Source: Patescibacteria group bacterium (GTDB lineage: Bacteria > Patescibacteriota > Microgenomatia > JAMCZE01). From it: a stretch of DNA of 64,000 bases. The stretch covers positions 62,456 to 126,455 of the forward strand of contig JAMCZE010000001.1 of the NCBI GenBank assembly GCA_023485845.1, written 5' to 3'. Each line of letters begins with the position of its first letter. The stretch's first letter is position 1. Positions 1 through 64,000 of the stretch are shown here, in pieces. The notes below the pieces were generated by a model. The model ran no database searches. It saw nothing but the letters and a program-made list of their open reading frames with translations, and was not told the DNA's origin. The position numbers were made by a program, and so were the translations under genes.

Positions 1-671
1 GCTTTCGCGGTGACATTCTTAATTTATTCTACTATTCTTCGTTGGCGGCTTTTGTTGGTTGGGCAACAGTGAAATTCCGTCAAGAGAAACCAAAGGTCAT
101 TGTTTTGGGCAGTTGGCTTTTGATTGGTGTCTTGGGCGTCGGCTCATATCGGGGAACGCTATATGAGCATTATTTTAATATCCTCTACCCATTGCCGTTT
201 TTGTTTTTAGGCCTAGGCGGCAGTTGGTTATTAAGCAAGAAATATTTATGGGTAATTTTTGTGATCGCCCTGGCCGGTTTGATCTATTTACAGCAGCCAA
301 AGATGTTCTTCTATCAGCCGCCGAACAATCTTCTTACCCAAACACAGGATATTGATAAGATAGTTCTAGCCGAGGCTGACGGCAAGCTCTTTAACTTTGC
401 TTTAATTGCTCCCGGCAACAGCGATCATGCCTATCTCTATTTTCTTGAAATTTGGCACCAATCCCCGGTAACAATCTTAAATTCTGATTTAGATCCGCAG
501 CGAAAAACCGTGACGGACCAATTGATTGTGGTCTGTGAACAGAAAGATTGCGCTCCGCTGGGCAATCCGGCGTGGGAAATTGCCGGCTTCGGCCGCGGAG
601 AAATTGTAGACAAGCTTATCGGCCCCGCTGGGATTATGATCTATAAATTGATACACTACACTGGTAAATGA
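1..671 (+). CDS. 3' portion of a PMT/ArnT-like GT-C membrane glycosyltransferase (5' end lies upstream of the window)
   Basis: The frame is open from nt 3, so the gene begins upstream. TM helices are followed by a soluble C-terminal domain whose end (..PLGNPAWEIAGFG..) parallels the C-terminus of the 30402..31883 paralog (..PAGAPAFEIGTI..). Stop overlaps the next start (ATGA). Confidence 0.5.
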   Translation, partial: FRGDILNLFYYSSLAAFVGWATVKFRQEKPKVIVLGSWLLIGVLGVGSYRGTLYEHYFNILYPLPFLFLGLGGSWLLSKKYLWVIFVIALAGLIYLQQPKMFFYQPPNNLLTQTQDIDKIVLAEADGKLFNFALIAPGNSDHAYLYFLEIWHQSPVTILNSDLDPQRKTVTDQLIVVCEQKDCAPLGNPAWEIAGFGRGEIVDKLIGPAGIMIYKLIHYTGK

Positions 672-1447
672 AAAAAGTTTATCTTTCCGTGGTGATTCCC
701 TCATATAACGAGACGGAGAATTTGCGCCGGGGGGTGTTGGAGGAGGTTAAAAGCTACCTGTCCAAGCAAAAATATTCCTGGGAAGTGATTGTGTCCGATG
801 ATGCCTCGCCGGATGAAGAGTCGCGCCGGCTGGCCAAAGATTTTTGTGATCGAAATAGGGGTTTCACTTATTTGCAGAACCAGCACGGTGGCAAGCCGCT
901 GGCGGTTTGGGCCGGAATTCAAAAAGCCGTTGGGGAATTAGTTTTATTCACCGATATGGACCAGTCAACCCCCATCGGCGAGTTGGAAAAGTTGCTGCCG
1001 TATTTTGACCGGGGTTTTGACGTGGTCATCGGCAGCCGGGGATTGGAAAGGAAAAACTTTTCCCTGTTCCGCCAGTTGGCCTCATTTATCTTTCGTAACA
1101 TTCGCCGCTCGGTGCTGTTGCGAAAAATTGTGGACACCCAAGCCGGGTTTAAGTGTCTGCGTGCCAGTGTGGCTAGAGAGATTTTCCCGGTGATGGACGT
1201 GATCGCCAGTGCCGGAAAAGGATCGCAAGGTTGGACAGTAACGTCGTTTGATGTGGAAATGCTGGTGATTGCCCAAGACCGCGGTTATAAAATTGCCGAA
1301 GTGCCGGTTTCCTGGGCGGATCGGGACATCTCGGTGGCTAAAGCCGCCGAACGGGGCCAGGGGAAATTTATCAAAGAATCCATCGATATGCTCCAGGAAG
1401 TCTACCGAGTCAAATTTAACCAACTGCGCGGCCGATACAAAAAATGA
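668..1447 (+). CDS. GT2 glycosyltransferase, soluble DPM1-like polyprenol-phosphate sugar synthase type
   Basis: N-terminal VVIPSYNE..SDDAS..D.D signature of GT-A/GT2. Paralog of 31880..32635. ATGA overlap with upstream gene. Confidence 0.8.
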   Translation: MKKVYLSVVIPSYNETENLRRGVLEEVKSYLSKQKYSWEVIVSDDASPDEESRRLAKDFCDRNRGFTYLQNQHGGKPLAVWAGIQKAVGELVLFTDMDQSTPIGELEKLLPYFDRGFDVVIGSRGLERKNFSLFRQLASFIFRNIRRSVLLRKIVDTQAGFKCLRASVAREIFPVMDVIASAGKGSQGWTVTSFDVEMLVIAQDRGYKIAEVPVSWADRDISVAKAAERGQGKFIKESIDMLQEVYRVKFNQLRGRYKK

Positions 1448-2496
1448 TTATCTTTTTCTATCTTCTTGTCTTAGCCGTCCTTGGCGTTTATTCCTATTCG
1501 CAGATTGACCTTAATCTAACTCTTCTCCAAACACCGTGGTTCCTTTCTTTCCAGCACTTGATGATTCAACTTGGTTATTTTAATCGTCTGCTCTCGACGG
1601 CCATTTTTGCCGGATTGTTGCTTTTGCTCTTTTTATTCTACCTTCTCCTTTTGCGACAGAAACCGAATTTGTTCATTCTGGTTGCCGGGGTGGTGGTCCT
1701 GACGCTGTTTGCCTACCCGGCTTTCTCCCATGATTTTTTTAATTATCTTTTTGACGCGAGAATAGTTACCCACTATGGCCAAAATCCTTACTTTTTTAAA
1801 GCCCTGGATTTCCCCACCGACACTTGGACGCGGTTTATGCAGTGGACGCACCGGACCTATCCCTATGGCCCCATCTGGCTGGCTCTCACCGTGCCGCTTT
1901 CCTATCTTGGCTTTGGTAAGTTTATTCTCACCGTTTTTAATTTTAAAATCATGTTTGCCGCGGCCTATGTTGGCTCGGTGGTTTTGATAAAAAAGTTGTC
2001 CGGAGTGAAGAACGCTCTTTTTTTTGCTGCTAACCCATTGGTCATTATTGAGGGACTGGTTAGCCCGCATTTAGATGCGGTAATGGCCTTCTTTTTTCTT
2101 TTTGCCCTTTATCTTTTGCCCCGGCAACGGTTATTGGCAATGATTTCTGTTTTACTCTCCGGGGGGGTTAAGTTTTTGACCTTTGTCACCCTGCCGTTTT
2201 TTTTCTGGCCGAAAAAAATAGTCGAGCGGTCCTTAGTTATGCTTTTGCTGGTTTTAATTCCGGTGATCATACTACGAGAAGCCTATTCCTGGTATTTCCT
2301 GCCACCATTGGCGGTGGTGGCGCTGATTAACAATCGGACCCTTTGGATTCTGGCGGTGGCCACCACTTTCGGATTACTGCTGCGTTATTTGCCCTTTCTC
2401 TATCTTGGCCAGGAAAGTTTGGCCCCGGAGAATCTTTTGACAATTGTTCCGGTGGTGCTATGCGGTTTAGGTCTTACCTTTTACCGGCGGCGCTGA
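1444..2496 (+). CDS. Polytopic membrane protein, GT-C superfamily (DUF2029/GT87-like mannosyltransferase-like)
   Basis: About 9 predicted TM helices. Loop motif SHDFFNYLFDARI..GQNPYFF..YPYGP is shared with 27612..28976 and 5461..6588. No HMM was run. Confidence 0.55.
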   Translation: MIIFFYLLVLAVLGVYSYSQIDLNLTLLQTPWFLSFQHLMIQLGYFNRLLSTAIFAGLLLLLFLFYLLLLRQKPNLFILVAGVVVLTLFAYPAFSHDFFNYLFDARIVTHYGQNPYFFKALDFPTDTWTRFMQWTHRTYPYGPIWLALTVPLSYLGFGKFILTVFNFKIMFAAAYVGSVVLIKKLSGVKNALFFAANPLVIIEGLVSPHLDAVMAFFFLFALYLLPRQRLLAMISVLLSGGVKFLTFVTLPFFFWPKKIVERSLVMLLLVLIPVIILREAYSWYFLPPLAVVALINNRTLWILAVATTFGLLLRYLPFLYLGQESLAPENLLTIVPVVLCGLGLTFYRRR

Positions 2497-3743
2497 TTAT
2501 TTTTGGTTTGGCGCTGCGGTTCTATCAACTCCAAACCCGGGCGGGATTTGATTTTGATCAGGAAACAGCGGCCTGGTGGGTGCGGGATTTGTTGGTCAAC
2601 CATAAATTCTCTCTGATCGGCCAAGAAATCTCTGTCGGCGGAGTGTTTATTGGCCCGGCCTTCTATTACTTGTTGGCAGTTTTTTATGCTCTTTTTCGCT
2701 TTGATCCGGTGGCCGGCAATGTCATGGTGACGGTGGTTGCCGGAGCGACAATGTTAATGGTATATCTTGCCGCCCGTCGGTTGTTTGACCAAAAAACAGC
2801 CCTTTTATCCTTATTTCTTTATGCCATTTCTTCCTCACTGATTTTTTATGACCGGACAGTGGCGCCCTCAAATCTAATTATGCTCTTGTCGGTGGCAGCG
2901 CTCTATTTTCTTCTTCGACAATCATATTTTTGGTTAGGGGTGATTACCGGTCTGTCATTTAGTGTCCATCCGACGGCCGTGCTTCTTTTACCAATCATTT
3001 TTCTTTATAAAATTAAAATTACCAAAAGGCAATTATCGCTGTTCACTATTCCGGTGCTGCTTTTGGTTTCTCCGCTAATTATTTTTGACCTGCGGCACCA
3101 ATTTCTTAATATTCTCGGATTGGTTCACGGACTAGCCTCGTCGGGGATTGTTGACAGTGCTTATCCGGTGCCGTTTAAATTTTTGATTAATCTGCGGATT
3201 TTATTTGTTTCCTTGGCCCAGGTTGTGCTGCCGATAAATAACTGGTTAGTGAAATTCGCCATGGTTGGAATGGTGGGGTGGGCCATAAGAAAAAAGCGGC
3301 CGGCATGGTTATGGATTTTAACGCCGGCGGTGGCTTTAAGTTTCTACCGCCTCCATGTGCCGGAATATTATTTCTTAATGGTTTTTCCGGTGGTGCTGAT
3401 CCATTTTGGAAACTGGCTTTCTCGTTGGCCAAAAGTTTTTCTGGGGCTGTTTCTGGGCGTCACCGTCTTTTTTAATTTGCAGAATTTCTTCGCCTTTCGC
3501 AATCCAGTGAATCTAGCGGACAAAAAGGCGGCCGTTGCCACCATTGCCGCCCAGTCTGCCGGCGCCACAGTGGCTGTTAATGTTAACGCCGACCTGGGGC
3601 AAAATAACGGGTTTAATTATCTGTTCACTTTCTACCATCTGCGACTCTCGAGCGACGCTGATAAAAAATTTACGATTTTTGTGCCCTCACAACGATCCAC
3701 GGCCAGTGGGGAAATATTTGGTAATATTAAGGTGGTCCGATGA
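2460..3743 (+). CDS. GT-C glycosyltransferase, ArnT/PMT (GT39/GT83)-like
   Basis: The ORF-track start at 2343 overlaps the upstream gene. Internal ATG at 2460 gives MRFRSYLLPAALIIFGLALRFYQL (N-terminal TM) followed by the FDFDQETAAWW DE-type motif. Paralog of 7428..8909. Confidence 0.6.
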   Translation: MRFRSYLLPAALIIFGLALRFYQLQTRAGFDFDQETAAWWVRDLLVNHKFSLIGQEISVGGVFIGPAFYYLLAVFYALFRFDPVAGNVMVTVVAGATMLMVYLAARRLFDQKTALLSLFLYAISSSLIFYDRTVAPSNLIMLLSVAALYFLLRQSYFWLGVITGLSFSVHPTAVLLLPIIFLYKIKITKRQLSLFTIPVLLLVSPLIIFDLRHQFLNILGLVHGLASSGIVDSAYPVPFKFLINLRILFVSLAQVVLPINNWLVKFAMVGMVGWAIRKKRPAWLWILTPAVALSFYRLHVPEYYFLMVFPVVLIHFGNWLSRWPKVFLGLFLGVTVFFNLQNFFAFRNPVNLADKKAAVATIAAQSAGATVAVNVNADLGQNNGFNYLFTFYHLRLSSDADKKFTIFVPSQRSTASGEIFGNIKVVR

Positions 3744-5464
3744 AGAAAAAAACTTTTGCCATAATTTTTGCTTTAATTCTCTTGGTTGGTTTGGGATTGC
3801 GGACGTGGCGGCTCAATGATTTACCGGTGGGACTGCACTTTGACGAGGCCCAGGCGGGCTATAATGCTTATCTTCTTGGCCTAACCGGCAAGAACATCCA
3901 AGGCCAATTCCTGCCGATCTATATTGATTCCTGGGGAGACTATCGCCCCGCGCTGGTGGCCTATGCCTCCATCATCCCAGTGAAGCTTTTCGGGTTGTCT
4001 CCTTTTTCCACCCGGTTGCCCATTGCCCTAACCGGAGTGCTCTTGGGAGTGATTGCTTATGTTTTTTGTGTCAAGTTTTTTAAAAACAAAATCATGGGGC
4101 TATTGGCGATGGCATTGGTGATGGTCTCACCATATGGCTTTATCACCAGTCGGGGAACTCTTGAAGGCATCTTTGATGTGGTCCTTAGTCTCGCCGCCGT
4201 CTTGCTGTTGGTGCGGTTCTTTGAGACTAAACATACCCGTTGGCTACCGGCAGTTTATTTCCTTTATCTCCTGGCCTATTTTTCCTATCAAACCTCCCGG
4301 GCCCTCACGCCGTTTTTCTGGCTGGCCACGGTGGGCCTCTGCTTTTGGCAGTTTCGGCCCAATAAAAAATTACTGCTGCTGGTGGTGCTGCCATTAGTGG
4401 CTTATGTGGTCTTTCCTTGGTTTTATTTTTTCCGCACACCGGTGGGCCTGGGCCGTTTTGACCAGGTGAGCGTTTTCACCTATCCGGAAGTCCAACATAA
4501 TTTAAACACGGACATTGCCGAAGATGGTCCGAACGCTAACCCGCTGGTGGTTCGAGTGTTTCATAATAAAGTCCTGGCTTATGCCTTCGACATTGGTCAG
4601 CGCTATGTCACTTTTTTCTCACCCAACCCGATGCTCTTTTCCATGCGGGAGCCGGGGCGCCACTATGTGGAAAATGTCGGGGCAATCACGATGGTGGAAT
4701 TCATCGGCTTTTTGCTGGCGGCGGCTATCTTCCTTAATCGCCGTTACCCACCCTTAACTTATTTACCGCTGGCCCTACTTTTCCTGGCCCCTTTGCCGGC
4801 CGCTCTCACCATTGAGGGTTTTCCTAATTTTTCCCGGATTGTGTTTTTTGTTCCCCTTTGGCAGGTGGTGGCCGCATTTGGTCTGGTGACTTTTTTGAAA
4901 AACAAAAAATTGCTTGTTTTACCGTTAATCCTTCTGGCTGGTTGGCAGTTTATCGCCATGCTCCATGCCTATTTTGTCCACGAGCCGGTGCATTATTGGT
5001 CAATTGACACCCGCAGCACGGAAATGAAAAGTCTGGCTCTCTTTTTGAAAAAAGAGAGAGATGAGAATAAAAATATCATCCTCTCTCAATATGACGGCGG
5101 CTATATCTACTATCTGTTTTATAACCAAATTAATGTTTTCGATGTCCCCGTCGTTAAAACCAGACCATATTTTACCGGCCGGTTTTCTCTTGATGTCATT
5201 GATTTTTCCAAGAATGACTGTGTTGACCCGGATGATCTGATGGCCAAAAAATATGATGTTTTAGTCATGCGGGCTGGCTGCTTCCAACCAAGATTTGGCC
5301 GGGAGATTAGCCAGTTTAAGCGTTCCGACGGATCGCTGGTGCTTCGCGCCTACGATCTAACCGGATCGGCCTCCCAGATTTATCTTGATTATTTTGAGTC
5401 AGTGCCAAATAAACAGACAATTAATAATATCCGTGGAGCAATGGGCTTTTCTCTCTTGCCATGA
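3740..5464 (+). CDS. GT-C glycosyltransferase, PMT/ArnT (GT39/GT83) family
   Basis: AAGGTGG RBS 6 nt upstream of ATG. N-terminal TM then LHFDEAQAGYNAY motif (classic H-F-D-E loop-1 of PMT/ArnT). 574 aa polytopic protein. Confidence 0.75.
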   Translation: MKKKTFAIIFALILLVGLGLRTWRLNDLPVGLHFDEAQAGYNAYLLGLTGKNIQGQFLPIYIDSWGDYRPALVAYASIIPVKLFGLSPFSTRLPIALTGVLLGVIAYVFCVKFFKNKIMGLLAMALVMVSPYGFITSRGTLEGIFDVVLSLAAVLLLVRFFETKHTRWLPAVYFLYLLAYFSYQTSRALTPFFWLATVGLCFWQFRPNKKLLLLVVLPLVAYVVFPWFYFFRTPVGLGRFDQVSVFTYPEVQHNLNTDIAEDGPNANPLVVRVFHNKVLAYAFDIGQRYVTFFSPNPMLFSMREPGRHYVENVGAITMVEFIGFLLAAAIFLNRRYPPLTYLPLALLFLAPLPAALTIEGFPNFSRIVFFVPLWQVVAAFGLVTFLKNKKLLVLPLILLAGWQFIAMLHAYFVHEPVHYWSIDTRSTEMKSLALFLKKERDENKNIILSQYDGGYIYYLFYNQINVFDVPVVKTRPYFTGRFSLDVIDFSKNDCVDPDDLMAKKYDVLVMRAGCFQPRFGREISQFKRSDGSLVLRAYDLTGSASQIYLDYFESVPNKQTINNIRGAMGFSLLP

Positions 5465-6588
5465 AGATTTTTGCTTTCCCTCTTAGCTTAGCAACGGTTA
5501 TTTTTCTGGGCTTTCAGCAACGCTGGCACTACACTTTAAGTGGGGATCTAATTAACTACTACTATCCGATTGCCCGGCATGTTTGGACCGCAGGCACACT
5601 GATTTATCCGCCCGGGGCCAATCTCTTCTTTCTGTCTTTGCCGGCGATGTCTTTTAGTATTTATCAAGTTGCTTTTATTTGTGTCGATATAATTTTTCTT
5701 TTAATTTTGTTGGCACTGACCAAGAAACCGATAATGCTCGGGCTATTAATCCTGGCAGCCGGACCGATCATCCTGTTTCGCTTTGATCTTTTGGTGGTCA
5801 CACTAATGGTTGCCGCCTTAGTGTTTTTTCAGCGGCTCCGTTATGGTCTTTCTGGATTTTTCTTGGGGCTGGCCGTGGCCACGAAAATTTTCCCCATCGT
5901 TCTGTTGCCATATTTGTTGTTAGTGGCTGGGCGAAAGTTCGGGAGATTTCTTCTGGCCTTTGTCGCTGCCATTGTTTTGGTTTTTCTCGTTTATGCTGGG
6001 ACCACCGGCCAAAGTATGCCGGCAATCATTGCCAACATGGGTTTTGTTTTTTCCGGGACGGTGCATATGGAATCCGTGCTGGGAACGGTGCTAACCATGG
6101 TGACGGCCTTCACCAATCCCGGACCGCATGGTGTCAGCTTTGTGGCTGCTGTTTGGGCCCTGGATCCGCTGTATTATTTGGGTCATGAGCGGCTTTTCCG
6201 GCTTCTTCTCCCCGTGAGCATAGCTGTAATCTATTTAATTATCTTTCTGCGCCGTCCGAGAATGCTGGACATATCCGTCTGCTTACTGCTTATCGGCACG
6301 ATGATTGCCGCTTCGCAACTTTTCTCACCGCAATACATGATTTGGCTGGCCTTCCTCTTGCCGCTGGCAAAGAACAACAGGGTCAACAGTATTCTTGTGT
6401 TGGCGGCGCTGGTTTGCACCCAATTAATTTATCCTTTAAACTATGGCGAATTGATTGACTTTTTTAACAAGGGGGCCAATTTACATTTATTTCTAATTCT
6501 GGCCGCTAGGAATTTTCTGTTAGTTGCCTTTGTCTGGCGCCTGGTAAAATATGAACTCTTGCCGATTCTGCCGGCGAAAAAGTCTTAA
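5461..6588 (+). CDS. Polytopic membrane protein, DUF2029/GT87-like GT-C
   Basis: Motifs SGDLINYYYP..YPPGA and LAVATKIFP; about 10 TM helices; ATGA overlap. Confidence 0.5.
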   Translation: MKIFAFPLSLATVIFLGFQQRWHYTLSGDLINYYYPIARHVWTAGTLIYPPGANLFFLSLPAMSFSIYQVAFICVDIIFLLILLALTKKPIMLGLLILAAGPIILFRFDLLVVTLMVAALVFFQRLRYGLSGFFLGLAVATKIFPIVLLPYLLLVAGRKFGRFLLAFVAAIVLVFLVYAGTTGQSMPAIIANMGFVFSGTVHMESVLGTVLTMVTAFTNPGPHGVSFVAAVWALDPLYYLGHERLFRLLLPVSIAVIYLIIFLRRPRMLDISVCLLLIGTMIAASQLFSPQYMIWLAFLLPLAKNNRVNSILVLAALVCTQLIYPLNYGELIDFFNKGANLHLFLILAARNFLLVAFVWRLVKYELLPILPAKKS

Positions 6589-7441
6589 GTTGCTTTTTCC
6601 CGCTAACAAAGAAGAAATAATCTCCGATCCAACGGCGTTTGCCTGCACCAATTGTGGCTTTGGCTCTCACGGGCCGATTGTGAGATGTCAGTTTTGCAAA
6701 ATGATCTATCTTGATGAAAAAATTTCCCAAAGGCAAATCAGCACTTACTATGAAGTTGCAAAAGATCCACTATATTTCTCCGAACAAAATGCCCGGAGAA
6801 AAACATTTAGCAGTTACCTGAAAAGATTGGAGCGGGCATTTCCTGAAAAGGGAAGATTGCTAGATATCGGGACCAACACCGGACTATTTGTCCGGCTGGC
6901 CCTGGATCAAGGATGGCAAGCCAAGGGGTTAGAGCCCAATCGTTGGGCGGTGGAGTTCGCCAAAAAGAACTACCAAATTAATCTAATAAATAAGCCGTTT
7001 GAGAGAAACACTTTTCCCAAAAATAGCTTTGAAGTGATTACCATGTGGGATGTGATTGAGCATTTCACCGATCCGGTGGCGGAGATAGAAAAAGTCTACC
7101 ATCAACTTAAGCCGGGGGGGTTGTTTGCTTTTTCCACAGTTGATCCGGAGAGCCTGTTGGCAAAAATCATGGGAACGAAATGGTCCTGGTATATGGACAT
7201 GCACCGGGCATTTTTCAGCCACCGGGCAGCAAAGCATTATTTAAAAAAGATTGGATTTACAAAGGTTGTTTTCCAATCACATTGGCGATTTTTGTCATTG
7301 GGCTATCTGGCGACGCGGCTGGCGGCAATTAATCCGTTGGTTGCGAAAGCGGCCCAGCGGACAATTAGTTTCCTTGGGCTGTCTAAAACAGTGGTGCCTT
7401 ATTACGCCAATGATCTTTTTGACTGTTATGCGTATAAGTAA
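6551..7441 (+). CDS. Class I SAM-dependent methyltransferase with N-terminal CxxC zinc ribbon
   Basis: CRFC..CTNC..CQFC cysteine pairs, then LLDIGTNTGLF (motif I, GxGxG-like) and ITMWDVIEH..LKPGGLF (post-II/III motifs). Confidence 0.75.
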   Translation: MNSCRFCRRKSLKLLFPANKEEIISDPTAFACTNCGFGSHGPIVRCQFCKMIYLDEKISQRQISTYYEVAKDPLYFSEQNARRKTFSSYLKRLERAFPEKGRLLDIGTNTGLFVRLALDQGWQAKGLEPNRWAVEFAKKNYQINLINKPFERNTFPKNSFEVITMWDVIEHFTDPVAEIEKVYHQLKPGGLFAFSTVDPESLLAKIMGTKWSWYMDMHRAFFSHRAAKHYLKKIGFTKVVFQSHWRFLSLGYLATRLAAINPLVAKAAQRTISFLGLSKTVVPYYANDLFDCYAYK

Positions 7442-8909
7442 GGTATTACTCATTATTGTTCTATTTGTTCTGGCGGCTTATGTCCGTCTTCTTCCGGCCT
7501 TCTCCGGTAATGTTCATTTTAGTTTCGATCAGGGGTTGGACATGATTATGACCAAACAATTGGTGGTGGACCACAAAATTAATTTAATCAGCCGCTATAG
7601 CGGTTTGCAGGGAGTGTTGATGGGGCCAGTGTGGACCTGGACCCTGGCGATTCCTTTTGCTGCCAGCGGGGGGAACCCGGCGGCCAACATCGTTTTTCTG
7701 TCGGCGCTTTGCTTAGGAAGTGCCCTATTAATGTTTTTTTTGCTGCGGTGGGAATTTGGTTGGCCAACAGCTTTTCTAACCCTAATTATTGCTCTTTTCT
7801 CACCACAATTTGTTTCTAATTCCCAAGTGGTCTTAAGCCCTAACCCACTAACGTTCTTATTTTTCTTTTATCTCTGGGGGATTAATAAGAAAAATTGGTT
7901 ATTGACTTGGGTGTTAGTGGGAATTTTTTTTCAATTAGAGCTGGCTTTTGCCATCATCACCCTGTTCCCACTGCTGATTTATTTTTTCTTGTCTAAGCAA
8001 TTTAAGTCAAAACGGTTTTGGCTGGGAGTGGGGGTTTTTGGCCTAACGCTTTTGCCGCAGGCGGTCTTTGACCTTCGCCATAATTTCCTGATTACCAAAA
8101 GCCTGCTCACTTTTCTTTCGGGCAATGATAGCAGCTTATATAAAGAGGGAGTGCCGTTAGTTAGGCGCTTTGGGGAGCGGCTAGCAACTTTCCGGGAGGA
8201 TTTTGCGGCCATGGCGCTTTATTTTCAAGTCGGGGTCTTATCATTAATCACCTTAATTGCTGCTGGCGGCGGTTGGTGGAAAGTTAAAGTGAAACACTTG
8301 AGTAGGGAAATTGTTTGGGGAAAAATGCTACTCATTGTTTTGGGATGTTTCTTTATCGGCTTCACACTTTACCCCGGTTCGCTTTGGGGATGGTATCGGG
8401 CCGGACTGCCGGTTGTTTACATTTTGCTGTTAACAATCCCCATCGGGCGAACTTCAAAGATTTTGGTGGCCGGCTTTGTCCTGGCGTTTCTTGCCCAGGG
8501 ACTATTGCTTGTCAACACACCACAAACCAGCGGTTCCAACCTGTCGGTCCAGGAGCGGGTGTTGGATTATGTTTACACTAGTTCCTCCGGCCAAAATTTT
8601 TTCTCATTTGTCTACACACCACCGGTTTATGACTACATCTGGCAGTATGACTATTGGTGGTATGGCCGGCAGAAATATGGCCGGTTGCCGGATAATTGGC
8701 AAATGTCCGTGCCGCTTCTGGGGGTGGGAACCCAATCGCCGGGGCCGACCGGGCAGGAAAAGTTGATGTATTTAATCATTGAGCCAGATTTTGAGCGCCC
8801 CTGGGCCCCAGCCGGTTGGTTGGAAACCTACATAAAATCCGGTCGTCCCATCTCCCGTCAAACTTTTCCTGGGGGAATTGTTGTTGAGAAGAGAGTGGCC
8901 GCGTTATAA
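7428..8909 (+). CDS. GT-C glycosyltransferase, ArnT/PMT-like (paralog of 2460..3743)
   Basis: Start moved from the track start 7251 to the internal ATG 7428 (MRISKVLLIIVLFVLAAY, overlaps upstream stop by 14 nt). HFSFDQGLDMIM motif and polytopic topology. Confidence 0.6.
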   Translation: MRISKVLLIIVLFVLAAYVRLLPAFSGNVHFSFDQGLDMIMTKQLVVDHKINLISRYSGLQGVLMGPVWTWTLAIPFAASGGNPAANIVFLSALCLGSALLMFFLLRWEFGWPTAFLTLIIALFSPQFVSNSQVVLSPNPLTFLFFFYLWGINKKNWLLTWVLVGIFFQLELAFAIITLFPLLIYFFLSKQFKSKRFWLGVGVFGLTLLPQAVFDLRHNFLITKSLLTFLSGNDSSLYKEGVPLVRRFGERLATFREDFAAMALYFQVGVLSLITLIAAGGGWWKVKVKHLSREIVWGKMLLIVLGCFFIGFTLYPGSLWGWYRAGLPVVYILLLTIPIGRTSKILVAGFVLAFLAQGLLLVNTPQTSGSNLSVQERVLDYVYTSSSGQNFFSFVYTPPVYDYIWQYDYWWYGRQKYGRLPDNWQMSVPLLGVGTQSPGPTGQEKLMYLIIEPDFERPWAPAGWLETYIKSGRPISRQTFPGGIVVEKRVAAL

Positions 8910-11181
8910 TGAAATTGTGAAGAAGTTTTGGGTGATTGCGGTTTTTGCGGCAGCCAATGTTGCCTGCTTTTGGCAGCTGTATCTGAAAGGGTTGGTGCCG
9001 TTTCCCGGGGACCTTTTAGTTTCTTTTTTCTTTCCTTGGAACAGTGGGGGATTTGCGGCTTACAGCCCTTGGACGACCCACAAAGAATTTTTGGCCGGGG
9101 ATGCGATTCGCCAGATCATGCCTTGGAAAGCACTGGTGGTTGACCAGTTGAGACATTTCCAATGGCCGTTGTGGAACCCGTATAATTTCTCCGGCAATCA
9201 TTTGCTGGCCAACATTCAGTCCTCAGTTTTTGCCCCCAGCAATTTATGGTTTTCGTTTTTGCCGTTTAACACTGCCTGGGTTGTCAACGTGGTGACACTA
9301 TTGACCCTCTTTGGGCTGTTCACCTATCTTTTCCTGCGCAGCTTGAAGCTGTCCCGGCCAGCGGCGCTTTTGGGCGGCCTCGCTGCCGCGAATCTGGGCT
9401 ATCTTGTTGGCTGGCTGGAGATTATTGTCAATGCCCAGTCGGCCTTATTTTTCCCCTTGGCCATGTGGGCAATTAATCGGTTTAGCGACACCAAAAAGAG
9501 GATCTATTTAGCGGCGGTTGCCCTATTTTCAGCTTTTAGCGTCTTTGGCGGTCATGCCCAAACAACGGTTTATGTCTTAGCGGCCACCGGTCTCTACTGT
9601 TTTTTTAAGAAAGTCCCCGTAAAAACAATTGTCGTCGTTTTTTCTTTGGCCGCGATGCTTTCGGCTGTGCAGTTATTGCCAACACTTGATGCCTATCAGT
9701 TTTCGGCTCGGGAAACAACGGCTAATTGGCAGGTGTTTGAACGAAGTTTGTTTCCTTGGAGCCGGGTGATCACGGCTGCAGCGCCAGATTTTTTTGGTAA
9801 TCCGGCCACCGGCAATTTTGTCGGCGAGAGCTATGAGGATAACCGGATCTATTTTGGTTTGGTGGCTCTGGTGTTTGCCACTGGCGCCGGTTGGCTTCTT
9901 TTCAAAAAAAATTCGGAAGTAAAATTTTTCACTGCCTTGGCCACCGGCAGTTTGATTTTTTCCTCCTGGCCGCTGGCTAACATTTTTCCTTTATTGAAAA
10001 TCCCAGTGCTGTCGTCTTCTGCCCCGGCCCGATTATTATTCCTTTTTCAATTTAGCGGAGCGGTGCTGGCTGCTTTTGGCCTAGAAGTCTGGCTGAAAGA
10101 GCGGGAAAAATTTCTAGCCGTGGCTAAAAAAATAGTTCCCGTGATTTTTATTCTGCTGGCGGCCGCGGCCGTTGCTTCACGATCGTCGGTTTCTCTTAAA
10201 AACAGCTTCTTGCCGCTGGCGATGCTAGCCGCGCTCTTTTTATTACTGCGTTTCCGTGGCCGATTTGTCTTGACAGCTGTTTTTCTTCTGGTTATCTTGG
10301 AATTCGGTTTCTACTTTTCCAAGTTTCAGCCGTTTGCTGATGCCAACTTCATATTTCCCGATCATCCGGTGATTGATTTTCTCCAACAGCGAGCCGGCGT
10401 CAACCGCTTCTTTGGTTTTGGCACGGCCTATATCGACAATAACTTTGCCAGCGAATATCGAATTTTCTCGGCCGAGGGCTATGACCCGTTATACATTAAA
10501 CGCTACGGGGAGCTGATAGCCTCGACACAAAATGGCCAGTTGCCGGTGACCGTCCCCCGTTCCGATGCCAATTTTACCCATGATGATAATTTCAATCGCC
10601 AGCGCCTGTTTGACATTTTGGGGATCAAATATATCCTGGACAAAAACGATAACCCCCAGTGGAACTGGGAACCGGAGCCGGCCAAGTTTCCCCCGGACAA
10701 ATATCAACTGGTCTGGCAAAGCTATAAATGGAAAGCCTACGAATGGAAATCCGCCCTGCCCCGGGCTTTTTTGGCCGGAGGGTTCGAAGTGGTCGCTGAC
10801 CCGGCCAAAATCATCAGCCGGCTCTACGACAAGAATTTTGATTATCGTCATAATTTAATTCTGGAAAGGGATCCGGGGGTCAAAGATTTGGCCTCCGGTT
10901 CGGCACAAATTGTTTCCTATCAACCGGAACAGGTAACAATCAACACCGATTCGTCCGGCCCCAGCTTACTTTTCCTCTCCGATGCTTATTTTCCCGGCTG
11001 GCAGGCCACGGTGAATGGTCGGCCGACTGAAGTCTTGCGGGCTGACTATGCCTTGCGCGCCGTTGTCGTCCCTCCCGGCCCCAACACGGTTATTTTCACT
11101 TATGATCCGCTTAGTTTTAAGGTCGGGTTAATTATTTCTTTATTCTCGCTGCTATGTCTGGGCGGACTCGTCATCTTTTAG
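8878..11181 (+). CDS. YfhO-family GT-C membrane glycosyltransferase
   Basis: GDAIRQIMPW...WNPYNFSGNHLLANIQSSVFAPSN signature; about 13 TM plus a large extracytoplasmic domain and a terminal TM. Start is ambiguous (TTG 8878 or GTG 8917). Paralog of 19957..22104. Confidence 0.6.
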   Translation: MLLRREWPRYNEIVKKFWVIAVFAAANVACFWQLYLKGLVPFPGDLLVSFFFPWNSGGFAAYSPWTTHKEFLAGDAIRQIMPWKALVVDQLRHFQWPLWNPYNFSGNHLLANIQSSVFAPSNLWFSFLPFNTAWVVNVVTLLTLFGLFTYLFLRSLKLSRPAALLGGLAAANLGYLVGWLEIIVNAQSALFFPLAMWAINRFSDTKKRIYLAAVALFSAFSVFGGHAQTTVYVLAATGLYCFFKKVPVKTIVVVFSLAAMLSAVQLLPTLDAYQFSARETTANWQVFERSLFPWSRVITAAAPDFFGNPATGNFVGESYEDNRIYFGLVALVFATGAGWLLFKKNSEVKFFTALATGSLIFSSWPLANIFPLLKIPVLSSSAPARLLFLFQFSGAVLAAFGLEVWLKEREKFLAVAKKIVPVIFILLAAAAVASRSSVSLKNSFLPLAMLAALFLLLRFRGRFVLTAVFLLVILEFGFYFSKFQPFADANFIFPDHPVIDFLQQRAGVNRFFGFGTAYIDNNFASEYRIFSAEGYDPLYIKRYGELIASTQNGQLPVTVPRSDANFTHDDNFNRQRLFDILGIKYILDKNDNPQWNWEPEPAKFPPDKYQLVWQSYKWKAYEWKSALPRAFLAGGFEVVADPAKIISRLYDKNFDYRHNLILERDPGVKDLASGSAQIVSYQPEQVTINTDSSGPSLLFLSDAYFPGWQATVNGRPTEVLRADYALRAVVVPPGPNTVIFTYDPLSFKVGLIISLFSLLCLGGLVIF

Positions 11182-12454
11182 TATTTATATTATTACTGAT
11201 TTTTATTTTGCCGGCGATTTGGCCGTTGGTGCAGCCGGGATTCTTTGTGACCGATGATGGCGATTGGATGATTATCCGCCTATCGGCTTTTCACCAGACC
11301 CTGCGTTCCGGCCAGTTCCCCGTTCGGTTTCTTGACCGACTTAACTTCGGCTATGGCTATCCAGTTTTAGACTTTCTTTATCCGTTACCTTTTTATTTTG
11401 GTGAGGTCATCCACTTACTTGGTTTTGGTTTTATGGACTCGGTAAAGATTCTTTTTATCGCCAGCATTATTTTCGGGGCGGCATTTATGTATCTTTATGC
11501 CGGCTTTATTGCTGCTGTGGTGTATACCTATTTGCCTTATCGGCTCTTTGATATCTATAAGCGGGGCTCCCTGGGGGAGGCAGTGGCCTTTGTCTTTTTA
11601 CCCGTGATTCTTTATCTAATTGATAAAAAGAAGATAATATTAGCCGCCATCGCCACCGCCGGTTTGATCACGGCTCACAACGTGATTGCCTTTCTCTTTT
11701 TGCCGGTGGTTTTTCTCTACAGTCGCAACATTAAATTAATTTTGTTAGCGCTGCTACTATCCGCCTGGTTTTGGCTGCCGGCCTTATATGATTTGCAATT
11801 TACCAAAGCGGCGATAACAACCGTGGCTGATTATCGTCAATATTTTCTATGGCCTTTCTAATCTCTCTTATTATTATTTCGTTATTTTTTGCTTTGCCGG
11901 TGTCTGCGCCGGTTTGGCAACACTCTTTGCTGCCCAAGGTTGTCCAGTTTCCTTGGCGGTTTCTCTCCATCACTATTTTTGTCCTGGCCGTTTTAATCGG
12001 GCGGATGCCCAAAAAGCTTGGCGTAATATTGATGATCATCACGATTGTTTTTGCTGTCCCTTTTTTGCGAGTTGTCCGAACTTTCCATCCCGAGGGGTTC
12101 TACACGACTAATGACGATTCCACAACCGTGAAGAACGAATATGACAACCGTTGGTTGACAGTTAATCCAGTCAGCCGGCCGGACAAAGAAATGGTTTGGC
12201 TGACGCCGACAAAAATCCAGGTGAATAAAATGTATTTTCCCGGGTTGGAGACTTTCGTTGATGGTGTTAAAACCCCCATTGACTATCAAACTAATGGCCT
12301 GGTGCAACTAACTGTCTCTCCTGGTTCCCACGTGGTAACCACTCACTTCACCGAAACTCCAGTTAGGCTGTTTGCTGATTTATTAACCGTTTTGGGAATC
12401 CTGATAATTTTTGCGTCATGGTTTTCAAAAACTGTTTGGCCGGGGAAAAGATAA
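11154..12454 (+). pseudogene. Disrupted YfhO-like GT-C gene: two ORFs (11154..11861, 11849..12454) in different frames, about 70 aa shorter than the intact paralog 14151..15764
   Basis: ORF1 matches the N-terminal half of 14151..15764 (HPGFF..GQFPVR..FGYGY..GEIIHL). ORF2 matches its C-terminal half (LQFPWRFL...TPVR..TM anchor). A frame change plus a missing internal segment separates them. Confidence 0.55.
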
Positions 12455-13929
12455 AAAGAATATTTTTTTGGAAGATAGAGATAGTCTACTTGGGAATAGT
12501 CGGGGTGGGCAAGGCGGGCGGCAGCGCCGGGAACTTGATGATCCTGTAAGACCCCGATGTAGCCGGCAACATAAAGCGGGCGGTTGGCTAGGAAACTGAC
12601 ATAGAGAGAAACTTCCTGTCGAGCCAGATCGGGCGGCAGGGCAACCACCGCATTAGCCGGTGTTTGGTTTTTTAAGTAATTAAGAGCCGCCATCTCGTCG
12701 GCCGACACAAAAAATCCTTGGCGGGAAATTAACATCTGCATGTTACCCCAGACTTCATGAAGGGGTCTGGGCAAAGTTAGCAAAATTACCACTAGCCCGA
12801 TGATTAGCGGCCAACGGGAAACGGCCAGGGCTGCATATAAGGCGCCGACAAAATAGAGGCTGATAAGGAATTGAACACTGTTAAGTCCGCCGATGTTTTG
12901 CACAAAGAACAACCCGACAATGGCCGTGACCGTGGTGGCCGTTAGCAAGAAGATGTTAAGTTCTCGTGGCAAAAATCTCAGTGTTTTTCTCGTCTGAAAA
13001 AGCGCCAGCAGGGAAGTGCCATAGAGGAAAATTAAATAAGCGGCAAAAAAGAGCGGCTCCAAATACCAGGCACCGGCTTTTTCCCACAATTCCAAATTGG
13101 TGAGGCCAAAAACCGGTTGGGAGATGAAATCATCAAAGCGATAGGAGCCGTTGAAGATCAACCCGCCGGTCAGGCCATTAACGGGTAAATAGACGGCTAG
13201 ACTAACACATAAGACCATCAGCGGAGGAAGAATCATTTTCCAATCCCGTCGAAATAGATAGTAGGCACCGATTGCGGCCATCCCGGCCATGGCAAATAAA
13301 CCGGTATAAACTTTAAAACCGATTAGGCTGCCAAAAATGATAGCTATCAAAATGCCGGAGAGAAGATACCGCTTTTTGATCCAGATAACAAATAAGGCCA
13401 GGCCGGTGAACAAAAGAAGGAGGGAAAACGACCGTGGCGGTCCGGCCAAAAGTTTGGTGGCGTCATCAAAAATGGTGACGTCAAAATTGAGCCCCTTGCC
13501 CCGGAGAAACAACAATAGGTACAAAATGTCGCCATTAAAATAGAGGAAAATCAGCCACCAGCGAGTGATTTTATTACCCAAATCCAAAAGTTGGGCGATG
13601 ACAATAACGGTTAGTCCCATTAGCACAGACACGAGGACGGCAAAGTATTGGTAGACACTGGCTGCCAGTGGCAGATGGAAAATCCTGATGAAGTCAGCCA
13701 TCACCAAGTTGGCCAAGTAGTGGTAGTTTTTAACAATCACGCCGCTTTCTCCCGGTTCCTGCGGCGGGAAATGGGAAACAAGTTCGTTAGTAAGAGCCAA
13801 ATGATAAATGTCATCGGGCACGCCCCGGCAGCAAAAAAAAGTTCCTCCGTTGAGACTTGAGCCCAAGAACCAAACGGCCGAAAGTTGCAAAATAACGCCG
13901 AAAGCAATAATCGCTAGTGTTTTAACCAT
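12343..13929 (-). CDS. Antisense-embedded polytopic membrane protein (GT-C-like, uncharacterised) with C-terminal extracytoplasmic domain
   Basis: 528-aa ORF on the minus strand with no competing + ORF. Multiple TM helices, PDDIYHLAL loop. The 3' end overlaps the + strand ORF 11849..12454 by 112 nt. Confidence 0.6.
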   Translation of the reverse strand: MVKTLAIIAFGVILQLSAVWFLGSSLNGGTFFCCRGVPDDIYHLALTNELVSHFPPQEPGESGVIVKNYHYLANLVMADFIRIFHLPLAASVYQYFAVLVSVLMGLTVIVIAQLLDLGNKITRWWLIFLYFNGDILYLLLFLRGKGLNFDVTIFDDATKLLAGPPRSFSLLLLFTGLALFVIWIKKRYLLSGILIAIIFGSLIGFKVYTGLFAMAGMAAIGAYYLFRRDWKMILPPLMVLCVSLAVYLPVNGLTGGLIFNGSYRFDDFISQPVFGLTNLELWEKAGAWYLEPLFFAAYLIFLYGTSLLALFQTRKTLRFLPRELNIFLLTATTVTAIVGLFFVQNIGGLNSVQFLISLYFVGALYAALAVSRWPLIIGLVVILLTLPRPLHEVWGNMQMLISRQGFFVSADEMAALNYLKNQTPANAVVALPPDLARQEVSLYVSFLANRPLYVAGYIGVLQDHQVPGAAARLAHPDYSQVDYLYLPKKYSFYLFPGQTVFENHDAKIIRIPKTVNKSANSLTGVSVK

Positions 13930-14132
13930 ATAAGAAAGGCCACCGTAAGATAAACATAAGTCAGATTGCGCAAGTTCAAATAGCCAAGAATAAAGCCCTG
14001 CAGGGCCCAGAGAACCAATCCTAGACCAAGTGCAAGGACCACCCGCTGAAAGATGGTGAGATTCAGTCGGCGAATAAAGATGTCCCCGGGGATGAATAAG
14101 GCAACCAAACAGGCAAAAAGAAAGACCACCAT
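13914..14132 (-). CDS. Small 2-TM membrane protein, translationally coupled to 12343..13929
   Basis: 72-aa ORF. Stop TAG sits 16 nt inside the downstream start region (ATGGTTAAAACACTAG). Confidence 0.35.
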   Translation of the reverse strand: MVVFLFACLVALFIPGDIFIRRLNLTIFQRVVLALGLGLVLWALQGFILGYLNLRNLTYVYLTVAFLIWLKH

Positions 14133-14150
14133 TCTTGTATAATAACAGTT
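14133..14150. promoter_or_regulatory. 18-bp divergent junction with perfect TATAAT 8 nt before ATG 14151 and a TATTAT on the opposite strand 7 nt before ATG 14132
   Basis: attcttgTATAATaacag read directly. The geometry implies leaderless starts in both directions. Confidence 0.3.
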
Positions 14151-15764
14151 ATGCTGTTAGTTGTTCTACTTTCTCTCTTGACTGTGGTTCCCCTGTTTCA
14201 TCCCGGTTTTTTTGTTATGCATGACTTCCAGCAAGTCGTGCGCCTGGCCCAATTGGATAAGGCCCTCTCGTTTGGTCAATTTCCGGTCCGCTGGGTGGCC
14301 GATCTAGGCTTTGGTTATGGCTATAATCTCTTTAATTTCTACCCACCGCTGGTTTATTATCTTGGTGAAATCATCCACTTAGTTTTTGAAACTTCGTTCT
14401 TGGATGCCACCAAAATTATCTGGGGGATCGCTCTGGTCGGATCAGCCCTGAGCATGTATTTTCTGGCGAAAGAATTTTTTGGGAAAGTCGGCGGGCTAGT
14501 TAGCGCCATGTTTTATCTTTATATTCCCTATCATGCCGTTGATGCTTATGTCCGCGGCGCCCTGGCGGAACTCTTTTCCTTTGTCTGGTTGCCATTAATT
14601 CTTCTTTTCTCCTATCAAAAACGAATAATCCTAACCGGCATCACCCTGGCCCTGTTGATGATCACTCATAATTTAGTTTTCCTGCCGTTCTTTGGCCTGT
14701 TTGCTGCCTGGTATCTGGTCCTCCACCGGGACATTAAGGGGTTAGCCCTAATTACTTTAATAACTTTTGGCCTATCGGCTTTCTTCTGGTTGCCATCTTT
14801 GGCACAGAAGCAGTTCACGCTGGTGGATCAATTCCTGACCACCGGTTTGGCTTCTTATTCAATTCATTTTGTTTGTCCGGCCCAGTTATGGAATTCACTC
14901 TGGGGGTATGGGGGGTCGGCAGCCGGTTGCGTTGACGGGTTATCTTTCAAGATAGGCAAACCGCAAGTGGTTTTAGCCCTGGTTGCATTGCTGATTGCCA
15001 TTTGGAAGCGGTCCAAAATCTTACTGGTGACATTTACTCTTTTTGTTTTCTGTGTGTTTATGACCACTGATTATTCAAGGTTTATCTGGGACCACGTCAA
15101 GCTGTTGTGGTATTTGCAGTTTCCCTGGCGGTTTTTGGAATTTGTGGCCCTTTTCTCCTCACTTTTGGCCGGAAGCTTTGTTTTGGTTGTCAAGAAAACC
15201 CGCTGGCGGCTAGTTCTAGGGGCGGTGTTAATTGCCGCGGTTATTTTTCTTCATGGCAAATATTTTGTTCCCCAAAGCTATCTTCCTCAGGCCACTGATG
15301 CCACCCTGCTTTCCGATAGCCAGGTGAAATGGGTGGTGAGTCAAACATCGTTTGAATATATGCCGGCCGGAGTGGCCGTTCACCCCACCCCCCAAGGGTC
15401 GTATATGTTAGACATTGCTGCTTACCCGACAAGAAAGTATGTGGTCACGGCCGGCAGTTTTGGGGAAACCAAATCTCAATTTGGGGCCGATCGTTTTTTG
15501 CTGGCCGGAATCGCTACCCAATCCTCGCAGATTCAGTTCCAAATCACGAACTTTCCCGGCTGGAAAGTGTGGGTTGACGGCAAGGCAACGGCCATCACCG
15601 ACAACAATAAACTAAAATTAATCACCGTGTCGATCCCGGCAGGGCAGCATCAAATCACCGGCCAATTCACTAACACCCCAGTGCGCACCGCCGGCAATTT
15701 AATCACCCTTTTTGCAATAATAGTTTTGATGGCAATTTATCTATATGGAAGAAGACGAACTTAA
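14151..15764 (+). CDS. YfhO-like GT-C membrane protein (short form, 537 aa)
   Basis: N-terminal HPGFFVMHD..GQFPVRW..FGYGY motifs. C-terminal beta-rich domain ending ..PAGQHQITGQFTNTPVR plus TM, as in the YfhO paralogs (..PAGQHVVRFY..). Confidence 0.6.
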   Translation: MLLVVLLSLLTVVPLFHPGFFVMHDFQQVVRLAQLDKALSFGQFPVRWVADLGFGYGYNLFNFYPPLVYYLGEIIHLVFETSFLDATKIIWGIALVGSALSMYFLAKEFFGKVGGLVSAMFYLYIPYHAVDAYVRGALAELFSFVWLPLILLFSYQKRIILTGITLALLMITHNLVFLPFFGLFAAWYLVLHRDIKGLALITLITFGLSAFFWLPSLAQKQFTLVDQFLTTGLASYSIHFVCPAQLWNSLWGYGGSAAGCVDGLSFKIGKPQVVLALVALLIAIWKRSKILLVTFTLFVFCVFMTTDYSRFIWDHVKLLWYLQFPWRFLEFVALFSSLLAGSFVLVVKKTRWRLVLGAVLIAAVIFLHGKYFVPQSYLPQATDATLLSDSQVKWVVSQTSFEYMPAGVAVHPTPQGSYMLDIAAYPTRKYVVTAGSFGETKSQFGADRFLLAGIATQSSQIQFQITNFPGWKVWVDGKATAITDNNKLKLITVSIPAGQHQITGQFTNTPVRTAGNLITLFAIIVLMAIYLYGRRRT

Positions 15765-17190
15765 ACACAAGGCGGTCCGCAGTGTCATTGCCCTGACTTT
15801 CCGGACAATTTTTCTCCAGTTAATCGCGGCGGTGGCACTCTTTTTGCTGCAAATTTTCCTGTCCCCATCGCAAATCGGTGTTTTCTTTGTCGTCACCTCG
15901 CTGTTTCAAATCTTCACCCTTTTCACTGATGTTGGTTTGGGGGCGGCCTTAGTCCAGCGGCATGAGGAAATTGAGGACAAAGATCTTAGAACGGTTTTTT
16001 TCATGCAAGAGATTTTGGTGGTGATGGCGATTGCCTTAGGGGTGGCTGTCACACCGCTAATTAGGGCTTATTCCCATCTGGACGCGGCTGGCATCACTCT
16101 TTATTATGTCCTGCTTTTCACCTTATTTGTCTCTTCTTTGAAGGTTATCCCTTCAATTTTGATGGAGCGCAAACTGGCCTTTGAAAAGCAGATTATGCCC
16201 CAAATTTTTGAGAGCATCGTCTACTACATAATTGTCGTCTATTTGGCCGCTAAAGGTTTTGGGGTGGCCTCATATTCCTGGGGCTTTTTCGTCTCCGCCC
16301 TGGTCGGCCTGCCAATTTATTATCTCCTATCTCCCTGGCGAGTCGGTTTTGCTTTTGCCCGCGACCGGGCCAAGCATTTCCTGTCTTTCGGGGTGTTTTA
16401 CCAGGGCAAAAGCGTGTTGTCGGTGATTAAAGATAATCTTTTTACCGTGTTTTTGTCCGGCGTGGTAGGCACCAGCGGGGTGGGCTACTGGGGGACGGCC
16501 CAGCGTTGGGCCTATTTTCCCTATCGCTTCATGGTTGACAGTGTCACTAAGGTCACCTTCCCGGCCTATTCCCGAGCCCAACATAACACGGATATTTTGC
16601 GGGCCGGAATTGAGCGGTCACTCTTTGCCATCAGTGTTGTTCTTTTTCCGCTTTATGCCGTGATGACCGTGAACATTAACAGTCTGATTCAATTAATTCC
16701 AAAATACACCAAGTGGGAACCAGCGGTTATTTCTTTCTACTTTCTTTGCGCTCAGGCATTAATTGCCGCTCTAACTAACATTCTCGTTAACGTTTTAGAT
16801 GCCACTGGCCGGGTGAAAACTACTCTTTATTTGATGATTCTTTGGATCATCGGCACTTGGGGGCTGACGATTCTTTTAATTGGCCGGCTGGGATTCACTG
16901 GGATCGCGGTGGCCCAATTTTTGGTGGCCATAACAATCGTGCTAGTTATCTATCTGGTGAAGCGGTTTGTTAATTTCGATTTTGTCGGCAACGTCCTTTG
17001 GCCACTTTTGGCCACGGCATTGATGACAGCCGTTATGGTGGCGATGGCAAAAACTCTTCCGGTTAGCTTTGTTTCCGTTATCGCCACCGGGGCAGTTGGC
17101 GGTATAATCTATCTAGTCATTATCTGGCTATTGGCATCGGCAAAAATTCTTGCCACTGCCCGGCTAATTTTAAGAGCATATCACCGATGA
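15745..17190 (+). CDS. wzx: Wzx-like oligosaccharide flippase (MOP superfamily)
   Basis: 481 aa, about 12-14 TM. N-terminal ..RSVIALTFRTIFLQLIAAVALFLLQIFLSPSQIGVFFVVTSLFQIF pattern typical of Polysacc_synt proteins. Confidence 0.75.
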   Translation: MEEDELKHKAVRSVIALTFRTIFLQLIAAVALFLLQIFLSPSQIGVFFVVTSLFQIFTLFTDVGLGAALVQRHEEIEDKDLRTVFFMQEILVVMAIALGVAVTPLIRAYSHLDAAGITLYYVLLFTLFVSSLKVIPSILMERKLAFEKQIMPQIFESIVYYIIVVYLAAKGFGVASYSWGFFVSALVGLPIYYLLSPWRVGFAFARDRAKHFLSFGVFYQGKSVLSVIKDNLFTVFLSGVVGTSGVGYWGTAQRWAYFPYRFMVDSVTKVTFPAYSRAQHNTDILRAGIERSLFAISVVLFPLYAVMTVNINSLIQLIPKYTKWEPAVISFYFLCAQALIAALTNILVNVLDATGRVKTTLYLMILWIIGTWGLTILLIGRLGFTGIAVAQFLVAITIVLVIYLVKRFVNFDFVGNVLWPLLATALMTAVMVAMAKTLPVSFVSVIATGAVGGIIYLVIIWLLASAKILATARLILRAYHR

Positions 17191-18113
17191 AACCATATTA
17201 TTCCATCGTCGTTCCGGTTTATAATGAGGAAAAGAATCTAGAGGAGTTATTCTTGCAGTTGATGGCCGCGCTTAGATCTTTGGCCAAGCCTTGGGAAATT
17301 ATTTTTGTTAACGATGGGAGCCGTGATCAGTCGTTGGAAATGCTGACAAACTTTACCCGCAAGGACAAAACTGTCCGAGTGGTGTCCTTGTCCCGAAACT
17401 TTGGCCAGCAAGCAGCGGTGACCGCCGGATTGGCCAACAGTTCCGGTCAGGTGGTAGCCTTGATGGATGCCGACCTTCAAGATCCGCCGGAAACACTATT
17501 AAAACTTTTAGGAAAGGTTGACGAAGGATTTGACGTGGCCTACGCTGTTTCTAAGAAACGCCATGACCCCCCCTTGCGCAAATTCCTAATTAATAATTAC
17601 TACCGGGTAATGAATTTGGCAGCGACCTATGAAATTCCTCCGGGCGCGGGGATTTTCTCAGCCCTATCGCGCCGGACGGTGGACACCCTGCTGGGCTTGT
17701 CAGAGCGCAACCGGTTTTTGCCGGCCTTGCGTTCCTGGGTTGGTTTTAAACAGATTGCCGTTCCTTTTGAAAAACCGGCCCGATTTGCCGGCAAAGAGAG
17801 CCAATCGCTGGCCAAACTATTTAAAATGGGTTTTGATGCTCTCTTTTCTTTTTCTTATTTGCCGCTGCGCTTGGCCACGATTCTTGGTTTATTGGTTTCC
17901 ACCGTGGCGTTTGTGTCCATTGTGGACGTTCTCTATCAAAAACTGGTGGCCGGCACGGCCATCTTGGGTTGGGCATCGCCGTTGGTGGCCACTTTATTTA
18001 TTGGCGGCGTGCAGCTGCTGATTCTAGGAATCATCGGGGAATATCTCGGCCGGATTTATGACGAAGTGAAGCATCGACCCTACTATATTATTGCCGAAAA
18101 GATCGGATTTTAA
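17187..18113 (+). CDS. GT2 polyprenol-phosphate glycosyltransferase, GtrB/CsbB/ArnC-like with two C-terminal TM helices
   Basis: YSIVVPVYNEEKNLEEL..EIIFVNDGSRD..DADLQDPPE (DxD), then two C-terminal TM segments. Confidence 0.85.
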   Translation: MKPYYSIVVPVYNEEKNLEELFLQLMAALRSLAKPWEIIFVNDGSRDQSLEMLTNFTRKDKTVRVVSLSRNFGQQAAVTAGLANSSGQVVALMDADLQDPPETLLKLLGKVDEGFDVAYAVSKKRHDPPLRKFLINNYYRVMNLAATYEIPPGAGIFSALSRRTVDTLLGLSERNRFLPALRSWVGFKQIAVPFEKPARFAGKESQSLAKLFKMGFDALFSFSYLPLRLATILGLLVSTVAFVSIVDVLYQKLVAGTAILGWASPLVATLFIGGVQLLILGIIGEYLGRIYDEVKHRPYYIIAEKIGF

Positions 18114-18114
18114 A

Positions 18115-18921
18115 ATGAAACTTTCCGCGATTGTTTTTGTTTTTTGGCCCGAGGAAGAAAATTATGTTGCGGCATGTTTGCAAACCGTATCTTTTGCCGA
18201 CGAGATTATTGTTATTGATAATGGGGCCACGGCAAAAACGCTAGCGGTGTGCAAAGAATATACCCCAAAGATTTTCCACACGGACTCTAAGAATTTTTCT
18301 GACCATCATAATCTTGGAAAACAGAAAGCCACCGGAGACTGGCTGCTTTATGTCGATGCCGATGAACGGGTTTCCGCTGGTCTGGCAGACGAAATTAAAA
18401 GTGAACTGGCCAAGCCGTCGGCGGCGGCCTACGAGCTGCGCCGGGTGAATTTCTTTTTGGGAAAAAAGGTTCGTTTTGGTGACCGCTACCCCGACTATGT
18501 CACCCGGCTTTTTCAAAAAGATAAGTTGGTTGGCTGGAAAGGGGAGATCCATGAAAGTTCCAAGGTTGATGGGGAAATCGGCCGGCTAAGCCAACCTTTA
18601 TATCATTTAACTCACCGTGACATCTATTCGATGCTTGCAAAGACGGCGAATTTTGCCGAACATGAGGCTAATCTCCGGCTGGCGGCCGGCCATCCTCAAA
18701 TCTCCGGCTGGCGGCTGCTGCGGATTTTTGCCACCGAGATGTTTAATCGCCTGATTAAACTTCAAGGTGTTCGTGGGGGGACGGAGGGTTGGATCGACGG
18801 CATCTTCCAGTCCTTCTCCCTGTTTATTGCCTATGTTCGCCTCTGGGAGCTCCAGCGCAGGCTATCATTAGCCGAGACATATAAGGAAATTGACAAAAAG
18901 ATCATAAGCGGAGAATTATGA
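18115..18921 (+). CDS. GT2 glycosyltransferase, WaaE/KdtX-like
   Basis: ATG 2 nt after the upstream stop. LSAIVFV..EEENY..EIIVIDNG..YVDADE..GW.DG pattern. Paralog of 35553..36428. Confidence 0.65.
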   Translation: MKLSAIVFVFWPEEENYVAACLQTVSFADEIIVIDNGATAKTLAVCKEYTPKIFHTDSKNFSDHHNLGKQKATGDWLLYVDADERVSAGLADEIKSELAKPSAAAYELRRVNFFLGKKVRFGDRYPDYVTRLFQKDKLVGWKGEIHESSKVDGEIGRLSQPLYHLTHRDIYSMLAKTANFAEHEANLRLAAGHPQISGWRLLRIFATEMFNRLIKLQGVRGGTEGWIDGIFQSFSLFIAYVRLWELQRRLSLAETYKEIDKKIISGEL

Positions 18922-19982
18922 AAGTGGGGATTTTTAGTCCGTATTTTGCAACCACGATTGGTGGGGGAGAGCGCTATGTTCTCACCGTCGCCGAGTTTTT
19001 TCTTAAGCGTGGTGATCAAGTGGACATTTTTTGGACCGGCGACCACAATGTGGCCGACATAAAAGAGAAATTCAATCTGGATTTAGCCGGTGTCCATTTT
19101 CGGCCGGATGTTTTCTTTAATAAAACCAATCGTTTCAATAAGGTCGTTGTGACGGCTGCTTATGACTTAATGTTTTTCCTGTCTGATGGCAGCATTCCCC
19201 TAAGTTTTGCCAGGAAAAACATTCTCCACTTCCAGACACCGTTTCACTATGACAATCAACGGACGCTGACTAATAAACTTAAATTGGCCCGATTCCAGTC
19301 AGTGGTTTGTAATTCCGCATTTACAAAAAGTTTTATTGATAAAACGTATGGGATCAACAGCAAGATTCTTTATCCCCCGGTGGATGTGGCGAAATTTTCT
19401 GTTGGCAAAAAAGAAAAACTAATCGTCTCCGTTGGTCATATTTATGGTCATATTCGCCCCAAGTGCCAGGACATAATGATTAAAACTTTCACTGCCATGG
19501 TGAAAGAAAAAAAATTAGCTGGCTGGAAATTGGCTTTAATCGGATCGGTGCACAATGATTCCGAAGATGAGCTGGTGATGCTCAAGCGCTTGGCTAAAGG
19601 CTATCCGGTCGAGATTATCACCGATGGACCATTTCGGGTAGTTAAAGATTATCTTTCCCGGGCGGCCATTTATTGGCATGCGGCCGGTTTCGGGGTGGAC
19701 TTAGAAAAAGAACCCGAGAAAGCGGAACATTTCGGCATGTCCACTGTGGAAGCCATGGCCGCCGGTGCTGTGCCGGTGGTTTTTAACGGCGGCGGGCAGC
19801 GTGAGGTCGTAAATGACGGTGTTGACGGGTTCTTTTGGAACACAACCGACGAGTTGTGTGACCGGACACTTCAGCTGGTGAACAACCCTAAACGTTGCCA
19901 TGCTTTGGCCAAACAGGCTGAAGAAAAATCAAAGACCTTTAGTAAGGAGAAATTTTATGCCGCGCTTGAAAAAATTTTTTAA
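18918..19982 (+). CDS. GT4 (GT-B fold) glycosyltransferase
   Basis: GGAG 4 nt upstream. C-terminal EHFGMSTVEAMAAGAVPVV..GG (E-x7-E region of Glycos_transf_1). Confidence 0.8.
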   Translation: MKVGIFSPYFATTIGGGERYVLTVAEFFLKRGDQVDIFWTGDHNVADIKEKFNLDLAGVHFRPDVFFNKTNRFNKVVVTAAYDLMFFLSDGSIPLSFARKNILHFQTPFHYDNQRTLTNKLKLARFQSVVCNSAFTKSFIDKTYGINSKILYPPVDVAKFSVGKKEKLIVSVGHIYGHIRPKCQDIMIKTFTAMVKEKKLAGWKLALIGSVHNDSEDELVMLKRLAKGYPVEIITDGPFRVVKDYLSRAAIYWHAAGFGVDLEKEPEKAEHFGMSTVEAMAAGAVPVVFNGGGQREVVNDGVDGFFWNTTDELCDRTLQLVNNPKRCHALAKQAEEKSKTFSKEKFYAALEKIF

Positions 19983-22104
19983 ATTTTTTCCGCTGATTTT
20001 TCTGGTCGCGTTCGTTATCATTGTTTTTCGCCAGTTTTTCTTTTCCGGACAATTGCCAATCCCGGCGGACACCATCGTTGGTCTCTATCATCCTTGGCGT
20101 GATGCTCTGGCCGGTCAGTACCCTAATGGGCTGCCCTTTAAGAATTTCCTAATTACTGATCCGGTTCGCCAGACTTACCCCTGGCGGCAGTTGGCCATGT
20201 CCGTTCTTAAAAGTGGGCAGGTGCCCTGGTGGAATCCCTACTCGTTTTCCGGGGCCCCATTGTTAGCTAACTTACAGTCGGCAGTTTTTTATCCCCTAAA
20301 CCTGCTTTACATTTTTGATAATTTTCCCTTGGTTTGGTCCTGGCAGATTGTCTTCCAAGTTATCCTCGGTGGGCTGTTCATGTGGCTTTATCTGCGTCAC
20401 TTTCGGCTTCACCTTTTTGCCCAAGCCCTGGGGGTTCTAACCTGGGTGGGCAGCGGATTTTGGCTGTCCTGGTTGGAGTGGAACACCCTGGTTCAAGCCG
20501 TTCTTTGGTTACCGTTGTTGTTGTTATGTGTGGAGAAGTTAAATTTTAAATATGGATTAATTTTTGTTTTTGCTCTGACGGCCAGTTTTTTGGCCGGTCA
20601 CCTGCAAACCTTTGCTTACGTGTTCTCTGTTGTTTCTTTATACATCATGGTGCGCCGGCCGCGTCTTATTGCCAGGTTCTTGCTTCTTTATCTGTTATTT
20701 TTTGCTATAACTGCCCCGGTGTGGTGGCCGGCCTTTGGTTTTATCCAACAATCAGCCCGCAGTGCCGACCAGTCGGCAGTTGGCCGGGTCGATTGGTTTT
20801 TGCCTTGGCAGAACCTGGCCCAATTTGTTGCCCCGGATTTTTTTGGCAACCCGGCAACGCTAAATTATTTTGGGGTTTGGAACTACCAGGAGTTTATCGG
20901 CTATACCGGCATCGCTGGTTTGGTCTTTTCGTTGCTTGCCGTTTTCTTTCGACGGGATAAGAAAACACTTTTCTGGGGGACCTTGGCAGTTCTTTGTCTG
21001 GCGTTGGCCTTGCCGACACCATTGGCAAAGATTATGCCCCAACCGGCTCAACCAACCAGATTGTTGTCGATTATTGATTTTTGTCTGGCCATGTTGGCAG
21101 CCTTAGGGTTGGATCTCTATCTGCACCGGTCGCGAAGAATTTTCTGGTTGGTCCCGATTACAGTTTTAATGATAGTCCTGGTTCTTTTTGTTGTTGCCGC
21201 AAAACTTTCTTTAGCGGTAAGTTTACATAATCTCTATCTGCCGATTGCTCTGGCGGCAATGACATTAGTCTTGTTCATTAACAGGAAACTTGCCATCTTG
21301 ATTTTGCTTTTGGCCCTCTTTGACCTGTCACGCTTTTTTATTAAATTTGAATCCTTTTCTAATCCCACTTGGCTTTTTCCCCAAACGAAAGTGGTGTCTT
21401 TTTTGCAAGATCAAACAAGGAAAGACACTTTTCGCATTGCCGCCACGGACGACCGGATTTTCCCCCCAAACTTTTCGGTTGATTATAAACTTCAGATGGT
21501 CTCCGGCTATGACCCGCTATATTTGTTGCGTTATGGGGAATTTGTTGCCGCCATGGAGCGGGGGAAGCCGGACATTTCTGCCCCACTAGGTTTCAACCGA
21601 ATTATCACGCCGAAAAATTATCGTAGCAAACTCTTTAATTTGCTCAATGTTAAATATTTGTTATCGCTTGACCCGGTTGCTGATCCTCAATATCAGTTAG
21701 TTTTCCAGGAGAGGGAAACAAAAGTTTATGAGAACAAGGCAGTTTTGCCTCGGGCGTTTTTCGTGGCGCAGGTGGTTAGTTCATCTGGTGAGCAGGACAC
21801 CATTAATAGAATGTTTGCCGCTGATTTTGATCCGGCTAACACGGCCGTTGTTCAGAACCAAAGTTTTTTTTCTCATCCCGGTCAGGCGCAGATAAAAATT
21901 TATAACGAAAATTCGGTGGTAGTGGAGACCAGCAACACTGATGCCGGCTTTCTGGTGTTAACGGACAACTTCTATCCTGGTTGGCAAGCAACTATTGATG
22001 GACAAAAAACCACAATCTATTTAACCGATTTTGCTTTCCGGGGGGTCGTGGTTCCCGCTGGCCAACACGTCGTGCGCTTTTATCTATATAATAGTGTTCT
22101 ATGA
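19957..22104 (+). CDS. YfhO-family GT-C membrane glycosyltransferase
   Basis: AGGAGA RBS 6 nt upstream of ATG 19957 (track start 19900 rejected). DPVRQTYPW..WNPYSFSGAPLLANLQSAVFYPLN motif; C-terminal ..VVVPAGQHVVRFYLY. Confidence 0.7.
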   Translation: MPRLKKFFKFFPLIFLVAFVIIVFRQFFFSGQLPIPADTIVGLYHPWRDALAGQYPNGLPFKNFLITDPVRQTYPWRQLAMSVLKSGQVPWWNPYSFSGAPLLANLQSAVFYPLNLLYIFDNFPLVWSWQIVFQVILGGLFMWLYLRHFRLHLFAQALGVLTWVGSGFWLSWLEWNTLVQAVLWLPLLLLCVEKLNFKYGLIFVFALTASFLAGHLQTFAYVFSVVSLYIMVRRPRLIARFLLLYLLFFAITAPVWWPAFGFIQQSARSADQSAVGRVDWFLPWQNLAQFVAPDFFGNPATLNYFGVWNYQEFIGYTGIAGLVFSLLAVFFRRDKKTLFWGTLAVLCLALALPTPLAKIMPQPAQPTRLLSIIDFCLAMLAALGLDLYLHRSRRIFWLVPITVLMIVLVLFVVAAKLSLAVSLHNLYLPIALAAMTLVLFINRKLAILILLLALFDLSRFFIKFESFSNPTWLFPQTKVVSFLQDQTRKDTFRIAATDDRIFPPNFSVDYKLQMVSGYDPLYLLRYGEFVAAMERGKPDISAPLGFNRIITPKNYRSKLFNLLNVKYLLSLDPVADPQYQLVFQERETKVYENKAVLPRAFFVAQVVSSSGEQDTINRMFAADFDPANTAVVQNQSFFSHPGQAQIKIYNENSVVVETSNTDAGFLVLTDNFYPGWQATIDGQKTTIYLTDFAFRGVVVPAGQHVVRFYLYNSVL

Positions 22105-24181
22105 GCAGGAAAGTTGGTGTTCTTTTAATTTTGGTCACTTTTCTCGGGGCGTTGCTGCGATTTCGCGACATCACCATTAACCCGCCGAACATTAACACTG
22201 ACGAGGCGGCTATCGGCTACAATGCTTATTCAATTTTAAAAACCGGCCGTGATGAATATGGCCAGCCCTTCCCGTTAGCCTTTCGATCCTTTGATGACTA
22301 TAAACCGCCGCTCTACATTTATATGACCGTTCCGTCAGTGGCAGTTTTTGGCCTTAATGAATTTGCCGTTCGATTCCCCTCGGCTCTGCTAGGCATTCTT
22401 GCTATCCCCATCGTCTTTTTCCTAACTAGGGAGTTACTGGACAACCTGCCTGCCAGCAGGCAGATTGGGTTACTGTCTTCATTTTTGTTGGCGATTTCTC
22501 CCTGGCACATCCAGTTTACCCGAACGGCTTATGAAACCGGAAGCAATGCTTTTTTCACAGGGCTTGGTCTGCTGCTTTTTTTGAAGGGTTTAAAAAACAA
22601 GTGGTTTTTGGTTGGGGCGGGCATCGTTTTTGGCCTGCAAACTTATCTCTATCAGGCCAGCAAAGTTTTTGTTCCGATGCTTATTCAATTTTAAAAACCG
22701 GCCGTGATGAATATGGCCAGCCCTTCCCGTTAGCCTTTCGATCCTTTGATGACTATAAACCGCCGCTCTACATTTATATGACCGTTCCGTCAGTGGCAGT
22801 TTTTGGCCTTAATGAATTTGCCGTTCGATTCCCCTCGGCTCTGCTAGGCATTCTTGCTATCCCCATCGTCTTTTTCCTAACTAGGGAGTTACTGGACAAC
22901 CTGCCTGCCAGCAGGCAGATTGGGTTACTGTCTTCATTTTTGTTGGCGATTTCTCCCTGGCACATCCAGTTTACCCGAACGGCTTATGAAACCGGAAGCA
23001 ATGCTTTTTTCACAGGGCTTGGTCTGCTGCTTTTTTTGAAGGGTTTAAAAAACAAGTGGTTTTTGGTTGGGGCGGGCATCGTTTTTGGCCTGCAAACTTA
23101 TCTCTATCAGGCCAGCAAAGTTTTTGTTCCGATGCTGCTGGCCTGCCTGCTGGTAATTTTCTTTCGCCGGGTGCCCTGGCGGCAATTTATCTGGTTGGCG
23201 TTGCCCCTTGGTCTTCTTCTAATCCCGGTGGTCATAACCACTCTTTCACCAACCGGAATTCTTCGGGTTCAGGGAACCAGCATTTTCCAGGACCCCAAAC
23301 CACTAGAGCGCTATGGGGCCCTGGTGAAGACCGATTGGCTGAGAAATGATAATAAATCGGTGCTGTTGTTTCATCCGAAAGTGTTGACATACTTCCAGGA
23401 CATTTTGGCTGGCTATCTGTCCCATTTCCGGCCGGATTTTTTCTTAGTTAGCAACGGCGATCCAAAAGTAACCTACGTTCCCCAGGTGGGCCTGATGAAC
23501 TTGTGGGTCTACCCGTTTTTCCTGGCCGGTTTTTATTTCCTATTTAAAAGGCGTGATAAAACGGCCGCGGCAGTGCTTGTTTCCTGGTTCTTAATTGCCC
23601 CGATTCCGGCAGCGGTTACTATTGGGTTGCCTAATTCTGTCCGCAGTGCGGTTTTTTTGCCCGATTTGCAGATTATTGCGGCCTATGGTTTGTTTAGTCT
23701 TTTCCCCAAGCTGGCGGGGATTTTAAAAACTGCTTTATTTCTTGCGGCAGTTTATCTGTTTGCTTTTTATGTCCATATGCTCTTTGTTCATGCCCCTGTT
23801 GCTTCCGCCCAGCAATGGTATTACGGCTATAAACAGATGGTGGAACAAACGCTTGAACTTCAAAAAGATTATAAGCAAGTTTACGTTTCCACCGATCTGG
23901 ACCAGCCGCAGATTTTTTATCTTTTCTATCTTAAATATGACCCCCAACATTATCTTAATGTTGACGGCGGCACCAAGGGTGGAGGGTTTGATGAACAAGG
24001 GAATCGCTTTGCTAATTATTACTTTCGCTCTTTGGATTTTGGGCAAAATCGCTCAAACTTCGATATTCTTTTCGTTGGCCCGCCAAAGGAATTTCCCACC
24101 ACGGTTAAGCCAATAAAGATTTTGTATGATCCCGACGGTCAGCCCTTTGTCTATTTTGTCAAACCCAGCTTGCCGACATAA
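22101..24181 (+). pseudogene. PMT/ArnT-like GT-C gene split by an internal 455-bp tandem duplication (ORFs 22101..22694 and 22601..24181)
   Basis: The N-terminal ORF carries the TDEAAIGYNAYSILKTG DE motif and stops at LIQF* just inside the second repeat copy. The second ORF resumes in another frame. Removing one 455-bp copy restores a single ~541-aa ORF closely similar to 30402..31883. Confidence 0.6.
22222..23136. repeat. Perfect tandem duplication, 455-bp unit x2, junction microhomology ATGCT
   Basis: 22222..22681 equals 22677..23136 base for base as far as checked. Both strands yield identical shadow ORFs (22319..22510 and 22774..22965). Unit length is not a multiple of 3. Confidence 0.85.
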
Positions 24182-25650
24182 TGAAAAAGTTTTTACTGCC
24201 CGCCACGTTTATCTTAATCATTGTCCTGGCATTCTTTCTTCGGTTTTACCACTTGACTCTTGACCCGCCCCATCTTTATTGGGACGAAGCCTCGATTGCC
24301 TATAATGCCTACTCAATTAACCAGACGGAAAAGGATGAGTGGGGAGCAGCCGCCCCGGTGCTTTTTAAGGCCTTCGGGGAATACAAATTTCCGGCCTATA
24401 TCTATCTCACAGCGGCGTCGCAGCGGCTTTTCGGCCTCACCGATTTTGCTGTCCGTTTCCCCTCTGCCATCGCCGGGGTCTTAATAGTTGTCGTGGTGTT
24501 TTTTCTCACCAAAGAACTATTTGGTAATTTGATCACGGCCTTATTGTCTTCATTTTTTGTAGCGGTTTCTCCCTGGGCACTGCAATTTTCCCGGGCCGGC
24601 TTTGAAGCAAACCTGGCCGTCCTTCTCATCGTCTCCGGAATCTATTTTTTCCTGCGCAAGGCCTATCTTATTTCCTTGATGCTAATCGCCGCCGCTCTCT
24701 ACACTTATCAGGCTGCCTTTGTTAGTGTTCCTTTGGTTTTGCTGTTGCTAATTATCTCTTTTTCTCACACAAAAAGATTAATCCTGCCGTTAATTGTCTT
24801 TGCCGTTGTTTTGCTGCCGCTGGCGAATGCCTATCTTTTCTCTGGCGGTCGTGCCCGGGCGGCCAGTGAAAACTTTTTAAATATGGCCGGCAATCCGGTG
24901 ACAAATCTCACCAATAATTACGTGGCAAATTTTTCCCTGGATTATCTTTTCTTCCATGGGGATCAGGACGGCCGCCACTCGGTGAAAAAAATCGGCGAGT
25001 TATATCTTTGGCAGCTGCCGTTAATTTTGGCCGGCTGCTATGTTCTTCTTCGCCGGCCATCCAAAGCAGGAGCGCTGGTTTTTGGGTTGATCTTGGCCGG
25101 CAGTTTGCCCCCGGCTTTGACCACTGTTTCTCCCCATGCCCTGCGCGGGCTGCTGGCAATGGTCGGCTGGCAGCTTTTGTCTGCCAGCGGCGCGGTTTGG
25201 CTATTGGCAAAAACGCCGAAGTTCTGGCGCCTTTTAGCTATTGCGGTGATTGGATATGCCCTGATTATTTATCTAAATCTCTATTGGGTTAATTACCCAG
25301 CAGCCTACGCGGCTGACTGGCAAGATGGCCAGCGCCAGACTGTGGAATACTTGAAGCGGGTGGAAGGAAATTATAGCGAAATCTTAGTTAGTCAAGACCT
25401 AAATCCGATTTATATTTTTCTCTATTGGCCCGTTGACCCAAGGGTTGTTCAGGACAGCGGTCACAACGAACAGACTTTTTTGAAGTTTCATTATGTTGAT
25501 CTTGGTGGAGGGTTTGACCCGGTTAAACAATATGCCGGCAGAAAAGTTTTGGTGGTGACGCCGGGGTGGTATAACAATGAGTCTTGGACCATTTTACGAG
25601 CGATAAAGTCTGCCAGTGGAGACTATGTCTTTCGAATTTATGAATTTTGA
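24181..25650 (+). CDS. GT-C glycosyltransferase, PMT/ArnT-like
   Basis: LYWDEASIAYNAYSI DE motif after the first TM. 489 aa polytopic. TAATG overlap. Confidence 0.7.
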   Translation: MKKFLLPATFILIIVLAFFLRFYHLTLDPPHLYWDEASIAYNAYSINQTEKDEWGAAAPVLFKAFGEYKFPAYIYLTAASQRLFGLTDFAVRFPSAIAGVLIVVVVFFLTKELFGNLITALLSSFFVAVSPWALQFSRAGFEANLAVLLIVSGIYFFLRKAYLISLMLIAAALYTYQAAFVSVPLVLLLLIISFSHTKRLILPLIVFAVVLLPLANAYLFSGGRARAASENFLNMAGNPVTNLTNNYVANFSLDYLFFHGDQDGRHSVKKIGELYLWQLPLILAGCYVLLRRPSKAGALVFGLILAGSLPPALTTVSPHALRGLLAMVGWQLLSASGAVWLLAKTPKFWRLLAIAVIGYALIIYLNLYWVNYPAAYAADWQDGQRQTVEYLKRVEGNYSEILVSQDLNPIYIFLYWPVDPRVVQDSGHNEQTFLKFHYVDLGGGFDPVKQYAGRKVLVVTPGWYNNESWTILRAIKSASGDYVFRIYEF

Positions 25651-26068
25651 TTTTGCATGTAACATCGGACACATTCAACTTGATGTTCCCCATCAGGTTT
25701 GGGAAGCTGTGGTGGCCGGAGGCAATGTCGACCCTTTGATTTCCCGGTTTTTACACTCCACGCCGTCTTTCTATGCTAATAATCTTCTTCGTTGCTATCT
25801 TTCCTATTTTTCCCCGGACTTTCTAACCCAAGCGTTCACTCTTGTTGGCCTGATTCTTTTCGGCCTGGGGTTATGGCACCTGGTGATCAATAATCACTGG
25901 AAACTTCTCGCTCTCGTTCTTCTCGCCCCGCTCTCACCACTTTTCAATATCCCCCAAAGCGGACTATATCAAGGCGCCATTCTCTATTTTACTCTCGTCC
26001 TAGTGATACTTTTCGGGATTTATAATTTATTTGTATGGTTAGTAAAGATAAAATCCTCCTGGTGGTAG
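25640..26068 (+). CDS. Hypothetical small membrane protein (3 TM)
   Basis: ORF bridging two GT-C genes, with hydrophobic segments. The start could be 25616 or 25640. No recognisable motif. Confidence 0.35.
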   Translation: MNFDFACNIGHIQLDVPHQVWEAVVAGGNVDPLISRFLHSTPSFYANNLLRCYLSYFSPDFLTQAFTLVGLILFGLGLWHLVINNHWKLLALVLLAPLSPLFNIPQSGLYQGAILYFTLVLVILFGIYNLFVWLVKIKSSWW

Positions 26069-27627
26069 TTGTTTTTTTGGCGTTTGTTTTGCGGTTCTAC
26101 CAGTTGGGGAGTAATCCGCCAAGTTTATATTGGGATGAAGCGTCACTAGGTTATAACGCCTTTTCTATTGCCACCACCCTGCGTGATGAGCACGGCGAGT
26201 TTTTACCCTTAACCCGCTTTATTGCCTTTGGTGATTATAAAGCGCCCGGCTACATTTATGCAGCCGCTGCCGCCGTCAAACTTTTCGGCCTTTCCGAGTT
26301 AACCGTCCGTTTGTCTTCCGCTCTGGCCGGCACCTTATTGGTTTTAGTGACCTATTTTTTAGTTAAGGAGTTAATTAATGATAAGCAGATAGCTTTAATT
26401 TCTTCGTTTTTGGTCGCCATTTCACCGTGGTCATTGCAATTGAGCCGGGGAGCTTTCGAGGCTAATCTCGCTACCCTTTTCTCCACCGCTGGCGTTTGGT
26501 TTTTTCTTATTGCTCTTCGCCGTAAATCAGCTATCAGCTATCAGCTATCAGCTATCAGCTTCATCTTGTCAATGTACACCTTCAATTCTCACCGGATCTT
26601 CGTGCCGCTGATGATTGGAGCACTACTACTAATTTTTTCCCGTCGTCTCTGGATGCAGAAAAAACATGTTGGCCTGTTTCTTGTATCTTGTTTCTTGTTT
26701 CTTGTTCCCTTGTTATTGTATGCCCGGACCCGAGAAGCCCAGCTGCGTTTTAATGAGGTCAGTTGGCTTAATGATTCTGCCCCGATTGAGTTGTCTAACC
26801 AACGGATCGCTTATGATCATGATGTCTGGTGGGCAAAAATTATTCATAACCGCCGGGTGGTCTACAGCCTGGAGTTTCTCAAACACTACACTGACGCTTT
26901 TAGCACCGACTTCCTATTTATAAAGGGTGACGTTAATGAGCGGTTGTCTATCCAAACCATGGGCGAGCTATATTTAATTGATCTGCCGTTTTTGTTGGCT
27001 GGCCTTTATCTGTTGGTTCGGCGCCCCAATAAATCGACGGCCGTCATCTTGGCCTGGGCATTATTGGCACCAATTCCGGCGGCCATGGCTCGGGAAACGC
27101 CCCACGCGCTGCGGACACTTAATCTTTTGCCGATTCCCCAGATTATCACCGCCATCGGAGTGGCGTGGTCTATCAAGAAATTTCCTAAATTCCTTATCCC
27201 CCTGACCCTCCTAATCTCCCTTAGTGTCTTATTTTATCTTCACAGTTATTATATTGATTATCCGAAAAAATATGATCTGGCTTGGCAGTATGGTTATAAA
27301 CAATTGGTCAGCTATGTGGCGGCGCATGAGAATAACTACGATCATATTAGTGTCACCGAGACCTATGGCCGGCCTTATATTTATTTTCTCTTCTACGAGC
27401 AATACCCCCTGGAGAAATACTTGCAGACAGTGAGCACAGACCGGGATTGGTATGGCTTTTGGTATGTCCACGGCTTTGATAAACTGGTTTTTGGAGACAC
27501 AGCGCCGGGGCAGGGGAGCACGCTTTTTGTCCGCGGGCCGGACGAAGCTCCGGCGGGCGCAAAATTGGTCGATACAATTGATGATTTGAATCATAAACCT
27601 GTCTTTTTGTTATGGGCATCGCGTTAG
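26035..27627 (+). CDS. GT-C glycosyltransferase, PMT/ArnT-like
   Basis: LYWDEASLGYNAFSIA motif; 530 aa. Contains (ATCAGCT)5 and a (GTTTCTT)n tract in frame. Confidence 0.7.
   Translation: MVSKDKILLVVVVFLAFVLRFYQLGSNPPSLYWDEASLGYNAFSIATTLRDEHGEFLPLTRFIAFGDYKAPGYIYAAAAAVKLFGLSELTVRLSSALAGTLLVLVTYFLVKELINDKQIALISSFLVAISPWSLQLSRGAFEANLATLFSTAGVWFFLIALRRKSAISYQLSAISFILSMYTFNSHRIFVPLMIGALLLIFSRRLWMQKKHVGLFLVSCFLFLVPLLLYARTREAQLRFNEVSWLNDSAPIELSNQRIAYDHDVWWAKIIHNRRVVYSLEFLKHYTDAFSTDFLFIKGDVNERLSIQTMGELYLIDLPFLLAGLYLLVRRPNKSTAVILAWALLAPIPAAMARETPHALRTLNLLPIPQIITAIGVAWSIKKFPKFLIPLTLLISLSVLFYLHSYYIDYPKKYDLAWQYGYKQLVSYVAAHENNYDHISVTETYGRPYIYFLFYEQYPLEKYLQTVSTDRDWYGFWYVHGFDKLVFGDTAPGQGSTLFVRGPDEAPAGAKLVDTIDDLNHKPVFLLWASR
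26526..26560. repeat. Perfect heptanucleotide repeat (ATCAGCT)5 inside CDS
   Basis: 35 bp, 5 exact copies, read directly. Encodes ..SAISYQLSAIS..; a one-unit change shifts the frame. Confidence 0.9.
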
Positions 27628-28976
27628 TAATCAGTTTTGTGTTTTACACCCTACTTTCCTGGGCGATTTTATTTCGTGATGCCTGGACGTTAGAAGTGTT
27701 ACGAACAAAGTTTTACCCCGGACAAGCAGCTTTAATCAACCAGATTGAACTATTCCTTCAGCCATTAAAACTGAACACTATTCCTACCCTATTATTTGCT
27801 GTTTTTGCCATTTTTGCGTTTATTGTTTACTTTTTGGCCCTGCGAAAACGAATAGCAGCCTCGAAAATCTTGATTTTCTCTTTGCTTTTCCAAATTATCG
27901 TCTTTTTCTCTTATCCCATCCTTTCCACTGACGTTTTGAGTTACATCCTCTCGGATCGGATCGCCGTGGTTTATCATCAGAGCGTCTGGACCACTAAACC
28001 GAATGTTTTTAACCACGACCCCTACTATTATTTGGTTTATCCCATTTATGCCGCTTCTGATTGGACAAACCAGACTCGGATCTACGGCCCGGTCAATCAG
28101 GTGATCTACTCGGCCGTGACCGCGATCTCCGGGAATGATTTTCTGACTAATCTAGCGGCGCATAAGTTAGTGGTGTTGGTTTTTAATCTGCTGACAATGG
28201 CCCTGGTCTATAAGATTTTGAAGGAGCATTTCCCTGATAAATTAAATTTTAGCCTGGTGTTGCTTTTTTGGAACCCGTTATTTATTTTGGAAACAGTCGG
28301 TTCCGGCCACAACGACATCTTGATGGTTTTCTTTATGTTGCTCTCCTATCTTTTCTATCTTGGAAAGAAGCCAATTTTGGTGGCGCTGGCACTGGCACTG
28401 GCCGTTAATGTCAAGTCCACCGCCTTGCTCTTGGCCACGTTTTACACTGTAGTCTTTCCTCTAACATTTTTTGCGCCCTTTTGCGCCTTTGCATTTGCTG
28501 GATTTTTGACAATGGGAGTGAGTTTGTCGGCCTTTATCAGGCGGACGGCTTTTAGCACCACCCTTTATTGGCAATCCCTGCCGCAACAAGTGGCAAGGGT
28601 CTTGCCTTTTGGCACGCGCGTTCTCACGCCGGTCTTTTTGGTTATTTACGCTTTTCAGTGTCTGCGCGGCTGGCTGACCCGGCGCGATCCGTTAGTTTTG
28701 TATGGCCAGGCAATTCTTTTTTATCTTCTTTTTGCCCTGGGGGCCTATTGGAATTGGTATAGTCTTTGGGTCCTGACCGCATTTGCCTTCTTGGGGCGGG
28801 GACTTTGGAGCCGGATCGCAGCCGCTTTCACTTTCACTTCAGCCCTTGCCTATCCGCTCTATTGGCTCTCATTGCGATTTAACTACCAACATCCCCTCTG
28901 GCCCGTGATAATATATTTAGTGATTGCCGGGGGACCGGTGGGGGTTTTTCTCTATGATAAAGTTAAAGCGCGCTGA
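27612..28976 (+). CDS. Polytopic membrane protein, DUF2029/GT87-like GT-C
   Basis: STDVLSYILSDRI..NHDPYYYLVYP..IYGP loop motifs are shared with 1444..2496. About 10 TM. Confidence 0.55.
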   Translation: MGIALVISFVFYTLLSWAILFRDAWTLEVLRTKFYPGQAALINQIELFLQPLKLNTIPTLLFAVFAIFAFIVYFLALRKRIAASKILIFSLLFQIIVFFSYPILSTDVLSYILSDRIAVVYHQSVWTTKPNVFNHDPYYYLVYPIYAASDWTNQTRIYGPVNQVIYSAVTAISGNDFLTNLAAHKLVVLVFNLLTMALVYKILKEHFPDKLNFSLVLLFWNPLFILETVGSGHNDILMVFFMLLSYLFYLGKKPILVALALALAVNVKSTALLLATFYTVVFPLTFFAPFCAFAFAGFLTMGVSLSAFIRRTAFSTTLYWQSLPQQVARVLPFGTRVLTPVFLVIYAFQCLRGWLTRRDPLVLYGQAILFYLLFALGAYWNWYSLWVLTAFAFLGRGLWSRIAAAFTFTSALAYPLYWLSLRFNYQHPLWPVIIYLVIAGGPVGVFLYDKVKAR

Positions 28977-30405
28977 TATTTTTGCCTGGGTTCTTCTGAC
29001 GTCTGGTTATCTGATTAGTCGTCTGGTTAACTTGGGAATTATTCCCATCTTCACTGATGAGGCCATCTATTTGCGCTGGAGCCAAATCATGGCCAATGAC
29101 GCGGCGCTGCGCTATTTGCCCCTGGTTGACGGCAAACCGCCGCTATTTATGTGGCTAACAGCCGTGGTGATGCGCCTTTTGCCTCGCCTTGACCCACTTT
29201 TAACCGGACGGTTGGTTTCTGTTGGCGCTGGTCTTGCCAGCACCATCGGCATCTTTTTTGCTTCTTATGTGCTCTTTAAAAACAAAAAAATCTCTTATCT
29301 TGCTTCTCTATTCTATATACTCACCCCTTTCTGTTTTTTTTACGATCGTTTCGGCCTTGATGATTCACTCTTGGCGATGTTTGGCATCTGGAGCTTGGGT
29401 TTGGGTGTTTTATTGGCGAAGAAACTCCGCCTGGATGTGGCGATGATTGATGGAATCGCCATCGGTTTTGGGCTCTTGACCAAAACCCCGGCCAATTTTT
29501 TCCTGGTGCTTTTGCCGACCCTGCTACTATTTTTTGATTTTCGCAATAAGAACTGGCAGTCTAACCTGTTAAAACTGGCCGGATTGTTTATGGTGGTAGT
29601 GGTTTTTGCCCAGGGCATTTTCTCCGTCTTGCGGCTTTTTCCGCTGTTTAGCATGATTGGTCAAAAAAACCTGGAATTTGTTGTTCCTTTGTCAGTTTTG
29701 ATCACCCACCCATTGGAATTTTTCCCGGGCAATTTGCACAGCCTACTTAGTTGGGAATTTGTTTATCTAACCCCCTTAATCTCCCTGATATCCCTTATTG
29801 GTCTTTGGGTTGGCCTGAAGAAGTGGCCGCGGCAAACTCTTTTCTTGGCTGCCGGTTTTGTCCTCCCTCTGGTGGCCATTGCCTTGTTCAATAAAGTTAT
29901 CTATCCGCGTTATCTTTCGACTTTCACCCCGGTTCTTTTAATCCTGGCCGCCGTCGGTCTGGCCAATTGTAAGAAAGTTTCCCTAATCTTTCTGATTTCC
30001 CTTATAGTTTTTGCCTGGCCAATCTACACTGATCTTAAGTTGATCACTGACCCGGTTCATGCTCCGCTCCTGCAGGCGGACCGGGACCAATATCTTGACG
30101 GCTGGCCGGCCGGCTTTGGCGTGATTCAGATTCGCAAGTATTTAGCGGGCAAAACCGGGGTCATCGCCACCGAGGGGACCTTTGGTCTAATGCCTTATTC
30201 ACTGGAGCTTTATCAAAAAGACTATCCGAATGTGGAAATAAAAGCTTATTGGCCGCTGCCGGCAACTGCCCCGGCCGGATTGAACTATGTGATTGTCTAC
30301 CAGCACCCCGGTGCGCCGGCCGGCTGGCACGTGGAACTGCTGGCGAAATACCGTCAAGGCCTGGGCGATAGCTATTTGCGGCTGTATAAAGTGCTTCCCC
30401 AATGA
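28954..30405 (+). CDS. GT-C glycosyltransferase, ArnT-like (GT83-like)
   Basis: ATG 28954 chosen (track TTG 28924). PIFTDEAIYLRW DE motif; 483 aa polytopic. Confidence 0.7.
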   Translation: MIKLKRADIFAWVLLTSGYLISRLVNLGIIPIFTDEAIYLRWSQIMANDAALRYLPLVDGKPPLFMWLTAVVMRLLPRLDPLLTGRLVSVGAGLASTIGIFFASYVLFKNKKISYLASLFYILTPFCFFYDRFGLDDSLLAMFGIWSLGLGVLLAKKLRLDVAMIDGIAIGFGLLTKTPANFFLVLLPTLLLFFDFRNKNWQSNLLKLAGLFMVVVVFAQGIFSVLRLFPLFSMIGQKNLEFVVPLSVLITHPLEFFPGNLHSLLSWEFVYLTPLISLISLIGLWVGLKKWPRQTLFLAAGFVLPLVAIALFNKVIYPRYLSTFTPVLLILAAVGLANCKKVSLIFLISLIVFAWPIYTDLKLITDPVHAPLLQADRDQYLDGWPAGFGVIQIRKYLAGKTGVIATEGTFGLMPYSLELYQKDYPNVEIKAYWPLPATAPAGLNYVIVYQHPGAPAGWHVELLAKYRQGLGDSYLRLYKVLPQ

Positions 30406-31883
30406 AGAAATATGCGCTTTTATTAACCATTGTTTTTCTAGCGGCATTGCTTCGCCTCTGGCAGTTGGGAGTCAATCCGCCCAGTCTGGATTGGGATGAA
30501 GCCTCGTTAGGCTGGAACGCTTATTCAATTTTAAAAACCGGTAGTGATGAGTTTGGTAAACCCATCCCGGTTTCTTTGCGGTCGTTTAATGACTATAAAC
30601 CGGCCATGTATGCCTACGCGGCCATTCCGTCGATTGCCGTTTTTGGCCTCAATGAATTTTCCGTTCGCCTGCCTTCGGCAATCGCCGGCATCTTGACGGT
30701 GTTGGTTACTTTCTTTCTGGTCAAGGAACTCACAGACAATGATCTATTGAGTTACTGTGTCGCTGGGTTACTGGCGGTTTCTCCTTGGTCGATTCAGTTT
30801 TCCCGAGTGGCTTTTGAAGCCAATCTTGCCCTTTTTTTCTTTGTTCTCGGGGCCTACTTTTTAATTAAGTTTCTCCACCGCCCCAACATTCTATTTTCTA
30901 TTGCCTACTGTCTGTCGTTTGTTGCCTCTATTTATTCCTATCACAGTCCGCGGGTGGTGGTGCCGGTGTTATTGGTCGCAATAGTTTTAATTTATCGCCG
31001 CATCTTTCTTTCCCACTGGCGTTTGTTTCTTGTTTCTTATTTCTTATTTCTTGCACTGCTTTATCCCTTGGCGCGCAACACGGTTCACACGGGGTCACTT
31101 GAGGCCCGCTATCAAACAGTAGCCGCCAAATTAGATCCAATGGTGATCACCGGCAACTACTTGCGCCATTTTAATTTTGACTTTCTTTTTCTGACCGGGG
31201 ACGACCAGGACCGCCATCACGCGCCCGATATGGGCCTTCTTTATTTGTGGGAGTTTCCTTTTCTTCTAGCTGGCCTTTATTTTCTGGTTAAGGATCGGCC
31301 AAAGTTTTTGCCCTTTTTGGCCATATGGTTTTTTGCCGCCCCGACTGCCTCGTCTTTAGCTAACGATGCTCCCCATGCCGTCCGCTCCCTTTTATTCTTG
31401 CCCACCTGGCAAATTATTACCGCCTATGGTCTGGTGAATCTCCTTCGTGGTCGTCCCCTTCTGGTTTGTCTGATCAGTCTGGTTATCTTCGCTAATGTTT
31501 TCTATTTTCTCCATCAATATTTTGTTCATTTGCCGGTGGAGGATGCCCCCGCTTGGCAATATGGCTACAAACAAATGGTCAAAAACGTTTTGGCGGTCGA
31601 GAAAAATTATGACCGAATTTATGTCACCGGTGCTTATGACCAGCCCTACATTTATTTTCTCTTTTATGGCCGCATCGCCCCGACGATCAAAAATGATGGC
31701 TATTTCTACACTGGCTTTGACAAATACCAGTTTTCCACCACCGACGTAGTCGACCTCAAGGGCCTCTACGTCCTGGCCCCGAAAGACAACCCTCCGGCGG
31801 GATATAAATTAAATGTTTTAGAAACGGTTAATTTCCCCGCTGGCGCCCCGGCGTTTGAAATTGGTACAATACAAAAATCATGA
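30402..31883 (+). CDS. GT-C glycosyltransferase, PMT/ArnT-like (close paralog of the 22101..24181 gene)
   Basis: LDWDEASLGWNAYSILKTGSDEFGKPIP..DYKPAMYAY closely matches the duplicated gene's N-terminus. Contains a (TTTCTTR)4 tract. Confidence 0.7.
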   Translation: MKKYALLLTIVFLAALLRLWQLGVNPPSLDWDEASLGWNAYSILKTGSDEFGKPIPVSLRSFNDYKPAMYAYAAIPSIAVFGLNEFSVRLPSAIAGILTVLVTFFLVKELTDNDLLSYCVAGLLAVSPWSIQFSRVAFEANLALFFFVLGAYFLIKFLHRPNILFSIAYCLSFVASIYSYHSPRVVVPVLLVAIVLIYRRIFLSHWRLFLVSYFLFLALLYPLARNTVHTGSLEARYQTVAAKLDPMVITGNYLRHFNFDFLFLTGDDQDRHHAPDMGLLYLWEFPFLLAGLYFLVKDRPKFLPFLAIWFFAAPTASSLANDAPHAVRSLLFLPTWQIITAYGLVNLLRGRPLLVCLISLVIFANVFYFLHQYFVHLPVEDAPAWQYGYKQMVKNVLAVEKNYDRIYVTGAYDQPYIYFLFYGRIAPTIKNDGYFYTGFDKYQFSTTDVVDLKGLYVLAPKDNPPAGYKLNVLETVNFPAGAPAFEIGTIQKS

Positions 31884-32635
31884 AGCCATATTTGTCGGTT
31901 GTCATCCCTGCCTATAATGAAGCCAGGAACTTTCGGGATGGAGTTTTGGACCAGGCAATAGGCTATCTAAAAAAACAAAAATATTCCTGGGAGGTTTTGC
32001 TGGTTAATGACGGTTCCACCGACGACACTAAGGTCCTTTTGGAAGGATTTTGCAAAAAGAATAGGAACTGCCGATTGATGACAATTTCCCACGGTGGCAA
32101 GGCAGCAGCCGTGACCGCCGGAATGCTGGCAGCGGGAGGAGAAATGGTTGTTTTCACCGACTTTGACCAGTCAACACCGCTTAACCAAATAGAGAAGTTT
32201 ATTAAGGAGCACAAAGCCGGGGCAGGCGTGGTGGTCGGTGATCGGGGAGGAATGGGCAAGATGAATAACACCCTCTTTCGCCGGATCAGAAGTATGGTTT
32301 TTGTCACCTTAGTAAATATTATCCTTTTGCCGGGGATCCGTGACAGCCAATGTGGGTTCAAGTCCTTCACCGGTGGCGCCGCCAAAGAGATCTTCAAGAG
32401 CTTGAAGGTTACCCGGACAAGGAAAGTCACCGGGGGCTACATGGGGGCGTTTGATGTTGAGGTTCTTTACTTGGCTCGAAAATTTGGCTATAAAATAGTT
32501 CAAGTCCCGGTAATTTGGAAAAATGTCGAAGGAACCAGGCTTAATCCTTGGCTGGAGCCACTTAAGATGTTGTGCGACACCGTTAAAGTTCGTTTAACCA
32601 ATTATGATTATCACTCAAACACCGCTGCGGATTAG
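31880..32635 (+). CDS. GT2 glycosyltransferase, soluble DPM1-like (paralog of 668..1447)
   Basis: LSVVIPAYNEARN..EVLLVNDGSTDDT..TDFDQSTP motifs. Confidence 0.8.
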   Translation: MKPYLSVVIPAYNEARNFRDGVLDQAIGYLKKQKYSWEVLLVNDGSTDDTKVLLEGFCKKNRNCRLMTISHGGKAAAVTAGMLAAGGEMVVFTDFDQSTPLNQIEKFIKEHKAGAGVVVGDRGGMGKMNNTLFRRIRSMVFVTLVNIILLPGIRDSQCGFKSFTGGAAKEIFKSLKVTRTRKVTGGYMGAFDVEVLYLARKFGYKIVQVPVIWKNVEGTRLNPWLEPLKMLCDTVKVRLTNYDYHSNTAAD

Positions 32636-33584
32636 TTTTCTTGGGGGCAACACCGATTTCCCGGATTTTTTCAGGAAACACGGCGGGGCGGTGCTGACCA
32701 CGGCTATCGATAAGTATATTTATTGTATTCTCACTGAACGCTTTGATGACAAGATTTATGTTAACTGGAGTAAGAAAGAAATTGTTGACAATGTTGATCA
32801 GATTGAACATGAACTGGTGCGGGAGGCCATGAAGAAAACCGGCGTCACCAAGGGGGTGGAAATTTCTTTTTTGGCAGACATTCCTTCCGAAGGTTCCGGC
32901 CTTGGTTCCTCCGGCTCGGTGTTGGTGGGAGCCTTAAACGCTCTCTATCACCATGTTGGTCACACCCCAACCCCAGAACAGCTAGCAGAAGAAGCGGTGG
33001 AGATTGAGGTGGAGAAATTGGGTAAACCGGTTGGTGTCCAGGACCAGTACATTGCCGCTTTTGGCGGTTTACGCTTTTTGGAATTTCACAAAACCGGAGA
33101 TATTTCTACCGAGAAAGTGAACTTAACCAACGGTCGGCTGGCCGATCTGGCGAGCTCTCTGATGCTTTTCTACACTGGTCGATCCCGACTTTCCAAGACT
33201 ATTTTGGTTGATGTCCATCAAAATCTTGACAAAAAAACACAAGTTCTCTTGCAAACTAAGAGGCTGGCGCAGACGGGGCACCGGGCACTGGTCAGCGGCA
33301 ACGTGCAAAAACTTGGAGAACTAATGAACGAATATTGGCAACTGAAAAAGGCGATGGCGGATAATATTTCCGACCGGGAGATCGATCGGATGTATTCTCT
33401 GGCAAAAAAGGCCGGGGCCATCGGCGGAAAAATTGCCGGCGCCGGGGGTGGCGGGTTTTTGGTGTTAATCGTTCCCAGCCAGAGGCGGGAATCAGTCCGC
33501 CAAGCCCTATCTTCTTATAAAGAGCTTCCTATTGGATTGGAGCGGGATGGCAGCAAGGTCATTTTTAATGTTCGCCGCTATTAG
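32604..33584 (+). CDS. GHMP-family sugar kinase, D-glycero-D-manno-heptose 7-phosphate kinase (HddA)-like
   Basis: GHMP ATP motif PSEGSGLGSSGS and C-terminal GAGGGGF. Placed directly upstream of gmhA. Confidence 0.65.
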   Translation: MIITQTPLRISFLGGNTDFPDFFRKHGGAVLTTAIDKYIYCILTERFDDKIYVNWSKKEIVDNVDQIEHELVREAMKKTGVTKGVEISFLADIPSEGSGLGSSGSVLVGALNALYHHVGHTPTPEQLAEEAVEIEVEKLGKPVGVQDQYIAAFGGLRFLEFHKTGDISTEKVNLTNGRLADLASSLMLFYTGRSRLSKTILVDVHQNLDKKTQVLLQTKRLAQTGHRALVSGNVQKLGELMNEYWQLKKAMADNISDREIDRMYSLAKKAGAIGGKIAGAGGGGFLVLIVPSQRRESVRQALSSYKELPIGLERDGSKVIFNVRRY

Positions 33585-33587
33585 AAC

Positions 33588-34175
33588 ATGAAAGACTACA
33601 TTGCCAATTTAAAGATATACCTGGATAAGATTAATTTGGCAAAGTTAGAATCCGCTGCTAAATTGCTAGCCGGTACTTATCAAAAACGCTCAACTGTGTT
33701 CGTGGTTGGTAATGGCGGATCAGCTGCCACCGCTTCGCATATTGCTTGTGATTTGGCCAAAACAGTTCGTGGACATAAAGGCGATTCCCCCTGGCTGTCT
33801 TTCAAGGTGATCACGCTGACCGACAACGTTCCCCTGATAACTGCCTGGAGCAATGATGTGGGCTATGAATCAGCTTATTCCGGTCAGTTAGAGGCCTTGG
33901 GAGAAAAAGGAGACTTGTTAATTGCCATTTCTTCTTCGGGAAACTCACAAAACATTCTAAACTGCGTTAAGGCTGCTCGGAAAATGGGAATCAAAACCAT
34001 TGGAATTTCCGGCTTTGGCGGGGGAAAACTAAAGAAAATTTGTGATCTTTCTTTAACCACGGATGCGGCCGCCTATGGTCCGGTCGAGGATATACAATTA
34101 ATTATCAACCACATGTTAACAGACTATTTTTTAAAAACATTGTCACAGGGAAAACTAAAAGTTAATACCCCATAA
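33588..34175 (+). CDS. gmhA: Phosphoheptose isomerase (SIS domain), GmhA
   Basis: VFVVGNGGSAATASHIACDL SIS/GmhA signature. 195 aa. Confidence 0.8.
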   Translation: MKDYIANLKIYLDKINLAKLESAAKLLAGTYQKRSTVFVVGNGGSAATASHIACDLAKTVRGHKGDSPWLSFKVITLTDNVPLITAWSNDVGYESAYSGQLEALGEKGDLLIAISSSGNSQNILNCVKAARKMGIKTIGISGFGGGKLKKICDLSLTTDAAAYGPVEDIQLIINHMLTDYFLKTLSQGKLKVNTP

Positions 34176-35528
34176 ACTTCCGGGCGGACAAATAAGTGAT
34201 AGTTGGGTTGCGATTATCCGGCAGTTGCGATAAATAGGCTACTTGGTATTTTCCCGGGTAAAAAACGGCAAAGAAATCCTGATTTGATAGGTCTAATTTT
34301 AACTCGCTTGCCGGGCTCCAGGGCAGTCCGGCATCCGCTGGTGTGTCATAGAAAACGATATTTTTGTTTCCTTGGTATGTTCGGAAATATGTTTCCACCC
34401 GTTTGGCCACCTGGGCTCCCTGAACGATCCAATGAGTTTGGGCAGTTAGCCGCAAAGTGAAAAGGGAAGTTGCCAGCCAGGCTCCGCAAATAATTAAGAG
34501 GAATTTATTATTTTGTCTGGCCATCAACCAGCCCAGAAACAAAACCAGCCCGACTAGGGGAACGCCCAGCTCATAGGTGAACTTGTGCCAGGGGAGAAAG
34601 GCTACTGGGACCAGTGTCAAGAAAAACCAGCTGGCAGCGATTATGGTTATTGCCCAGTTCCCTTTTGGTTTTTTAACCAGGGCAAAAAGAGCACCGGTCA
34701 CGGTAACGGCGAAAAATGCCAGGATCACCATTGTCTGTGTCCCGTGGAAAGCCCAAAGATTAGGGTTAATATGTAATCCCGGGCCGATGTAGTCAACCAG
34801 TAGCTCGGGAAGATTAAAGGCCCAAAGCAGATACCAACCCAGGGTGTTGAGAACCTTCGGTGAAAACTGCAAAACATACACGCTTCCCGGCGGCAGGCCA
34901 AAGAAAAGCAAATGGATAACTAGATAGGCGGCCACCAGCACATAATGGGGAATCAGGCTAAAAAGCCGGCGCCAAGATCTTTCCAAAAGAACCAACACGG
35001 TTAGCATGGGGGGATCATGATGGCGGTTTCCTTGGACATTAGCGCTGCCACTAGAGCCAGGAAGGACAGAATACCCCGTTTTTCTAAAAAAAGAATTACC
35101 GAAAGAAGAAAGAATAAGATTAATCCTGTTTCCTGAAAGATTGCGGTCCAATAGAGGTGGGCAAAGTGAGTAGCGGAAACGGCGTAGAGAAAGGTGCTGA
35201 TCAAAGCCGATTTCTCATTGCGAAGAATAATCTTTGCCAACCGGTGGATAAGATAGATGTCGGCAAAGAAGACAATAAAGGAAATAATGTGCAAAGGAAT
35301 GGGAGAAAGGTTAAACAGGTGGCTGACAAAAAAATAGGCTTGGGTGGTTAGCGGCCGGTAGGAGCCCATTCGTTCCGGGGCATGAATGGGGTCAAAAAAA
35401 TTTAAAAACCCGGCAACGCTATGGACATCGGCCAGCCGCAGTTCCAAAAAATCATCCCGGGTGAAGAAATTACCCAAGGACGGCAAAAAGAGCAGGAAGG
35501 CTAAAAGACAAATCAACTTAAGTTTCAT
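34162..35528 (-). pseudogene. Antisense-embedded GT-C-like membrane protein gene present as two ORFs (35001..35528 and 34162..35007) joined at a C6 tract
   Basis: Upstream ORF ends ..ATGATCCCCCCATGCTAA. The downstream ORF's ATG (35007) lies 7 nt inside it. A +1 C insertion in the C6 run (plus-strand G6 at 35008..35013) fuses both into one ~456-aa polytopic protein. Confidence 0.5.
35008..35013. repeat. G6/C6 homopolymer at an ORF junction
   Basis: Read directly; see the pseudogene entry above. Confidence 0.9.
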
Positions 35529-35552
35529 CTAAAGCTATGATATCATCAAATC
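35529..35552. promoter_or_regulatory. 24-bp divergent junction containing the 10-bp perfect palindrome ATGATATCAT (35537..35546)
   Basis: Read directly. TATGAT / TATCAT -10-like hexamers face both divergent starts (35528 minus, 35553 plus) at about 7 nt. Confidence 0.3.
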
Positions 35553-36428
35553 GTGAAACTTTGTGTCACCTTGGCCACCTTTAATGAGGAGAAGAACCTG
35601 GCCCGCTGTCTGGAAGCGGTCAAGGACATCGCCGATGAGATTGTGATTGTGGACGGCACTTCCACCGACAAAACCCGTGATATCGCCAAAAGCTTCGGGG
35701 CAAAAATTACCATGGTCTTAAACCGGCCGGAAAATTTCCACATAAATAAAGAGAAAGCTCTTCGTCTGTCGAAAAGCGAATGGATTCTTCAACTGGACGC
35801 AGATGAAGTGGTCTCTTCCGATCTTGCTAAAGAAATAATCAAAGTGGTTAACATGGATCCGGTGAGTCTGGAAAAATATCAAAATACCCTGCTGAACAAA
35901 GAATTATTTCTTAGGCACCAGTTGGTGGTGGAACAGCGCGATGGAAAAATTGGAAGTGATAGCGGCCCATATACGGCATTTTTTATTCCCCGCCTCAATT
36001 TTTTTCTGGGTAAATTCATCCGACATGGGGGTATTTACCCGGACGGAGTCATTAGACTAGTTAAGAATGGGCACGCCCATTTCCCCCAAAAAAGTGTTCA
36101 TGAACAAATTAAAATTGATGGTCGCGTGGGCTGGTTGACCAATAATCTCTTACACTATGGCAATCCAAGTTTTTCAACCTACCTGGAGAAGCGGTTTAAT
36201 CGATACACGAATATTATGGCGGTGAGTTTATCCGGCGGATTTATAGAGAATGTTATTTGGCGGCCATTGTTTGATAAATATCAAGGCTTTTTCTTTATTT
36301 ATTTTCGCCATCTGGGTTTTTTGGACGGTTTCCCGGGGTTTGTCTGGGCGCTTTTTTCCGCCCTGCATTTCCCGATTGCCTACTTTAAAAAGATGGAGAA
36401 AAAATATGGTGCGCGTTCAACTCATTAA
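35553..36428 (+). CDS. GT2 glycosyltransferase, WaaE/KdtX-like (paralog of 18115..18921)
   Basis: GTG start. LCVTLATFNEEKN..EIVIVDGTSTD..LQLDADE motifs. Confidence 0.7.
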   Translation: MKLCVTLATFNEEKNLARCLEAVKDIADEIVIVDGTSTDKTRDIAKSFGAKITMVLNRPENFHINKEKALRLSKSEWILQLDADEVVSSDLAKEIIKVVNMDPVSLEKYQNTLLNKELFLRHQLVVEQRDGKIGSDSGPYTAFFIPRLNFFLGKFIRHGGIYPDGVIRLVKNGHAHFPQKSVHEQIKIDGRVGWLTNNLLHYGNPSFSTYLEKRFNRYTNIMAVSLSGGFIENVIWRPLFDKYQGFFFIYFRHLGFLDGFPGFVWALFSALHFPIAYFKKMEKKYGARSTH

Positions 36429-37377
36429 CCCGCCAAATCTCGGCAACTCTTTCCGGGGTGTGGGTTTTTATGGACAGAATCTAACGGCCGCTTTGGAAAA
36501 GATTCCCGATTTGGACTTAACCGATCAAAATCCGCAGGTCATCCACTATCTCTATTTTGACCCGTTTTTTCTGACTTTGCCGCCATTTCACCGGGCAAGA
36601 ACCGTGGTCACTATTTTTGATCTCACGCCATTTATTCTTCCAACACTTTTTCCCCGCGGCCTCCGGGGGGAAATCAAATGGCAAATTCAAAAAAGGCTGG
36701 TGTCCCAAGCAGATGCCATTATCACCATTTCTCAATCCGCGAAAGCCGACATTGCCCGCATTATTGGTGTCCCCAAAGAAAAAATATTGGTCACCTATTT
36801 AGCAGCCGGCAAAAGCTGTCGACCAAAAAAGGTTAAGCAGGAAAATTTTATCCTTTATATTGGCGACGTCAACCCAAACAAAAATCTTTCCAGTCTGATT
36901 AGGGCGATGGTCCAGCTGCCAGACGAGAAATTAGTCCTTGTCGGCAAGGCCTTCACGGACATGAATCTGCCGGAGACCAGGGCAATCAGGGCCGAAATTA
37001 AAAATTTGGGACTTGAAAAAAAGGTTTCCCTGCCGGGATTTATTAGTGAGGAGGAAAAAGTGAGCCTTCTTAATCGGGCGGCGGTCTATGTTCAGCCGTC
37101 AATTTATGAAGGTTTTGGACTGCCGGTTTTGGAGGCCATGGCTTGTGGCACGCCGGTGGTTTGCGGCCGAAATTCCAGTTTGCCGGAAATTGCGGGAGAA
37201 GCGGCCGTGTTTGCGGATGTTTCTGATTCCAGTGATCTAGCGCGAAAGATTTTGGAAGCAAAGAAGGGGAAGTTAATTCAAAAAGGACTAGCCCAAGCGG
37301 CAAAATTTAGTTGGGAAAAAACTGCCCGGGAAACTGCCCGGATTTATGAAGACCTTTGTCATCATTCCCGCTTATAA
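36406..37377 (+). CDS. GT4 (GT-B fold) glycosyltransferase
   Basis: GGAGAA RBS 6 nt upstream of ATG 36406 (track start 36250 rejected). C-terminal EGFGLPVLEAMACGTPVV. Confidence 0.8.
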   Translation: MVRVQLINPPNLGNSFRGVGFYGQNLTAALEKIPDLDLTDQNPQVIHYLYFDPFFLTLPPFHRARTVVTIFDLTPFILPTLFPRGLRGEIKWQIQKRLVSQADAIITISQSAKADIARIIGVPKEKILVTYLAAGKSCRPKKVKQENFILYIGDVNPNKNLSSLIRAMVQLPDEKLVLVGKAFTDMNLPETRAIRAEIKNLGLEKKVSLPGFISEEEKVSLLNRAAVYVQPSIYEGFGLPVLEAMACGTPVVCGRNSSLPEIAGEAAVFADVSDSSDLARKILEAKKGKLIQKGLAQAAKFSWEKTARETARIYEDLCHHSRL

Positions 37378-38017
37378 CGAGGCCGAAACCATCGCTAATG
37401 TGATTGCCGATTTGCGCCGCTTCGGCTATTGGGACATTGTGGTGGTCAATGACGGTTCCCGAGACGACACGGGCAAGATTGCCCGCCGGTTAAAAGTCAC
37501 GGTGCTGACCCATGTGCTCAATCGCGGCTTGGGGGCGGCTTTGGGCACCGGGTTTGCTTATGCCCAAAAGACGGGGGCTGATGTTCTGGTCACGTTTGAT
37601 GCTGACGGTCAGCATAAGGCAAAAGACATAAAGAAACTTCTCGATGTGTTGGTGAAAAAAAATGTTGACGTGGTGATTGGCAGCCGGACTCGGCAGCGGG
37701 CCAATATGCCGCTTGGTCGCCGCCTGTTAAATTTTCTAAGTAACGTTCTCACGCTTATTTTGTTCCAAGTTTGGTCCAGTGATTCCCAATCAGGCCTACG
37801 GGTGTTTAACAAAAAAGCCCTGGAATGTATTAATATTAAGACGGACAAGATGGAGGTCAGCAGTGAATTTTTTAAGGAAATAAGAGATAATCATCTAAAG
37901 TTTGCCGAGGTGCCGATTTCCGCCGTCTACACGGCCTATGGGATGCTCAGCAGCAAACAAGGGGAATTCGCGTCAGCCAGAATTTCCTGGAAACTTTTTT
38001 TGCGGCTGTTTCGCTAA
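37346..38017 (+). CDS. GT2 glycosyltransferase, DPM1/GtrB-like (soluble)
   Basis: FVIIPAYNEAETI..IVVVNDGSRDDT..TFDADGQH. Confidence 0.8.
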   Translation: MKTFVIIPAYNEAETIANVIADLRRFGYWDIVVVNDGSRDDTGKIARRLKVTVLTHVLNRGLGAALGTGFAYAQKTGADVLVTFDADGQHKAKDIKKLLDVLVKKNVDVVIGSRTRQRANMPLGRRLLNFLSNVLTLILFQVWSSDSQSGLRVFNKKALECINIKTDKMEVSSEFFKEIRDNHLKFAEVPISAVYTAYGMLSSKQGEFASARISWKLFLRLFR

Positions 38018-38020
38018 ATT

Positions 38021-38350
38021 ATGTTTTTATTTCAAATCATCACTATCTTTTTCCTGCTGTTTGCTCTAAGCCGGGTTTTTTTGCGGGCTAAGGGAGGTCA
38101 GATTAAAACCGGGGAATCTTTTTTCTGGGGGGTGGTTTTCACCGCCGCCGGATTGGCCATTGTTTTCCCCCGGGAGCTAACGTCGCTGGCAAATTCCTTG
38201 GGCGTTGGTCGGGGAGCGGATCTGGTGGTCTACATTTCCATCATCGCCCTCTTCTATTTGGTTTTTCGCATCTATGTGATGATGGAGAACATCCGTCACG
38301 AAATCACCGAACTGGTCCGCAAAGTTGCCCTGGAAAAGAAAACTAAATGA
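38021..38350 (+). CDS. DUF2304-like small membrane protein
   Basis: 109 aa, 3 TM, charged C-terminal tail. This family typically sits beside DPM1-like GT2 genes (recalled from memory). Confidence 0.5.
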
Positions 38351-39048
38351 AAACGCTCTCCGTAATTATTCCTGTCTACAATGAGGAACAGACGGTGGCG
38401 GAGGTGATTGAACGAGTGGCTGCGGTCAAACTGCCGCGGATAAAAAAAGAAATTATTGTCGTCAATGATGGCTCAACCGACCGAACCCGGGAACGGATTA
38501 GACTAACTCCGAAAAAGGGCAATGGGTTAATCGTTCATAATCAACTAATAAATTTGGGAAAGGGAGCAGCCGTCCGAACCGGTTTAGCGCTTGCCAGTGG
38601 AGATTTCATTATTATCCAAGATGCCGATTTAGAGCTTAACCCGCAGGAGTATTACAAGATTCTTTCCCCGATCGTCTCCGGAAAGAGTCAGGTTGTTTAC
38701 GGATCCCGTTTTGCTAAAGGCCAAAACGCCATTTCTTTGCGGACCAAAGTTGCCAACGGCATGCTGACCGCTTTGACAAATTGTCTTTTTGGCGGCCATC
38801 TGACGGATATGGAAACAGCATATAAAGCTTTTGACAAAAAAGTCTTAGGCTTTTTAAGTAAAACAAAACTTCGGTCTCTTGAATTTGAATTCGAGCCGGA
38901 AATCACCGCAAAATTGTTAAAAAATAAGATAAAGATTTTAGAAGTGCCGATTGAATATCACCCGCGCACTGTCGCCGCCGGCAAGAAAATTCGGCTCAAG
39001 GATGGCTTGGAAGCGATTTTAACTTTGTTGCGTTGCCGATTTTGGTAA
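38347..39048 (+). CDS. GT2 glycosyltransferase, DPM1/GtrB-like (soluble)
   Basis: [33 protein letters not shown]. Confidence 0.8.
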
Positions 39049-39058
39049 GATTAATTTA

Positions 39059-40120
39059 ATGAAGATTCTTTGGTTCACGGATTTCTTCCCGGAAAGTGAT
39101 AAGGCGGAAATCACCGGCGGGGTGGAGGCCCGCTGTTTTTTTGTCCGGCGCCATTTGGAGGCCGCCGGCCATCAGGTGCAAATCATCGCCCGGCCGACCC
39201 ACGGTCAGGTTTGGAAACCGGCTTCATTTGGCTCAATGCCGGAACGGTTTCTCTTTACGATAAAATCCATCATTTGTGGGTTGCAGTCAGATTTCGATAT
39301 TGTTGAAGGAACAAACTTTGCCACCTATCCGGTGGCCTGGCTGGTCGGCGTTCTTAAGCACAAGCCGGTCGTCCTTTGGTATCCGGATGTTTTTCTGGGT
39401 TCTTGGATAAAGACCGTTGGCCCGGTAGGGACGATTGGCGGGCTAATTGAGTGGCTGGTTCTTCGCCTGCCTGTCAACCACTATCTGGCTATCAGCCAAT
39501 CAACGAAAGACAAGTTGGTTAAAGCCGGCGTTTTGGCAAAAAAGATCAGCGTGGTCGATTGCGGTGTTGAGCCAGCAGAATTTGTCGGCTTAAAGAAAAC
39601 AGTTAAAAAATTTGACGTTTGTGTCGTCTCCCGGCTGGTTGGCTATAAGCGGGTCGACGCGCTGGTGGCTGCCGCGCCGCCAGATTTAATAGTGGCAATT
39701 GTCGGCCAGGGACCGGAAAGGTCAAAGTTAGAGAAACTGGCGGTTGGGAAGAAAATAATTTTTTTTGGCCACGTGGCTTCGCATAAAAAAGTCTTGGAAA
39801 CCATCGCCTCTTCAAGGATTTTCTGTTTGTTGTCAACCACCGAGGGTTTTGGGATTGTGATTATTGAGGCGGCGGCGTTGGGGGTGCCGTTTGTCGCCCG
39901 GGACATTCCCGTGATTGCCGAAATCACCGCTAACGGCCGTGGGGGGCTGTTATTCCATGACGATGATCTGTCCAACCAGATCAACCGATTATTAACGGAC
40001 AAAAAACTTTATCAGCAGAAATGCCGGGAAGCAACGACCTTGGCTAAGAAATACACCTGGGAGAAAGCGGCGGCGGAAACAGAAAAGATTTATGCTAGAA
40101 TTTTAGAAAATGTCCACTAA
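39059..40120 (+). CDS. GT4 (GT-B fold) glycosyltransferase
   Basis: C-terminal TEGFGIVIIEAAALGVPFV Glycos_transf_1 motif. Confidence 0.75.
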   Translation: MKILWFTDFFPESDKAEITGGVEARCFFVRRHLEAAGHQVQIIARPTHGQVWKPASFGSMPERFLFTIKSIICGLQSDFDIVEGTNFATYPVAWLVGVLKHKPVVLWYPDVFLGSWIKTVGPVGTIGGLIEWLVLRLPVNHYLAISQSTKDKLVKAGVLAKKISVVDCGVEPAEFVGLKKTVKKFDVCVVSRLVGYKRVDALVAAAPPDLIVAIVGQGPERSKLEKLAVGKKIIFFGHVASHKKVLETIASSRIFCLLSTTEGFGIVIIEAAALGVPFVARDIPVIAEITANGRGGLLFHDDDLSNQINRLLTDKKLYQQKCREATTLAKKYTWEKAAAETEKIYARILENVH

Positions 40121-40439
40121 GACATTGGTCATCTTGTTAATGCTGTTCAACACCATGGGGACGGCAGTGGCCCAGGTTCTTCTGAAACTTGGCGTTAGTG
40201 ACCTTGCAAAAAGTTGGCCGTTCGTTTTGCTGGGAATCGCGATTTACGGCTTAGCAATGCTGGTTTGGTTATTTGTTCTAAGTAAAGCGGACTTATCTTT
40301 TGCCTACAGTCTGGTGGCGTTAACGTTTGTTTTCCTTCTAATTTTTTCCCGGTTGTTTCTGCATGAAACCCTGAGTGCTCTCCGGCTGTCTGGGGCAGCA
40401 TTAATTATCGTGGGAATTTTCCTTGTTGCCCGCTCGTAA
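40110..40439 (+). CDS. SMR/EamA-like 4-TM protein resembling ArnE/ArnF (undecaprenyl-phosphate-aminoarabinose flippase subunit)
   Basis: 109 aa, 4 TM. By my recollection it aligns with E. coli ArnE: ..AVAQVLLKLG.. and ..YGLAMLVWLFVLSKADLSFAYSLVALTFVFL..LHETLSALRLSGAALIIVGIFLV. Confidence 0.6.
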   Translation: MSTKTLVILLMLFNTMGTAVAQVLLKLGVSDLAKSWPFVLLGIAIYGLAMLVWLFVLSKADLSFAYSLVALTFVFLLIFSRLFLHETLSALRLSGAALIIVGIFLVARS

Positions 40440-40443
40440 TTAT

Positions 40444-41388
40444 ATGAAAACCTGCTTCCTTATTGATGATCCGTCGCCAGTCGGCGGAGGGCCGGAGCAC
40501 CTTCGGCGGGTGAGTGCCATTTTGCGCCAGAAATACGGCTGCGCTATTGATGTCGTCACTCCGCTGACAATGGACCAAAAATTTAATGTTCATGACTTTT
40601 GGCAGCGGGTGAAATTCACGTTCTGGGTTATGTGGTTTCTGTTTAACTCTGACTATGATGTTTATCATAGTCATGCGTTTTCCGCTGATGCTTTCCTGCC
40701 GGCCGTTAAACTGCGCGGCAAAAAATGCGGCATCACTGTCCATGGCCAAGGGCAAAGTTTAGTTGGCGGGGGAATCCTTAATCGAACCGGTTTGCCGCGA
40801 TTGCTGCGCTGGTTAGTTTTGCGCGTTTGGCCCTATGATTTTCGCCTGTCGGCGGCCACTTTGCCTGGGTTTGTGCGGGTTGGCAACGGGGTGGACTGGG
40901 AAGAATTTAAAAAAGTTAAAAGAAAAAGCGGCGGCCCGTTCACTGTCCTTTGCGTCAGTCGTCGGGATCCGGTTAAAGGAATTGACGTTTTAGAAAAAGC
41001 GGTCGGGAGTCTGCCGTGGGTGAAACTTAATTTAGTTTCCGGCCGGCGGCGCACCCTGGCCGACTTTTCCGCTGCTGATATTTATGTTCTTCCCTCACTG
41101 TCCGAGGGCTTGCCCATTGTTCTCCTGGAGGCGATGGCGGCCAAGCTGCCGGTTGTCGCTACCAATGTGGGTGACTGCCGGGAAATTGTGGAAGCGGCCA
41201 AGTGTGGGCTTATTGTCCCGCCGGGGGATTGTGCCCGGCTGGCCCAGGCAATTTGGCAGCTGAAGCAAGACAGAAATCGCGCTAAAATGGGGGAGCGAGG
41301 CTTTATTTATGTCCAAAAGAATTTTAGCTGGGACAAAGTGGCCGCTGCTTGTTATTCTGCTTATCGGGGGGCTGGCACTCTCCTATAA
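40444..41388 (+). CDS. GT4 (GT-B fold) glycosyltransferase
   Basis: ATG 40444 lies 5 nt after the upstream stop. C-terminal SEGLPIVLLEAMAAKLPVV. Confidence 0.75.
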   Translation: MKTCFLIDDPSPVGGGPEHLRRVSAILRQKYGCAIDVVTPLTMDQKFNVHDFWQRVKFTFWVMWFLFNSDYDVYHSHAFSADAFLPAVKLRGKKCGITVHGQGQSLVGGGILNRTGLPRLLRWLVLRVWPYDFRLSAATLPGFVRVGNGVDWEEFKKVKRKSGGPFTVLCVSRRDPVKGIDVLEKAVGSLPWVKLNLVSGRRRTLADFSAADIYVLPSLSEGLPIVLLEAMAAKLPVVATNVGDCREIVEAAKCGLIVPPGDCARLAQAIWQLKQDRNRAKMGERGFIYVQKNFSWDKVAAACYSAYRGAGTLL

Positions 41389-42598
41389 CCTTGACAAACC
41401 TTTTTGGGGTCACCATGACTGGAATGGAGTTTATTGGGGGACGGTGGCCCGTAATTTTGCCCGTTTTGGGCCAATTAATCTCCATTTTGCCCAGATTCTT
41501 TCCCCGGGCGACTATAATTTCCACTTTTTGCCGCTATTCACTTTGATCTGGTCGGCATTTTTTGGCGTGTTTGGGGTGGCCAATTGGGTGTCGCGCTTTA
41601 TGGCGGCGACGTTTTCCCTGGCGGCCGTTGCCGTTTTCTATCAATTGGCGCGGCGCTATTTTTCTCTCCGGGTGGCCGTGATGGGGGCAATCTTTTGGCT
41701 GGCCACTCCGATGTTTATTTATTTCGGCAAGATGCCGGTGCACGAAATCCCCCTAATGTTTTTTGTCCTGGCGGCACTTTATTTTTATCTAGGCGGCCGC
41801 GATCGGCTGATGTTTTTTTTCATCATTCTGGCAGAGCTGACCACTTGGCCGGGTTTCTTTTTAGTCCCGGCCATCACAATCCATTATTTTCTTTTCGGTC
41901 GTCATTCTGGCAAGCGCAGCGCGGCCAGAATCTTAATTTTGTTGTGGTTTGTTTCTTTCGTCCTTTTTGGCCTTCACCTAACCCACGACTATTTGGTCAC
42001 CGGCTCCTTTTTCGGCGGGGGACTGGCACAAATTTTTTTCCAGCGGGTTGGGGGCGTGCCGCTGGTTCCTTATCTGACTACCTTGGCGCACTGGGCCTGG
42101 ACGTATTACTCGTTTTTGATCCCATTGTCATTGGTTGGGTTGTTTTTAGTCAGGCGCCGAGATATTTTATTGCTGCTTCTAACCTACGCCCTTTTCTATC
42201 CAATTATTTTCCGTGATGCTGCATTTCGCCATGACTATCTCCTGATTTATTTCTGGCCGTTTCTGGCGCTGTCGTCAGCTCTAGCTGTCAATCGGCTATT
42301 TTCCAAAAAGCCTGTTCTAATTTTTTCGTTTCTAGCCATTGTCGTGGGCATGGTGGCTTTGCGTTTTCAATATATCCTGGCTTTGGAAAACAGTGATCTC
42401 TACCGGGATAGTGTGGTGTTTGGTCAATATATTCATGACCACACGGCTCCAGCGGACAGAATCCGGGTGGTCACGGCCGATCCAAATGTTCCTTGGGACG
42501 GCTGGTTTATTGGTTATTATGCCGATCGGCCAATTGTTTTCTCCGGCTTTAACAAAACGGCCACCTATTCCCCCGGCGGGAAAATGACGGTAGAATAG
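41309..42598 (+). CDS. GT-C glycosyltransferase-like polytopic membrane protein
   Basis: 429 aa, more than 10 TM. N-terminal region ..DKPFWGHHDWNGVYW... Start uncertain (80-nt overlap with upstream gene). Confidence 0.55.
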   Translation: MSKRILAGTKWPLLVILLIGGLALSYNLDKPFWGHHDWNGVYWGTVARNFARFGPINLHFAQILSPGDYNFHFLPLFTLIWSAFFGVFGVANWVSRFMAATFSLAAVAVFYQLARRYFSLRVAVMGAIFWLATPMFIYFGKMPVHEIPLMFFVLAALYFYLGGRDRLMFFFIILAELTTWPGFFLVPAITIHYFLFGRHSGKRSAARILILLWFVSFVLFGLHLTHDYLVTGSFFGGGLAQIFFQRVGGVPLVPYLTTLAHWAWTYYSFLIPLSLVGLFLVRRRDILLLLLTYALFYPIIFRDAAFRHDYLLIYFWPFLALSSALAVNRLFSKKPVLIFSFLAIVVGMVALRFQYILALENSDLYRDSVVFGQYIHDHTAPADRIRVVTADPNVPWDGWFIGYYADRPIVFSGFNKTATYSPGGKMTVE

Positions 42599-42606
42599 CA
42601 TTAACC

Positions 42607-43083
42607 ATGAAGTTGCTGGTTATCACAGAATTTAACCCGGAAAAGCTTGGGGGAGCAGAGATGCATGCCAGCCAAGTTTTAAAACGGATCAGGCCAAAGT
42701 TTTCCGCGGTTATTGTTCCCAAGATTTCCTACCCCTACGTCCCCAATTTTTCCTGGATTTTTTATATGCTTTTTGCCACACCGGTTATTTTCTGGGAGAC
42801 GATTCGATCTAAGCCGGATTTGCTTTGGGCCACCCTGGATTTTCCCCAGGCCCAGGTGGGAGCAGTTATTAAGGTGCTCACTAGTAAGCCGCTTTACGTC
42901 ACTTCGCAAAATCCCCTGTTGGGGGAGGAAGAGTTTGTTGGTTTGGGCGGGAAATTAGTCAAATATTTGGTTTCCTTTGCGTTTGCCCGGGCCGATGTGG
43001 TGGCCGCTGTCAGCACTTATTCCGCCAACCTGGCGAAAAAACTCGGGGCCAAAAAAGTGGTTATTATTCCCAACGGCGTATGA
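42607..43083 (+). CDS. GT4 N-terminal Rossmann-domain fragment, ends ..VVIIPNGV*
   Basis: Stops just after the IPNG motif that normally precedes the C-terminal domain. ATGA overlap with the next ORF. Confidence 0.55.
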   Translation: MKLLVITEFNPEKLGGAEMHASQVLKRIRPKFSAVIVPKISYPYVPNFSWIFYMLFATPVIFWETIRSKPDLLWATLDFPQAQVGAVIKVLTSKPLYVTSQNPLLGEEEFVGLGGKLVKYLVSFAFARADVVAAVSTYSANLAKKLGAKKVVIIPNGV

Positions 43084-43601
43084 TTAAAATCATTACCACT
43101 TCATCACTGATCCCGCGCAACGGCATTGACGTGCTAATTAACGCCTGTAAGCTATTAGCTATCAGCTATCAGCTCGTTATTGCTGGAGACGGGCCGGAGC
43201 GAGCAAAGTTGGAAAAGCTGGCTGCCGACATGCCGGTGAAGTTTCTTGGTCGTGTCCCCAATAATCTAGTCCCTAGTCTACTAGTCACTAGTCACTTATT
43301 TGTCCGTCCGTCCCGTTTTGAGGGCTTTGGCAGTTCATTTATTGAGGCAATGGCCGCCGGATTGCCGGTGATCGGCACGCCGGTCGGGGGAATCGTCGAT
43401 TTTCTTAAAGACGGCCAAACCGGGCTTTTGGTTCCGCCGGATGACCCACCGGCCCTGGCTGCCGCCATCACCCGGTTGACAAAGGACAAAAAGCTGGCCA
43501 AAAAACTGTCCGAAGACGGTCGGGAGCTGGTGGAGAAAAAATACCGCTGGGACAAAATCGCCGACCACGTCTATTTGGAAATGAAGAAGCTATGTGGTTA
43601 A
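43080..43601 (+). CDS. GT4 C-terminal (Glycos_transf_1) domain fragment
   Basis: ..SLIPRNGIDVLINA..VIAGDGPE..RFEGFGSSFIEAMAAGLPVIGT.. This is the C-terminal half of a GT4. Carries an (AGCTATC)n tract. Confidence 0.55.
   Translation: MIKIITTSSLIPRNGIDVLINACKLLAISYQLVIAGDGPERAKLEKLAADMPVKFLGRVPNNLVPSLLVTSHLFVRPSRFEGFGSSFIEAMAAGLPVIGTPVGGIVDFLKDGQTGLLVPPDDPPALAAAITRLTKDKKLAKKLSEDGRELVEKKYRWDKIADHVYLEMKKLCG
43150..43174. repeat. Imperfect heptanucleotide tract, same unit as 26526..26560 (AGCTATT AGCTATC AGCTATC AGCT)
   Basis: Read directly. Shares the exact 18-mer AGCTATCAGCTATCAGCT with the (ATCAGCT)5 locus. Confidence 0.8.
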
Positions 43602-45199
43602 GAATCCTGCTTGGTTTTCCCGCCGTCTATTTTTTGTCGGGCTTTCCGCTGGCCCGGTTGTTTTTGCCGCAAGAGAAAACCTTTTCCCTAAAATTATTAC
43701 TTACCTCTTTTGCCTTCAGCTGTTTTCTCACCTATCCGGCGGCCGTTTTAACCACAATGATCGAAGGCCAATCGGCCGCCGCCATCTACAGTGTTCATTT
43801 GCCACATTCTCTGCTGTCCCTGGCGATTATTAGCTTGCCGTTTTGGTTTCTTCTCTGGAAAAAGAGGCTCCCGCGTCTTCATCTGCCCAGTCTTCGTAAA
43901 GTTCATCTTTTATTGGCCCTATTCTTGATTCTTTATTCCCTATTCGTCTTTGTTAATCTGAACCGCGCCGATGTTCTGGGTGATGATTATGATCTGGGCT
44001 ACCAGGCCTACAATCTCCAGGATGGCATCCTTGATGCCCGCCGGGCTTACGTGATTTCCTTTAACACCCATCCGCCGCTAATGATGACCATAAAGCATTA
44101 TGGCATGCAGCTTTTCTATCCTTGGGGTCTTGACGGCCTTTCTGACTGGATGTTTCGGGGAGTGGAAGGCATGATGGGTCTGGGGGTGATCCTGACATCA
44201 TACTTACTGGTCCGGGACTTTTTTAGTGAGCGGACTGCACTATTAACAGCCGCCCTCCTGGCGGTGAATAATTATTTGATCTTTATGGGGCGGATTTTTC
44301 TCCGGGAAATATACCTCACGTTTTTTCTGGTTATCGCCCTCTATTTTTTCCTGCATAAGAGAGTGTTCTTAGCCGCGTTTTTTCTTGGTTGCGCGCTTCT
44401 TGTCAAAGCCTCCGCCGTCATCTTGTTGCCGGTTTTTATTCTCTGGTTGTTAAAGGAGAAGAGAGTTAAAGAATTGGCTGTGGTGTTCTCAACTTTAATC
44501 GCTGTTTATGCACCGGTGGTTGTTTATAACGTCGGGGCTTACCTGGTGACTGGACATATGGATGCCACCTTTTCCTGGCTGTTTCACTTGCCAAACCCTT
44601 TTTTAACCGGACAATCCGCAAATCCTTTGTTAACCAACCCATCGGCCATTATTTCCATTTTAACGGATTTGTACGGTTGGCCGGTGTTTGCCTTTTTCCT
44701 CCTCTGTTTGGTAATTTTCCTTTTTCAGCGTCGGCACCAATATCTGCTGGTCTGGTTGGTGTCGTCCTTAATTTTCTTTTGTCTTGGCCCGCTGCGGGAA
44801 TATTACCTTTTGCCGTTGACAATCCCCCTGGTTATTATTTTGGCCGATGTTTTTAAAAAATTGCCGATTTTGATTGTTTCCATCTTAATTTTTTCGGCCG
44901 TTTATTCATTTAGCTCCGATTCCGCTATCGTCCGAGCATACAGTGCAGATCGGGGATGGAAAAATCTTAGCGCAAATCTATCAAAAGTCTATCTGCCAGG
45001 TGATTGTCTAATTGCTGGCCAGGGAGTCTCCGACTTGCCATTGCGTCGCTACCTGAAAACCGACGATGGTGTTAAGACCTATCTTCTCGGTCCAAATTAC
45101 CCTCACTATTACAAGATGTGCACGGAAGTTAAAGATCCAGAAAGAGAAATTGTGATTACTTATAATAATATTGGTAAAGTGACTTATGAAGTTTATTAA
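43592..45199 (+). CDS. GT-C glycosyltransferase, ArnT/PMT-like
   Basis: LGDDYDLGYQAYNL DD-type loop motif. 535 aa polytopic. Confidence 0.65.
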   Translation: MWLRILLGFPAVYFLSGFPLARLFLPQEKTFSLKLLLTSFAFSCFLTYPAAVLTTMIEGQSAAAIYSVHLPHSLLSLAIISLPFWFLLWKKRLPRLHLPSLRKVHLLLALFLILYSLFVFVNLNRADVLGDDYDLGYQAYNLQDGILDARRAYVISFNTHPPLMMTIKHYGMQLFYPWGLDGLSDWMFRGVEGMMGLGVILTSYLLVRDFFSERTALLTAALLAVNNYLIFMGRIFLREIYLTFFLVIALYFFLHKRVFLAAFFLGCALLVKASAVILLPVFILWLLKEKRVKELAVVFSTLIAVYAPVVVYNVGAYLVTGHMDATFSWLFHLPNPFLTGQSANPLLTNPSAIISILTDLYGWPVFAFFLLCLVIFLFQRRHQYLLVWLVSSLIFFCLGPLREYYLLPLTIPLVIILADVFKKLPILIVSILIFSAVYSFSSDSAIVRAYSADRGWKNLSANLSKVYLPGDCLIAGQGVSDLPLRRYLKTDDGVKTYLLGPNYPHYYKMCTEVKDPEREIVITYNNIGKVTYEVY

Positions 45200-46283
45200 T
45201 TTTCTTATTGATTTGGTTGTAGTCAGCCTATTCTTGTTTAATATCATCCCTCAGAAATATCATGTCATGGGCTTCTCTTTCCATAATGGTGGCGATGATG
45301 TCACTTACTTCAAGTTAGCCCAGAGCTTTGCCCAAGGAAATCCTTTTGGATGCGGCTGTTCAATCGGATATTCATTGACTTTAGCCCCGATTTTAAAATT
45401 GATGCCAAACATGTCTCACGATGATTTTCTTGTTGCAGTTTCGTTTATCACTTCAATAGGGCTCTTCCCACTCGGACAGATACTCCTATTCGAAATAAGT
45501 AAAAAAATGACCGGGTCAACTGAAACTGGGTCAGTAGTGGTGTTATTTTGGACGCTGTTGCCAATCGTCACCTTCTTGTTGTTAAAATTTATTATCCACG
45601 ATCCTAATGCTGGAGATATTTCGTCACATCTAATCTGGGCCCAAATGCTGACCGAGGGAATAACAACGATGGTTTCGCTTCTGGCATTAAATTTATTTTT
45701 AGATTTGCATAAAAAGCAAACCATCTCAAACATTATCCTGTTTGGAGCAATGTCTGGTTATATATTTCTCCTAAGAATAACTGGTGTTGTGGCAATTGTG
45801 GTGTTTGCTTTAATTTTTATTAAAAGCAAAAAATGGAAACAACTATTAATCTTTCTCACTTCTGCTTTTGTAATTGTGCTTCCCCAGTTGATCTATAATT
45901 ACACATTTTTTGGATCTCCACTTACTAGCGGATATGTAGTTAATAATCGTCTCGAGAGTGGCCTTTTTAGCGCGAAATATTTACTTGATGCTCTTATTAA
46001 AACTTGGACAAGGTTTGGTCCACTGGTGTTAGTAGTGATACCAATTACAGTAATGATTTTTTGGTCAAGCCTTATAAAATTAAAACGTTACTGCCAGGAC
46101 GGCGCTCTGGTAATTTTTCTCTGGACGATCGGGACAGTGGCAATATACTCCCTGTACTATTATACTTATACTGGTGACTACGTTCGGTTCATGATCCCAA
46201 TTCTGCCATTCCTGAGCCTAATTTTTATTTCCGGAATACCTTATGAGAATATTATCAATCGGCTTAGATCGCGCGCTATTTGA
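45186..46283 (+). CDS. GT-C-like polytopic membrane protein
   Basis: HNGGDDVTYFKLAQSF DD motif after TM1. 365 aa. AT-richer than upstream genes. Confidence 0.5.
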   Translation: MKFINFLIDLVVVSLFLFNIIPQKYHVMGFSFHNGGDDVTYFKLAQSFAQGNPFGCGCSIGYSLTLAPILKLMPNMSHDDFLVAVSFITSIGLFPLGQILLFEISKKMTGSTETGSVVVLFWTLLPIVTFLLLKFIIHDPNAGDISSHLIWAQMLTEGITTMVSLLALNLFLDLHKKQTISNIILFGAMSGYIFLLRITGVVAIVVFALIFIKSKKWKQLLIFLTSAFVIVLPQLIYNYTFFGSPLTSGYVVNNRLESGLFSAKYLLDALIKTWTRFGPLVLVVIPITVMIFWSSLIKLKRYCQDGALVIFLWTIGTVAIYSLYYYTYTGDYVRFMIPILPFLSLIFISGIPYENIINRLRSRAI

Positions 46284-47265
46284 TCAGGAATCAGACACTT
46301 TCTGGCGAGTGTCCACCTATGCTTCGTGGTTTGTGAACTACACGGTAATTGTGACCACACTAAAAAGTGAAAAGAGAAAGGAATTCTCGCAAAAAAGCCT
46401 CCGGGTCATTCCGACAAATAGCACAATTAGACTTCTTTATCCATTAGATGTTTTGCGCATTGCCTGGCAAAATCGAAAAGAAAGTTTTGACCTGGTTACC
46501 GTCCAGGACCCCTTTATCTGCGCTATTGCCGGGGTCCTCGTTAAATTTTTACTTCACATTCCGCTTAATATCCAAGTCCACAGTGAGTTTTTCAACAGCA
46601 AATATTTTAGGGAAGAAAGTAAATTTAATCGTATTCTTTACTATATTGGCTTGGCCACCACCCATTTTGCGGACACAATCCGCGCCCGGAACCGTCGAAT
46701 CGCCGCCTATTTCAAGAACAGGAAAACTTTTTATGTGGCGGCGCCGATCAATCCAATCTATCTCCGGCCGCTTTCCCGAGCCAAGCGTGATAAAAATCTG
46801 ATCATTTCCGTCGGCCGCGATGTTCCCCAGAAAAATTTCGCTCTGCTTCGGGAAGCCGTCGGGATGGTTAAGAAAAAGTTCCCCGGTGTGCGTTTAGAAA
46901 TTGTCACTGGCGGAAAGTCCTCGGCGGAATTAAAAAGGCTATATGAGCACGCTGGTGTTTTTATTCTGTCCAGCAACCATGAGGGTTGGGGATTGGTGGT
47001 TCTCGAAGCCCTGGCCCGTGGCTGCCCGGTGGTGATGACGGACACCGGCTGTGCTAGGGAAATAGTGATTGATGGCCGGACTGGCTACGTAGCCCCAGTT
47101 GGCAATGCCAGAGCATTGGCTCAGAAAATTATTTTGACGTTAGGAGATTATCAGCACTCGCTGGCGATGGCTAAAGATGGTCGCAATCTGGTGACAAAAG
47201 ATTGTTCTTTTAAAACTATAAAAAAACAGACGGTTTTAATGTATGAAGCTACTCTACATCACTAA
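46243..47265 (+). CDS. GT4 (GT-B fold) glycosyltransferase
   Basis: C-terminal NHEGWGLVVLEALARGCPVV. Confidence 0.8.
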   Translation: MRILSIGLDRALFDQESDTFWRVSTYASWFVNYTVIVTTLKSEKRKEFSQKSLRVIPTNSTIRLLYPLDVLRIAWQNRKESFDLVTVQDPFICAIAGVLVKFLLHIPLNIQVHSEFFNSKYFREESKFNRILYYIGLATTHFADTIRARNRRIAAYFKNRKTFYVAAPINPIYLRPLSRAKRDKNLIISVGRDVPQKNFALLREAVGMVKKKFPGVRLEIVTGGKSSAELKRLYEHAGVFILSSNHEGWGLVVLEALARGCPVVMTDTGCAREIVIDGRTGYVAPVGNARALAQKIILTLGDYQHSLAMAKDGRNLVTKDCSFKTIKKQTVLMYEATLHH

Positions 47266-48352
47266 TTCTCGCTTGCCAACAAGCAAAGCCCACGGTGTTC
47301 AGATTGCCAAAATGTGTGAGGCACTGATTGAAAATGGAATCAATTTGCAGTTGATAATTCCCAGGAGGAATAATTCGATTAAAGAGACAATTGAGCAGTA
47401 CTATGATCTGCGAGTAAAAATTTCATTCAGAAAACTTTTGGTAATTGACCTTTTCCCAAAATTTGACTCTTTTGCTTTTGTAGTCGAATCATTAACATTT
47501 TACTTGGGTGTTTTGTTAATCACCCTTGTCGATCAAAAGACGAAGGTTTTCACTAGGGATAGCTACTCTCCTTTGTTCTGTTTTTTTAAGGGGCGTGTTA
47601 CCTGGGAAGTCCATGAATTGCCAAAGACAATTTTTGGTAATATTCTGACAACTTTTCTAATAAGAAAATGTCAATTGATCGTTGCACCCAACAAAGCAGT
47701 GGCGCAATTTTGCTTATCCCGTGGCGTTTCTAAAGATAGAGTAGTCTATCTTCCTAACGGCGTGGATCTGAAAGCATTTTCCATTCCCTTGTTGACGAAT
47801 AAGGCCCGGCAATTGTTAGATCTACCCCCAAAATACTTCCTAGTTGGTTATATGGGTTCACTATATCAAAGAAAAGGTGTTGACATCCTGATCAAGTCGG
47901 CTGCGTTGTTGCCGGCTGGTTTTAAAATAGTGATTTTTGGTGGCCCAGACAACGAATTTAGAAGAATTAAGGATTTAATTTACAAGCTTGGTGTTAATAA
48001 AAGAGTTCTTATCTTCTCGGCGATTCCCTATAAACAAGTGCCGATAGCACTTCGAGCAATGAATGTCCTTGTTATTCCCAATAGTGCTAAGGAGCGTCTC
48101 TCCAGTGATGAAACCTCTCCGCTAAAATTCCGGGAATATTTGGCATCAAAAAAGCCGGTTGTTGCCTCAGATGTCCCTAGCCTTCGCGAACTGAATCCTA
48201 TGACCGGACAAGTTCGCTATTTCCTTTCTGATGATCCAAAATCCTTATCGCAGGCAATATTGGCAGCCACAAAGATGCACAAAGTGTTTGAAATTGATAA
48301 AAATATCTCTGTTAAGGAAAGGGCAAGAAAACTTATTCTTAAACTAAGATGA
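47243..48352 (+). CDS. GT4 (GT-B fold) glycosyltransferase
   Basis: LVGYMGSLYQRKGVD and a C-terminal E-x7-E-like region. Confidence 0.7.
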   Translation: MKLLYITNSRLPTSKAHGVQIAKMCEALIENGINLQLIIPRRNNSIKETIEQYYDLRVKISFRKLLVIDLFPKFDSFAFVVESLTFYLGVLLITLVDQKTKVFTRDSYSPLFCFFKGRVTWEVHELPKTIFGNILTTFLIRKCQLIVAPNKAVAQFCLSRGVSKDRVVYLPNGVDLKAFSIPLLTNKARQLLDLPPKYFLVGYMGSLYQRKGVDILIKSAALLPAGFKIVIFGGPDNEFRRIKDLIYKLGVNKRVLIFSAIPYKQVPIALRAMNVLVIPNSAKERLSSDETSPLKFREYLASKKPVVASDVPSLRELNPMTGQVRYFLSDDPKSLSQAILAATKMHKVFEIDKNISVKERARKLILKLR

Positions 48353-49512
48353 AAATTTTCTACGTTACTAATCTTAGGTTACCCAATGAGCGGGGAGTTT
48401 CTTTCGGCGTGGTGACAATGTGTAAGGCTCTGTCCCAGGCTGGGAATGAGGTGGAACTAATTGCCCCAAATCAAGATCAACCCTCAACAATGAAAGGAGA
48501 AACAATTTGGCACTACCACCAAATTGACCCAAAGACATTCACTCTCACCAAGTTGTCTTTCTGGGATATTTCGGTGCCGCACTTACATAATCTGGCATTG
48601 AATTGGAGCTTTGGATTGAAAGTAATCATCTACCTTCTTAAAAAGAAAGCAGAAGTGGTTCATTTATTTAATGACACTAGAGAAATCCTATTTCTCTTGA
48701 AATTAATTTCCTGGTTCTACCACCCCTTTGTCATTTTTGAGCTTCATATCTTGCCAATTGGTAGGTATGAAAAAATAATAGAAGACTTAGCGATTAAAAG
48801 AGTTGATCTGTTGTTAGTAACTACTAATAGATTTGCGAAGTACTACCAAGACCATAATTTTGAAAAAGGGAAAATTCTTGTTTTCCCAAATGGAATTGAT
48901 CTTAGTGAGTTTGACTACGGAACATCAAAGAAAAAATTGCGCAGCGAGTTGAATCTGCCGCAGGATGCATTTATTGTCGGCTATGCCGGTCGGTTTGTGA
49001 CCATGGGGATGGAGAAGGGGATTCCGGAGTTAATTATTGCAGGCAAGTCCTTAAAAGCAAGATTTCCCAATATTCAACTTGTCTGTGTTGGGGGGCCGGA
49101 GGAGTACGTCGCAAGATATAAGCAGCTTGATGAAGGGGCTATCTTTATTGGTAATGTTCCCAGAAAAACTCTCTATAAATATATGCGTGCCTTTGATGTT
49201 TGTGCCATGCCCTTCCCTTGGACAGAACATTTTGCCTATAATATGTCTCCATTGAAAATGTTTGAGTATATGGCTAGTAAAAATCCTATTATTGCCACAA
49301 AGTTGCCGTCTTTCGGAGAAATATTAGCTGACCATAAAAATGCTTTACTGTCCAAACCGGGAAGCTGGAAAAGTATTGCCTGGAACATAGAAGAATTAAT
49401 CAGAGATAAACGTCTTTGTAATAAACTTTCTGGAGCGGCCTTTACAGAAGTAACACAGAAATACACTTGGGAAAAAAGAGCCGATAGCGAGGTTGCCCGC
49501 ATTATTCTATAA
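48349..49512 (+). CDS. GT4 (GT-B fold) glycosyltransferase
   Basis: IVGYAGRF..KGIPELI pattern and C-terminal motifs. Confidence 0.7.
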   Translation: MKIFYVTNLRLPNERGVSFGVVTMCKALSQAGNEVELIAPNQDQPSTMKGETIWHYHQIDPKTFTLTKLSFWDISVPHLHNLALNWSFGLKVIIYLLKKKAEVVHLFNDTREILFLLKLISWFYHPFVIFELHILPIGRYEKIIEDLAIKRVDLLLVTTNRFAKYYQDHNFEKGKILVFPNGIDLSEFDYGTSKKKLRSELNLPQDAFIVGYAGRFVTMGMEKGIPELIIAGKSLKARFPNIQLVCVGGPEEYVARYKQLDEGAIFIGNVPRKTLYKYMRAFDVCAMPFPWTEHFAYNMSPLKMFEYMASKNPIIATKLPSFGEILADHKNALLSKPGSWKSIAWNIEELIRDKRLCNKLSGAAFTEVTQKYTWEKRADSEVARIIL

Positions 49513-49520
49513 TCAAATTT

Positions 49521-50345
49521 ATGACGAAGGAAATAGTAATAAAGCCCAACGGGTCTTTTTTAGATGTTGATCTTCGAGAAATCTGGCGATATCGAGAGCT
49601 TTTTTATATTTTTGCGTGGCGGGATATCAAATTACGATATAAACAGACTGTGTTGGGTATAATTTGGGTTCTTTTTCAACCATTGGTCTCCACCGGTATT
49701 TTTAGTATCTTTTTTGGAAAGATTGCAAAAATCCCCTCTGACAATTTACCATACCCCCTTTTTGTGCTCGCCGGGCTGGTGATTTGGAATTTTTTTTCTA
49801 GCGCATTATCGGCATCAAGCCAAAGTTTGATCGGAAACGAAGGAATAATTAAAAAAGTATATTTTCCCAGACTAATTCTTCCGATTTCCTCGGTTGTCAC
49901 CGCCGGTGTTGATTTTTTTATAACATTTCTGGTTCTTTTGGTTGCTGTTGTTTATTTTGGTTACCTTCCTAGTCTATTAATCCTACCGGTTCTCCCGGTT
50001 CTATTAATAATCACGATTCTTATGGCCTCTGGTCTTGGAATGTTTATGGCATCGCTCAATGTTAAATATCGGGATGTGCGATTTATTCTGCCTTTTTTTA
50101 TTCAGATTGGACTCTTTGTTACGCCGGTAATTTATCCCCTATCGATAATTTATGATTGGAGGAAATGGTTTTTGATCATTAATCCCCTGACAGGAGTTAT
50201 TGAAACACTACGAGCATTAATAGTTGGCAGAGCGCAACCTGATTTTAGTTTGTTGATTATCGGTCTAATTGTGTCAATTCCGGTTTTTTGTTTCGGGCTT
50301 TTTTATTTTCGGCGAACTGAAGCCTATTTTGCCGATATTGCGTGA
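49521..50345 (+). CDS. wzm: ABC-2 type polysaccharide export permease (Wzm/TagG/KpsM family)
   Basis: N-terminal ..REIWRYRELFYIFAWRDIKLRYKQTVLGIIW (ABC2_membrane signature). 6 TM. Confidence 0.8.
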   Translation: MTKEIVIKPNGSFLDVDLREIWRYRELFYIFAWRDIKLRYKQTVLGIIWVLFQPLVSTGIFSIFFGKIAKIPSDNLPYPLFVLAGLVIWNFFSSALSASSQSLIGNEGIIKKVYFPRLILPISSVVTAGVDFFITFLVLLVAVVYFGYLPSLLILPVLPVLLIITILMASGLGMFMASLNVKYRDVRFILPFFIQIGLFVTPVIYPLSIIYDWRKWFLIINPLTGVIETLRALIVGRAQPDFSLLIIGLIVSIPVFCFGLFYFRRTEAYFADIA

Positions 50346-50351
50346 GTGCTT

Positions 50352-51575
50352 ATGGATTCAATAGTCGAGGTTAATAAACTATCCAAAAAGTATCGCCTTG
50401 GCGGTCAGCAGCCATATCTGACCCTTAGGGATACCCTGGCGGAACTTGTCCGTCACCCAATTATCAAGAGGGACAATCATGAATTTTGGGCCCTTAGGGA
50501 TGTTACTTTCCGGGTTGCTCCCGGAGAGGTGGTTGGGATTATCGGGCGTAATGGAGCCGGTAAGAGCACTTTGTTAAAAATAATCAGCCGCATCACTTGC
50601 CCAACTGCGGGGGATGTGAGGTTACAAGGCAACGTCTCCAGCTTGCTAGAGGTTGGCACCGGTTTCAGCCCCGAGTTAACAGGCCGGGAGAATATCTTTC
50701 TTAACGGAGCAATATTAGGAATGAGCCGGTCAGAAATCAGGCGCCGCTTTGACGCCATCGTTGATTTTGCCGAGACAGAAAAATTTCTTGATACACCAGT
50801 TAAATATTATTCCTCGGGGATGTATATGCGCCTGGCATTTTCCGTGGCTGCCCATCTGGAGCCAGATATTTTACTAGTCGATGAAGTGCTTGCAGTCGGT
50901 GATGCTGAATTCCAAAAAAAATGCTTAGGGAAGATGGAGGAGGTTCGTAATAGGCAGGGGCGAACGATTCTTTTTGTCAGTCATAATATGAAAACAATTG
51001 AGCAGCTGTGCAGCCGGTGTTTGCTTATTGACAAGGGAAAGATTGTTATGGATGGTGACAGCCAAAAAGTGATCAGTCATTATCTTAACAAACAAAAGAT
51101 TCAAAGTTCGGCAATGCTTTTCCCAGTTGATAAAAACAAAATCGCGCAAATAACAAAAATTGCTATTTTAAATTCCAAATATCAGTCCCGGTCGGAAGTG
51201 CCCATCAGTGAAGATTTTTACATTAATATTGAGATGAGAGTCAACCATAGGGTTAAGAAAGCATTAATAAGTATTTATTTTTATTCCCAAGGTGACTTAC
51301 TACTATTTTCAACGGAGGGCGATCATAGCGGACAATTGCTTAGTTATCCTGCTGGAAAATACAAAACCATGGTCAGAATTCCTGCGTTTTTATTTGAATC
51401 GGGTAATTATACTATCGATGTGGCCATTCAAAATCCGGGAGTGGAAATTATTGATAAGGTATCTGAAATTGGCTTCGAAGTTCTTAACCAAGATAATCCC
51501 CGAAGTCTTCTGATAAATGGCGTCGCTCATGATAAAATAGCCGTCATCTTAGACTATGAGACGAAAAAATCTTAA
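50352..51575 (+). CDS. wzt: ABC transporter ATP-binding protein Wzt/TagH type with ~160-aa C-terminal (putative glycan-binding) extension
   Basis: Walker A GIIGRNGAGKSTLL, signature YSSGMYMRLAFS, Walker B ILLVDE. C-terminal beta-rich extension. Confidence 0.85.
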   Translation: MDSIVEVNKLSKKYRLGGQQPYLTLRDTLAELVRHPIIKRDNHEFWALRDVTFRVAPGEVVGIIGRNGAGKSTLLKIISRITCPTAGDVRLQGNVSSLLEVGTGFSPELTGRENIFLNGAILGMSRSEIRRRFDAIVDFAETEKFLDTPVKYYSSGMYMRLAFSVAAHLEPDILLVDEVLAVGDAEFQKKCLGKMEEVRNRQGRTILFVSHNMKTIEQLCSRCLLIDKGKIVMDGDSQKVISHYLNKQKIQSSAMLFPVDKNKIAQITKIAILNSKYQSRSEVPISEDFYINIEMRVNHRVKKALISIYFYSQGDLLLFSTEGDHSGQLLSYPAGKYKTMVRIPAFLFESGNYTIDVAIQNPGVEIIDKVSEIGFEVLNQDNPRSLLINGVAHDKIAVILDYETKKS

Positions 51576-52332
51576 TAATCTTCGCAAAACAATCGTTGAG
51601 GCTGCATTTCACAGTGGGGAGGGGCATATCCCCAGCGCCCTTTCAATCCTGGATATACTCTGGGTTCTTTATGGTGGGGTTCTCAATGTCAGTCCTAAAA
51701 GTTGCCAAAGCATTTCTCGTGATAGATTTATCCTCAGTAAGGGGCAAGCATCGCTGGGTTTATACGCTATTCTTTCAGAAAAAAAGTTTTTTCCCAAAAG
51801 AGAGTTTAAAAAATTTGGCAGTTATGGGGGTATATTAGGTGGCCATCCGGATATGAACAAAATTCCGGGAGTGGAAGCATCCACTGGCTCGCTTGGACAT
51901 GGTTTCCCTATGGCTGCTGGAGTCTCCCTTGGTTTAAAAATTCAGCATATTAATGCAAAGGTTTATGTTCTTATCGGTGACGGAGAGTGTAATGAGGGGT
52001 CTGTTTGGGAAACCGCGTTAATTGCAGCCCATCACAAATTAGACAATCTTTGCTGTATTATTGACCACAACCACTCCACTGATAGGGCCTTAAAAGTTGA
52101 CGACTTAGAGGAAAAATTTAGATCATTTAACTGGAAATCATTGAGCGTTAATGGCCATGACCAGCTAGAGATTAAGAAGGCTTTAATGACGAAACATCCT
52201 GGGAAGCCATTGGCAATCGTGGCTAACACTATAAAAGGTCACGGCATCAAAATCATGGAAAATAATCCCGCTTGGCATCATAAAGCGCCGACCCGGGAGG
52301 AACTTAGTCAAATCTTACAGGAGCTAATCTAG
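51556..52332 (+). CDS. Transketolase, N-terminal (TPP-binding) subunit of a split transketolase
   Basis: ..GHIPSALSILDIL.., GHPD.., GSLGHGFPMAAGVS.., GDGECNEGSVWE.. motifs. Confidence 0.85.
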   Translation: MRRKNLNNLRKTIVEAAFHSGEGHIPSALSILDILWVLYGGVLNVSPKSCQSISRDRFILSKGQASLGLYAILSEKKFFPKREFKKFGSYGGILGGHPDMNKIPGVEASTGSLGHGFPMAAGVSLGLKIQHINAKVYVLIGDGECNEGSVWETALIAAHHKLDNLCCIIDHNHSTDRALKVDDLEEKFRSFNWKSLSVNGHDQLEIKKALMTKHPGKPLAIVANTIKGHGIKIMENNPAWHHKAPTREELSQILQELI

Positions 52333-52333
52333 T

Positions 52334-53212
52334 ATGAGAAAGCAGTTTGTGACCACAGTTGAAGATATCATTGCCAATGACCAGAAAACGGTTCTTATGT
52401 TGGGTGATATTGGTGTCTTCGGTTTTCGCCGATCATTTGAGCTTTATCCCAGTCGGGTCTATAACATCGGAATTTTAGAACAAGCCACTATCAGTATGGC
52501 GGCTGGTCTGAATATGACTGGATTAACACCGATTGTTCATACGATCGCCACGTTCATTACGGAAAGGTGTTTTGAACAGATCAAAGATGATTTTGGATAC
52601 CAAAAACTGAACGGAAATATTGTTAGTGTTGGCGGATCTTATGATTATGCTGCACTCGGATGCACGCACCATGCCCCGGACGATGTTCCAATTCTTATGA
52701 ATATCCCCACTGTCCAGGTGGTTGTTCCCGGGACAGCAGGGGATTTTGATAGCCTCTTTAGACAATCATATTCAAATCGTGGCTTAAGGTATTATCGTTT
52801 AAGCGAAAGAGAAAATGAATTTCGTGTTCCGGTTAAATTTGGTAAGGCAAACGTTATAAAATTAGGGAGAAAAGCTACAGTTATTGCTGTGGGCCCGCTT
52901 CTTGATAAGGCTTTGGTGGCAGTAAAAAATCTAGATGTGACAGTTATCTATTTGACAACAGTGCGACCTCTGGATACGAAGACAATAACAGCTAATCTTT
53001 CTTCCGGTAAATTACTAATTTGTGAGCCTTACTATAGCGGTTCAATTACTCAGGAAATTATGTCCGCATTCAAAGGTACGCTGAGGATAGATCACCTAGG
53101 CGTGCCAAAAAAGTTCCTTGTAAATTATGGGACAGCCAAAGATCACGATCGACACATGGGTTTTACGGAAAAAGAAATAAATAGGCGGGTGAAGGAGCTT
53201 ATTCATGAATAG
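52334..53212 (+). CDS. Transketolase, C-terminal (pyrimidine-binding) subunit
   Basis: Follows the N-terminal subunit with a 1-nt gap. Transket_pyr/Transketolase_C-like sequence. Confidence 0.8.
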   Translation: MRKQFVTTVEDIIANDQKTVLMLGDIGVFGFRRSFELYPSRVYNIGILEQATISMAAGLNMTGLTPIVHTIATFITERCFEQIKDDFGYQKLNGNIVSVGGSYDYAALGCTHHAPDDVPILMNIPTVQVVVPGTAGDFDSLFRQSYSNRGLRYYRLSERENEFRVPVKFGKANVIKLGRKATVIAVGPLLDKALVAVKNLDVTVIYLTTVRPLDTKTITANLSSGKLLICEPYYSGSITQEIMSAFKGTLRIDHLGVPKKFLVNYGTAKDHDRHMGFTEKEINRRVKELIHE

Positions 53213-54224
53213 GTTAGCGGCCAAAATGCTAGATGAGGCTAAGACGGTACATCGTCAAGTTCGCCTCACCGAACTAAAAGGAAAAACAGTCTTACTGACT
53301 GGGGCATCTGGCATGATTGGTAGCGCTTTTCTTGCTTCAATGAAAGGCATGGTTGGAAGAGTGATAATTGTCTCTAAAACAAGCTTTCCTAATTATTTTA
53401 ATGACTTGGTTAATGCAAAGAGAACATTAATGTTGGTTGGTGATTTAACAGATCAAGGCTTTTATAAGCAGTTGCCAAGAGCAGATTATATTATTCACTG
53501 CGCCGGGTATGCCCAGCCACAAAAGTTTTTGAGCGATCCCATTTCCACCATAACTTTAAATACCTGGACGGTGGTTAAATTAATGGAAAAACTTAATCCC
53601 GACGGGAAATTCCTGTTTATTAGCAGCAGCGAAATTTATAGTGGTTTAGATCATCCTCCATACAAAGAGGAACAAATAGGAACGACTAGTCCCATGCACC
53701 CCCGTTCGTGCTATATTGAGTCAAAGCGGTGTGGCGAAGCAATCTGTATGGCTTATAGACAAAAAGGTTTGGACGTTAAGATAGCTCGGGCGTCTCTGGT
53801 ATACGGGCCGGGAACCAGACTAGGAGACAAAAGAGTTCTTAATAGTTTCATTGAGAAGGGGCTAAATGGGAAAATTGATTTACTAGACACCGGCAAATCA
53901 AGGCGGACTTATTGTTATATATCAGATGCTGTGAGCTTAATGTGGAAAATTCTTCTCAAGGGGGAACAGCCGGTTTATAATGTTGGCGGAAAATCAAAGA
54001 TAACCATCGGACGGCTGGCTAAGAAAATTGGTCGTAATCTTGGTGTCCCCGTGAGTTTTCCTAAGAGCTCTAGCTCGGGACTAGCAGGAGCTCCGGCGGA
54101 AGTTTATGTTAACGTAAATCGTGCGGAGAAAGAATTTGGAAAGATTAATTATGTGTCGTTCGATGAAGGACTAAGAAGGGTTATTGAATGGGAGAAACTC
54201 CTTAACTCTTATGAAGCTAAATAG
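53205..54224 (+). CDS. NAD(P)-dependent sugar-nucleotide epimerase/dehydratase (extended SDR)
   Basis: GAAGGAG RBS. TGASGMIGS Rossmann motif and catalytic YIESK (YxxxK). Confidence 0.8.
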   Translation: MNRLAAKMLDEAKTVHRQVRLTELKGKTVLLTGASGMIGSAFLASMKGMVGRVIIVSKTSFPNYFNDLVNAKRTLMLVGDLTDQGFYKQLPRADYIIHCAGYAQPQKFLSDPISTITLNTWTVVKLMEKLNPDGKFLFISSSEIYSGLDHPPYKEEQIGTTSPMHPRSCYIESKRCGEAICMAYRQKGLDVKIARASLVYGPGTRLGDKRVLNSFIEKGLNGKIDLLDTGKSRRTYCYISDAVSLMWKILLKGEQPVYNVGGKSKITIGRLAKKIGRNLGVPVSFPKSSSSGLAGAPAEVYVNVNRAEKEFGKINYVSFDEGLRRVIEWEKLLNSYEAK

Positions 54225-56322
54225 AAATGATAAGATATTTATTGCTGGCCATACCGGCATGGTTGGCTCTGCTATTTTGAGAGAACTTCAAAGAAGAGGC
54301 TTCAGAAACCTAATAATGGCAACACACGAGGAGCTTAATTTAGAGGATCAAGCTGCGGTAGCAAAATTTTTTGACAATCAAGAGCCAGACTATGTTTTTC
54401 TGGCTGCAGCAAAGGTTGGTGGTATTAAAGCAAATATGGAACATATGGCACAGTTCCTTTATCAAAATATTGCTATCCAAATAAATGTTATTCATCAAAG
54501 TTATCTCCATAAGGTAAAGAAGCTTTGCTTTTTAGGAAGCAATTGTGTTTATCCCAAGGACTCTCCTCAACCGATTAGAGAAAATTCACTTTTAACCGGT
54601 CCTTTTGAACCAACGAACGAAGGGTATGCCGTGGCGAAGTTAGCAGGGCTGAAAATGATTCAGTATTATCAAAAAGAATATGGTCTAAACGCGATTAGCC
54701 TGATGCCGTGCAATCTTTACGGACAAAATGATAATTTTGATCCGTCCGGGTCGCATGTCATGTCAGCCCTGGTGAAACGTTTTGTTGATGCACAAGAGGA
54801 TGGTTTGGAAGAGGTTATTAATTGGGGGACCGGTAAAGTTATCCGCGAATTTCTCCATGTTGATGACTTGGCCAAGGCGATTTTATTTCTGATGGATAAC
54901 TACAATTCTTCAGAGATTATTAATATCGGAACCGGAAAAGGAGTTTCGATTGAAGAATTAACTAATTTAATTTCTAAAGCAGCAGGTTATAAAGGAGTAA
55001 TAAAATGGGATACTACTAAGCCTGACGGCATGCCGAAGAAGTTGCTTGATGTCACTAAGCTATTTAGTCTTGGTTATAAGCCGGAAATTTCTCTCGAAGA
55101 TGGCATAAAAGAACACGTGGCATATTATCGTAAGATAAAAAAAAGGAATATTCCCTTAATTAGAAACGCTTTTGCCCACGAACAGGAAACCCGTAAGGCT
55201 TTAGCAGATTTTATTCTCAAGACTAAAATGCTGAGTATGAGTGATCAGTGTTTTGAATTTGAGAAGCAATTCGCAAAATATCAGGGAAGAAATGAGGCAG
55301 TGTTTTTTAACAGCGGCAGTAGTGCGAATCTAGCAGTCCTCCAATCGCTGATTAATATGGGTAGATTAAGAAGGGGTGATAGGGTCGGTTTCTCGGCCTT
55401 GACCTGGTCCACGGATGTCATGCCGATGATTCAGCTTGGCTTGCAACCGGTCCCGGTTGATTGCGAACCTAATACTTTAAATAGTATGCCTAAGAATTTA
55501 CTTGATTGTCTTAAAACCACTTCGCTGAAGGCTTTTTTTATAACTAACGTTTTAGGATTTACCTCTTCTTTAGAGAAGATAAAAGATATTTGTCAAAAGA
55601 GGAAGATAATTTTACTGGAAGATAATTGTGAATCATTAGGAACAGAGTTACCTGGTGGGAAGGCGGGAAATTTTGGATTAGCTTCAACTTTTTCTTTTTA
55701 TGTGGCCCACCATCTGTCCACTATTGAAGGGGGAATGGTGACAACAAACGATGTTGATTTAGCGGAAATGTTAAGAATTGTTCGGGCTCATGGTTGGGAT
55801 AGAAACCTACGCCCGGAACAGCAAAGCAACTGGAGAAAGAAGTATCAGATTGTGGATGAATTTGAGGCAAAGTATAGTTTTTATGACCTGGGGTTTAATT
55901 TTCGACCGACGGAAATAAATGGTTTTATTGGACTTTATCAACTTTCGTATATCGAAGATATTATCAATAAGAGAGAAAGTAATTTTTTGAGACTCGAAAA
56001 AGCTGCCCGTAAGAATAAGGATTTAATTTTTCTTGACCATTCTCACATTAAAAGATTGTCTAACTTTGCCTTTCCGGTTATCTGTAAAACAAAAGAATTG
56101 AAAGAAAAATATTTGAAAAAATTTCAGGATGCCGGAGTAGATGCTAGGCCGATAATCACCGGCAACATTCAGCGCCAGCCTTTCTTTGGTAAATATGTCA
56201 AGAGAAAATATTCTCTGCCCGGAGCTGATTTTATCCACGATAATGGCTTCTATTTCGGTAATTACCCGGAACTTAAAGATTCAGAACTAGAAGTATTAAC
56301 TGAGTGTTTGAGAAGGGTCTAA
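54211..56322 (+). CDS. Bifunctional fusion: N-terminal GDP-L-fucose-synthase (Fcl/ColC-like epimerase-reductase) and C-terminal ColD-like PLP-dependent GDP-4-keto-6-deoxymannose 3-dehydratase domain
   Basis: N-domain: IAGHTGMVGSAI, YAVAK, NLYGQNDNFDPSGSHVMSALVKRF. C-domain: ILLEDNCES, FSFYVAHHLSTIEGG (His where DegT aminotransferases have the PLP lysine, as in ColD), RAHGWDRNL, ARPIITGN. Confidence 0.7.
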   Translation: MKLNRNDKIFIAGHTGMVGSAILRELQRRGFRNLIMATHEELNLEDQAAVAKFFDNQEPDYVFLAAAKVGGIKANMEHMAQFLYQNIAIQINVIHQSYLHKVKKLCFLGSNCVYPKDSPQPIRENSLLTGPFEPTNEGYAVAKLAGLKMIQYYQKEYGLNAISLMPCNLYGQNDNFDPSGSHVMSALVKRFVDAQEDGLEEVINWGTGKVIREFLHVDDLAKAILFLMDNYNSSEIINIGTGKGVSIEELTNLISKAAGYKGVIKWDTTKPDGMPKKLLDVTKLFSLGYKPEISLEDGIKEHVAYYRKIKKRNIPLIRNAFAHEQETRKALADFILKTKMLSMSDQCFEFEKQFAKYQGRNEAVFFNSGSSANLAVLQSLINMGRLRRGDRVGFSALTWSTDVMPMIQLGLQPVPVDCEPNTLNSMPKNLLDCLKTTSLKAFFITNVLGFTSSLEKIKDICQKRKIILLEDNCESLGTELPGGKAGNFGLASTFSFYVAHHLSTIEGGMVTTNDVDLAEMLRIVRAHGWDRNLRPEQQSNWRKKYQIVDEFEAKYSFYDLGFNFRPTEINGFIGLYQLSYIEDIINKRESNFLRLEKAARKNKDLIFLDHSHIKRLSNFAFPVICKTKELKEKYLKKFQDAGVDARPIITGNIQRQPFFGKYVKRKYSLPGADFIHDNGFYFGNYPELKDSELEVLTECLRRV

Positions 56323-56380
56323 ACGGGGTCAGCTAATGATGTTTTCATAGTCTGACGACTTTATGCCGGGGTTTCTGTAC

Positions 56381-56409
56381 TTGTCAAACCGTTAGGAGTA
56401 AAATATAGT
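56381..56409 (+). promoter_or_regulatory. Candidate sigma70-like promoter (TTGTCA-17 bp-TATAGT) and AGGAG SD in the only 88-bp intergenic gap
   Basis: Read directly. The -10 lies too close to ATG 56411 for a normal leader, so the start codon or the promoter call is uncertain. Confidence 0.3.
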
Positions 56410-56410
56410 A

Positions 56411-57322
56411 ATGTTAGGCGCTGAGACTGCTACAGAACGAAAAGAGGGAATTGACCCCAGATCGATTGCCATTTGTGCTGCCACGTTTTACAAAACCTGG
56501 ATGCCAGGGGAGAGAACAGCTCCTAATATTGATATTGACCGCGGCGACGCTTCCTTACAAGCTTTTGAATTAGCCCAAAGGGCTGGGTATCAAATGGTGG
56601 TGGTGGATGGTGGTAGTTCGGACGCCTATTTAAACGAGGCTAGGGAGCGCGGTGTTTTATTACTGTCCCAACAGGAAAAGAGTATTTCATCAGCAAAAAG
56701 GCAAGCGTTCAAAGCCGCTCAAGAATCAAAGGGCTGTCGGTTTATTATCCTAATTCAGCCGGAAAAAGACTCCATTATTAAGGATGTGCCACAAATTATT
56801 CGACCGATTTATTCCGATGGAGCAGATGTTGTCGTTGCTAGTCGAGATCCGATTCTTTTTAGAGACACATACCCGTCTTTCCAATATGAATCAGAGAATT
56901 GGGCGAATAGACAATGTAATAGAATTGCTCATCTGATGAAAATTCTTCCACTCGGCGCAAATTTAGATTGGTTTTTTGGGGTAAAAGTCTTTAGAAACAC
57001 CCCAGAGATTGTGGCCTTATTTGTGAGAAAATTTCAGATTACTGACGAATCTTATGCTAAAAAGAATAATCTTGACCCGGAAAGATACTTTGATGTGGAC
57101 TTCTTTCCGATAGTTGAGGCTTTGCGAATTGGGAAAAGGGTTGTGGATGTTCAAGTTCCCTTTGAATATCCCAGGCCACAAAAAGAAATGGAGGAGACTT
57201 TACAAGAGAAATTTGTAGAAAAAAGACGACTTCAAAGAAGAAGCATCTTAACCGAATACGTCCAGTATTTTCGACTCTTAACAAAAAGCCAAAAGAATAA
57301 ATTGATGGAGTCAGAGGCATGA
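56411..57322 (+). CDS. Divergent GT-A-fold glycosyltransferase-like protein
   Basis: VVVDGGSSD (DxD-like) and ..FGVKVFR.. pattern. No confident family assignment. Confidence 0.4.
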   Translation: MLGAETATERKEGIDPRSIAICAATFYKTWMPGERTAPNIDIDRGDASLQAFELAQRAGYQMVVVDGGSSDAYLNEARERGVLLLSQQEKSISSAKRQAFKAAQESKGCRFIILIQPEKDSIIKDVPQIIRPIYSDGADVVVASRDPILFRDTYPSFQYESENWANRQCNRIAHLMKILPLGANLDWFFGVKVFRNTPEIVALFVRKFQITDESYAKKNNLDPERYFDVDFFPIVEALRIGKRVVDVQVPFEYPRPQKEMEETLQEKFVEKRRLQRRSILTEYVQYFRLLTKSQKNKLMESEA

Positions 57323-58506
57323 AAAATAATTTGATAGGTAAGGGACATAAGCCAACTAAGAATCAATCGACCTTTAATAAGGCAATATCTCTTCAAAGTC
57401 ATCTAAAGAATTCAAATTTTCCTAAAATTCGGAATTTTATCATAAATGACCCAGACTCAATTAGATTTGAACCATTTTTGAACAGAGATCTACTTAGGTT
57501 AAATTTAGAGAGTCTGCAAAAAATAAAGCCGAATGAGACTAAGGTAATAAAGCAGGTGAAAGAAGAAATTGGCCGTATTGACAAAATTGTTAATAAAACA
57601 CCAGATATTATGACTAAGAATCTTCGGCCTTTATCACGAAGCTTAAGTAAGTCACCGAAGGTTTCGATTATCACAACTTCAATGAACCTGGCTCCACTAT
57701 TAGATGAGACGATGAGATCGATTTTCAATCAGGAAGGGGATGATTATGAATATATTGTCATTGATGGCGGATCGTCTGATAACTCTTTAAAGTTAATGAA
57801 GAAATACCCAATTTCGGTTTTGATTTCCGAAAAAGACAGTGGCTATCCAGAAGCTTTCTGGAAAGGGCTACGTTTGGCAAAAGGGAAGTATATTATGCAG
57901 TGTTGTATTTCTGATGGCTATGCTTCACCATCTTGGGTCAAGAAATGTGTCCAATTTCTTGATAGCCATAAAGATATCTCTTTGGTTTGGGGAAATGCGT
58001 CTGGTTTATCTGCAAAAGGTCAAATGGTTGATATTACTTATCCGCGTTTTGTTTACGAAGAGGCACCGCAGGGTGAACAAATGTTTTCTTATTGGTTAAA
58101 GACGGCATTTCATTACCCGGAGGTAAACCTATGCGTCAGGAAAGAAGTTATTCTTAAATGCTATCCACCCATGCCCTGGCGAAACGAAGATATGTTGGAT
58201 TGGTTGGAATTTGACTACCGGTTTAATAAATCAGGTTATCTTTCAAAATATTTACCGATTCTGGCCAGTTTTCATTATCTTGAGCACGGCAACAAATTAG
58301 GCAAGAAACTTGACAAAAATGGTTGGTACCAGAGAGTATTAAAAATACACAAAAGAAGAATTTGGTTTTACAAATGGCAGTTATTACTTGGTTTTGCTAC
58401 ACACCGTTTTGTAAACTCTAAAGAAGAAGAACTATCTACCAAGTTTGATCACAACAAGTTAAGACAAGAAACGCTTTCAGAAATTAAATCACATCTGCTG
58501 CAATGA
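57319..58506 (+). CDS. GT2 glycosyltransferase with C-terminal extension
   Basis: VSIITTSMN..YEYIVIDGGSSDNS GT2 signature. Confidence 0.7.
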   Translation: MKNNLIGKGHKPTKNQSTFNKAISLQSHLKNSNFPKIRNFIINDPDSIRFEPFLNRDLLRLNLESLQKIKPNETKVIKQVKEEIGRIDKIVNKTPDIMTKNLRPLSRSLSKSPKVSIITTSMNLAPLLDETMRSIFNQEGDDYEYIVIDGGSSDNSLKLMKKYPISVLISEKDSGYPEAFWKGLRLAKGKYIMQCCISDGYASPSWVKKCVQFLDSHKDISLVWGNASGLSAKGQMVDITYPRFVYEEAPQGEQMFSYWLKTAFHYPEVNLCVRKEVILKCYPPMPWRNEDMLDWLEFDYRFNKSGYLSKYLPILASFHYLEHGNKLGKKLDKNGWYQRVLKIHKRRIWFYKWQLLLGFATHRFVNSKEEELSTKFDHNKLRQETLSEIKSHLLQ

Positions 58507-59528
58507 AAAAAATTTTTCTTGCAGTTCCGAACCCACTTTTCGCGAATAATGGTATATTTACCCGGAAGGATTGGAATCATACATTTGACTGCTGGAGGGG
58601 GTTAAGAGTTCGATTAAAAAAACTTGGTTATAGCCTTACTACTCCCGATAATAATTCACTATCAGGTTGCGAGTGGGTGATTTTTATTGATACGTCAAGC
58701 GTTGATGGTCTTTCCAGTGATAAAAGTTGGCCTAATAGGCAATTATATTCAGAAGCATTAAGAGTAAACCTAAAAAGTAAAATGATATTGTTTCTGTGGG
58801 AAGGAAAAGTTATTAATTCCATCAATTACGCAAGAGAAACGTGGGATAAGTTTGATAATATTTTTACCTGGGATGATGATTTAGTAGACAACCATAAATT
58901 TCACAAATTCTATTTGCCCGTACCGAATGTGCCACCGGTTAAAAAAACTATACCGTTTAATAAAAAAAAATTATTGGTTAATATCTCAATAAATAAATAT
59001 GCAAAAGGACCGAATGAATTATATTCAGCCAGGAGAAAAACGATTGAATATTTTGACAATAACTTTCCTAATGATTTTGATCTTTTTGGCCCTCGATGGA
59101 ACAAGCCAATAAACACTTTTCAAAAATATCTTCCCTGGACATGGAAAAAATATCGTACATATCGCGGCGTGTCGTTTAATAAACTTAAAACCTTGTCTCA
59201 ATATAAATTTACCCTTTGCTATGAGAATATGACAGGTTCAAAGGGGTGGGTGACAGAGAAAATATTTGATGCCCTTAAAGCTAAAAGTGTGCCTATATAT
59301 TGGGGGGCGCCAAATATTGGAAAGTATGTAGACAATGATGTGTTTATTGACAGGCGAAATTTTTCTAGTGAAGAGAAACTGGCAAAATTCCTGATGCATA
59401 TGACAGAAAATGAATATAATAACTATATAATCTCCGGCGAGCAATATATAAAAAGCAGCAGATTTAATAAATTTTCATCTAGATATTTCGGCGACACGAT
59501 CCTAAAACTACTTAAAATTAATGCATAA
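58503..59528 (+). CDS. GT10-family (alpha-1,3-fucosyltransferase-like) glycosyltransferase
   Basis: KFTLCYENMTGSKGWVTEKIFDALKAKSVPIYWGAP matches the GT10 motif of H. pylori FutA (KFxLxFENS..GYVTEKI.DA....PIYWG.P) as I recall it. Confidence 0.7.
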   Translation: MKKIFLAVPNPLFANNGIFTRKDWNHTFDCWRGLRVRLKKLGYSLTTPDNNSLSGCEWVIFIDTSSVDGLSSDKSWPNRQLYSEALRVNLKSKMILFLWEGKVINSINYARETWDKFDNIFTWDDDLVDNHKFHKFYLPVPNVPPVKKTIPFNKKKLLVNISINKYAKGPNELYSARRKTIEYFDNNFPNDFDLFGPRWNKPINTFQKYLPWTWKKYRTYRGVSFNKLKTLSQYKFTLCYENMTGSKGWVTEKIFDALKAKSVPIYWGAPNIGKYVDNDVFIDRRNFSSEEKLAKFLMHMTENEYNNYIISGEQYIKSSRFNKFSSRYFGDTILKLLKINA

Positions 59529-60333
59529 TATGGCTAATTTAGCCAAGCGACTTATTCTCTTATTGGCACAGTTGTTCAATATTAATCTGACACTTTTAGC
59601 CTATCGGGCAAACGGGATTTTGAATTCTGGTTCGCTTAGCAAGACGGGAGAGCAATTTGTTATCGACGAAGTGCTGCCAAAATTAATCGCCGCCAAAATA
59701 CCAATTTTTTTTGATGTTGGTGGCGATACTGGAGAAACTTCGGAGGAATTAATCAAAAAATTTCCTAACAGTAGACTCTTTTCGTTTGAACCAAACCCCA
59801 TTGGATTTATAGCGATGAGGAATAAGCTTAAGGCATACCCCCATGTCATATGCGAGAACTTAGCACTTGGTAATAAATCAGGGAGAGTTAAATTATATCG
59901 ATATCAAAAGTATAAAACTGGGCTGATCACGGGATCAAAAGTTGCGTTATCAGAGTTCTACAGAACGCGCGGTAAGATAGTTGAATTTTCTCGCTCCATG
60001 AAGACAATCGATCAATATTGCGGACTACGTCAAATTAGAACCATAGATTTTCTGAAAATCGATGTTGAAGGTAACGAACTAAACGTGTTAAAAGGCGCAA
60101 AAAAAATGATTAAACAGAACAAAATTAAAACCATTCAGTTTGAGTTTAACAATTTTAATGTTATTAACAGAACGTTTTTGTATGACTTTTATAAGTTGTT
60201 GCCCAATTTTGACTTATATCGAATTAGGAGAGGGGGTCTGGTTTATTTAGACCATTATGATAGTATAAATGAGATTTTTAAATTCCAAAATATACTTGCA
60301 GTGATAAAACATGGTAATGACAAAACAATTTGA
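59521..60333 (+). CDS. FkbM-family SAM-dependent methyltransferase
   Basis: FFDVGGDTGETS, FEPNP, IDFLKIDVEGNELNVLKGA motifs typical of Methyltransf_21 (FkbM). Confidence 0.75.
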   Translation: MHNMANLAKRLILLLAQLFNINLTLLAYRANGILNSGSLSKTGEQFVIDEVLPKLIAAKIPIFFDVGGDTGETSEELIKKFPNSRLFSFEPNPIGFIAMRNKLKAYPHVICENLALGNKSGRVKLYRYQKYKTGLITGSKVALSEFYRTRGKIVEFSRSMKTIDQYCGLRQIRTIDFLKIDVEGNELNVLKGAKKMIKQNKIKTIQFEFNNFNVINRTFLYDFYKLLPNFDLYRIRRGGLVYLDHYDSINEIFKFQNILAVIKHGNDKTI

Positions 60334-61129
60334 TGTTCCTATTCTACTGTTAATTTTTAATCGACCTGAGATGACAAGAAAAGTGTTGGCATCTATCAGG
60401 TTGATAAAGCCGAAAAAGTTATACATTGCGGCTGATGGGCCAAGAGACAAGGGCGATATCTCTAAATGCCTTGCGGCTAGGAAAATCGTTAAGGAAGTTA
60501 ACTGGCCTTGTCGGGTAAAAACTCTCTTCCAAGACAATAATTTGGGTTGCGGACTTGGACCTGTGACCGGTATTAATTGGTTCTTTAAGCATGTGGAAGC
60601 AGGAATTATTCTGGAAGATGATTGCCTGCCAGCCCCCTCCTTTCTTTACTTTTGTCAGGAATTATTGAACCACTACTGGAATAATTCCAGTATAATGCAC
60701 ATCAGTGGTAATAATTTCCAATATGGCAAAAAATTTGGGCATGGGTCTTATTATTTTTCGCAATATACTCACAATTGGGGTTGGGCTACCTGGCGCCGCG
60801 CCTGGAGACATAATAACTACCGACTTTTAAGCCGGGAGAAAAGAAAACAAGTGTGGGATAAACAATGGCTCATGTCGGTGGAAAAGGCAAAGGGGCTGGC
60901 GATTCTTCCAAATGTTAATTTGGTTTCTAATATCGGGTTTGGAGCTGAGGCAACGCACACAAAAAAGATAGAACGATATGCCAAGCTTCCACTTCAGACA
61001 ATGAAATTTCCGCTAGTTCATCCAAAGTCCATATCAAGGAATGTTATGGCTGATTTTCTCACCTACCATAACCATTTCGGAGGGAGCACTCTTGGCTTTA
61101 TCTTTCAGGAGCTGTCTAAATTAATATGA
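60311..61129 (+). CDS. GT-A-fold glycosyltransferase, GNT-I/HlpA-like
   Basis: LLIFNRPEMTRKVL..LYIAADGP..GIILEDDCLP motifs. Tentative. Confidence 0.45.
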   Translation: MVMTKQFDVPILLLIFNRPEMTRKVLASIRLIKPKKLYIAADGPRDKGDISKCLAARKIVKEVNWPCRVKTLFQDNNLGCGLGPVTGINWFFKHVEAGIILEDDCLPAPSFLYFCQELLNHYWNNSSIMHISGNNFQYGKKFGHGSYYFSQYTHNWGWATWRRAWRHNNYRLLSREKRKQVWDKQWLMSVEKAKGLAILPNVNLVSNIGFGAEATHTKKIERYAKLPLQTMKFPLVHPKSISRNVMADFLTYHNHFGGSTLGFIFQELSKLI

Positions 61130-62010
61130 ATATCCTTAATCCAATTACCAAAAATAGAAATGTTGTTTTGGAAGAAAAAATTTCCATTTCTCGTGTTATT
61201 AGAGAGTATCGAGACCAACTGCATGTTAATGTTAGACGGTTTTTTCGTGGCCATAAAGAAATAAGCATCTATCGGTGTTTAGACACCGGGTACCGTTTTT
61301 ATTACCCCTTTAATCTTGCTGGTGACAGTTTGTTTTACCAAAGACTAGAAAGATTTCGTTGGTATTACATGGATTGGAAATGGGAGCAGGAAATTGCCCA
61401 GAAAGAAATCAGCCACACAGATGTCATCCTGGAGATTGGCTGTGCTAGGGGTGGGTTTCTCGACAAAGTCAAGACAAGTTGCAGAGAGAGTATCGGATTA
61501 GAGACAAACCAAAAGGCCCTGACTGCCGCCAGAAAGAGAGGTTTGAGTGCTTTTAATCAAACGATCGAGGAATATGCTAAAGCTAATAAAAGGCAATATG
61601 ATGTCGTCTGTTCGTTTCAGGTTCTTGAGCATATTCCTGATGTTCAAGGCTTTATTTTGTCTTCGCTTGCCGTCTTAAAAAAGGGCGGAAAAATGATTAT
61701 TAGTGTGCCCAATAACGATAGCCTTGTGATTCGAAACAATAATATTGCCTTAAACTTTCCGCCCCATCATATGGGGCTGTGGAACCTTAATTCATTAATC
61801 AAGATTCAGAATTTTTTTGATATACGACTTGATAAAATCTTGCTTGAGCCGCTGCAGCCCTATCACTTAGGTTTTGCCCAAAGACGTTTTGCGATGAGCT
61901 CGGGTAAATTGATAAGGCTCATGCCAAAAAGTGTCACGGCCGGTATTATAGAAGCAGTTAGGGAAGATATTATTGGCCACACAATTATGGCTGTCTATAT
62001 AAAGAAATAG
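61126..62010 (+). CDS. Class I SAM-dependent methyltransferase
   Basis: ILEIGCARGGF (motif I), DVVCSFQVLEHI..LKKGGKMIISVP (motifs II/III). Confidence 0.75.
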   Translation: MNILNPITKNRNVVLEEKISISRVIREYRDQLHVNVRRFFRGHKEISIYRCLDTGYRFYYPFNLAGDSLFYQRLERFRWYYMDWKWEQEIAQKEISHTDVILEIGCARGGFLDKVKTSCRESIGLETNQKALTAARKRGLSAFNQTIEEYAKANKRQYDVVCSFQVLEHIPDVQGFILSSLAVLKKGGKMIISVPNNDSLVIRNNNIALNFPPHHMGLWNLNSLIKIQNFFDIRLDKILLEPLQPYHLGFAQRRFAMSSGKLIRLMPKSVTAGIIEAVREDIIGHTIMAVYIKK

Positions 62011-62012
62011 TT

Positions 62013-64000
62013 ATGAGACAAGAGAATTCTATTAGTTTTGTTATGCCAGCGTATAACAGTGAACGTACCGTTAATGAGGCAGTTGAGTCAATTATTAATG
62101 GAAACCTTATAGACGGAGATGAGATTATTATTGTGGACGACGCGTCCACGGACAAAACGACAGAAAGGATTCAGACTTTAGCCGCAAAATATCCCATAAT
62201 AAGAATAATTCGTAACAGAGTGAACAAGGGTTGTCCAGCCTCAAGAAACATTGGAATAAGAGCGGCAAAAAATCTTCTCATTTTTAATCTTGATGCGGAT
62301 GATGTTTTGATAGCCGGAAGTGTTTCTAAACTGAAAGAATATCTCCTTTTTGAGAAAGCAGATGTCGCCGCCTTCGGAGAAATTCATTTTTTTAAGAATA
62401 ATACAAACGAAGTCACACATCGCTGGATACTTCCGTCTGGTATTCTTACTTTGGCAGACTATTTATCTGGACCGTATGTGCCCGGGGGAAATTATCTTTA
62501 CACTAAAAAAAGCTGGGCAAAAGTTAATGGCTATTGGGAATACGGAAAAGGACTTCATGAATTTTGGGGATTTAGCCTTAAACAAATTGCCTCTGGGTCA
62601 AAATTTATAGTGTTAGCAAACACCTTCTATTATCATCGATACAACCATAAGTCTCTTTTTATCCGGGAAACCAGTAGCAGTGATGACAGCTCTTTAATGG
62701 CAACGAAAATGACAAAGCCATTTCTTTCTTTAATAGAACCTCATGATCGGCAATATATTGAAAGTGAAGAGGGTAGCCGAACGTGGTTTACAAATCTGTC
62801 TAATCATCCGATCCGTGTCAAAAATAAAGAGATCGGCCGGCAAGGTATAAAGGAGGTTCTCGAGAAAAAAACGCGACCGTTTTTTGGCGGTTGGATTGGA
62901 TCAAAAGTGGAACGAGCACATGATTATTATCGATTTGCTAAGGACTTTGTAGCTTTTAAATCCATCCAAAATGATCGTTTCTTGGTTTCATGGAGAGATA
63001 GTCGACCCAGATTAGGTGAGGACACACCCAATACTGTCTTTGATCCCCATTACATCTATCATACTGCTTGGGCTGCTAGAATTTTGTCAAAGATCAAGCC
63101 AAAATATCATACCGATATATCATCTATTCTCTACTTTAGTTCGATTATTTCTGCCTTTATACCGGTAAGATTTTACGATTACCGTCCTGTTAATTTAAGG
63201 TTAAATAATTTAACCTCCGGCTTCGCGGATCTGACAAAGTTACCGTTTGCTGATAACAGCATCCCTTCACTTTCGTGCATGCATACCGTTGAACATATTG
63301 GGCTAGGTCGGTATGGGGACAAGCTTAATCCAGATGAAGACCTCCGGGCAATAAGCGAATTAAAAAGAGTTCTCGCCTATGGGGGGTCACTTTTGTTTGT
63401 GGTACCCATTGGTCGGCCAAGAGTTTTATTTAATGCCCACCGCATATATTCTCTAAATCAGGTCATCTCTTATTTTCCCGATCTTGAGTTAAAAGAATTT
63501 TCCTTAGTGCCAGACGACTATGATCGATTGGGAATGGTAGATAATCCGTCGGAGGAATTTTGTAACCAGCAAGATTACGCTTGCGGGTGTTTCTGGTTTA
63601 CAAAGAGGGAGCTCAAAACTTTTGGAAGTAGAAATAGTAAAAAATACTCAGTCGATGTAGTGATACCCGTCTACAACGGACAAGACTACATCATTCAAGC
63701 GATTGAGTCTGTCAATAAACAGACTTATAAACCGAATAAAATTATTGTTGTTGACGATGGGTCGACAGATAAAACGCCGGCGTTAATTAAACGTCTGAGG
63801 AAAAGCAATCAGACATTATTTTATTTGCGAAAAAGAAGAGGAGGGCCGAGCTCTGCCCGCAATGTTGGTATTAAATATAGCAATGCTGAATTCATTGCTT
63901 TTTTAGATGCTGATGATGTTTGGGAGTCAGCTAAACTGGAAAAACAAATTAAACTGTTTAAAAATAGCGACAATCAAAATTTAGGCGTTGTTTATTGCAA
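62013..64000 (+). CDS. Large multidomain protein GT2 - DUF268-like methyltransferase-fold domain - GT2, 3' end beyond window
   Basis: Hand-translated: no stop from ATG 62013 to nt 64000, so the ORF track omits it. N-terminal SFVMPAYNSERTV..IIIVDDASTDKT..LDADD. Middle ..SCMHTVEHIGLGRYGD..LAYGGSL..NAHRIYS. C-terminal VDVVIPVYNGQDYI..IIVVDDGSTDKT..LDADD. Confidence 0.6.
   Translation, partial: MRQENSISFVMPAYNSERTVNEAVESIINGNLIDGDEIIIVDDASTDKTTERIQTLAAKYPIIRIIRNRVNKGCPASRNIGIRAAKNLLIFNLDADDVLIAGSVSKLKEYLLFEKADVAAFGEIHFFKNNTNEVTHRWILPSGILTLADYLSGPYVPGGNYLYTKKSWAKVNGYWEYGKGLHEFWGFSLKQIASGSKFIVLANTFYYHRYNHKSLFIRETSSSDDSSLMATKMTKPFLSLIEPHDRQYIESEEGSRTWFTNLSNHPIRVKNKEIGRQGIKEVLEKKTRPFFGGWIGSKVERAHDYYRFAKDFVAFKSIQNDRFLVSWRDSRPRLGEDTPNTVFDPHYIYHTAWAARILSKIKPKYHTDISSILYFSSIISAFIPVRFYDYRPVNLRLNNLTSGFADLTKLPFADNSIPSLSCMHTVEHIGLGRYGDKLNPDEDLRAISELKRVLAYGGSLLFVVPIGRPRVLFNAHRIYSLNQVISYFPDLELKEFSLVPDDYDRLGMVDNPSEEFCNQQDYACGCFWFTKRELKTFGSRNSKKYSVDVVIPVYNGQDYIIQAIESVNKQTYKPNKIIVVDDGSTDKTPALIKRLRKSNQTLFYLRKRRGGPSSARNVGIKYSNAEFIAFLDADDVWESAKLEKQIKLFKNSDNQNLGVVYC

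Follow-up and report, generated by a model that had tools for sequence, protein, structure and literature searches.

What kind of locus is a 64-kb stretch of DNA in which nearly every gene appears to encode glycan machinery, and what would such machinery act upon? Our analysis covered the whole of this stretch (the window) and establishes its gene families, its taxonomy, the folds, the synteny and the integrity of the assembly. Machinery of this type is known, although here it is unusually expanded. The full cell-envelope glycan locus measures at least 78 kb, of which the window forms the central 64 kb. The sequence-only reading had called almost every gene glycan machinery, which if anything understated the case, as only two of the 60 open reading frames (ORFs), g22 and g58, lack a glycan-related assignment; both are of unknown function.

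Integrity and Host of the Locus

The locus extends past both ends of the window, by at least 6 kb upstream and at least 8 kb downstream. Independent overlapping assemblies match the window at 99.98–100% identity (contig L001, 99.99%) and span most of it, including a break in composition described below, with ~55.7–57.5 kb supported solely by Logan read-set assemblies. Because of this overlap, a chimeric assembly of unrelated fragments, the possibility that had been raised against the sequence-only reading, is excluded, and the locus is genuine. The host is an uncultured, small-genome bacterium of the Patescibacteria (CPR), most likely of the class Microgenomatia. The CPR-type host proposed earlier agrees with the NCBI label on identical proteins (“Patescibacteria group bacterium”) and with the adjacent trmD, whose nearest counterparts lie in Amesbacteria, Gottesmanbacteria and Microgenomates genomes. 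The trmD-adjacent GT2/GtrA/PMT_2/GT2/MptA-B array keeps its synteny in Ames-, Woese- and Shapirobacteria genomes, and metagenome contigs of other Microgenomates repeat a core made up of g12, g13, Wzx, GT2, GT4 and YfhO.

Gene Organization

The plus strand carries 57 of the 60 ORFs and the minus strand three (12343–13929, 34162–35151 and 35001–35528), with an extra 72-aa minus-strand ORF at 13914–14132. The genes run head to tail with overlapping start and stop codons, as first described: 46 of 54 same-strand junctions overlap, 53 of 54 have a gap of at most 10 nt, 17 are of the 4-nt ATGA type, and coding density reaches 99.4% of the window, all in longest-ORF coordinates, which overestimate part of the overlaps. 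No tRNAs were found in the 64-kb window.

The co-orientation alone is weak evidence, because the probability that 57 of the 60 genes share a strand, 3e-14 assuming no strand bias, is only 1e-3 to 0.14 if the leading strand normally holds 80–90% of genes; most intervals along the sequence have a positive GC skew, and its cumulative sum climbs overall. In other words, the real signal is the functional homogeneity of the genes rather than their shared strand. Of the 64-kb “super-operon” proposed earlier, the dense, co-directional genes stand and the single operon does not: the coding strand changes three times, and GC3 breaks sharply at ~45.2 kb, just before a fucose-/methyl-rich ABC-transporter module (g44, with a GC3 of 0.39, is the first low-GC3 gene), and the locus is therefore a mosaic of three or more modules. 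The third module, past ~45.2 kb, has a separate history, as the change in GC3 shows, and may be functionally independent.

An Expanded Set of GT-C Transferases

GT-C transferases occupy ~21 loci (24 ORFs, 31.0 kb, 48% of the window); the earlier estimate of at least 14 had the families right and the count too low. Pfam gathering scores (PMT_2, PMT, GT87 or YfhO) are passed by 13 ORFs (g4, g5, g6, g9, g18, g19, g20, g21, g23, g25, g26, g40 and g43), and the HMM searches suggested by the sequence-only reading thus place these membrane proteins in GT-C families. The other calls draw on precomputed Pfam hits, the annotation of homologues, the comparison of profiles or, in two cases, a confident structure model.

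1–671, +: g1, C-terminal part of a 492-aa PMT_2-type GT-C starting upstream of the window (L001 gene 8526–10004, with a PF13231 match)
1444–2496, +: g3, MptA/B-like GT-C, 350 aa, 9 TM; precomputed PF26314 (MptA_B_family); paralogue of g24
2460–3743, +: g4, PMT_2 GT-C; PF13231 44.4 bits
3740–5464, +: g5, PMT_2 GT-C, 574 aa, family A paralogue; PF13231 26.4 bits (cut-off 26.1)
5461–6588, +: g6, GT87-type GT-C; PF09594 34.2 bits
7410–8909, +: g8, PMT_2-like GT-C without a Pfam hit; BLASTP to g4, E 8e-12
8884–11181, +: g9, YfhO-family GT-C, 765 aa; PF09586 88 bits
11154–12454, +: g10 and g11, two-gene paralogue of g13, 235 + 201 aa
12343–13929, −: g12, GT-C-fold protein, 528 aa, of a large family without a Pfam model
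13914–14132, −: 72-aa ORF, detached N-terminal segment of the g12 family
14151–15764, +: g13, PTPS_related/YfhO-like GT-C with a C-terminal beta-sandwich; NCBI name YfhO family protein
19966–22104, +: g18, YfhO-family GT-C; PF09586 56.8 bits; 32% identical to g9
22101–24181, +: g19 and g20, single PMT/PMT_2 GT-C gene disrupted in the window; PF13231 43 bits per piece
24181–25650, +: g21, PMT/PMT_2 GT-C; PF02366 39 bits, PF13231 37.5 bits
26035–27627, +: g23, PMT/PMT_2 GT-C; PF13231 49.4 bits, PF02366 48.8 bits
27612–28976, +: g24, MptA-like GT-C; precomputed PF26314 (MptA_B_family); TIGR03459 (MptA) 59.7 bits, below cut-off; GT87 18 bits
28954–30405, +: g25, PMT_2 GT-C; PF13231 44.8 bits
30402–31883, +: g26, PMT/PMT_2 GT-C; PF13231 38.6 bits, PF02366 35.7 bits
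34162–35528, −: g31 and g30, PMT_2-like GT-C split into 175 + 281 aa
41309–42598, +: g40, PMT_2 GT-C; PF13231 33.7 bits
43592–45199, +: g43, PMT/PMT_2 GT-C; PF13231 32.9 bits, PF02366 32.4 bits
45186–46283, +: g44, probable GT-C, 365 aa, 9 TM; PMT_2 16.6 bits, LA_3751/2 family 36.8 bits, hhalign 60% probability

Family membership extends beyond the Pfam scores. The g5 protein, with an HFDEA motif after TM1, is 25–34% identical to g19/20, g21, g23 and g26, and the g8 family aligns with the PMT_2 paralogues of the window by hhalign at 98.8% probability (E 6e-17). Confident structure models of g12 and g13 show the GT-C fold (g13, AlphaFold2, pLDDT 89.8), and the beta-sandwich in the g13 model is extracytoplasmic and weakly resembles ancillary domains of glycoside hydrolases. 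Homologues of g13, like those of g10/11, carry PF10131, PF13231 or PF09586; g10/11 matches g13 by BLASTP at 39% identity across the N-terminal half and 24% across the C-terminal half. The translation of the 72-aa ORF, compared by eye, matches the N-terminus of a 645-aa g12 homologue (P0134), and L086 and L091 both have the ORF annotated as a gene. Right after TM1, each of the GT-C candidates carries an acidic motif (DEA, DD, HD or DQ), the Asp of which is invariant across family alignments, and most candidates have K/R-rich N-termini; these features fit a predicted N-in topology with the catalytic loop on the outer face.

Three GT-C loci are split or disrupted. The g19 and g20 ORFs belong to a single gene, interrupted by a tandem duplication of 455 bp (22222–23131; two perfect copies) with a 5-bp microhomology, ATGCT, at the junction; deleting one copy restores the ORF, and the duplication is absent from two other assemblies, the gene being intact at 541 aa in L086 and L087. 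The g30/g31 split, shared by JAMCSA, is probably a frameshift; the homologues are single proteins of 447–514 aa, most covering >90% of the concatenate (the closest, 100%), and many carry PF13231 or bear the name GT39. The g10/g11 split is kept in a relative (L093), with a 13-nt overlap. The g3 counterpart in JAMCSA is split by a 1-nt indel. Because several loci are split or disrupted (g19/20, g30/31 and perhaps the GT4 locus g41/42), not all copies need be active.

Candidate Donor Synthases, GT4 Enzymes and Transporters

Seven GT2 enzymes lie in the first 40 kb, and the tail adds three, g54 (weak), g55 and g60. The sequence-only reading had counted seven small enzymes of the DPM1/GtrB/CsbB type; the number holds, and the type fits five (g2, g15, g27, g34 and g36, which are GtrB-, PpgS- or DPM1-like and resemble polyprenol-phosphate-sugar synthases), whereas g16 and g32 are generic. 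The matches lie below NCBIfam equivalog cut-offs and do not assign sugar identities. The eight GT4 enzymes of the sequence-only reading are recovered by Pfam as eight loci, one of them split (g41/42), and the Wzx flippase, the ArnE/F-like subunit and Wzm/Wzt correspond by Pfam/NCBIfam to g14, g38 and g48/49.

668–1447, +: g2, soluble GT2 like the DPM1/ArnC catalytic domain, 259 aa; PF00535 86 bits; ArnC, PgfS and dolichyl-P-hexose transferase matches (NCBIfam), all under equivalog cut-offs
15745–17190, +: g14, Wzx/MOP-family flippase; PF13440 144.5 bits, NCBIfam MOP flippase 114.6 bits
17187–18113, +: g15, membrane-anchored GtrB/ArnC/CsbB-type GT2, 308 aa, 2 C-terminal TM helices; PgfS 245 bits; GtrB (PDB 5EKP) E 3e-77 over residues 6–305, ArnC E 4e-51
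18115–18921, +: g16, generic GT2; PF00535 41.9 bits, N-terminal part only; no polyprenol-P-synthase signature in the NCBIfam search
18918–19982, +: g17, GT4; PF00534 64 bits
31880–32635, +: g27, soluble DPM1-like GT2; PF00535 85 bits; NCBIfam PgfS, ArnC and dolichyl-P-hexose transferase matches
35553–36428, +: g32, generic GT2; PF00535 68 bits, N-terminal part only; SunS-like match 51.6 bits
36250–37377, +: g33, GT4 (longest-ORF start); PF00534 116.7 bits
37346–38350, +: g34 and g35, PpgS-like GT2 (PpgS 166.5 bits across the full length) and DUF2304 small membrane protein (PF10066 87.7 bits), a GacI/GacJ-type pair
38347–39048, +: g36, DPM1/AglJ-like GT2; AglJ 112.6 bits; best PDB match P. furiosus Dol-P-Man synthase (5MLZ), E 9e-15
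39059–40120, +: g37, GT4; PF00534 97.6 bits
40110–40439, +: g38, 4-TM EamA/ArnE-ArnF-like small transporter subunit; PF00892 36.2 bits; ArnF 42.8 and ArnE 38.4 bits, both under cut-offs
40423–41388, +: g39, GT4; PF00534 90 bits
42607–43601, +: g41 and g42, GT4 as two ORFs with a 4-nt overlap; N-domain 158 aa (PF13439), C-domain 173 aa (PF00534 127 bits)
46243–49512, +: g45, g46 and g47, three GT4 enzymes; PF00534 100, 68 and 83 bits
49521–51575, +: g48 and g49, Wzm (ABC-2 permease, PF01061 76.6 bits) and Wzt (ATPase, PF00005 76.7 bits, with a Wzt_C carbohydrate-binding domain, PF14524 34.7 bits)
56411–58506, +: g54 and g55, weak GT2-like protein and GT2; PF00535 19.3 and 68.3 bits
62013–64000, +: g60, GT2-methyltransferase(DUF268)-GT2 three-domain enzyme; PF00535 twice, PF03269; runs off the window (849 aa at full length in L003 and L004)

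Pfam matches also bear out the sugar-nucleotide enzymes reported earlier, which lie among the remaining genes.

6551–7441, +: g7, SAM-dependent methyltransferase; PF13489 97.9 bits
25640–26068, +: g22, small membrane protein, 142–150 aa; weak BLAST similarity to g5 and g20, no significant family match in profile searches
32604–34175, +: g28 and g29, HddA-like GHMP sugar kinase (PF00288, PF08544; HddA 162 bits) and GmhA-like SIS isomerase (PF13580; GmhA 117 bits), both under equivalog cut-offs; putative heptose-precursor enzymes
51556–53212, +: g50 and g51, split transketolase-like TPP enzyme, N half (PF00456) and C half (PF02779, PF02780)
53205–56322, +: g52 and g53, NDP-sugar 4,6-dehydratase/epimerase-like protein (PF01370), and GDP-L-fucose synthase fused to an RfbH/DegT-like PLP enzyme (PF01370, PF01041; Fcl 423 bits, RfbH 224 bits)
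58503–59528, +: g56, GT10 fucosyltransferase-like; PF00852 54.7 bits
59521–62010, +: g57, g58 and g59, FkbM methyltransferase (PF05050 70.7 bits), 272-aa protein with no family match in profile searches, and SAM methyltransferase (PF13489 59.6 bits)

Proposed Mechanism and Acceptors

We consider it somewhat better than an even chance that this locus uses lipid-phosphate sugars to glycosylate or elongate glycopolymers of the envelope on the outer side of the membrane. From homology or fold, the source of every function given here, we infer donors, flipping, acceptor identity, co-regulation and expression. The three-part logic of the sequence-only reading (cytoplasmic GT2, flippase, GT-C) is present in the gene content many times over. 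GT2 enzymes at the cytoplasmic face would charge polyprenol phosphate with single sugars taken from nucleotide sugars; the candidates are g15, of the GtrB type, the PpgS/GacI-GacJ-type g34 with g35 as its DUF2304 partner, and three enzymes of the DPM1 type (g2, g27 and g36). Just upstream of the window lie a GtrA flippase gene, another YfhO and two more GT2 enzymes, and the latter may be further loaders. Small flippases (the upstream GtrA, the ArnE/F-like g38 and possibly the Wzx g14) would then carry the lipid-phosphate sugars to the outer face, where ~21 diverged GT-Cs (PMT_2/PMT-like, YfhO, MptA/B- and GT87-like, PTPS_related-like and the unannotated g12 family) might each add its own sugar or linkage. 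Only about 5–7 candidate donor synthases stand against these ~21 GT-Cs.

What would the acceptors be? The sequence-only reading saw no target gene, and none is obvious in the window. The flanking sequence that it proposed to inspect holds, just upstream, secreted fn3, CAP and Ig-like proteins with Pro/Thr/Ser/Ala-rich linkers, which could be glycosylated, and PMT_2/PMT-type enzymes glycosylate proteins and lipids too. However, neither a MIR domain nor a WWD motif was detected in the window ORFs, and this, together with the g13 beta-sandwich, the YfhO genes (a pair in the window and a third upstream), the two MptA/B-like genes and the single GT87 gene, makes glycopolymers the more likely acceptors.

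One candidate glycopolymer would be made at the inner face by GT4/GT2 enzymes and exported by Wzm/Wzt, whose module, beginning at ~45 kb, is compositionally foreign and rich in fucose, methyl and amino/deoxy-sugar genes; another is a Wzx-flipped unit that g16 and g17 may build. Because Pfam finds no priming phosphoglycosyl transferase, Wzy/WaaL-type polymerase or ligase, or LCP ligase in the window, the start and anchoring of any polymer are not accounted for there.

Multi-component systems of this kind have been reviewed (PMC8035078). A precedent is the GacI/J/K/L model, in which a polymer exported by an ABC transporter goes together with a GT2 and its DUF2304 partner (GacJ is a DUF2304 protein, and Rv3632 stimulates PpgS), a Wzx-type flippase and a GT-C (10.1101/180810). 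Mycobacterial lipoarabinomannan and arabinogalactan are elongated outside the membrane, and the number of GT-Cs suggests the same here: much of the glycan may be elongated, not merely decorated, on the outer side.

Gene Content and Organization

Sixty ORFs (g1–g60, numbered in order) were found in the window, 57 on the plus strand and three on the minus strand, and an extra minus-strand ORF of 72 aa was noticed besides them. The coding fraction, calculated from longest-ORF coordinates, is 99.4%. Neighbours on the same strand overlap at 46 of 54 junctions and lie within 10 nt of each other at 53 of 54, with 17 junctions of the 4-nt ATGA type; the ORF starts were placed at the first possible start codon, and some of the long overlaps are therefore artefacts. 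No tRNA was found in the window. The following tally was drawn from Pfam, NCBIfam, and PDB searches.

Table. Classes of ORFs in the window
GT-C: 24 ORFs, 21 loci
GT2: 10 ORFs, seven in the first 40 kb and three in the tail
GT4: 9 ORFs, 8 loci
GT10: 1 ORF, g56
Transport: 4 ORFs, Wzx g14, ArnE/F-like g38, Wzm g48, and Wzt g49
DUF2304: 1 ORF, g35
Sugar-precursor enzymes: 6 ORFs, g28, g29, and g50–g53
Methyltransferases: 3 ORFs, g7, g57, and g59
Unassigned to any family: 2 ORFs, g22 and g58

The sequence-only reading had described a glycosylation "super-operon" with at least 14 GT-C enzymes, eight GT4 enzymes, a Wzx flippase, an ArnE/F-like subunit, and a Wzm/Wzt pair. Its view of the gene content was correct and even an underestimate: the GT-C count was too low, the GT4 enzymes correspond to the eight loci of the Pfam tally, and the transport proteins are recognized by Pfam as g14, g38, and g48/g49. 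The GT-C ORFs span 31.0 kb. They take up 48% of the whole window and 67% of the first 46.3 kb. Several of the GT4s also match PF20706 (GT4-conflict), and a defence-system reading of these matches was rejected, because they overlap ordinary GT4 domains and score lower.

As for the term "super-operon", the tight junctions agree with it, but given three strand switches and a break in GC3 (the GC content of third codon positions), a single transcription unit is not established. An 88-nt gap with a promoter-like site precedes g54, and consensus promoter and terminator scans of the two largest gaps were uninformative.

Table. Features of the window discussed in the text
11154–12454, plus strand: g10 and g11, two halves of a g13-like GT-C in separate, overlapping genes
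12343–14132, minus strand: g12 (528 aa) and the 72-aa ORF
22222–23131: perfect 455-bp tandem duplication (5-bp ATGCT microhomology), by which a PMT_2 gene of 541 aa is divided into g19 and g20
25640–26068, plus strand: g22, a small protein with two to three TM helices between two PMT genes; no family match in Pfam or NCBIfam
34162–35528, minus strand: g31 and g30, matching single GT-C proteins
42607–43601, plus strand: GT4 g41/g42, an N-domain ORF of 158 aa and a C-domain ORF of 173 aa with a 4-nt overlap
51556–53212, plus strand: g50/g51, a transketolase-like TPP enzyme in N and C halves, amid sugar-nucleotide genes
54184–56322, plus strand: g53, an Fcl GDP-L-fucose synthase (423 bits) fused to an RfbH/DegT-like PLP enzyme (224 bits)
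60311–61129, plus strand: g58 (272 aa); no family match in Pfam or NCBIfam

The GT-C Enzymes

The claimed GT-C membership holds in HMM searches for 13 ORFs, which score above the Pfam gathering cut-offs of GT-C families (PMT_2, PMT, YfhO, and GT87); the remainder are assigned on other evidence.

Table. GT-C ORFs above Pfam gathering scores
PMT_2/PMT: g4, g5, g19, g20, g21, g23, g25, g26, g40, and g43
GT87: g6
YfhO (PF09586; cut-off 28.5 bits): g9 (88 bits) and g18 (56.8 bits)

YfhO is a family of LTA/WTA glycosylation. A third YfhO copy lies upstream of the window, and g1 is the tail of a PMT_2 gene that starts upstream. The ORFs below the GT-C thresholds in the Pfam copy used are g3, g8, g10/g11, g12, g13, g24, g30/g31, and g44. 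Precomputed matches place g3 and g24 in the MptA_B_family, and g24 also matches MptA (TIGR03459). The family of g8, which has no Pfam match, aligns with the PMT_2 paralogues of the window in hhalign (98.8% probability, E 6e-17). The NCBI name of g13 is "YfhO family protein", its homologues bear PF10131, PF13231, or PF09586, and its predicted model (pLDDT 89.8) shows a GT-C fold, with a beta-sandwich at the C-terminus and a TM helix at the very end. The ORF g44 is probably also a GT-C. Standard annotation thus overlooks GT-Cs, as g12 has no Pfam model, and g8, g10/g11, and g13 have no match in the Pfam copy used.

Two of these loci are divided between neighbouring ORFs. The same two-gene split of g10/g11 is present in a 71%-identical relative (contig L093, 12676–13958), and the split is therefore probably genuine; a frameshift pseudogene was ruled out by this shared arrangement, and g10/g11 looks like a conserved gene fission. 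The pair g31/g30 corresponds in all relatives to a single PMT_2/GT39-annotated protein of 447–514 aa, with matches that mostly cover over 90% of the length, and its split is present in at least two assemblies; it is probably a frameshift pseudogene.

In every GT-C candidate, an acidic motif (DEA, DD, HD, or DQ) directly follows TM1, and most have a basic N-terminus, which together fit a catalytic loop on the outer face. An invariant Asp is seen in the alignments of the g12, g13, g8, and PMT_2 families. Against the ~8–13 TM helices typical of GT-Cs, a simple hydropathy scan gave 6–11 hydrophobic segments for the complete candidates (g3–g9, g12, g13, g18, g21–g26, g40, g43, and g44) and 2–7 for the split pieces and fragments. 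The PMT family PF02366 is matched at 22.8–48.8 bits by g19, g20, g21, g23, g26, and g43; true PMT (GT39) identity of these genes was rejected, because it requires MIR domains, and Pfam finds none in any protein of the window.

The GT-C paralogues fall into several families and are only 25–42% identical, and so they are old. Recent tandem amplification was accordingly rejected as the source of the array, the intragenic 455-bp duplication excepted.

A GT-C Family without a Pfam Model

Sequence and profile searches of the PDB with g12, g13, and g23 gave no meaningful matches, and structure prediction was therefore needed. For g12, which has no match in Pfam or NCBIfam either, the predicted model is confident (pLDDT 92.7, pTM 0.90). 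The top 21 Foldseek matches of this model (all E ≤ 0.001) are oligosaccharyltransferases (STT3, PglB, and AglB) or DPY19, followed by ArnT, AftA, Pmt, and Emb, and its C-terminal domain resembles the globular domain of the AglB oligosaccharyltransferase. The likeness to STT3, PglB, and AglB is at the level of the fold only: g12 has neither a WWD nor a WWE motif, and the absence of WWDxG and of an STT3 (PF02516) match led us to reject its identification as an oligosaccharyltransferase. It is also not simply a diverged PMT_2, since a profile comparison of its family with the PMT_2 paralogues of the window was negative (3.5% probability).

The g12 family comprises 2,416 cluster representatives at 50% identity, and of 36 members sampled, 33 lack a Pfam match. 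The first ~70 residues of its N-terminal extension are encoded in this clade by the separate 72-aa ORF, and the gap between the divergent g12-family fragment and g13 is 18 nt. In metagenome contigs, scanned with a 14-sequence subset because the full 38-sequence alignment was too diverse, g12 homologues stand divergent beside g13-like and Wzx genes, with GT2, GT4, and YfhO genes on the other side.

The Low-GC Part and the Flanks

GC3 falls from ~0.46–0.60 in g1–g43 to ~0.31–0.49 in g44–g60 (~0.52 to ~0.38 across the boundary), with a sharp break at ~45.2 kb, between g43 and g44 (~45186). O-antigen loci are typically low in GC and often look compositionally foreign, and the low-GC part, here called module III, also looks compositionally foreign. 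With three GT4s, Wzm/Wzt with a Wzt_C domain, the split transketolase-like enzyme, a dehydratase-like enzyme, the Fcl-RfbH fusion, a GT10, and methyltransferases, it looks like an ABC-transporter-dependent glycan cluster, and it is rich in genes for fucose, for methylation, and for deoxy/amino sugars. The Wzm gene g48 matches PF01061, and the Wzt gene g49 matches PF00005 and Wzt_C (PF14524, 34.7 bits against a cut-off of 30.4). The last ORF, g60, encodes a GT2-methyltransferase-GT2 enzyme of 849 aa in full. Downstream of the window are the remainder of g60, a second Wzm/Wzt pair, an acetyltransferase, methyltransferases, GT2 enzymes, and a GT11. The Fcl domain of g53, the GT10, and the downstream GT11 fit a fucosylated glycan.

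The upstream flank holds an RmlA-like nucleotidyltransferase, YfhO, trmD, two GT2s, GtrA, and PMT_2, besides secreted or membrane-anchored proteins. With glycan genes on both flanks, the locus extends over at least 78 kb.

Table. Features of contig L001, which extends the window upstream
1–3003: secreted or membrane-anchored Ig-like, fn3, and CAP proteins with Pro/Thr/Ser/Ala-rich linkers, 6–9 kb away
5933–6646, minus strand: trmD, ~2.7–3.4 kb upstream, on the opposite strand inside the upstream glycan genes
8123–8557: GtrA (PF04138, 59.3 bits), outside the window, 1.2 kb upstream

Donor Synthases and Flippases

The sequence-only reading had counted seven small GT2 enzymes of the DPM1/GtrB type. 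Their number is right, and the type applies to five of them (g2, g15, g27, g34, and g36); g16 and g32 are generic GT2s and failed the test for polyprenol-phosphate synthases. The g15 protein has the GT2 domain and two TM helices of the GtrB/CsbB/ArnC-type architecture and matches GtrB (5EKP) with E 3e-77 over residues 6–305 and ArnC with E 4e-51; its PgfS score (245 against an NCBIfam equivalog cut-off of 500) is a family-level match only. The g34 protein matches PpgS (166 bits, covering 3–201 of 226 positions), and g35, a DUF2304 protein (PF10066, 87.7 bits against 25.5), starts 3 nt after it. By gene order and family, g34/g35 has the arrangement of GacI/GacJ and PpgS/Rv3632, two systems whose families are linked through the DUF2304 partner (10.1101/180810). 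The best match of g36 is the Dol-P-Man synthase 5MLZ (E 9e-15), with AglJ at 112 bits, and g2 and g27 have weaker DPM1/ArnC-like matches (45–67 bits). All of these synthase matches are below the NCBIfam equivalog cut-offs and indicate the enzyme family, not the sugar.

Candidate flippases are the upstream GtrA, g38, and the Wzx protein g14 (PF13440, 144.5 bits; 11 hydrophobic segments). The g38 protein passes EamA (PF00892, 36.2 against 28.2 bits), and its scores for ArnF (42.8 against 99) and ArnE (38.4 against 92) are below the equivalog cut-offs; being also a single gene, where ArnE/ArnF is a pair of SMR-like 4-TM subunits, it was rejected as an ArnE/ArnF flippase proper and can be called ArnE/F-like only.

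What Does the Locus Glycosylate?

The sequence-only reading of a glycosylation system is supported, with caveats. With moderate confidence, we propose that lipid-phosphate sugars made by the GT2 enzymes are flipped and used by the ~21 GT-Cs on envelope glycopolymers. Glycopolymer acceptors are favoured because YfhO, MptA/B-like, and GT87 families are present, because g13 carries a predicted beta-sandwich domain, because both ABC and Wzx export systems are present, and because neither a MIR domain nor a WWD motif was found. Pfam recognized no priming enzyme, polymerase, ligase, or LCP enzyme among the window proteins.

A serious rival, although an unlikely one, is that the locus mainly serves general protein glycosylation, in which PMT-like or OST-fold GT-Cs move lipid-carried sugars to S-layer, pilin, or other surface proteins, and the ABC and Wzx modules feed protein-attached glycans, as in Gram-positive S-layer glycans. 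The six GT-C ORFs that match PF02366 besides PMT_2 speak for it, as do g60 and the heptose-precursor genes, which we take to be reminiscent of the S-layer glycan clusters of Geobacillus and Aneurinibacillus. The position of g12, adjoining the Wzx flippase in conserved synteny, points the same way, and the secreted proteins upstream, with their Pro/Thr/Ser-rich linkers, could be protein acceptors. A precedent is found in streptococci, where protein glycosylation by GtrB-type and GT-C enzymes is known (PMC12041528). On the contrary, no protein of the window has a MIR domain, a WWDxG motif, or an STT3 Pfam match, no O-oligosaccharyltransferase of the WsaB/PglL type was detected, and the acceptors known for the YfhO, MptA/B-like, and GT87 families are polymers. 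As had been noticed from the sequence, the window also contains no visible target, neither an S-layer nor a pilin gene.

More doubtful is a lipoglycan assembly line of the kind that makes actinobacterial lipomannan and lipoarabinomannan, in which GT4s would prime a membrane glycolipid on the inner face and GT-Cs of the MptA/B, GT87, and PMT_2 types, fed by polyprenol-phosphate sugars, would extend and branch it outside after flipping. The MptA/B-like g3 and g24 (the latter with its TIGR03459 match) and the GT87 g6 agree with such a line, and so do the eight GT4 genes, as PimA and PimB are GT4 enzymes. The PpgS-like GT2 has its DUF2304 partner, as in Rv3631/Rv3632 of M. tuberculosis, and the abundance of GT-Cs is more in keeping with elongation than with side-chain decoration. 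The objections are that every match to an actinobacterial family is below its equivalog cut-off and that Pfam detected no phosphatidylinositol-mannoside acyltransferase and no Emb/Aft-type enzyme. This proposal also overlaps with the glycopolymer explanation, and the sequence does not clearly separate the two.

Conservation, Variation, and Assembly

The CPR origin assumed from the sequence is supported by the NCBI label of identical proteins ("Patescibacteria group bacterium") and by trmD, whose best matches among named genomes are in Amesbacteria, Gottesmanbacteria, and Microgenomates (57–60%). Named homologues come from Curtissbacteria, Chisholmbacteria, and Levybacteria. The trmD-adjacent array of GT2, GtrA, PMT_2, GT2, and MptA/B-like genes is syntenic in several Microgenomates genomes, including a complete Woesebacteria chromosome, and family-A PMT_2 genes form arrays in other contigs as well. 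The window holds a conserved locus in expanded form. A scan of representative genomes with g9 (YfhO) found nothing.

The 455-bp duplication is absent from JAMCSA010000023.1 (GCA_023378825.1) and from Logan contig SRR10278331_74496, both otherwise identical to the window, and it could be a true on/off population variant or an assembly artefact. The MptA/B-like g3 is intact in the window but split in JAMCSA010000023.1 by a 1-nt indel, an additional T at window position 2043.

Very improbably, the region might be a variable surface-antigen island, a hot spot that gathers paralogous or horizontally acquired genes under phage or host pressure, many of them redundant or decaying, and clustering together with leading-strand bias would then have given the appearance of a "system". 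The drop in GC3 at g43/g44, the disrupted g30/g31 and g19/g20, and the duplication and indel that differ between assemblies of near-identical populations could all be read in this way, and co-orientation is not significant if the leading-strand bias is ~90%. Against it, the paralogues are old and not fresh duplicates, the trmD-adjacent array and the g12 core keep their order across distant Microgenomates, the conserved g10/g11 split is probably functional, and the majority of genes are intact and overlap by 4 nt.

Logan contigs from SRR10252151, SRR10278331, and SRR10267473 and the assembly GCA_023379465.1 match the window with 100% identity, and JAMCSA010000023.1, which covers it to ~55.6 kb, with 99.98–99.99%; SRR10252151_40713 runs from ~27.3 kb past the end of the window, across the composition break. 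A chimeric contig joining unrelated fragments, which the composition break near 45 kb and the duplication missing from other assemblies might have suggested, and which the sequence-only reading had named as a possible refutation, is effectively refuted by these overlapping independent contigs, 99.98–100% identical apart from the duplication.

As a tentative and rather unlikely synthesis, the locus would be a conserved, lineage-typical assembly line of the Microgenomatia, by which the principal glycopolymer or lipoglycan of the envelope is made mostly on the outer side of the membrane with more than 20 specialised GT-Cs, of independent origin and parallel to the synthesis of mycobacterial lipoarabinomannan and arabinogalactan. 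Its conserved core would include the Pfam-unannotated g12 family, with its predicted OST-like fold and C-terminal domain, which could attach oligosaccharides flipped by Wzx en bloc to an acceptor, be it a protein or a polymer, and tandem-duplication and frameshift variants in single GT-C genes would toggle surface epitopes within the population.

Comparison with Known Systems

The genomes of CPR bacteria are tiny, with many biosynthetic pathways missing, and to our knowledge the chemistry of the CPR envelope, which mediates host attachment and phage exposure, is essentially uncharacterised. A genome of ~1 Mb is typical of the group; if this one is of that size, the locus of at least 78 kb takes up several percent of it, a share that suggests that surface glycans are central to this lifestyle. 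The locus supplies candidate synthases and flippases, a conserved core, and a GT-C family that is large and unannotated, and their heterologous testing needs no culture. Our literature search returned no account of a GT-C expansion in CPR/Patescibacteria or of these accessions, which is not proof of novelty.

In gene content, the window matches the multi-component transmembrane glycosylation of Gram-positive bacteria (PMC8035078; 10.1101/180810; PMC11127046), for example CsbB/GtcA/YfhO, CsdA-F/CflA of L. lactis, and GacI/GacJ/GacK/GacL of S. pyogenes (PMC8035078; 10.1101/180810). Common to these systems and the locus are a GtrB-type GT2, or a soluble GT2 with a DUF2304 partner, a flippase (GtrA, Wzx, or small-transporter type), and a GT-C; the counterparts here are the GtrB-like g15, the GacI/GacJ-like g34/g35, and the two YfhO proteins in the window. 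In the Gram-positive systems, an ABC-exported polymer is often the acceptor. In the reviewed model organisms, one to three GT-A/GT-C pairs are spread over the genome (PMC8035078), whereas the locus has ~21 GT-C loci and five to seven candidate synthases in ~50 kb of a probably very small genome, a GT-C:synthase ratio of ~3:1. Several GT-C families of the locus also lack a Pfam model.

In scale, the locus rather resembles the extracytoplasmic lipoglycan assembly of mycobacteria. The lipomannan, lipoarabinomannan, and arabinogalactan pathway of the Corynebacteriales uses Ppm1, PimE, MptA/B/C, Emb/Aft, and PpgS-Rv3632-Rv3779. By analogy, many different GT-Cs may act in series here with polyprenol-phosphate sugars, the glycan being grown and branched outside. 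Similar genes are the MptA/B-like and GT87 GT-Cs, the PpgS-like GT2 with its DUF2304 partner, the inner-face GT4s, and the Wzm/Wzt-type exporter. However, the matches of the locus are distant and below the equivalog cut-offs, no Emb/Aft or decaprenyl-phosphoarabinose genes were seen in it, and the genes of this unrelated CPR lineage are clustered, whereas those of mycobacteria lie scattered through a 4-Mb genome.

ABC-dependent clusters whose Wzt has a carbohydrate-binding domain and whose chains are methyl-capped are represented by WbdD/Wzt of E. coli O9a and by the slg cluster of G. stearothermophilus with WsaE. Module III (~46–72+ kb) is like them in its Wzm, its Wzt with Wzt_C, its GT4 and GT2 enzymes, its several methyltransferases, its multidomain GT2-methyltransferase-GT2 enzyme, its fucose synthesis, its GT10 and GT11, and its low GC. 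Unlike them, it shows no priming enzyme, ligase, or O-oligosaccharyltransferase, has a second Wzm/Wzt pair downstream, and is joined head-to-tail to the GT-C array. The machinery is of a known kind but of unusual scale, and the CPR setting, the conserved core, and the unannotated GT-C family set it apart.

Follow-up and report, generated by a model that had tools for sequence, protein, structure and literature searches.

What produced two identical 455-bp segments, lying head to tail inside a glycosyltransferase gene of an uncultured member of the Patescibacteria, and does the second segment belong to the organism or to its assembly? We addressed this question by analysing the repeat, its junction, the affected gene and the other assemblies of the same strain; all positions refer to the window, i.e. 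the whole 64-kb stretch of DNA that was analysed. Either the duplication arose very recently by ordinary mutation or it reflects an error of assembly. [quoted passage not shown] A minority variant or an error of the pipeline that generated this metagenome-assembled genome (MAG) is a serious rival. The parts of the duplication are listed below.

22222..22676, plus strand: copy 1 of the 455-bp unit, from position 2 of native codon 41 to position 3 of codon 192
22677..23131, plus strand: copy 2 of the unit, equal to copy 1 base for base and missing from every other same-strain assembly that was aligned
23132..23136, plus strand: ATGCT, the microhomology partner on the distal side; both copies begin with this 5-mer
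22660..22699, plus strand: the novel copy 1-copy 2 junction, GCAAAGTTTTTGTTCCGATGCTTATTCAATTTTAAAAACC, a diagnostic sequence with a single occurrence in the window
Copy 1-copy 2 junction string for read searches: GTTCCGATGCTTATTCAATT

Base-by-base comparison revealed two identical 455-bp copies, arranged head to tail at 22222-23136, and the repeat finder TRF returned the same interval with a period of 455 bp, 2.0 copies, 100% matches, 0 indels and a score of 1830. The two methods thus agree with the preliminary description, which had reported the copies and had taken their identity from matching shadow ORFs; these were recovered on both strands, at 22319..22510 and 22774..22965 (minus) and starting at 22601 and 23056 (plus). 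The run of matches at an offset of 455 extends over 460 bases, that is 455 plus the 5 bases of ATGCT, and this 5-mer starts at 22222, 22677 and 23132. The junction homology of 5 bp, likewise proposed before, is therefore present, and it fits slippage or template switching; in this sequence a microhomology of at least 5 bp is expected at 0.7% of random breakpoints (P = 0.007). The change is an exact 1x to 2x head-to-tail duplication without inserted bases, the form by which an MTD is defined. No other long perfect repeat was found in the 64-kb window, and no N occurs in it.

The duplication interrupts a gene on the plus strand, with the following consequences for its reading frames.

22101..24181, plus strand: GT-C (PMT_2 / GT39-GT83-like) glycosyltransferase gene that the duplication interrupts; 541 aa (1626 nt) in its native form
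22101..22694, plus strand: ORF1, 197 aa, which after native residues 1-194 ends with IQF and a stop
22601..24181, plus strand: ORF2, 526 aa (MCL5431556.1), which starts at a GTG and has 26 out-of-frame leader residues ahead of native residues 42-541
22200..22205, plus strand: codons of D34 and E35, the acidic pair of the first extracytoplasmic loop, located upstream of the duplication and kept only in ORF1

As 455 equals 3 x 151 + 2 (455 mod 3 = 2), the reading frame shifts. Translation of the ORFs bore out the earlier statement that the gene is broken into a 197-aa ORF, which keeps the DE motif, and a 526-aa ORF: ORF1 contains the first transmembrane helix (TM1), the D34/E35 loop and about five further helices, ORF2 lacks both TM1 and the D34/E35 motif, and neither of them encodes a complete GT-C core. 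Removal of one copy in silico restored a single 541-aa ORF, identical to the protein MCL4390447.1 (P0121). Most likely the duplicated gene is thus a null allele of one of the 14 GT-C paralogs of a glycosylation island, and the interruption may also exert polar effects on downstream paralogs through lost translational coupling. In the NCBI record, MCL5431556.1 (assembly with locus-tag prefix M1484) is listed as a normal "glycosyltransferase family 39 protein".

The collapsed 541-aa protein was used to establish what kind of enzyme is affected. It scored above the cut-offs of the Pfam families PMT_2 (43.2 bits, cut-off 26.1) and PMT (27.1 bits, cut-off 22.7), and the D34/E35 pair was invariant in 30/30 aligned homologs and paralogs. 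Its AlphaFold2 model (pLDDT 91.8, pTM 0.90) places D34/E35 after helix 3-21, and the top 29 Foldseek matches in the PDB (E <= 1e-3) were all GT-C enzymes, namely AglB/STT3/PglB, ArnT, Pmt, ALG9/12, Aft and DPY19. A single-sequence search of the PDB with the GT-C protein gave no match, and a profile search of the PDB found ArnT (5ezm, E = 1.6e-5). The assignment to the PMT-like GT-C enzymes, made earlier from the letters of the sequence, is therefore supported by the domain score, the invariant acidic pair and a model that matches GT-C enzymes only. The collapsed gene resembles GT-C genes of the ArnT, PMT and YfhO type (PDB 5ezm; PF13231, PF02366), whose products use sugars linked to polyprenyl phosphate, in its PMT_2 domain and predicted GT-C fold, in the conserved acidic pair after TM1 and in its neighbours, since genes for a GT2 enzyme, a Wzx-like flippase and a YfhO protein adjoin it within the 64-kb glycosylation island that holds the 14 paralogs. 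In contrast to this likeness, identity to the solved GT-C enzymes is only about 12-17% in the Foldseek alignments. A scan for promoters and terminators around the locus gave background level only.

ORF1 (TM1, the DE loop and the helices up to residue 194) and ORF2 (residues 42-541) together hold every native residue, and ORF2 is annotated by NCBI as a normal protein, hence one might suppose that the two chains assemble into an active two-chain GT-C enzyme. However, residues 42-194, with about five membrane helices, would then be present twice, which is incompatible with the compact GT-C core of the predicted model. Moreover, the GTG start of ORF2 lies within ORF1 but out of its frame, and a nonsense leader of 26 aa follows it. 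The listed homologs other than the window's ORF2 are single-chain proteins; those from the full-length top match down to 45% identity measure 517-555 aa. On account of the duplicated helices, the out-of-frame start and the single-chain homologs we rejected a split enzyme, which we regard as extremely improbable.

To place the duplicated allele in its population, the sources of the parental allele were traced by listing the members of the 90% cluster of the protein. The resulting comparison set consisted of a second MAG at NCBI (GCA_023378825.1) and of three SRA runs as assembled by Logan (SRR10278331, SRR10252151 and SRR10267473). The one-copy allele that the preliminary description had proposed to look for in population data is there: GCA_023378825.1 and all three Logan run assemblies, i.e. 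4/4 other assemblies, encode the intact 541-aa protein, and the upstream YfhO gene and the intact gene share the same three Logan contigs. In blastn alignments, GCA_023378825.1 and the Logan contig SRR10278331_74496 showed 100.000% DNA identity to the window over 9957-22681 and 22677-38976, and at the locus they differ from it only by the extra copy (loci L001-L005 and L012). Both boundaries are present in these single-copy loci, with the ATGCT pair 455 bp apart. Further away, two Logan contigs aligned to each of the stretches 1-15464 and 33592-55199, all 100% identical to the window. Since the single-copy allele is found with 100% identical flanks, the duplication is derived and of essentially zero age. 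This agrees with the suggestion that the event is either very recent or artefactual, as the one-copy allele exists and no flank mismatch was seen where DNA was aligned. An old or maintained duplication was rejected on account of the zero differences between the copies and in the aligned flanks.

The duplicated allele itself was found in 1/5 assemblies and in 0/3 of the per-run Logan assemblies; its junction was absent from every public assembly aligned at the site other than the window, and the junction 40-mer was not found in any single-copy locus covering the site. Exact scans with a 39-mer in the unit and a 42-mer downstream yielded 0 matches in the GTDB species-representative genomes and the JGI metagenome contigs, thus the strain is not in those collections. 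Neither the 526-aa nor the 197-aa ORF was on record when exact matches were sought on encoding contigs, and a protein-seeded scan of genome contigs recovered only relatives at no more than 40% identity. No publication was found for the SRA runs or for the assembly and protein accessions. No contig of the three Logan runs breaks at the duplication site, so the junction is either absent from those runs or rare enough to have been pruned. A separate argument, that the absence of fragment proteins from a collection of 15 billion proteins would equally mean an absence of broken Logan contigs, was discarded after its control had failed, as the cut products of Logan contigs known to break in the neighbouring gene were missing from the collection as well; only the argument from the complete upstream YfhO gene was kept.

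These comparisons bear directly on whether the organism has one copy only and the MAG assembler introduced the other, which we hold to be quite possible, though short of probable. The assembler could have traversed a loop through a few chimeric or erroneous junction reads, set a wrong repeat count or joined overlapping contig ends without merging them. The intact single-copy gene in all four other same-strain assemblies, the two aligned of which match the window base for base, and the unbroken Logan contigs speak for such an error; nevertheless, the three runs assembled by Logan are not necessarily the source of the window's MAG. The second MAG is informative in this respect. GCA_023378825.1 carries a private +1 T frameshift at window position 2043, in a different GT-C gene, and a private patch of 8 SNPs at 42728-42740, and neither change is present in any of the three Logan run assemblies, all of which encode the gene hit by the frameshift as an intact protein of 350 aa. 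An attempt to tie GCA_023378825.1 to the third Logan run through the +T frameshift was given up, because that run has the intact gene. Two MAGs of the same submission thus each contain their own frame-breaking change, in different GT-C genes. The unsupported frameshift and the SNP patch suggest a pipeline prone to errors or to minority paths, so that it may emit such paths.

Duplicated overlaps at scaffold joins and wrong repeat numbers are common local errors of MAGs (Chen et al., Genome Res 2020, PMC7111523). The locus is comparable to these errors in that a wrong copy number is possible in a coding gene and in that a CPR MAG was deposited without read-level curation. While the overlap duplications described there carry Ns at the join, this one has no Ns and an unusual microhomology. 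Neither Ns or a gap at the join nor a duplicated length of k or k-1, by which a scaffold overlap is recognised (PMC7111523), was found in the window: the length of 455 or 460 is no typical k or k-1, and the duplication stands as the sole such repeat in 64 kb. Furthermore, a blunt overlap join would give at least 5 bp of microhomology just 0.7% of the time. With this microhomology and no Ns, an MTD by template switching fits better than a blunt scaffold-overlap artefact. The junction 40-mer also brings in 25 31-mers missing from the single-copy allele. As de Bruijn assemblers need real reads for such k-mers, some reads should carry the junction if the MAG was assembled from short reads. A unitig assembler such as MEGAHIT would be unable to output a 455-bp unit two times.

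For the MTD that we favour, the following course may be envisaged. While DNA is replicated or a gap is filled, a nascent strand whose end is the ATGCT of position 577-581 of the native gene would re-pair with the ATGCT located 455 bp upstream, at position 122-126, and the 455-bp interval would then be copied a second time. Recombination or slippage that removes exactly one copy would bring back the wild type. Given the 455 bp of perfect homology between the copies, the allele is expected to be unstable, and by analogy with characterised duplications it would probably revert to wild type. MTDs with 5-8 bp of microhomology were shown to frameshift a gene and to revert at about 1e-4 (Dan et al., PNAS 2021, PMC8639346), and MTDs are reported to be universal, bacteria included (Wei et al., bioRxiv 10.64898/2026.02.28.708716). 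The present allele shares with these (PMC8639346; 10.64898/2026.02.28.708716) the short direct repeats that bound the unit (5 bp here, 5-8 bp in ssp1), the exactly two head-to-tail copies and a gene that is frameshifted and inactivated, with a wild type that could be regained by precise loss. It differs from them in the size of the unit, which is 455 bp compared to 55-92 bp in the founding examples, and in that the event is known from a metagenome assembly and not from reads or isolates. A bacterial precedent for the fate of such an allele is the tetA assay in E. coli (pSTL57, pSTL55), in which internal repeats of 101 and 787 bp render the gene null (PMC7145654) and the tandem duplications revert by precise deletion, even without RecA (PMC7145654). 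There too an internal tandem duplication makes a null allele which reverts by deletion between the repeats, recA-deleted cells included; however, the assay is artificial and plasmid-borne and is silent on the origin of duplications and on rates in Patescibacteria. Several points weigh against an MTD. An interval of 455 bp with only 5 bp of AT-rich microhomology lies at the unfavourable end for MTD formation, and the duplicated allele is known from one assembly only, next to a second MAG with private unsupported changes.

The preliminary description had also raised the possibility of a contingency-like switch. The data do not support this, as the parental allele has no hypermutable tract; the OFF allele occurs in a single assembly and in no per-run assembly. 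That the lineage repeatedly gains and loses such duplications as an ON/OFF switch of a surface-glycan transferase, in the manner of the pneumococcal capsule genes, is in our judgement very unlikely. A precedent does exist in the reversible spontaneous duplications in cap3A, cap8E and tts that lead to capsule phase variation (Waite et al. 2001, 2003), as these pneumococcal duplications are cited in PMC4243769 and PMC11163986. In those accounts, as here, an intragenic tandem duplication in a surface-polysaccharide gene turns it OFF and precise excision turns it ON. Yet in pneumococcus many independent duplications and high-frequency switching are described as shown experimentally, whereas a single event is seen here, from sequence alone, and the pneumococcal genes encode a capsule synthase or dehydrogenase, in contrast to the GT-C transferase of an uncultured member of the Patescibacteria. 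In favour of a switch, the gene sits in a 64-kb island with 14 GT-C paralogs, a neighbouring paralog carries a repeat tract at which Logan contigs break, and the other MAG has its private frameshift in another GT-C gene. ON and OFF alleles were both seen in assemblies with 100% identical flanks, each in separate assemblies. However, the duplication has a single known occurrence with no recurrent or alternative duplications, and no simple sequence repeat, invertible element or long repeat was found at the site in the parental gene. The gene contains about 778 pairs of microhomologies of at least 5 bp within 500 bp, and the ATGCT pair is just one of them. A specific 455-bp MTD with 5 bp of microhomology should arise at a very low rate, and a one-off loss-of-function mutation or an artefact explains the data equally.

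The neighbouring paralog contains a perfect (ATCAGCT)5 tract at 26526-26560, and Logan contigs break at this tract, at the very point where branching of a k=31 graph would be expected if alleles of at least 6 copies coexist with it. Tracts of n = 5 or 8 keep the reading frame, while n = 3, 4, 6 or 7 would cut the product down to 189-241 aa. This tract is a better lead to phase variation than the duplication. It is also very unlikely, in our view, that the duplicated gene represents a genuine OFF allele in a Patescibacteria (CPR) population whose surface glycans are diversified by reversible replication-error knock-outs of single GT-C paralogs. Were this the case, MTDs, slippage of (ATCAGCT)n and single-base frameshifts like that of the other MAG would be different expressions of a single contingency strategy, for which pressure from phages or from host attachment is a plausible driver.

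If the second copy is an artefact, the locus serves as a practical warning, since the chimeric 526-aa protein MCL5431556.1 stands in NCBI as a normal protein, although it has a nonsense N-terminus of 26 residues and is devoid of TM1 and of the acidic pair of the catalytic loop. Either way the biology is not new, as it is already established that duplications of this kind occur, that they revert and that capsule phase variation makes use of them. If the duplication is real, it would represent a clean natural MTD at age zero in an uncultured ultra-small bacterium, with the parental allele in the same population, and the affected gene would be among the surface-glycosylation genes, on which phages or hosts are expected to exert pressure.

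The whole window (1-64000) is a glycosylation island, with nearly all genes on the + strand and with overlapping start and stop codons. According to Pfam it contains 14 GT-C-type genes (nine PMT_2/PMT, two MptA_B-family, one GT87 and two YfhO) and many GT2 and GT4 genes, together with sugar-nucleotide enzymes, a Wzx-like flippase and a Wzm/Wzt-type ABC transporter.

Features of the island and of the duplicated locus (window coordinates; strand where relevant).
1444..2496 (+), MptA_B-family GT-C gene, 350 aa
15745..17190, Wzx-like flippase
22101..24181 (+), GT-C gene carrying the duplication; 541 aa when one copy is removed
22101..22694, ORF1, 197 aa
22222-22676, copy 1 of the 455-bp unit
22601..24181, ORF2, 526 aa
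22677-23131, copy 2 of the 455-bp unit
26035..27627 (+), GT-C paralog ORF
26526-26560, perfect (ATCAGCT)5 tract in this paralog
26675-26706, imperfect (TGTTTCT)n tract, x4.6, in the same paralog
42607..43083 (+), N-domain ORF of a GT4 enzyme, 158 aa, Glyco_transf_4
43080..43601 (+), C-domain ORF of a GT4 enzyme, 173 aa, Glycos_transf_1
43145-43174, degenerate AGCTATC-type heptamer tract
49521..51575, Wzm/Wzt-type ABC transporter

Two repeat finders returned a single array at 22222-23136 (period 455, 2.0 copies, 100% matches, 0 indels), and direct comparison showed the copies to be identical base for base, as the preliminary description had claimed. At an offset of 455 the identity runs over 460 bases, with ATGCT opening copy 1, opening copy 2 and following directly 3' of copy 2, which bears out the 5-bp junction microhomology described earlier. 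Other long perfect repeats were absent from the 64-kb window. As 455 = 3 x 151 + 2, the frame is broken; the ORF list contains both resulting ORFs, and the shadow ORFs reported earlier do appear twice, on both strands. All factual points of the preliminary description were borne out. The unit spans native codon 41 position 2 to codon 192 position 3, so that ORF1 comprises native residues 1-194 followed by IQF, and ORF2 a 26-aa out-of-frame leader, translated from copy 1, followed by native residues 42-541. Deletion of one copy restores the 541-aa ORF. ORF1 keeps TM1 and, as previously noted, the DE motif (D34/E35). Loss of function is likely, since ORF1 is missing the C-terminal two thirds and ORF2 lacks both TM1 and D34/E35. 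As gene starts here overlap the stop codons before them (22101-22104 and 24181), stopping early may in addition impair translational coupling.

The collapsed 541-aa protein scored above the Pfam cut-offs for PMT_2 (43.2 bits, cut-off 26.1) and PMT (27.1 bits, cut-off 22.7). In an alignment with 25 homologs and four window paralogs D34 and E35 were invariant, and the alignment profile matched ArnT (5ezm, E = 1.6e-5). The significant Foldseek PDB matches of its AlphaFold2 model (pLDDT 91.8, pTM 0.90) were all GT-C enzymes (AglB/STT3/PglB, ArnT, Pmt, ALG9/12, Aft/Emb, DPY19), and the earlier assignment as a PMT-like GT-C gene holds. ORF2 is identical to NCBI MCL5431556.1, from a 138,870-bp contig, labelled 'MAG: glycosyltransferase family 39 protein [Patescibacteria group bacterium]'; this record should be regarded as the chimeric product of a disrupted gene. 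The one further member of its 90%-identity cluster, MCL4390447.1 (541 aa), is identical to the collapsed translation. In the protein collection MCL5431556.1 represents this cluster and is ranked before the intact form.

The intact 541-aa protein is encoded on JAMCSA010000023.1 (102,529 bp) of GCA_023378825.1, another MAG from this strain, as well as on three Logan contigs (assemblies of SRA runs), of which one, SRR10278331_74496, is listed by name; look-ups elsewhere in the same region gave SRR10252151 and SRR10267473 as the other two runs with this strain. The one-copy allele envisaged in the preliminary description was thus found. Up to 22681, and once more from 22677 onward, the other MAG and SRR10278331_74496 match the window at 100.000% identity (0 mismatches, 0 gaps over 9957-22681 and 22677-38976), and the sole difference at this locus is the extra 455 bp. 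These single-copy loci hold the two normal boundaries 455 bp apart, and the 40-mer across the copy1-copy2 join (22660..22699) is absent from them. The SRR10252151 and SRR10267473 contigs are 100% identical to the window over 1-15464 and 33592-55199. Among the matches listed, the next-closest homologs are just 64% identical, and those with at least 45% identity are all full-length and single-copy (517-555 aa), so the single-copy state is ancestral. The duplication is derived and, with no substitutions anywhere in the copies or aligned flanks, its age is effectively zero, in agreement with the very recent (or artefactual) event proposed before.

A template switch at the 5-bp microhomology would yield such a tandem duplication, and its structure agrees with the published definition of microhomology-mediated tandem duplications (MTDs), which are frameshifting, use 5-8 bp of microhomology and revert to exact wild type (PMC8639346); MTDs are reported to be universal in bacteria (bioRxiv 10.64898/2026.02.28.708716). 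We give slightly better than even chances to the junction being present in cells of the sampled population. That the second copy is instead a local assembly error mimicking a tandem duplication is a serious, somewhat less probable alternative. In favour of a real event, the overlap-duplication artefact known from MAGs brings Ns (PMC7111523), of which the window has zero, and neither 455 nor 460 equals an assembler k. Microhomology of at least 5 bp was found at only 0.7% of random breakpoints in the window (with period 455 and also with random periods of 100-1500), and the junction adds 25 31-mers missing from the one-copy allele, which a de Bruijn assembler should be unable to invent. On the other hand, exactly three Logan contigs carry the upstream YfhO gene in full (715-aa call), and three of the same size class carry the intact 541-aa gene; one contig is listed for each gene, in both cases SRR10278331_74496. 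Logan drops k-mers seen once and then applies SPAdes-like graph simplification (PMC12424806); with the single-copy path unbroken, this means that these three runs have the junction rarely or not at all, the MAGs possibly having been built from others. Literature searches with the accessions had no hits.

The other MAG likewise has private differences seen in none of the three Logan assemblies. It carries an extra T at window 2043 (loci L009/L022, GGTCAT to GGTTCAT), splitting into 202 + 137 aa the MptA_B-family gene that is intact in the window and all three runs, so each MAG has its own frame-breaking change, in different GT-C genes. In locus L007 of that MAG, eight substitutions within 13 bp (42728-42740) change SYPYV to YHFFG, in frame, in the N-domain ORF of the GT4 enzyme. 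This patch is absent from the window and two aligned Logan contigs, and its variant sequence is not found elsewhere in the window. A micro-recombination or strain patch is one explanation, an error in local assembly the other. This GT4 enzyme is apparently split, its two ORFs sharing an ATGA overlap, and the other MAG and both Logan contigs checked have identical gene calls; the degenerate heptamer tract, 65 bp into the C-domain ORF, is related to the tract at 26526. Given the duplication and these private changes, both MAGs depart from the dominant per-run sequence, the pipeline either picking minority paths or erring locally. The duplication is either a derived, zero-age, microhomology-type event or an assembly error mimicking one. 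If real, it very probably knocks out one GT-C paralog among many, being one more instance of a well-known type of event.

In a contingency locus, some sequence feature must raise the frequency of the forward event. The preliminary description had also raised a contingency-like switch, i.e. reversible ON/OFF of a surface-glycan gene by duplication; this is unsupported, and we consider it very improbable. The parental allele lacks hypermutable sequence favouring the forward event, the ATGCT pair is one of ~778 direct-repeat pairs of at least 5 bp within 500 bp in the gene, a long interval with short AT-rich microhomology is least favourable for MTD formation, and there is one occurrence only. 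With longer microhomology pairs nearby, ATGCT is not uniquely favoured. At the left breakpoint (22219-22226) lies the 8-mer CAATGCTT, which recurs inside the unit (22544-22551) and again in copy 2. The backward step, copy loss, could plausibly be fast by analogy with 101- and 787-bp tandem repeats in tetA, whose precise deletion gives reversion in E. coli even when recA has been deleted (PMC7145654), and with ssp1 MTDs, reverting at ~1e-4 (PMC8639346). The closest biological precedent, as related in citing papers, comes from pneumococci, in which the capsule varies in phase through spontaneous duplications in cap3A, cap8E and tts (Waite 2001, 2003, as cited by PMC4243769 and PMC11163986).

A better candidate for phase variation than the 455-bp duplication is the (ATCAGCT)n tract of the neighbouring paralog. 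With n = 5 or 8 the gene is in frame (530 and 537 aa), while n = 3, 4, 6 or 7 gives 189-241 aa; both MAGs have five copies. Two Logan contigs stop exactly at 26555 (SRR10278331_74496, aligned; SRR10267473_26227, from contig coordinates) and one downstream contig begins exactly at 26531, while in the third run the breaks fall at other points of this paralog (~26354 and ~27345 by contig arithmetic). A uniform 35-bp tract gives no branching in a k=31 graph; these positions would be branch points if it coexisted with an allele of at least six repeats or with some other origin of 31-mers made purely of the repeat. The contig ends hint, indirectly, at variable repeat number, and (ATCAGCT)n is a candidate tract for slipped-strand phase variation in a CPR bacterium.

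Follow-up and report, generated by a model that had tools for sequence, protein, structure and literature searches.

Heptanucleotide arrays in a glycosylation island

The stretch of DNA analysed here (the window, 64 kb) comes from a Patescibacteria group bacterium and is a glycosylation island in which nearly every gene is glycan-related. A perfect tandem array of the heptanucleotide ATCAGCT lies within a predicted GT-C glycosyltransferase gene, and further period-7 arrays occur in the same gene, in a GT-C paralogue and in a GT4 gene split into two ORFs. The features concerned are the following:

26035..27627, + strand, predicted GT-C fold glycosyltransferase, 530 aa (Pfam PMT_2/PMT; NCBI name 'glycosyltransferase family 39 protein')
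26526..26560, + strand, (ATCAGCT)x5 microsatellite, perfect, 35 nt, encoding SAISYQLSAIS
26675..26706, + strand, (TGTTTCT)x4.6, 92% matches, second array in the GT-C gene, encoding LFLVSCFLFLV
26686..26706, + strand, (TCTTGTT)x3, perfect core of the preceding array
31023..31053, + strand, (TTGTTTC)x4.4 in the GT-C paralogue 30402..31883, encoding LFLVSYFLFLA
42607..43601, + strand, split GT4, two ORFs for the N- and C-terminal domains
42607..43083, + strand, ORF of the GT4 N-terminal domain (Glyco_transf_4, model positions 43-166 of 170)
43080..43601, + strand, ORF of the GT4 C-terminal domain (Glycos_transf_1, model positions 18-171 of 172)
43150..43174, + strand, (AGCTATC)x3.6, the same unit as in the main tract (AGCTATT, AGCTATC, AGCTATC, AGCT)
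43266..43296, + strand, (CTAGTCA)x4.3, 88% matches, second array in the GT4 C-half, encoding LVPSLLVTSH

As reported in the first-pass annotation, five perfect copies of ATCAGCT (35 bp) occur in the GT-C gene: no mismatch was found in 26526..26560 (TRF: period 7, 5.0 copies, 100% matches, score 70), and the tract is exactly 35 nt long because the period is broken by A at 26525 and by T at 26561. Its flanking sequences are unique (e.g., CTTCGCCGTAA and TCATCTTGTCAATG). With at most one mismatch, ATCAGCTATCAGCT matched the window 6 times against 0.00 matches expected from 100 dinucleotide shuffles. Perfect tandem repeats of at least 3 copies and at least 14 nt were found twice in the whole window, both with period 7 and both in the 26035..27627 gene, and third-order Markov simulations of the window produced no perfect period-7 repeat. 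The tract is non-random, beyond chance, and as a tandem array of a unit of 5-11 nt in excess over chance it has the properties of a long heptanucleotide SSR.

On the coding strand and within the first third of the ORF, the tract encodes K-SAISYQLSAIS-F (aa 164-175 of 530). The coding strand is free of stops in all three phases, while the opposite strand (AGCTGAT) has TGA and TAG. Five identical 7-mers are read in three phases, and codon periodicity, as had been argued from the letters, does not explain the 7-nt period. The earlier remark that the copies lie in frame is true but carries no information for a 7-nt unit, since 7 and 3 are coprime and any tract of at least 21 nt encodes the same cyclic heptapeptide, SAISYQL, in any frame. 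The equal reading frame of the arrays at 26526 and 43150 was likewise rejected as a sign of kinship, given that any 7-nt array yields the same cyclic peptide. Modelling of the copy number bore out the expectation that gain or loss of one unit would frameshift the gene: 2, 5 and 8 copies, the only ones to keep the frame, gave proteins of 523, 530 and 537 aa, while 3, 4, 6, 7 or 9 copies led to a stop at 189-248 aa, the product ending after 189 or 241 aa when there are 4 or 6. An uninterrupted unit whose length is not a multiple of 3, inside an ORF that a one-unit change would switch, is the structure of a contingency locus, and the tract displays it. Hairpin-driven slippage through the AGCT/CTAG palindromes was considered and rejected as a general cause: (ATCAGCT)x5 folded no better than its shuffles (z = -0.66), the TTGTTTC and TAACTGA arrays had no fold, and only (CTAGTCA)x5 did better (z = -3.08).

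Family match, motif and fold all point to a GT-C fold glycosyltransferase (PMT_2 / GT39-GT83-like) as the product of 26035..27627. The protein matches Pfam PMT_2 (7.5e-13, 49.4 bits; cut-off 26.1) and PMT (8.9e-13, 48.8 bits), and the N-terminal loop-1 acidic motif W33-D34-E35 is invariant across the alignment of its orthologues. Foldseek searches with the AlphaFold model (pLDDT 83, pTM 0.84) retrieved STT3/PglB (E about 1e-7) and ArnT (TM 0.57) as well as Pmt, ALG9 and Emb. The model contains a helix at 138-163, a turn at 164-165 and a transmembrane helix at 166-182, and the tract peptide corresponds to the turn after RRK together with the first turns of the latter helix. The array at 26675..26706 falls at the start of helix 209-230 (the third of the hot spots described below) and has the unit and the alignment position (query aa 214) of the array at 31023 in the paralogue.

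At the inter-domain linker the two GT4 half-ORFs share the four bases ATGA. The recurrence of an 18-mer of the tract at 43157..43174 in the split GT4, with a degenerate copy upstream, was also confirmed, as both belong to the 43150..43174 array in the C-terminal half (Glycos_transf_1, 5.8e-37), which is read as KLLAISYQLVIAGDG and encodes LLAISYQL directly ahead of the C-terminal domain's VIAGDG strand. Neither array of this half is an insertion, since the Pfam match covers 146 aa over 154 model positions; no orthologue of the split GT4 was detected by tblastn in related loci, so that colinearity at the 43150 site rests on the Pfam model coordinates. No variation was seen in the 43150 array among 4 contigs, which stem from at least 3 assemblies.

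The tract site in orthologues and assemblies

An alignment of 23 orthologues of the GT-C protein contained no indel at the tract and gave the consensus KxxxxYxLSxxFF. Because the encoded segment is colinear with the orthologues and keeps the conserved Y, L and S, the tract works as ordinary coding sequence, and the alignment shows that it is not an insertion. In three orthologues the segment is shorter by exactly 7 aa (3 units). A '2-copy seed' in these shorter orthologues was considered and rejected, their DNA being devoid of any heptamer at the site (loci L217 and L218); that a seed gained 3 units is an idea that we infer from the 4-5-copy mode of the arrays. When 172 aa around the tract were used as query for allelic protein fragments, two distant proteins were returned and none from the source organism.

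The closest orthologue (67% identity) carries (TCTATCT)x4.4 at the tract site and in the same register (CTATCTT vs CTATCAG), with TT in place of the AG of the window in every repeat unit. This per-unit difference implies repeated turnover of the array, and the tract is therefore mutationally active on the evolutionary time scale. Such repeated slippage under an altered unit, as well as the 3-unit length difference in three orthologues, favours a reading as a contingency locus, in which slipped-strand mispairing would switch this GT-C paralogue on at 5 copies and off at 4 or 6 at high frequency, and in which the surface glycans of the episymbiont would diversify against phages or hosts.

The same site also bears on the proposal that selection acted on the protein, with SAISYQL-SAIS favoured for helix packing and the DNA period being secondary (e.g., to an old 21-nt duplication). 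The orthologues show a periodicity of about 7 aa at the tract site (e.g., SIFFLLS-SIFF in P0002), the segment is helical in the AlphaFold model and the CTATC core common to the units of the window and of the orthologue codes for the conserved L-S. However, a 21-nt duplication would leave period 21 and not a perfect period 7, and amino-acid selection cannot make five identical 7-mers that are read in three phases. In addition, identity at lag 21 was at background in 192 homologue ORFs (mean 0.283; lags 7 and 6 gave 0.274 and 0.283), and the period-7 bias is found in loops, leaders and gene junctions too. Selection at the protein level is largely refuted by the perfect 7-nt register and is considered quite improbable.

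An assembly or sequencing artefact is already refuted and its probability is negligible. In JAMCSA010000023.1, an independent NCBI contig, tract and flanks agree base for base with the window and there are 5 copies, and three Logan assemblies contain the flanks and 30 nt of the tract, these 30 nt being joined to each flank in two runs. In favour of an artefact, the source assembly of the window carries a 455-bp perfect duplication that is peculiar to it and missing from the other assemblies, and is thus not error-proof; an inverted junction of roughly 1 kb was also noted. The agreement on 5 copies between the two large-k assemblies is no independent test of stability, because they are otherwise 100% identical.

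The Logan k=31 contigs end (SRR10278331) or start (SRR10267473) exactly 30 nt into the tract, at k-1 edges, which is not expected of a clonal 35-nt tract. These breaks are the sole sign of variable length. An allele of at least 6 copies would give pure-repeat 31-mers with two continuations, in line with a contingency locus, but the breaks could arise equally well from another (ATCAGCT) array of at least 31 nt elsewhere in the metagenome, and such arrays occur in many phyla. The SRR10278331 contig also breaks at 26715, a position not attributable to either array of the GT-C gene.

Period-7 arrays in related and distant genomes

In 595 kb of related Microgenomates DNA, TRF detected 86 arrays of period 7 against 25, 15 and 5 of periods 8, 9 and 6, and the perfect arrays in 439 kb of related DNA comprised 27 of period 7, 5 of period 6 and 1 of period 4. 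No other tandem-repeat period comes near period 7 in frequency in this lineage; unrelated genomes (864 kb) contained 170 other arrays of period 7 vs 14 of period 6 and 17 of period 8. GT-C homologue ORFs, which make up 60% of the related DNA, contain 67 of 85 period-7 arrays (binomial P = 1.6e-4). Within these proteins the arrays concentrate at four hot spots (query aa 114-123, 164-168, 211-214 and 373-394), the tract being located at 164-168, and in the AlphaFold model all four comprise a turn and the beginning of the helix that follows it. Windows with lag-7 identity of at least 0.70 occurred in 2-6% of the 192 ORFs at the hot spots vs 0.2% on average, and high-identity windows for lags 6, 8 and 9 averaged 0.003-0.02%. 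The units at the hot spots differ between lineages, and the copy number lies at 4.0-5.0 in 40 of 70 non-redundant arrays.

Gene sets known to be phase-variable usually include many OFF alleles among sequenced genomes. No frameshift was found at any of the 85 period-7 arrays in the 595 kb of related DNA, where the sole interruption was one in-frame TGA, and OFF alleles were absent among the relatives and paralogues that carry tracts. Likewise, about 25 arrays showed no copy-number difference between strains of 99.7-100% identity from different metagenomes, a comparison limited by the fact that most of these arrays are imperfect and slip less readily than a perfect one. Furthermore, the GT-C gene and the GT4 C-half contain two arrays each and a WecG/TagA-like gene (L006) several, and a switch would be unreliable where several arrays share one gene. 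The arrays also track permissive protein positions and not 5' ends.

Arrays of the ATCAGCT unit were detected in at least 120 species representatives of many phyla, mostly in intergenic regions among the matches listed, which include especially filamentous cyanobacteria and also another groundwater Patescibacteria genome; of 80 loci listed for the 18-mer, none belongs to the source genome. A genome scan located cyanobacterial ATCAGCT arrays next to AACTGAT arrays. As single copies outside arrays the unit occurs 4 times in the 64 kb, with 5.5 occurrences expected for the whole window, and the empirical probability that two arrays have a common unit is about 0.01 per pair, or roughly 0.1 for the window. 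The suggestion of a common slippage-prone element in the two glycosyltransferase genes is not supported by these results: the unit is not enriched, and the best reading of its presence in both the GT-C and GT4 arrays is that it is widespread across bacterial phyla. Its proposed association with glycosylation genes is uninformative, since in a window that is itself a glycosylation island any array would land in a glycan gene.

Heptanucleotide units have been described as the most abundant class of long SSRs in most prokaryotic genomes, and polymerase slippage has been proposed as their origin (as outlined in PMC4679880; PMC4692102). Units that are multiples of three were reported as the likeliest inside genes (Mrazek and colleagues 2007, as summarised in PMC4679880). 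The tract resembles these LSSRs, as they are summarised there, in being a (near-)perfect 7-nt array beyond chance, with period 7 dominant and slippage presumed. Unlike them, the Microgenomates arrays are mostly intragenic, lie on the coding strand, recur at four sites in one family and have mostly 4-5 copies.

A second known class comprises the TAACTGA repeats of marine Beggiatoaceae and cyanobacteria, which number hundreds per genome and lie mostly between genes, just ahead of start codons, and for which TAGCTGA was listed as a 'TAACTGA-like' control heptamer (PMC4679880), and the short tandemly repeated heptanucleotides of Calothrix (as cited in PMC4692102). On the opposite strand the ATCAGCT unit is TAGCTGA, one base away from TAACTGA, and in both cases one strand is stop-rich and the other open (SAISYQL in the tract, SVISYQL for TAACTGA). 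This similarity and the wide distribution of ATCAGCT arrays, especially in filamentous cyanobacteria among the matches listed, would suit a mobile or dispersed repeat of the TAACTGA or STRR type inserted in both glycosyltransferase genes. Nevertheless, the unit is not identical to TAACTGA, both arrays lie inside ORFs and not in dispersed intergenic positions, and no insertion is apparent relative to the GT-C orthologues or to the Pfam GT4 model; the array of the closest orthologue lies in the same register, single copies of the unit are not scattered through the window and flanking element features are absent. A mobile origin is thus held to be very improbable.

Heptanucleotide contingency repeats are indeed known in surface-structure genes, as the first-pass annotation had stated. 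In Haemophilus influenzae, phase variation involves (TGAAAGA)n in the hmw1A/hmw2A promoters, (AATTTTG)14 inside hmw1A and (AACAACC)n at TonB-dependent receptor genes, some tracts thus lying inside ORFs; these switches have 6-38 copies, the copy number varies between strains and OFF states have been found (PMC2651432). The ATCAGCT tract shares with them the 7-nt unit, the location in a surface-structure gene and the frameshift that a one-unit change in the ORF would cause, and its perfection, its unit length, its place in the first third of the gene, the truncation at 189-241 aa and the membership of the gene in a large paralogue family for surface glycosylation, a classic target class, all speak for a contingency locus. 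It differs in having 5 copies, with no OFF alleles among relatives. Taken with the colinear coding sequence, the intact frames of all 85 arrays and the constant copy number of about 25, these differences led us to set aside the first proposal of a contingency locus, which we regard as possible, if rather unlikely.

Origin and significance of the tract

The explanation preferred, with a probability of about 0.6, is that the tract is a slippage-born coding heptanucleotide microsatellite of a known repeat class at a permissive site. Replication slippage would have produced the array, and a polymerase bias towards 7-nt units, an idea attributed to Mrazek and colleagues in the sources cited above, may seed such arrays everywhere. 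Selection would then purge those that harm the protein or leave the frame broken; the survivors would occupy permissive sites, have frame-neutral copy numbers and consist of T-rich or otherwise benign units. The tract would survive because its site in the GT-C protein tolerates practically any sequence that suits a helix and has the right length. Its role would be that of protein-coding sequence only, and one-unit slips may occasionally give null alleles, as a by-product and not a tuned switch, which would affect one of more than a dozen GT-C paralogues. The (AGCTATC)x3.6 array of the GT4 would be an independent case with a unit common across bacteria.

Several observations weigh against this explanation. 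Simple unit-by-unit expansion does not predict a perfect 35-nt replacement with unchanged protein length; such a replacement needs either frame-broken intermediates that later regained the frame or length-neutral templated misalignment, both of which are hypothetical. The array turnover in the orthologue, the k=31 breaks, the non-independence of the 5-copy assemblies and the mostly imperfect nature of the arrays compared count against it as well.

A bolder proposal, which we hold to be doubtful and less probable than a simple contingency locus, is that Microgenomates may use coding heptanucleotide arrays at the four turn/helix-start sites of GT-C proteins as evolvability modules, with one-unit slips switching paralogues off and on and three-unit steps giving 7-aa variants, thereby diversifying the surface glycans of the episymbiont. 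If this were true, the Candidate Phyla Radiation would have its first contingency locus in the tract, and true copy-number heterogeneity would supply the first evidence for SSR phase variation there; the literature searched for phase variation in Patescibacteria or the Candidate Phyla Radiation contained only incidental co-mentions. Surface-glycan variation is plausible for these episymbionts, and phase variation at the (ATCAGCT)x5 tract is possible but unsupported.

As it stands, the tract is an ordinary, unusually clean coding microsatellite, and heptanucleotide SSRs are already known to dominate long prokaryotic repeats. The analysis adds that the arrays of Microgenomates are mostly intragenic and return in GT-C paralogues at the same four structural positions, with arrays in one register in at least one pair of orthologues. 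This illustrates how protein structure and reading frame would filter a 7-nt slippage bias, from which 7-aa indels of membrane proteins may arise.

The heptanucleotide tract and the protein segment it encodes

The ATCAGCT tract comprises five exact copies of its unit (TRF: period 7, 5.0 copies, 100% matches, score 70) and, since the flanking bases on both sides break the period, is exactly 35 nt long. The short arrays of the window considered here are the following, those at 26675, 31023 and 43266 being TRF calls of period 7:

26526..26560, coding strand of ORF 26035..27627: (ATCAGCT)x5, the main tract
26675, same gene: (TGTTTCT)x4.6
31023, paralogue of the tract gene: (TTGTTTC)x4.4
43150..43174, ORF 43080..43601, the Glycos_transf_1 half of a split GT4: one AGCTATT, two AGCTATC and a terminal AGCT, read KLLAISYQLVIAGDG
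43266, the same GT4 half-gene: (CTAGTCA)x4.3

The tract gene encodes a 530-aa product with Pfam PMT_2 and PMT matches, in which the tract is translated as K-SAISYQLSAIS-F (residues 164-175). Direct inspection and TRF thus bear out both the perfect repeat and its recurrence in the split GT4, as proposed in the first-pass annotation. The accompanying statement that the repeats lie in frame is uninformative, as would be any claim of a shared frame: with a unit of 7 nt, a number coprime with 3, every array yields one cyclic heptapeptide whatever the frame. With at most one mismatch, the two-unit pattern matched six times in the window versus 0.00 expected from shuffles. Only two perfect tandem repeats of at least three copies and at least 14 nt are present in the whole window, both of period 7 and both in 26035..27627; third-order Markov simulations produced no period-7 repeat of that size. 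The sole notable non-heptameric short array of the GT-C cluster is (TGGCAC)x3.7 at 28381..28402, in the MptA_B-family gene 27612..28976. An assembly or sequencing artefact as the source of the tract is ruled out by the NCBI contig JAMCSA010000023.1, identical to the window at this position, and by the presence of the flanks in Logan assemblies of three sequencing runs.

The best non-self relative is 67% identical. Source names among the protein matches point to an uncultured Patescibacteria bacterium of the Microgenomates/Gottesmanbacteria kind. The tract peptide shows no indel relative to most of 23 aligned orthologues and keeps the conserved positions (consensus KxxxxYxLSxxFF), while three of the 23 lack exactly 7 aa here, the equivalent of three units. 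In the AlphaFold model (pLDDT 83, pTM 0.84) RRK is followed by a short turn at residues 164-165 and then by a membrane helix (166-182); a GT-C fold is confirmed by Foldseek matches to STT3/PglB, ArnT, Pmt, ALG9 and Emb. The tract is therefore ordinary coding DNA, specifying a turn and the beginning of a transmembrane helix, and not an insertion. Selection for a heptad at the protein level is unlikely.

Period-7 arrays in homologous loci

The comparison covered orthologue DNA and 80 homologous loci from JGI metagenomes. In 439 kb, perfect tandem arrays were of period 7 (27), 6 (5) or 4 (1), and of no other period, and TRF detected 86 arrays of period 7 in 595 kb of Patescibacteria DNA versus 25, 15 and 5 of periods 8, 9 and 6. 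GT-C homologue ORFs, which make up 60% of the DNA, contain 67 of 85 period-7 arrays, all on the coding strand (binomial P = 1.6e-4). Mapped on the 530-aa protein, the arrays fall into four clusters, at aa 114-123, 164-168 (the main tract), 211-214 and 373-394. A lag-identity profile of 192 ORFs gave strong lag-7 windows in 2-6% of ORFs at these hot spots versus 0.2% on average, lags 6, 8 and 9 being 10-60 times rarer still than lag 7. Every hot spot corresponds to a turn and the beginning of the next helix in the AlphaFold model. Among 70 non-redundant arrays there are 52 different units (49% T), which vary between lineages, and 40 of the 70 have 4.0-5.0 copies.

We favor, with a probability of about 0.6, the reading of the tract as a coding heptanucleotide microsatellite that arose by slippage and exemplifies a pattern seen across the lineage: replication slippage would create such arrays, and a structurally permissive site together with a frame-neutral copy number would retain them. 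The tract belongs to a known class of repeats, heptanucleotide microsatellites. Two studies relay an earlier finding, the over-representation of heptanucleotide units among the long SSRs of many prokaryotic genomes, together with the proposal that about 7 nt matches the contact of the polymerase with DNA (PMC4679880, PMC4692102); in the former they are described as the most abundant long SSR class in most genomes (PMC4679880). The hot spots in GT-C paralogues add a point of modest interest to what is known of this class.

The closest orthologue carries (TCTATCT)x4.4 exactly at the tract site, its register matching that of the window (CTATCTT versus CTATCAG in the window). As the CTATC core common to both also specifies the conserved L-S, these could be one old array in concerted evolution or two births from one conserved seed. 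The 26675 array has retained its unit in an orthologue of 61% identity as well as in the 31023 paralogue. In L006, another groundwater Patescibacteria genome, (ATCAGCT)x4.9 lies within a WecG/TagA-family glycosyltransferase gene (3850..4594) that also holds (AATGTCA)x4.6 and an 8-mer array, (ATCTACAA)x4.3, with (TGACACA)x4.0 in its 5' leader; the Pfam match extends over 207 residues for 167 model positions, so the L006 arrays are insertions with respect to the Pfam model.

In other loci, heptanucleotide arrays containing stop codons occur exactly at junctions of consecutive GT-C genes (L145 6066..6170, L200 4605..4656, L209/L210 720..744); that of L145, (AGTAAGG)x4.1, repeats AAGGAG Shine-Dalgarno-like sequences.

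Copy number and phase variation

A contingency switch, in which slippage would turn the gene on and off, is the most probable rival explanation, though considerably less likely than the microsatellite reading. In its favor, the tract is perfect, has a unit that is not a multiple of 3, and sits within the first third of a surface-glycan gene. Modelled tracts of 2, 5 and 8 copies give full-length proteins of 523, 530 and 537 aa and all other copy numbers from 3 to 9 stop at 189-248 aa, so the gain or loss of one unit (6 or 4 copies) truncates the protein, in line with the frameshift anticipated in the first-pass annotation. The precedent cited there is also real, heptanucleotide switches being documented in H. 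influenzae, but these have 6-38 copies (PMC2651432). Moreover, Logan contigs break at the tract edges: the left contig of SRR10278331 terminates at 26555, after a single unique base and 30 nt of repeat, and the right contig of SRR10267473 opens at 26531 with 30 nt of repeat followed by the exit base. At k = 31 a clonal 35-nt tract consists of five distinct pure-repeat k-mers and no branch is expected, implying at least 38 nt of repeat somewhere in the sample. This longer repeat may, however, belong to another locus or organism, as ATCAGCT arrays of at least 31 nt are common, also in groundwater Patescibacteria (L006).

The comparative evidence weighs against a switch. None of the 85 period-7 arrays sits at a frameshift, the sole disruption being one in-frame TGA. 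At about 25 arrays compared between strains 99.7-100% identical from different metagenomes no indel was seen; in a 95%-identical pair the array differs by substitutions only, and the exact GT4 C-half protein with both arrays recurs on four contigs from at least three assemblies. Two large-k assemblies also have 5 copies, a weak test of stability given that they are otherwise identical in sequence. Literature searches linking Patescibacteria/CPR with SSR phase variation found no such report among the papers listed, co-mentions being judged incidental from titles and term counts (1-3 mentions of each term, none in a title or abstract).

The disrupted array, (TTTTGCC)x4.6 at 743..774 of L143 (hot spot 4 of a GT-C homologue), acquired its TGA (746-748) through one altered unit (TTTTGAC), leaving two ORFs in a single frame. 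In SRR10278331 a right-hand Logan contig (L126) begins at 26715, 9 nt beyond the (TGTTTCT) array. A shift in the copy number of one array or the other does not account for this position, and some other cause, for instance a SNP at 26714 or another haplotype, branches the graph there.

The ATCAGCT unit and the glycosylation island

An 18-mer scan of one genome per species matched at least 120 stretches. Those listed include filamentous cyanobacteria, Acidobacteriota, Chloroflexota, Gemmatimonadota, Bacteroidota and others, with ATCAGCT arrays of up to 10 copies, most in short open frames, i.e. intergenic, and a few in unrelated genes (e.g. Mfd, PurL, a T9SS sorting domain); in 864 kb from these listed matches there were 170 other period-7 arrays versus 14 (period 6) and 17 (period 8). 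The coding strand is stop-free and the opposite one, (TAGCTGA)n, has stops in all three frames, so that only one orientation is possible in genes. A single base separates TAGCTGA from TAACTGA, the repeat of Beggiatoaceae and cyanobacteria, and it has been named as a TAACTGA-like heptamer (PMC4679880). A mobile TAACTGA-like element is nevertheless unlikely: dispersal of the unit was not found in the window, with four single copies outside the two arrays versus 5.5 occurrences expected window-wide.

The empirical chance of two arrays having one unit is about 0.01 per pair and roughly 0.1 for the window, and its presence in both glycosyltransferase genes is only mildly unusual. The common slippage-prone element that had been suggested finds no support in this undispersed unit, and the global frequency of the unit explains the sharing better. 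The whole window is a glycosylation island, with more than a dozen GT-C membrane enzymes (PMT_2, GT87, YfhO), many GT2 and GT4, a flippase, methyltransferases and sugar-nucleotide enzymes, and location in a glycosyltransferase gene is therefore uninformative.

Several other features of the island were observed. The order PMT_2, small ORF, PMT_2, MptA_B-family, PMT_2, PMT_2, GT2, GHMP kinase is conserved between window 24181..33584 and loci L132..L136, despite orthologues just 61-67% identical. At 22222..23136 a perfect 455-bp tandem duplication (2.0 copies, 100% identity, junction with ATGCT microhomology) breaks up a 541-aa PMT_2 gene, leaving two ORFs, 22101..22694 and 22601..24181. The duplication is present only in the source assembly of the window, which minus one copy is identical to JAMCSA010000023.1 and two Logan contigs; it is thus either genuine variation between strains or an error of assembly. 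The GT4 at 42607..43601 is split into N-domain and C-domain ORFs with an ATGA overlap exactly at the inter-domain linker, some 25-30 linker residues being apparently absent; the split recurs on four contigs, and the GT4 could be either a true GT-B enzyme made of two polypeptides or a pseudogene that has become fixed. Contig L131 (SRR10252151) follows the window to ~26331 and continews with the reverse complement of 27375..27345; it has a 30-mer (k-1) in common with L127 of the same run, which begins at 27345, and the junction (~26325..26331 on the window side), within GGCCGGC(C) palindromes, reflects either chimeric reads or an inversion of ~1 kb within the GT-C gene. From ~44000 to 64000 the G+C content falls from ~0.47 to ~0.39, and Wzt-type ABC transporter, GT2, GT10, GT11, methyltransferase and epimerase genes are found, several differing in length in the related MAG GCA_023379465.1 (L123), which suggests a strain-variable glycan island.
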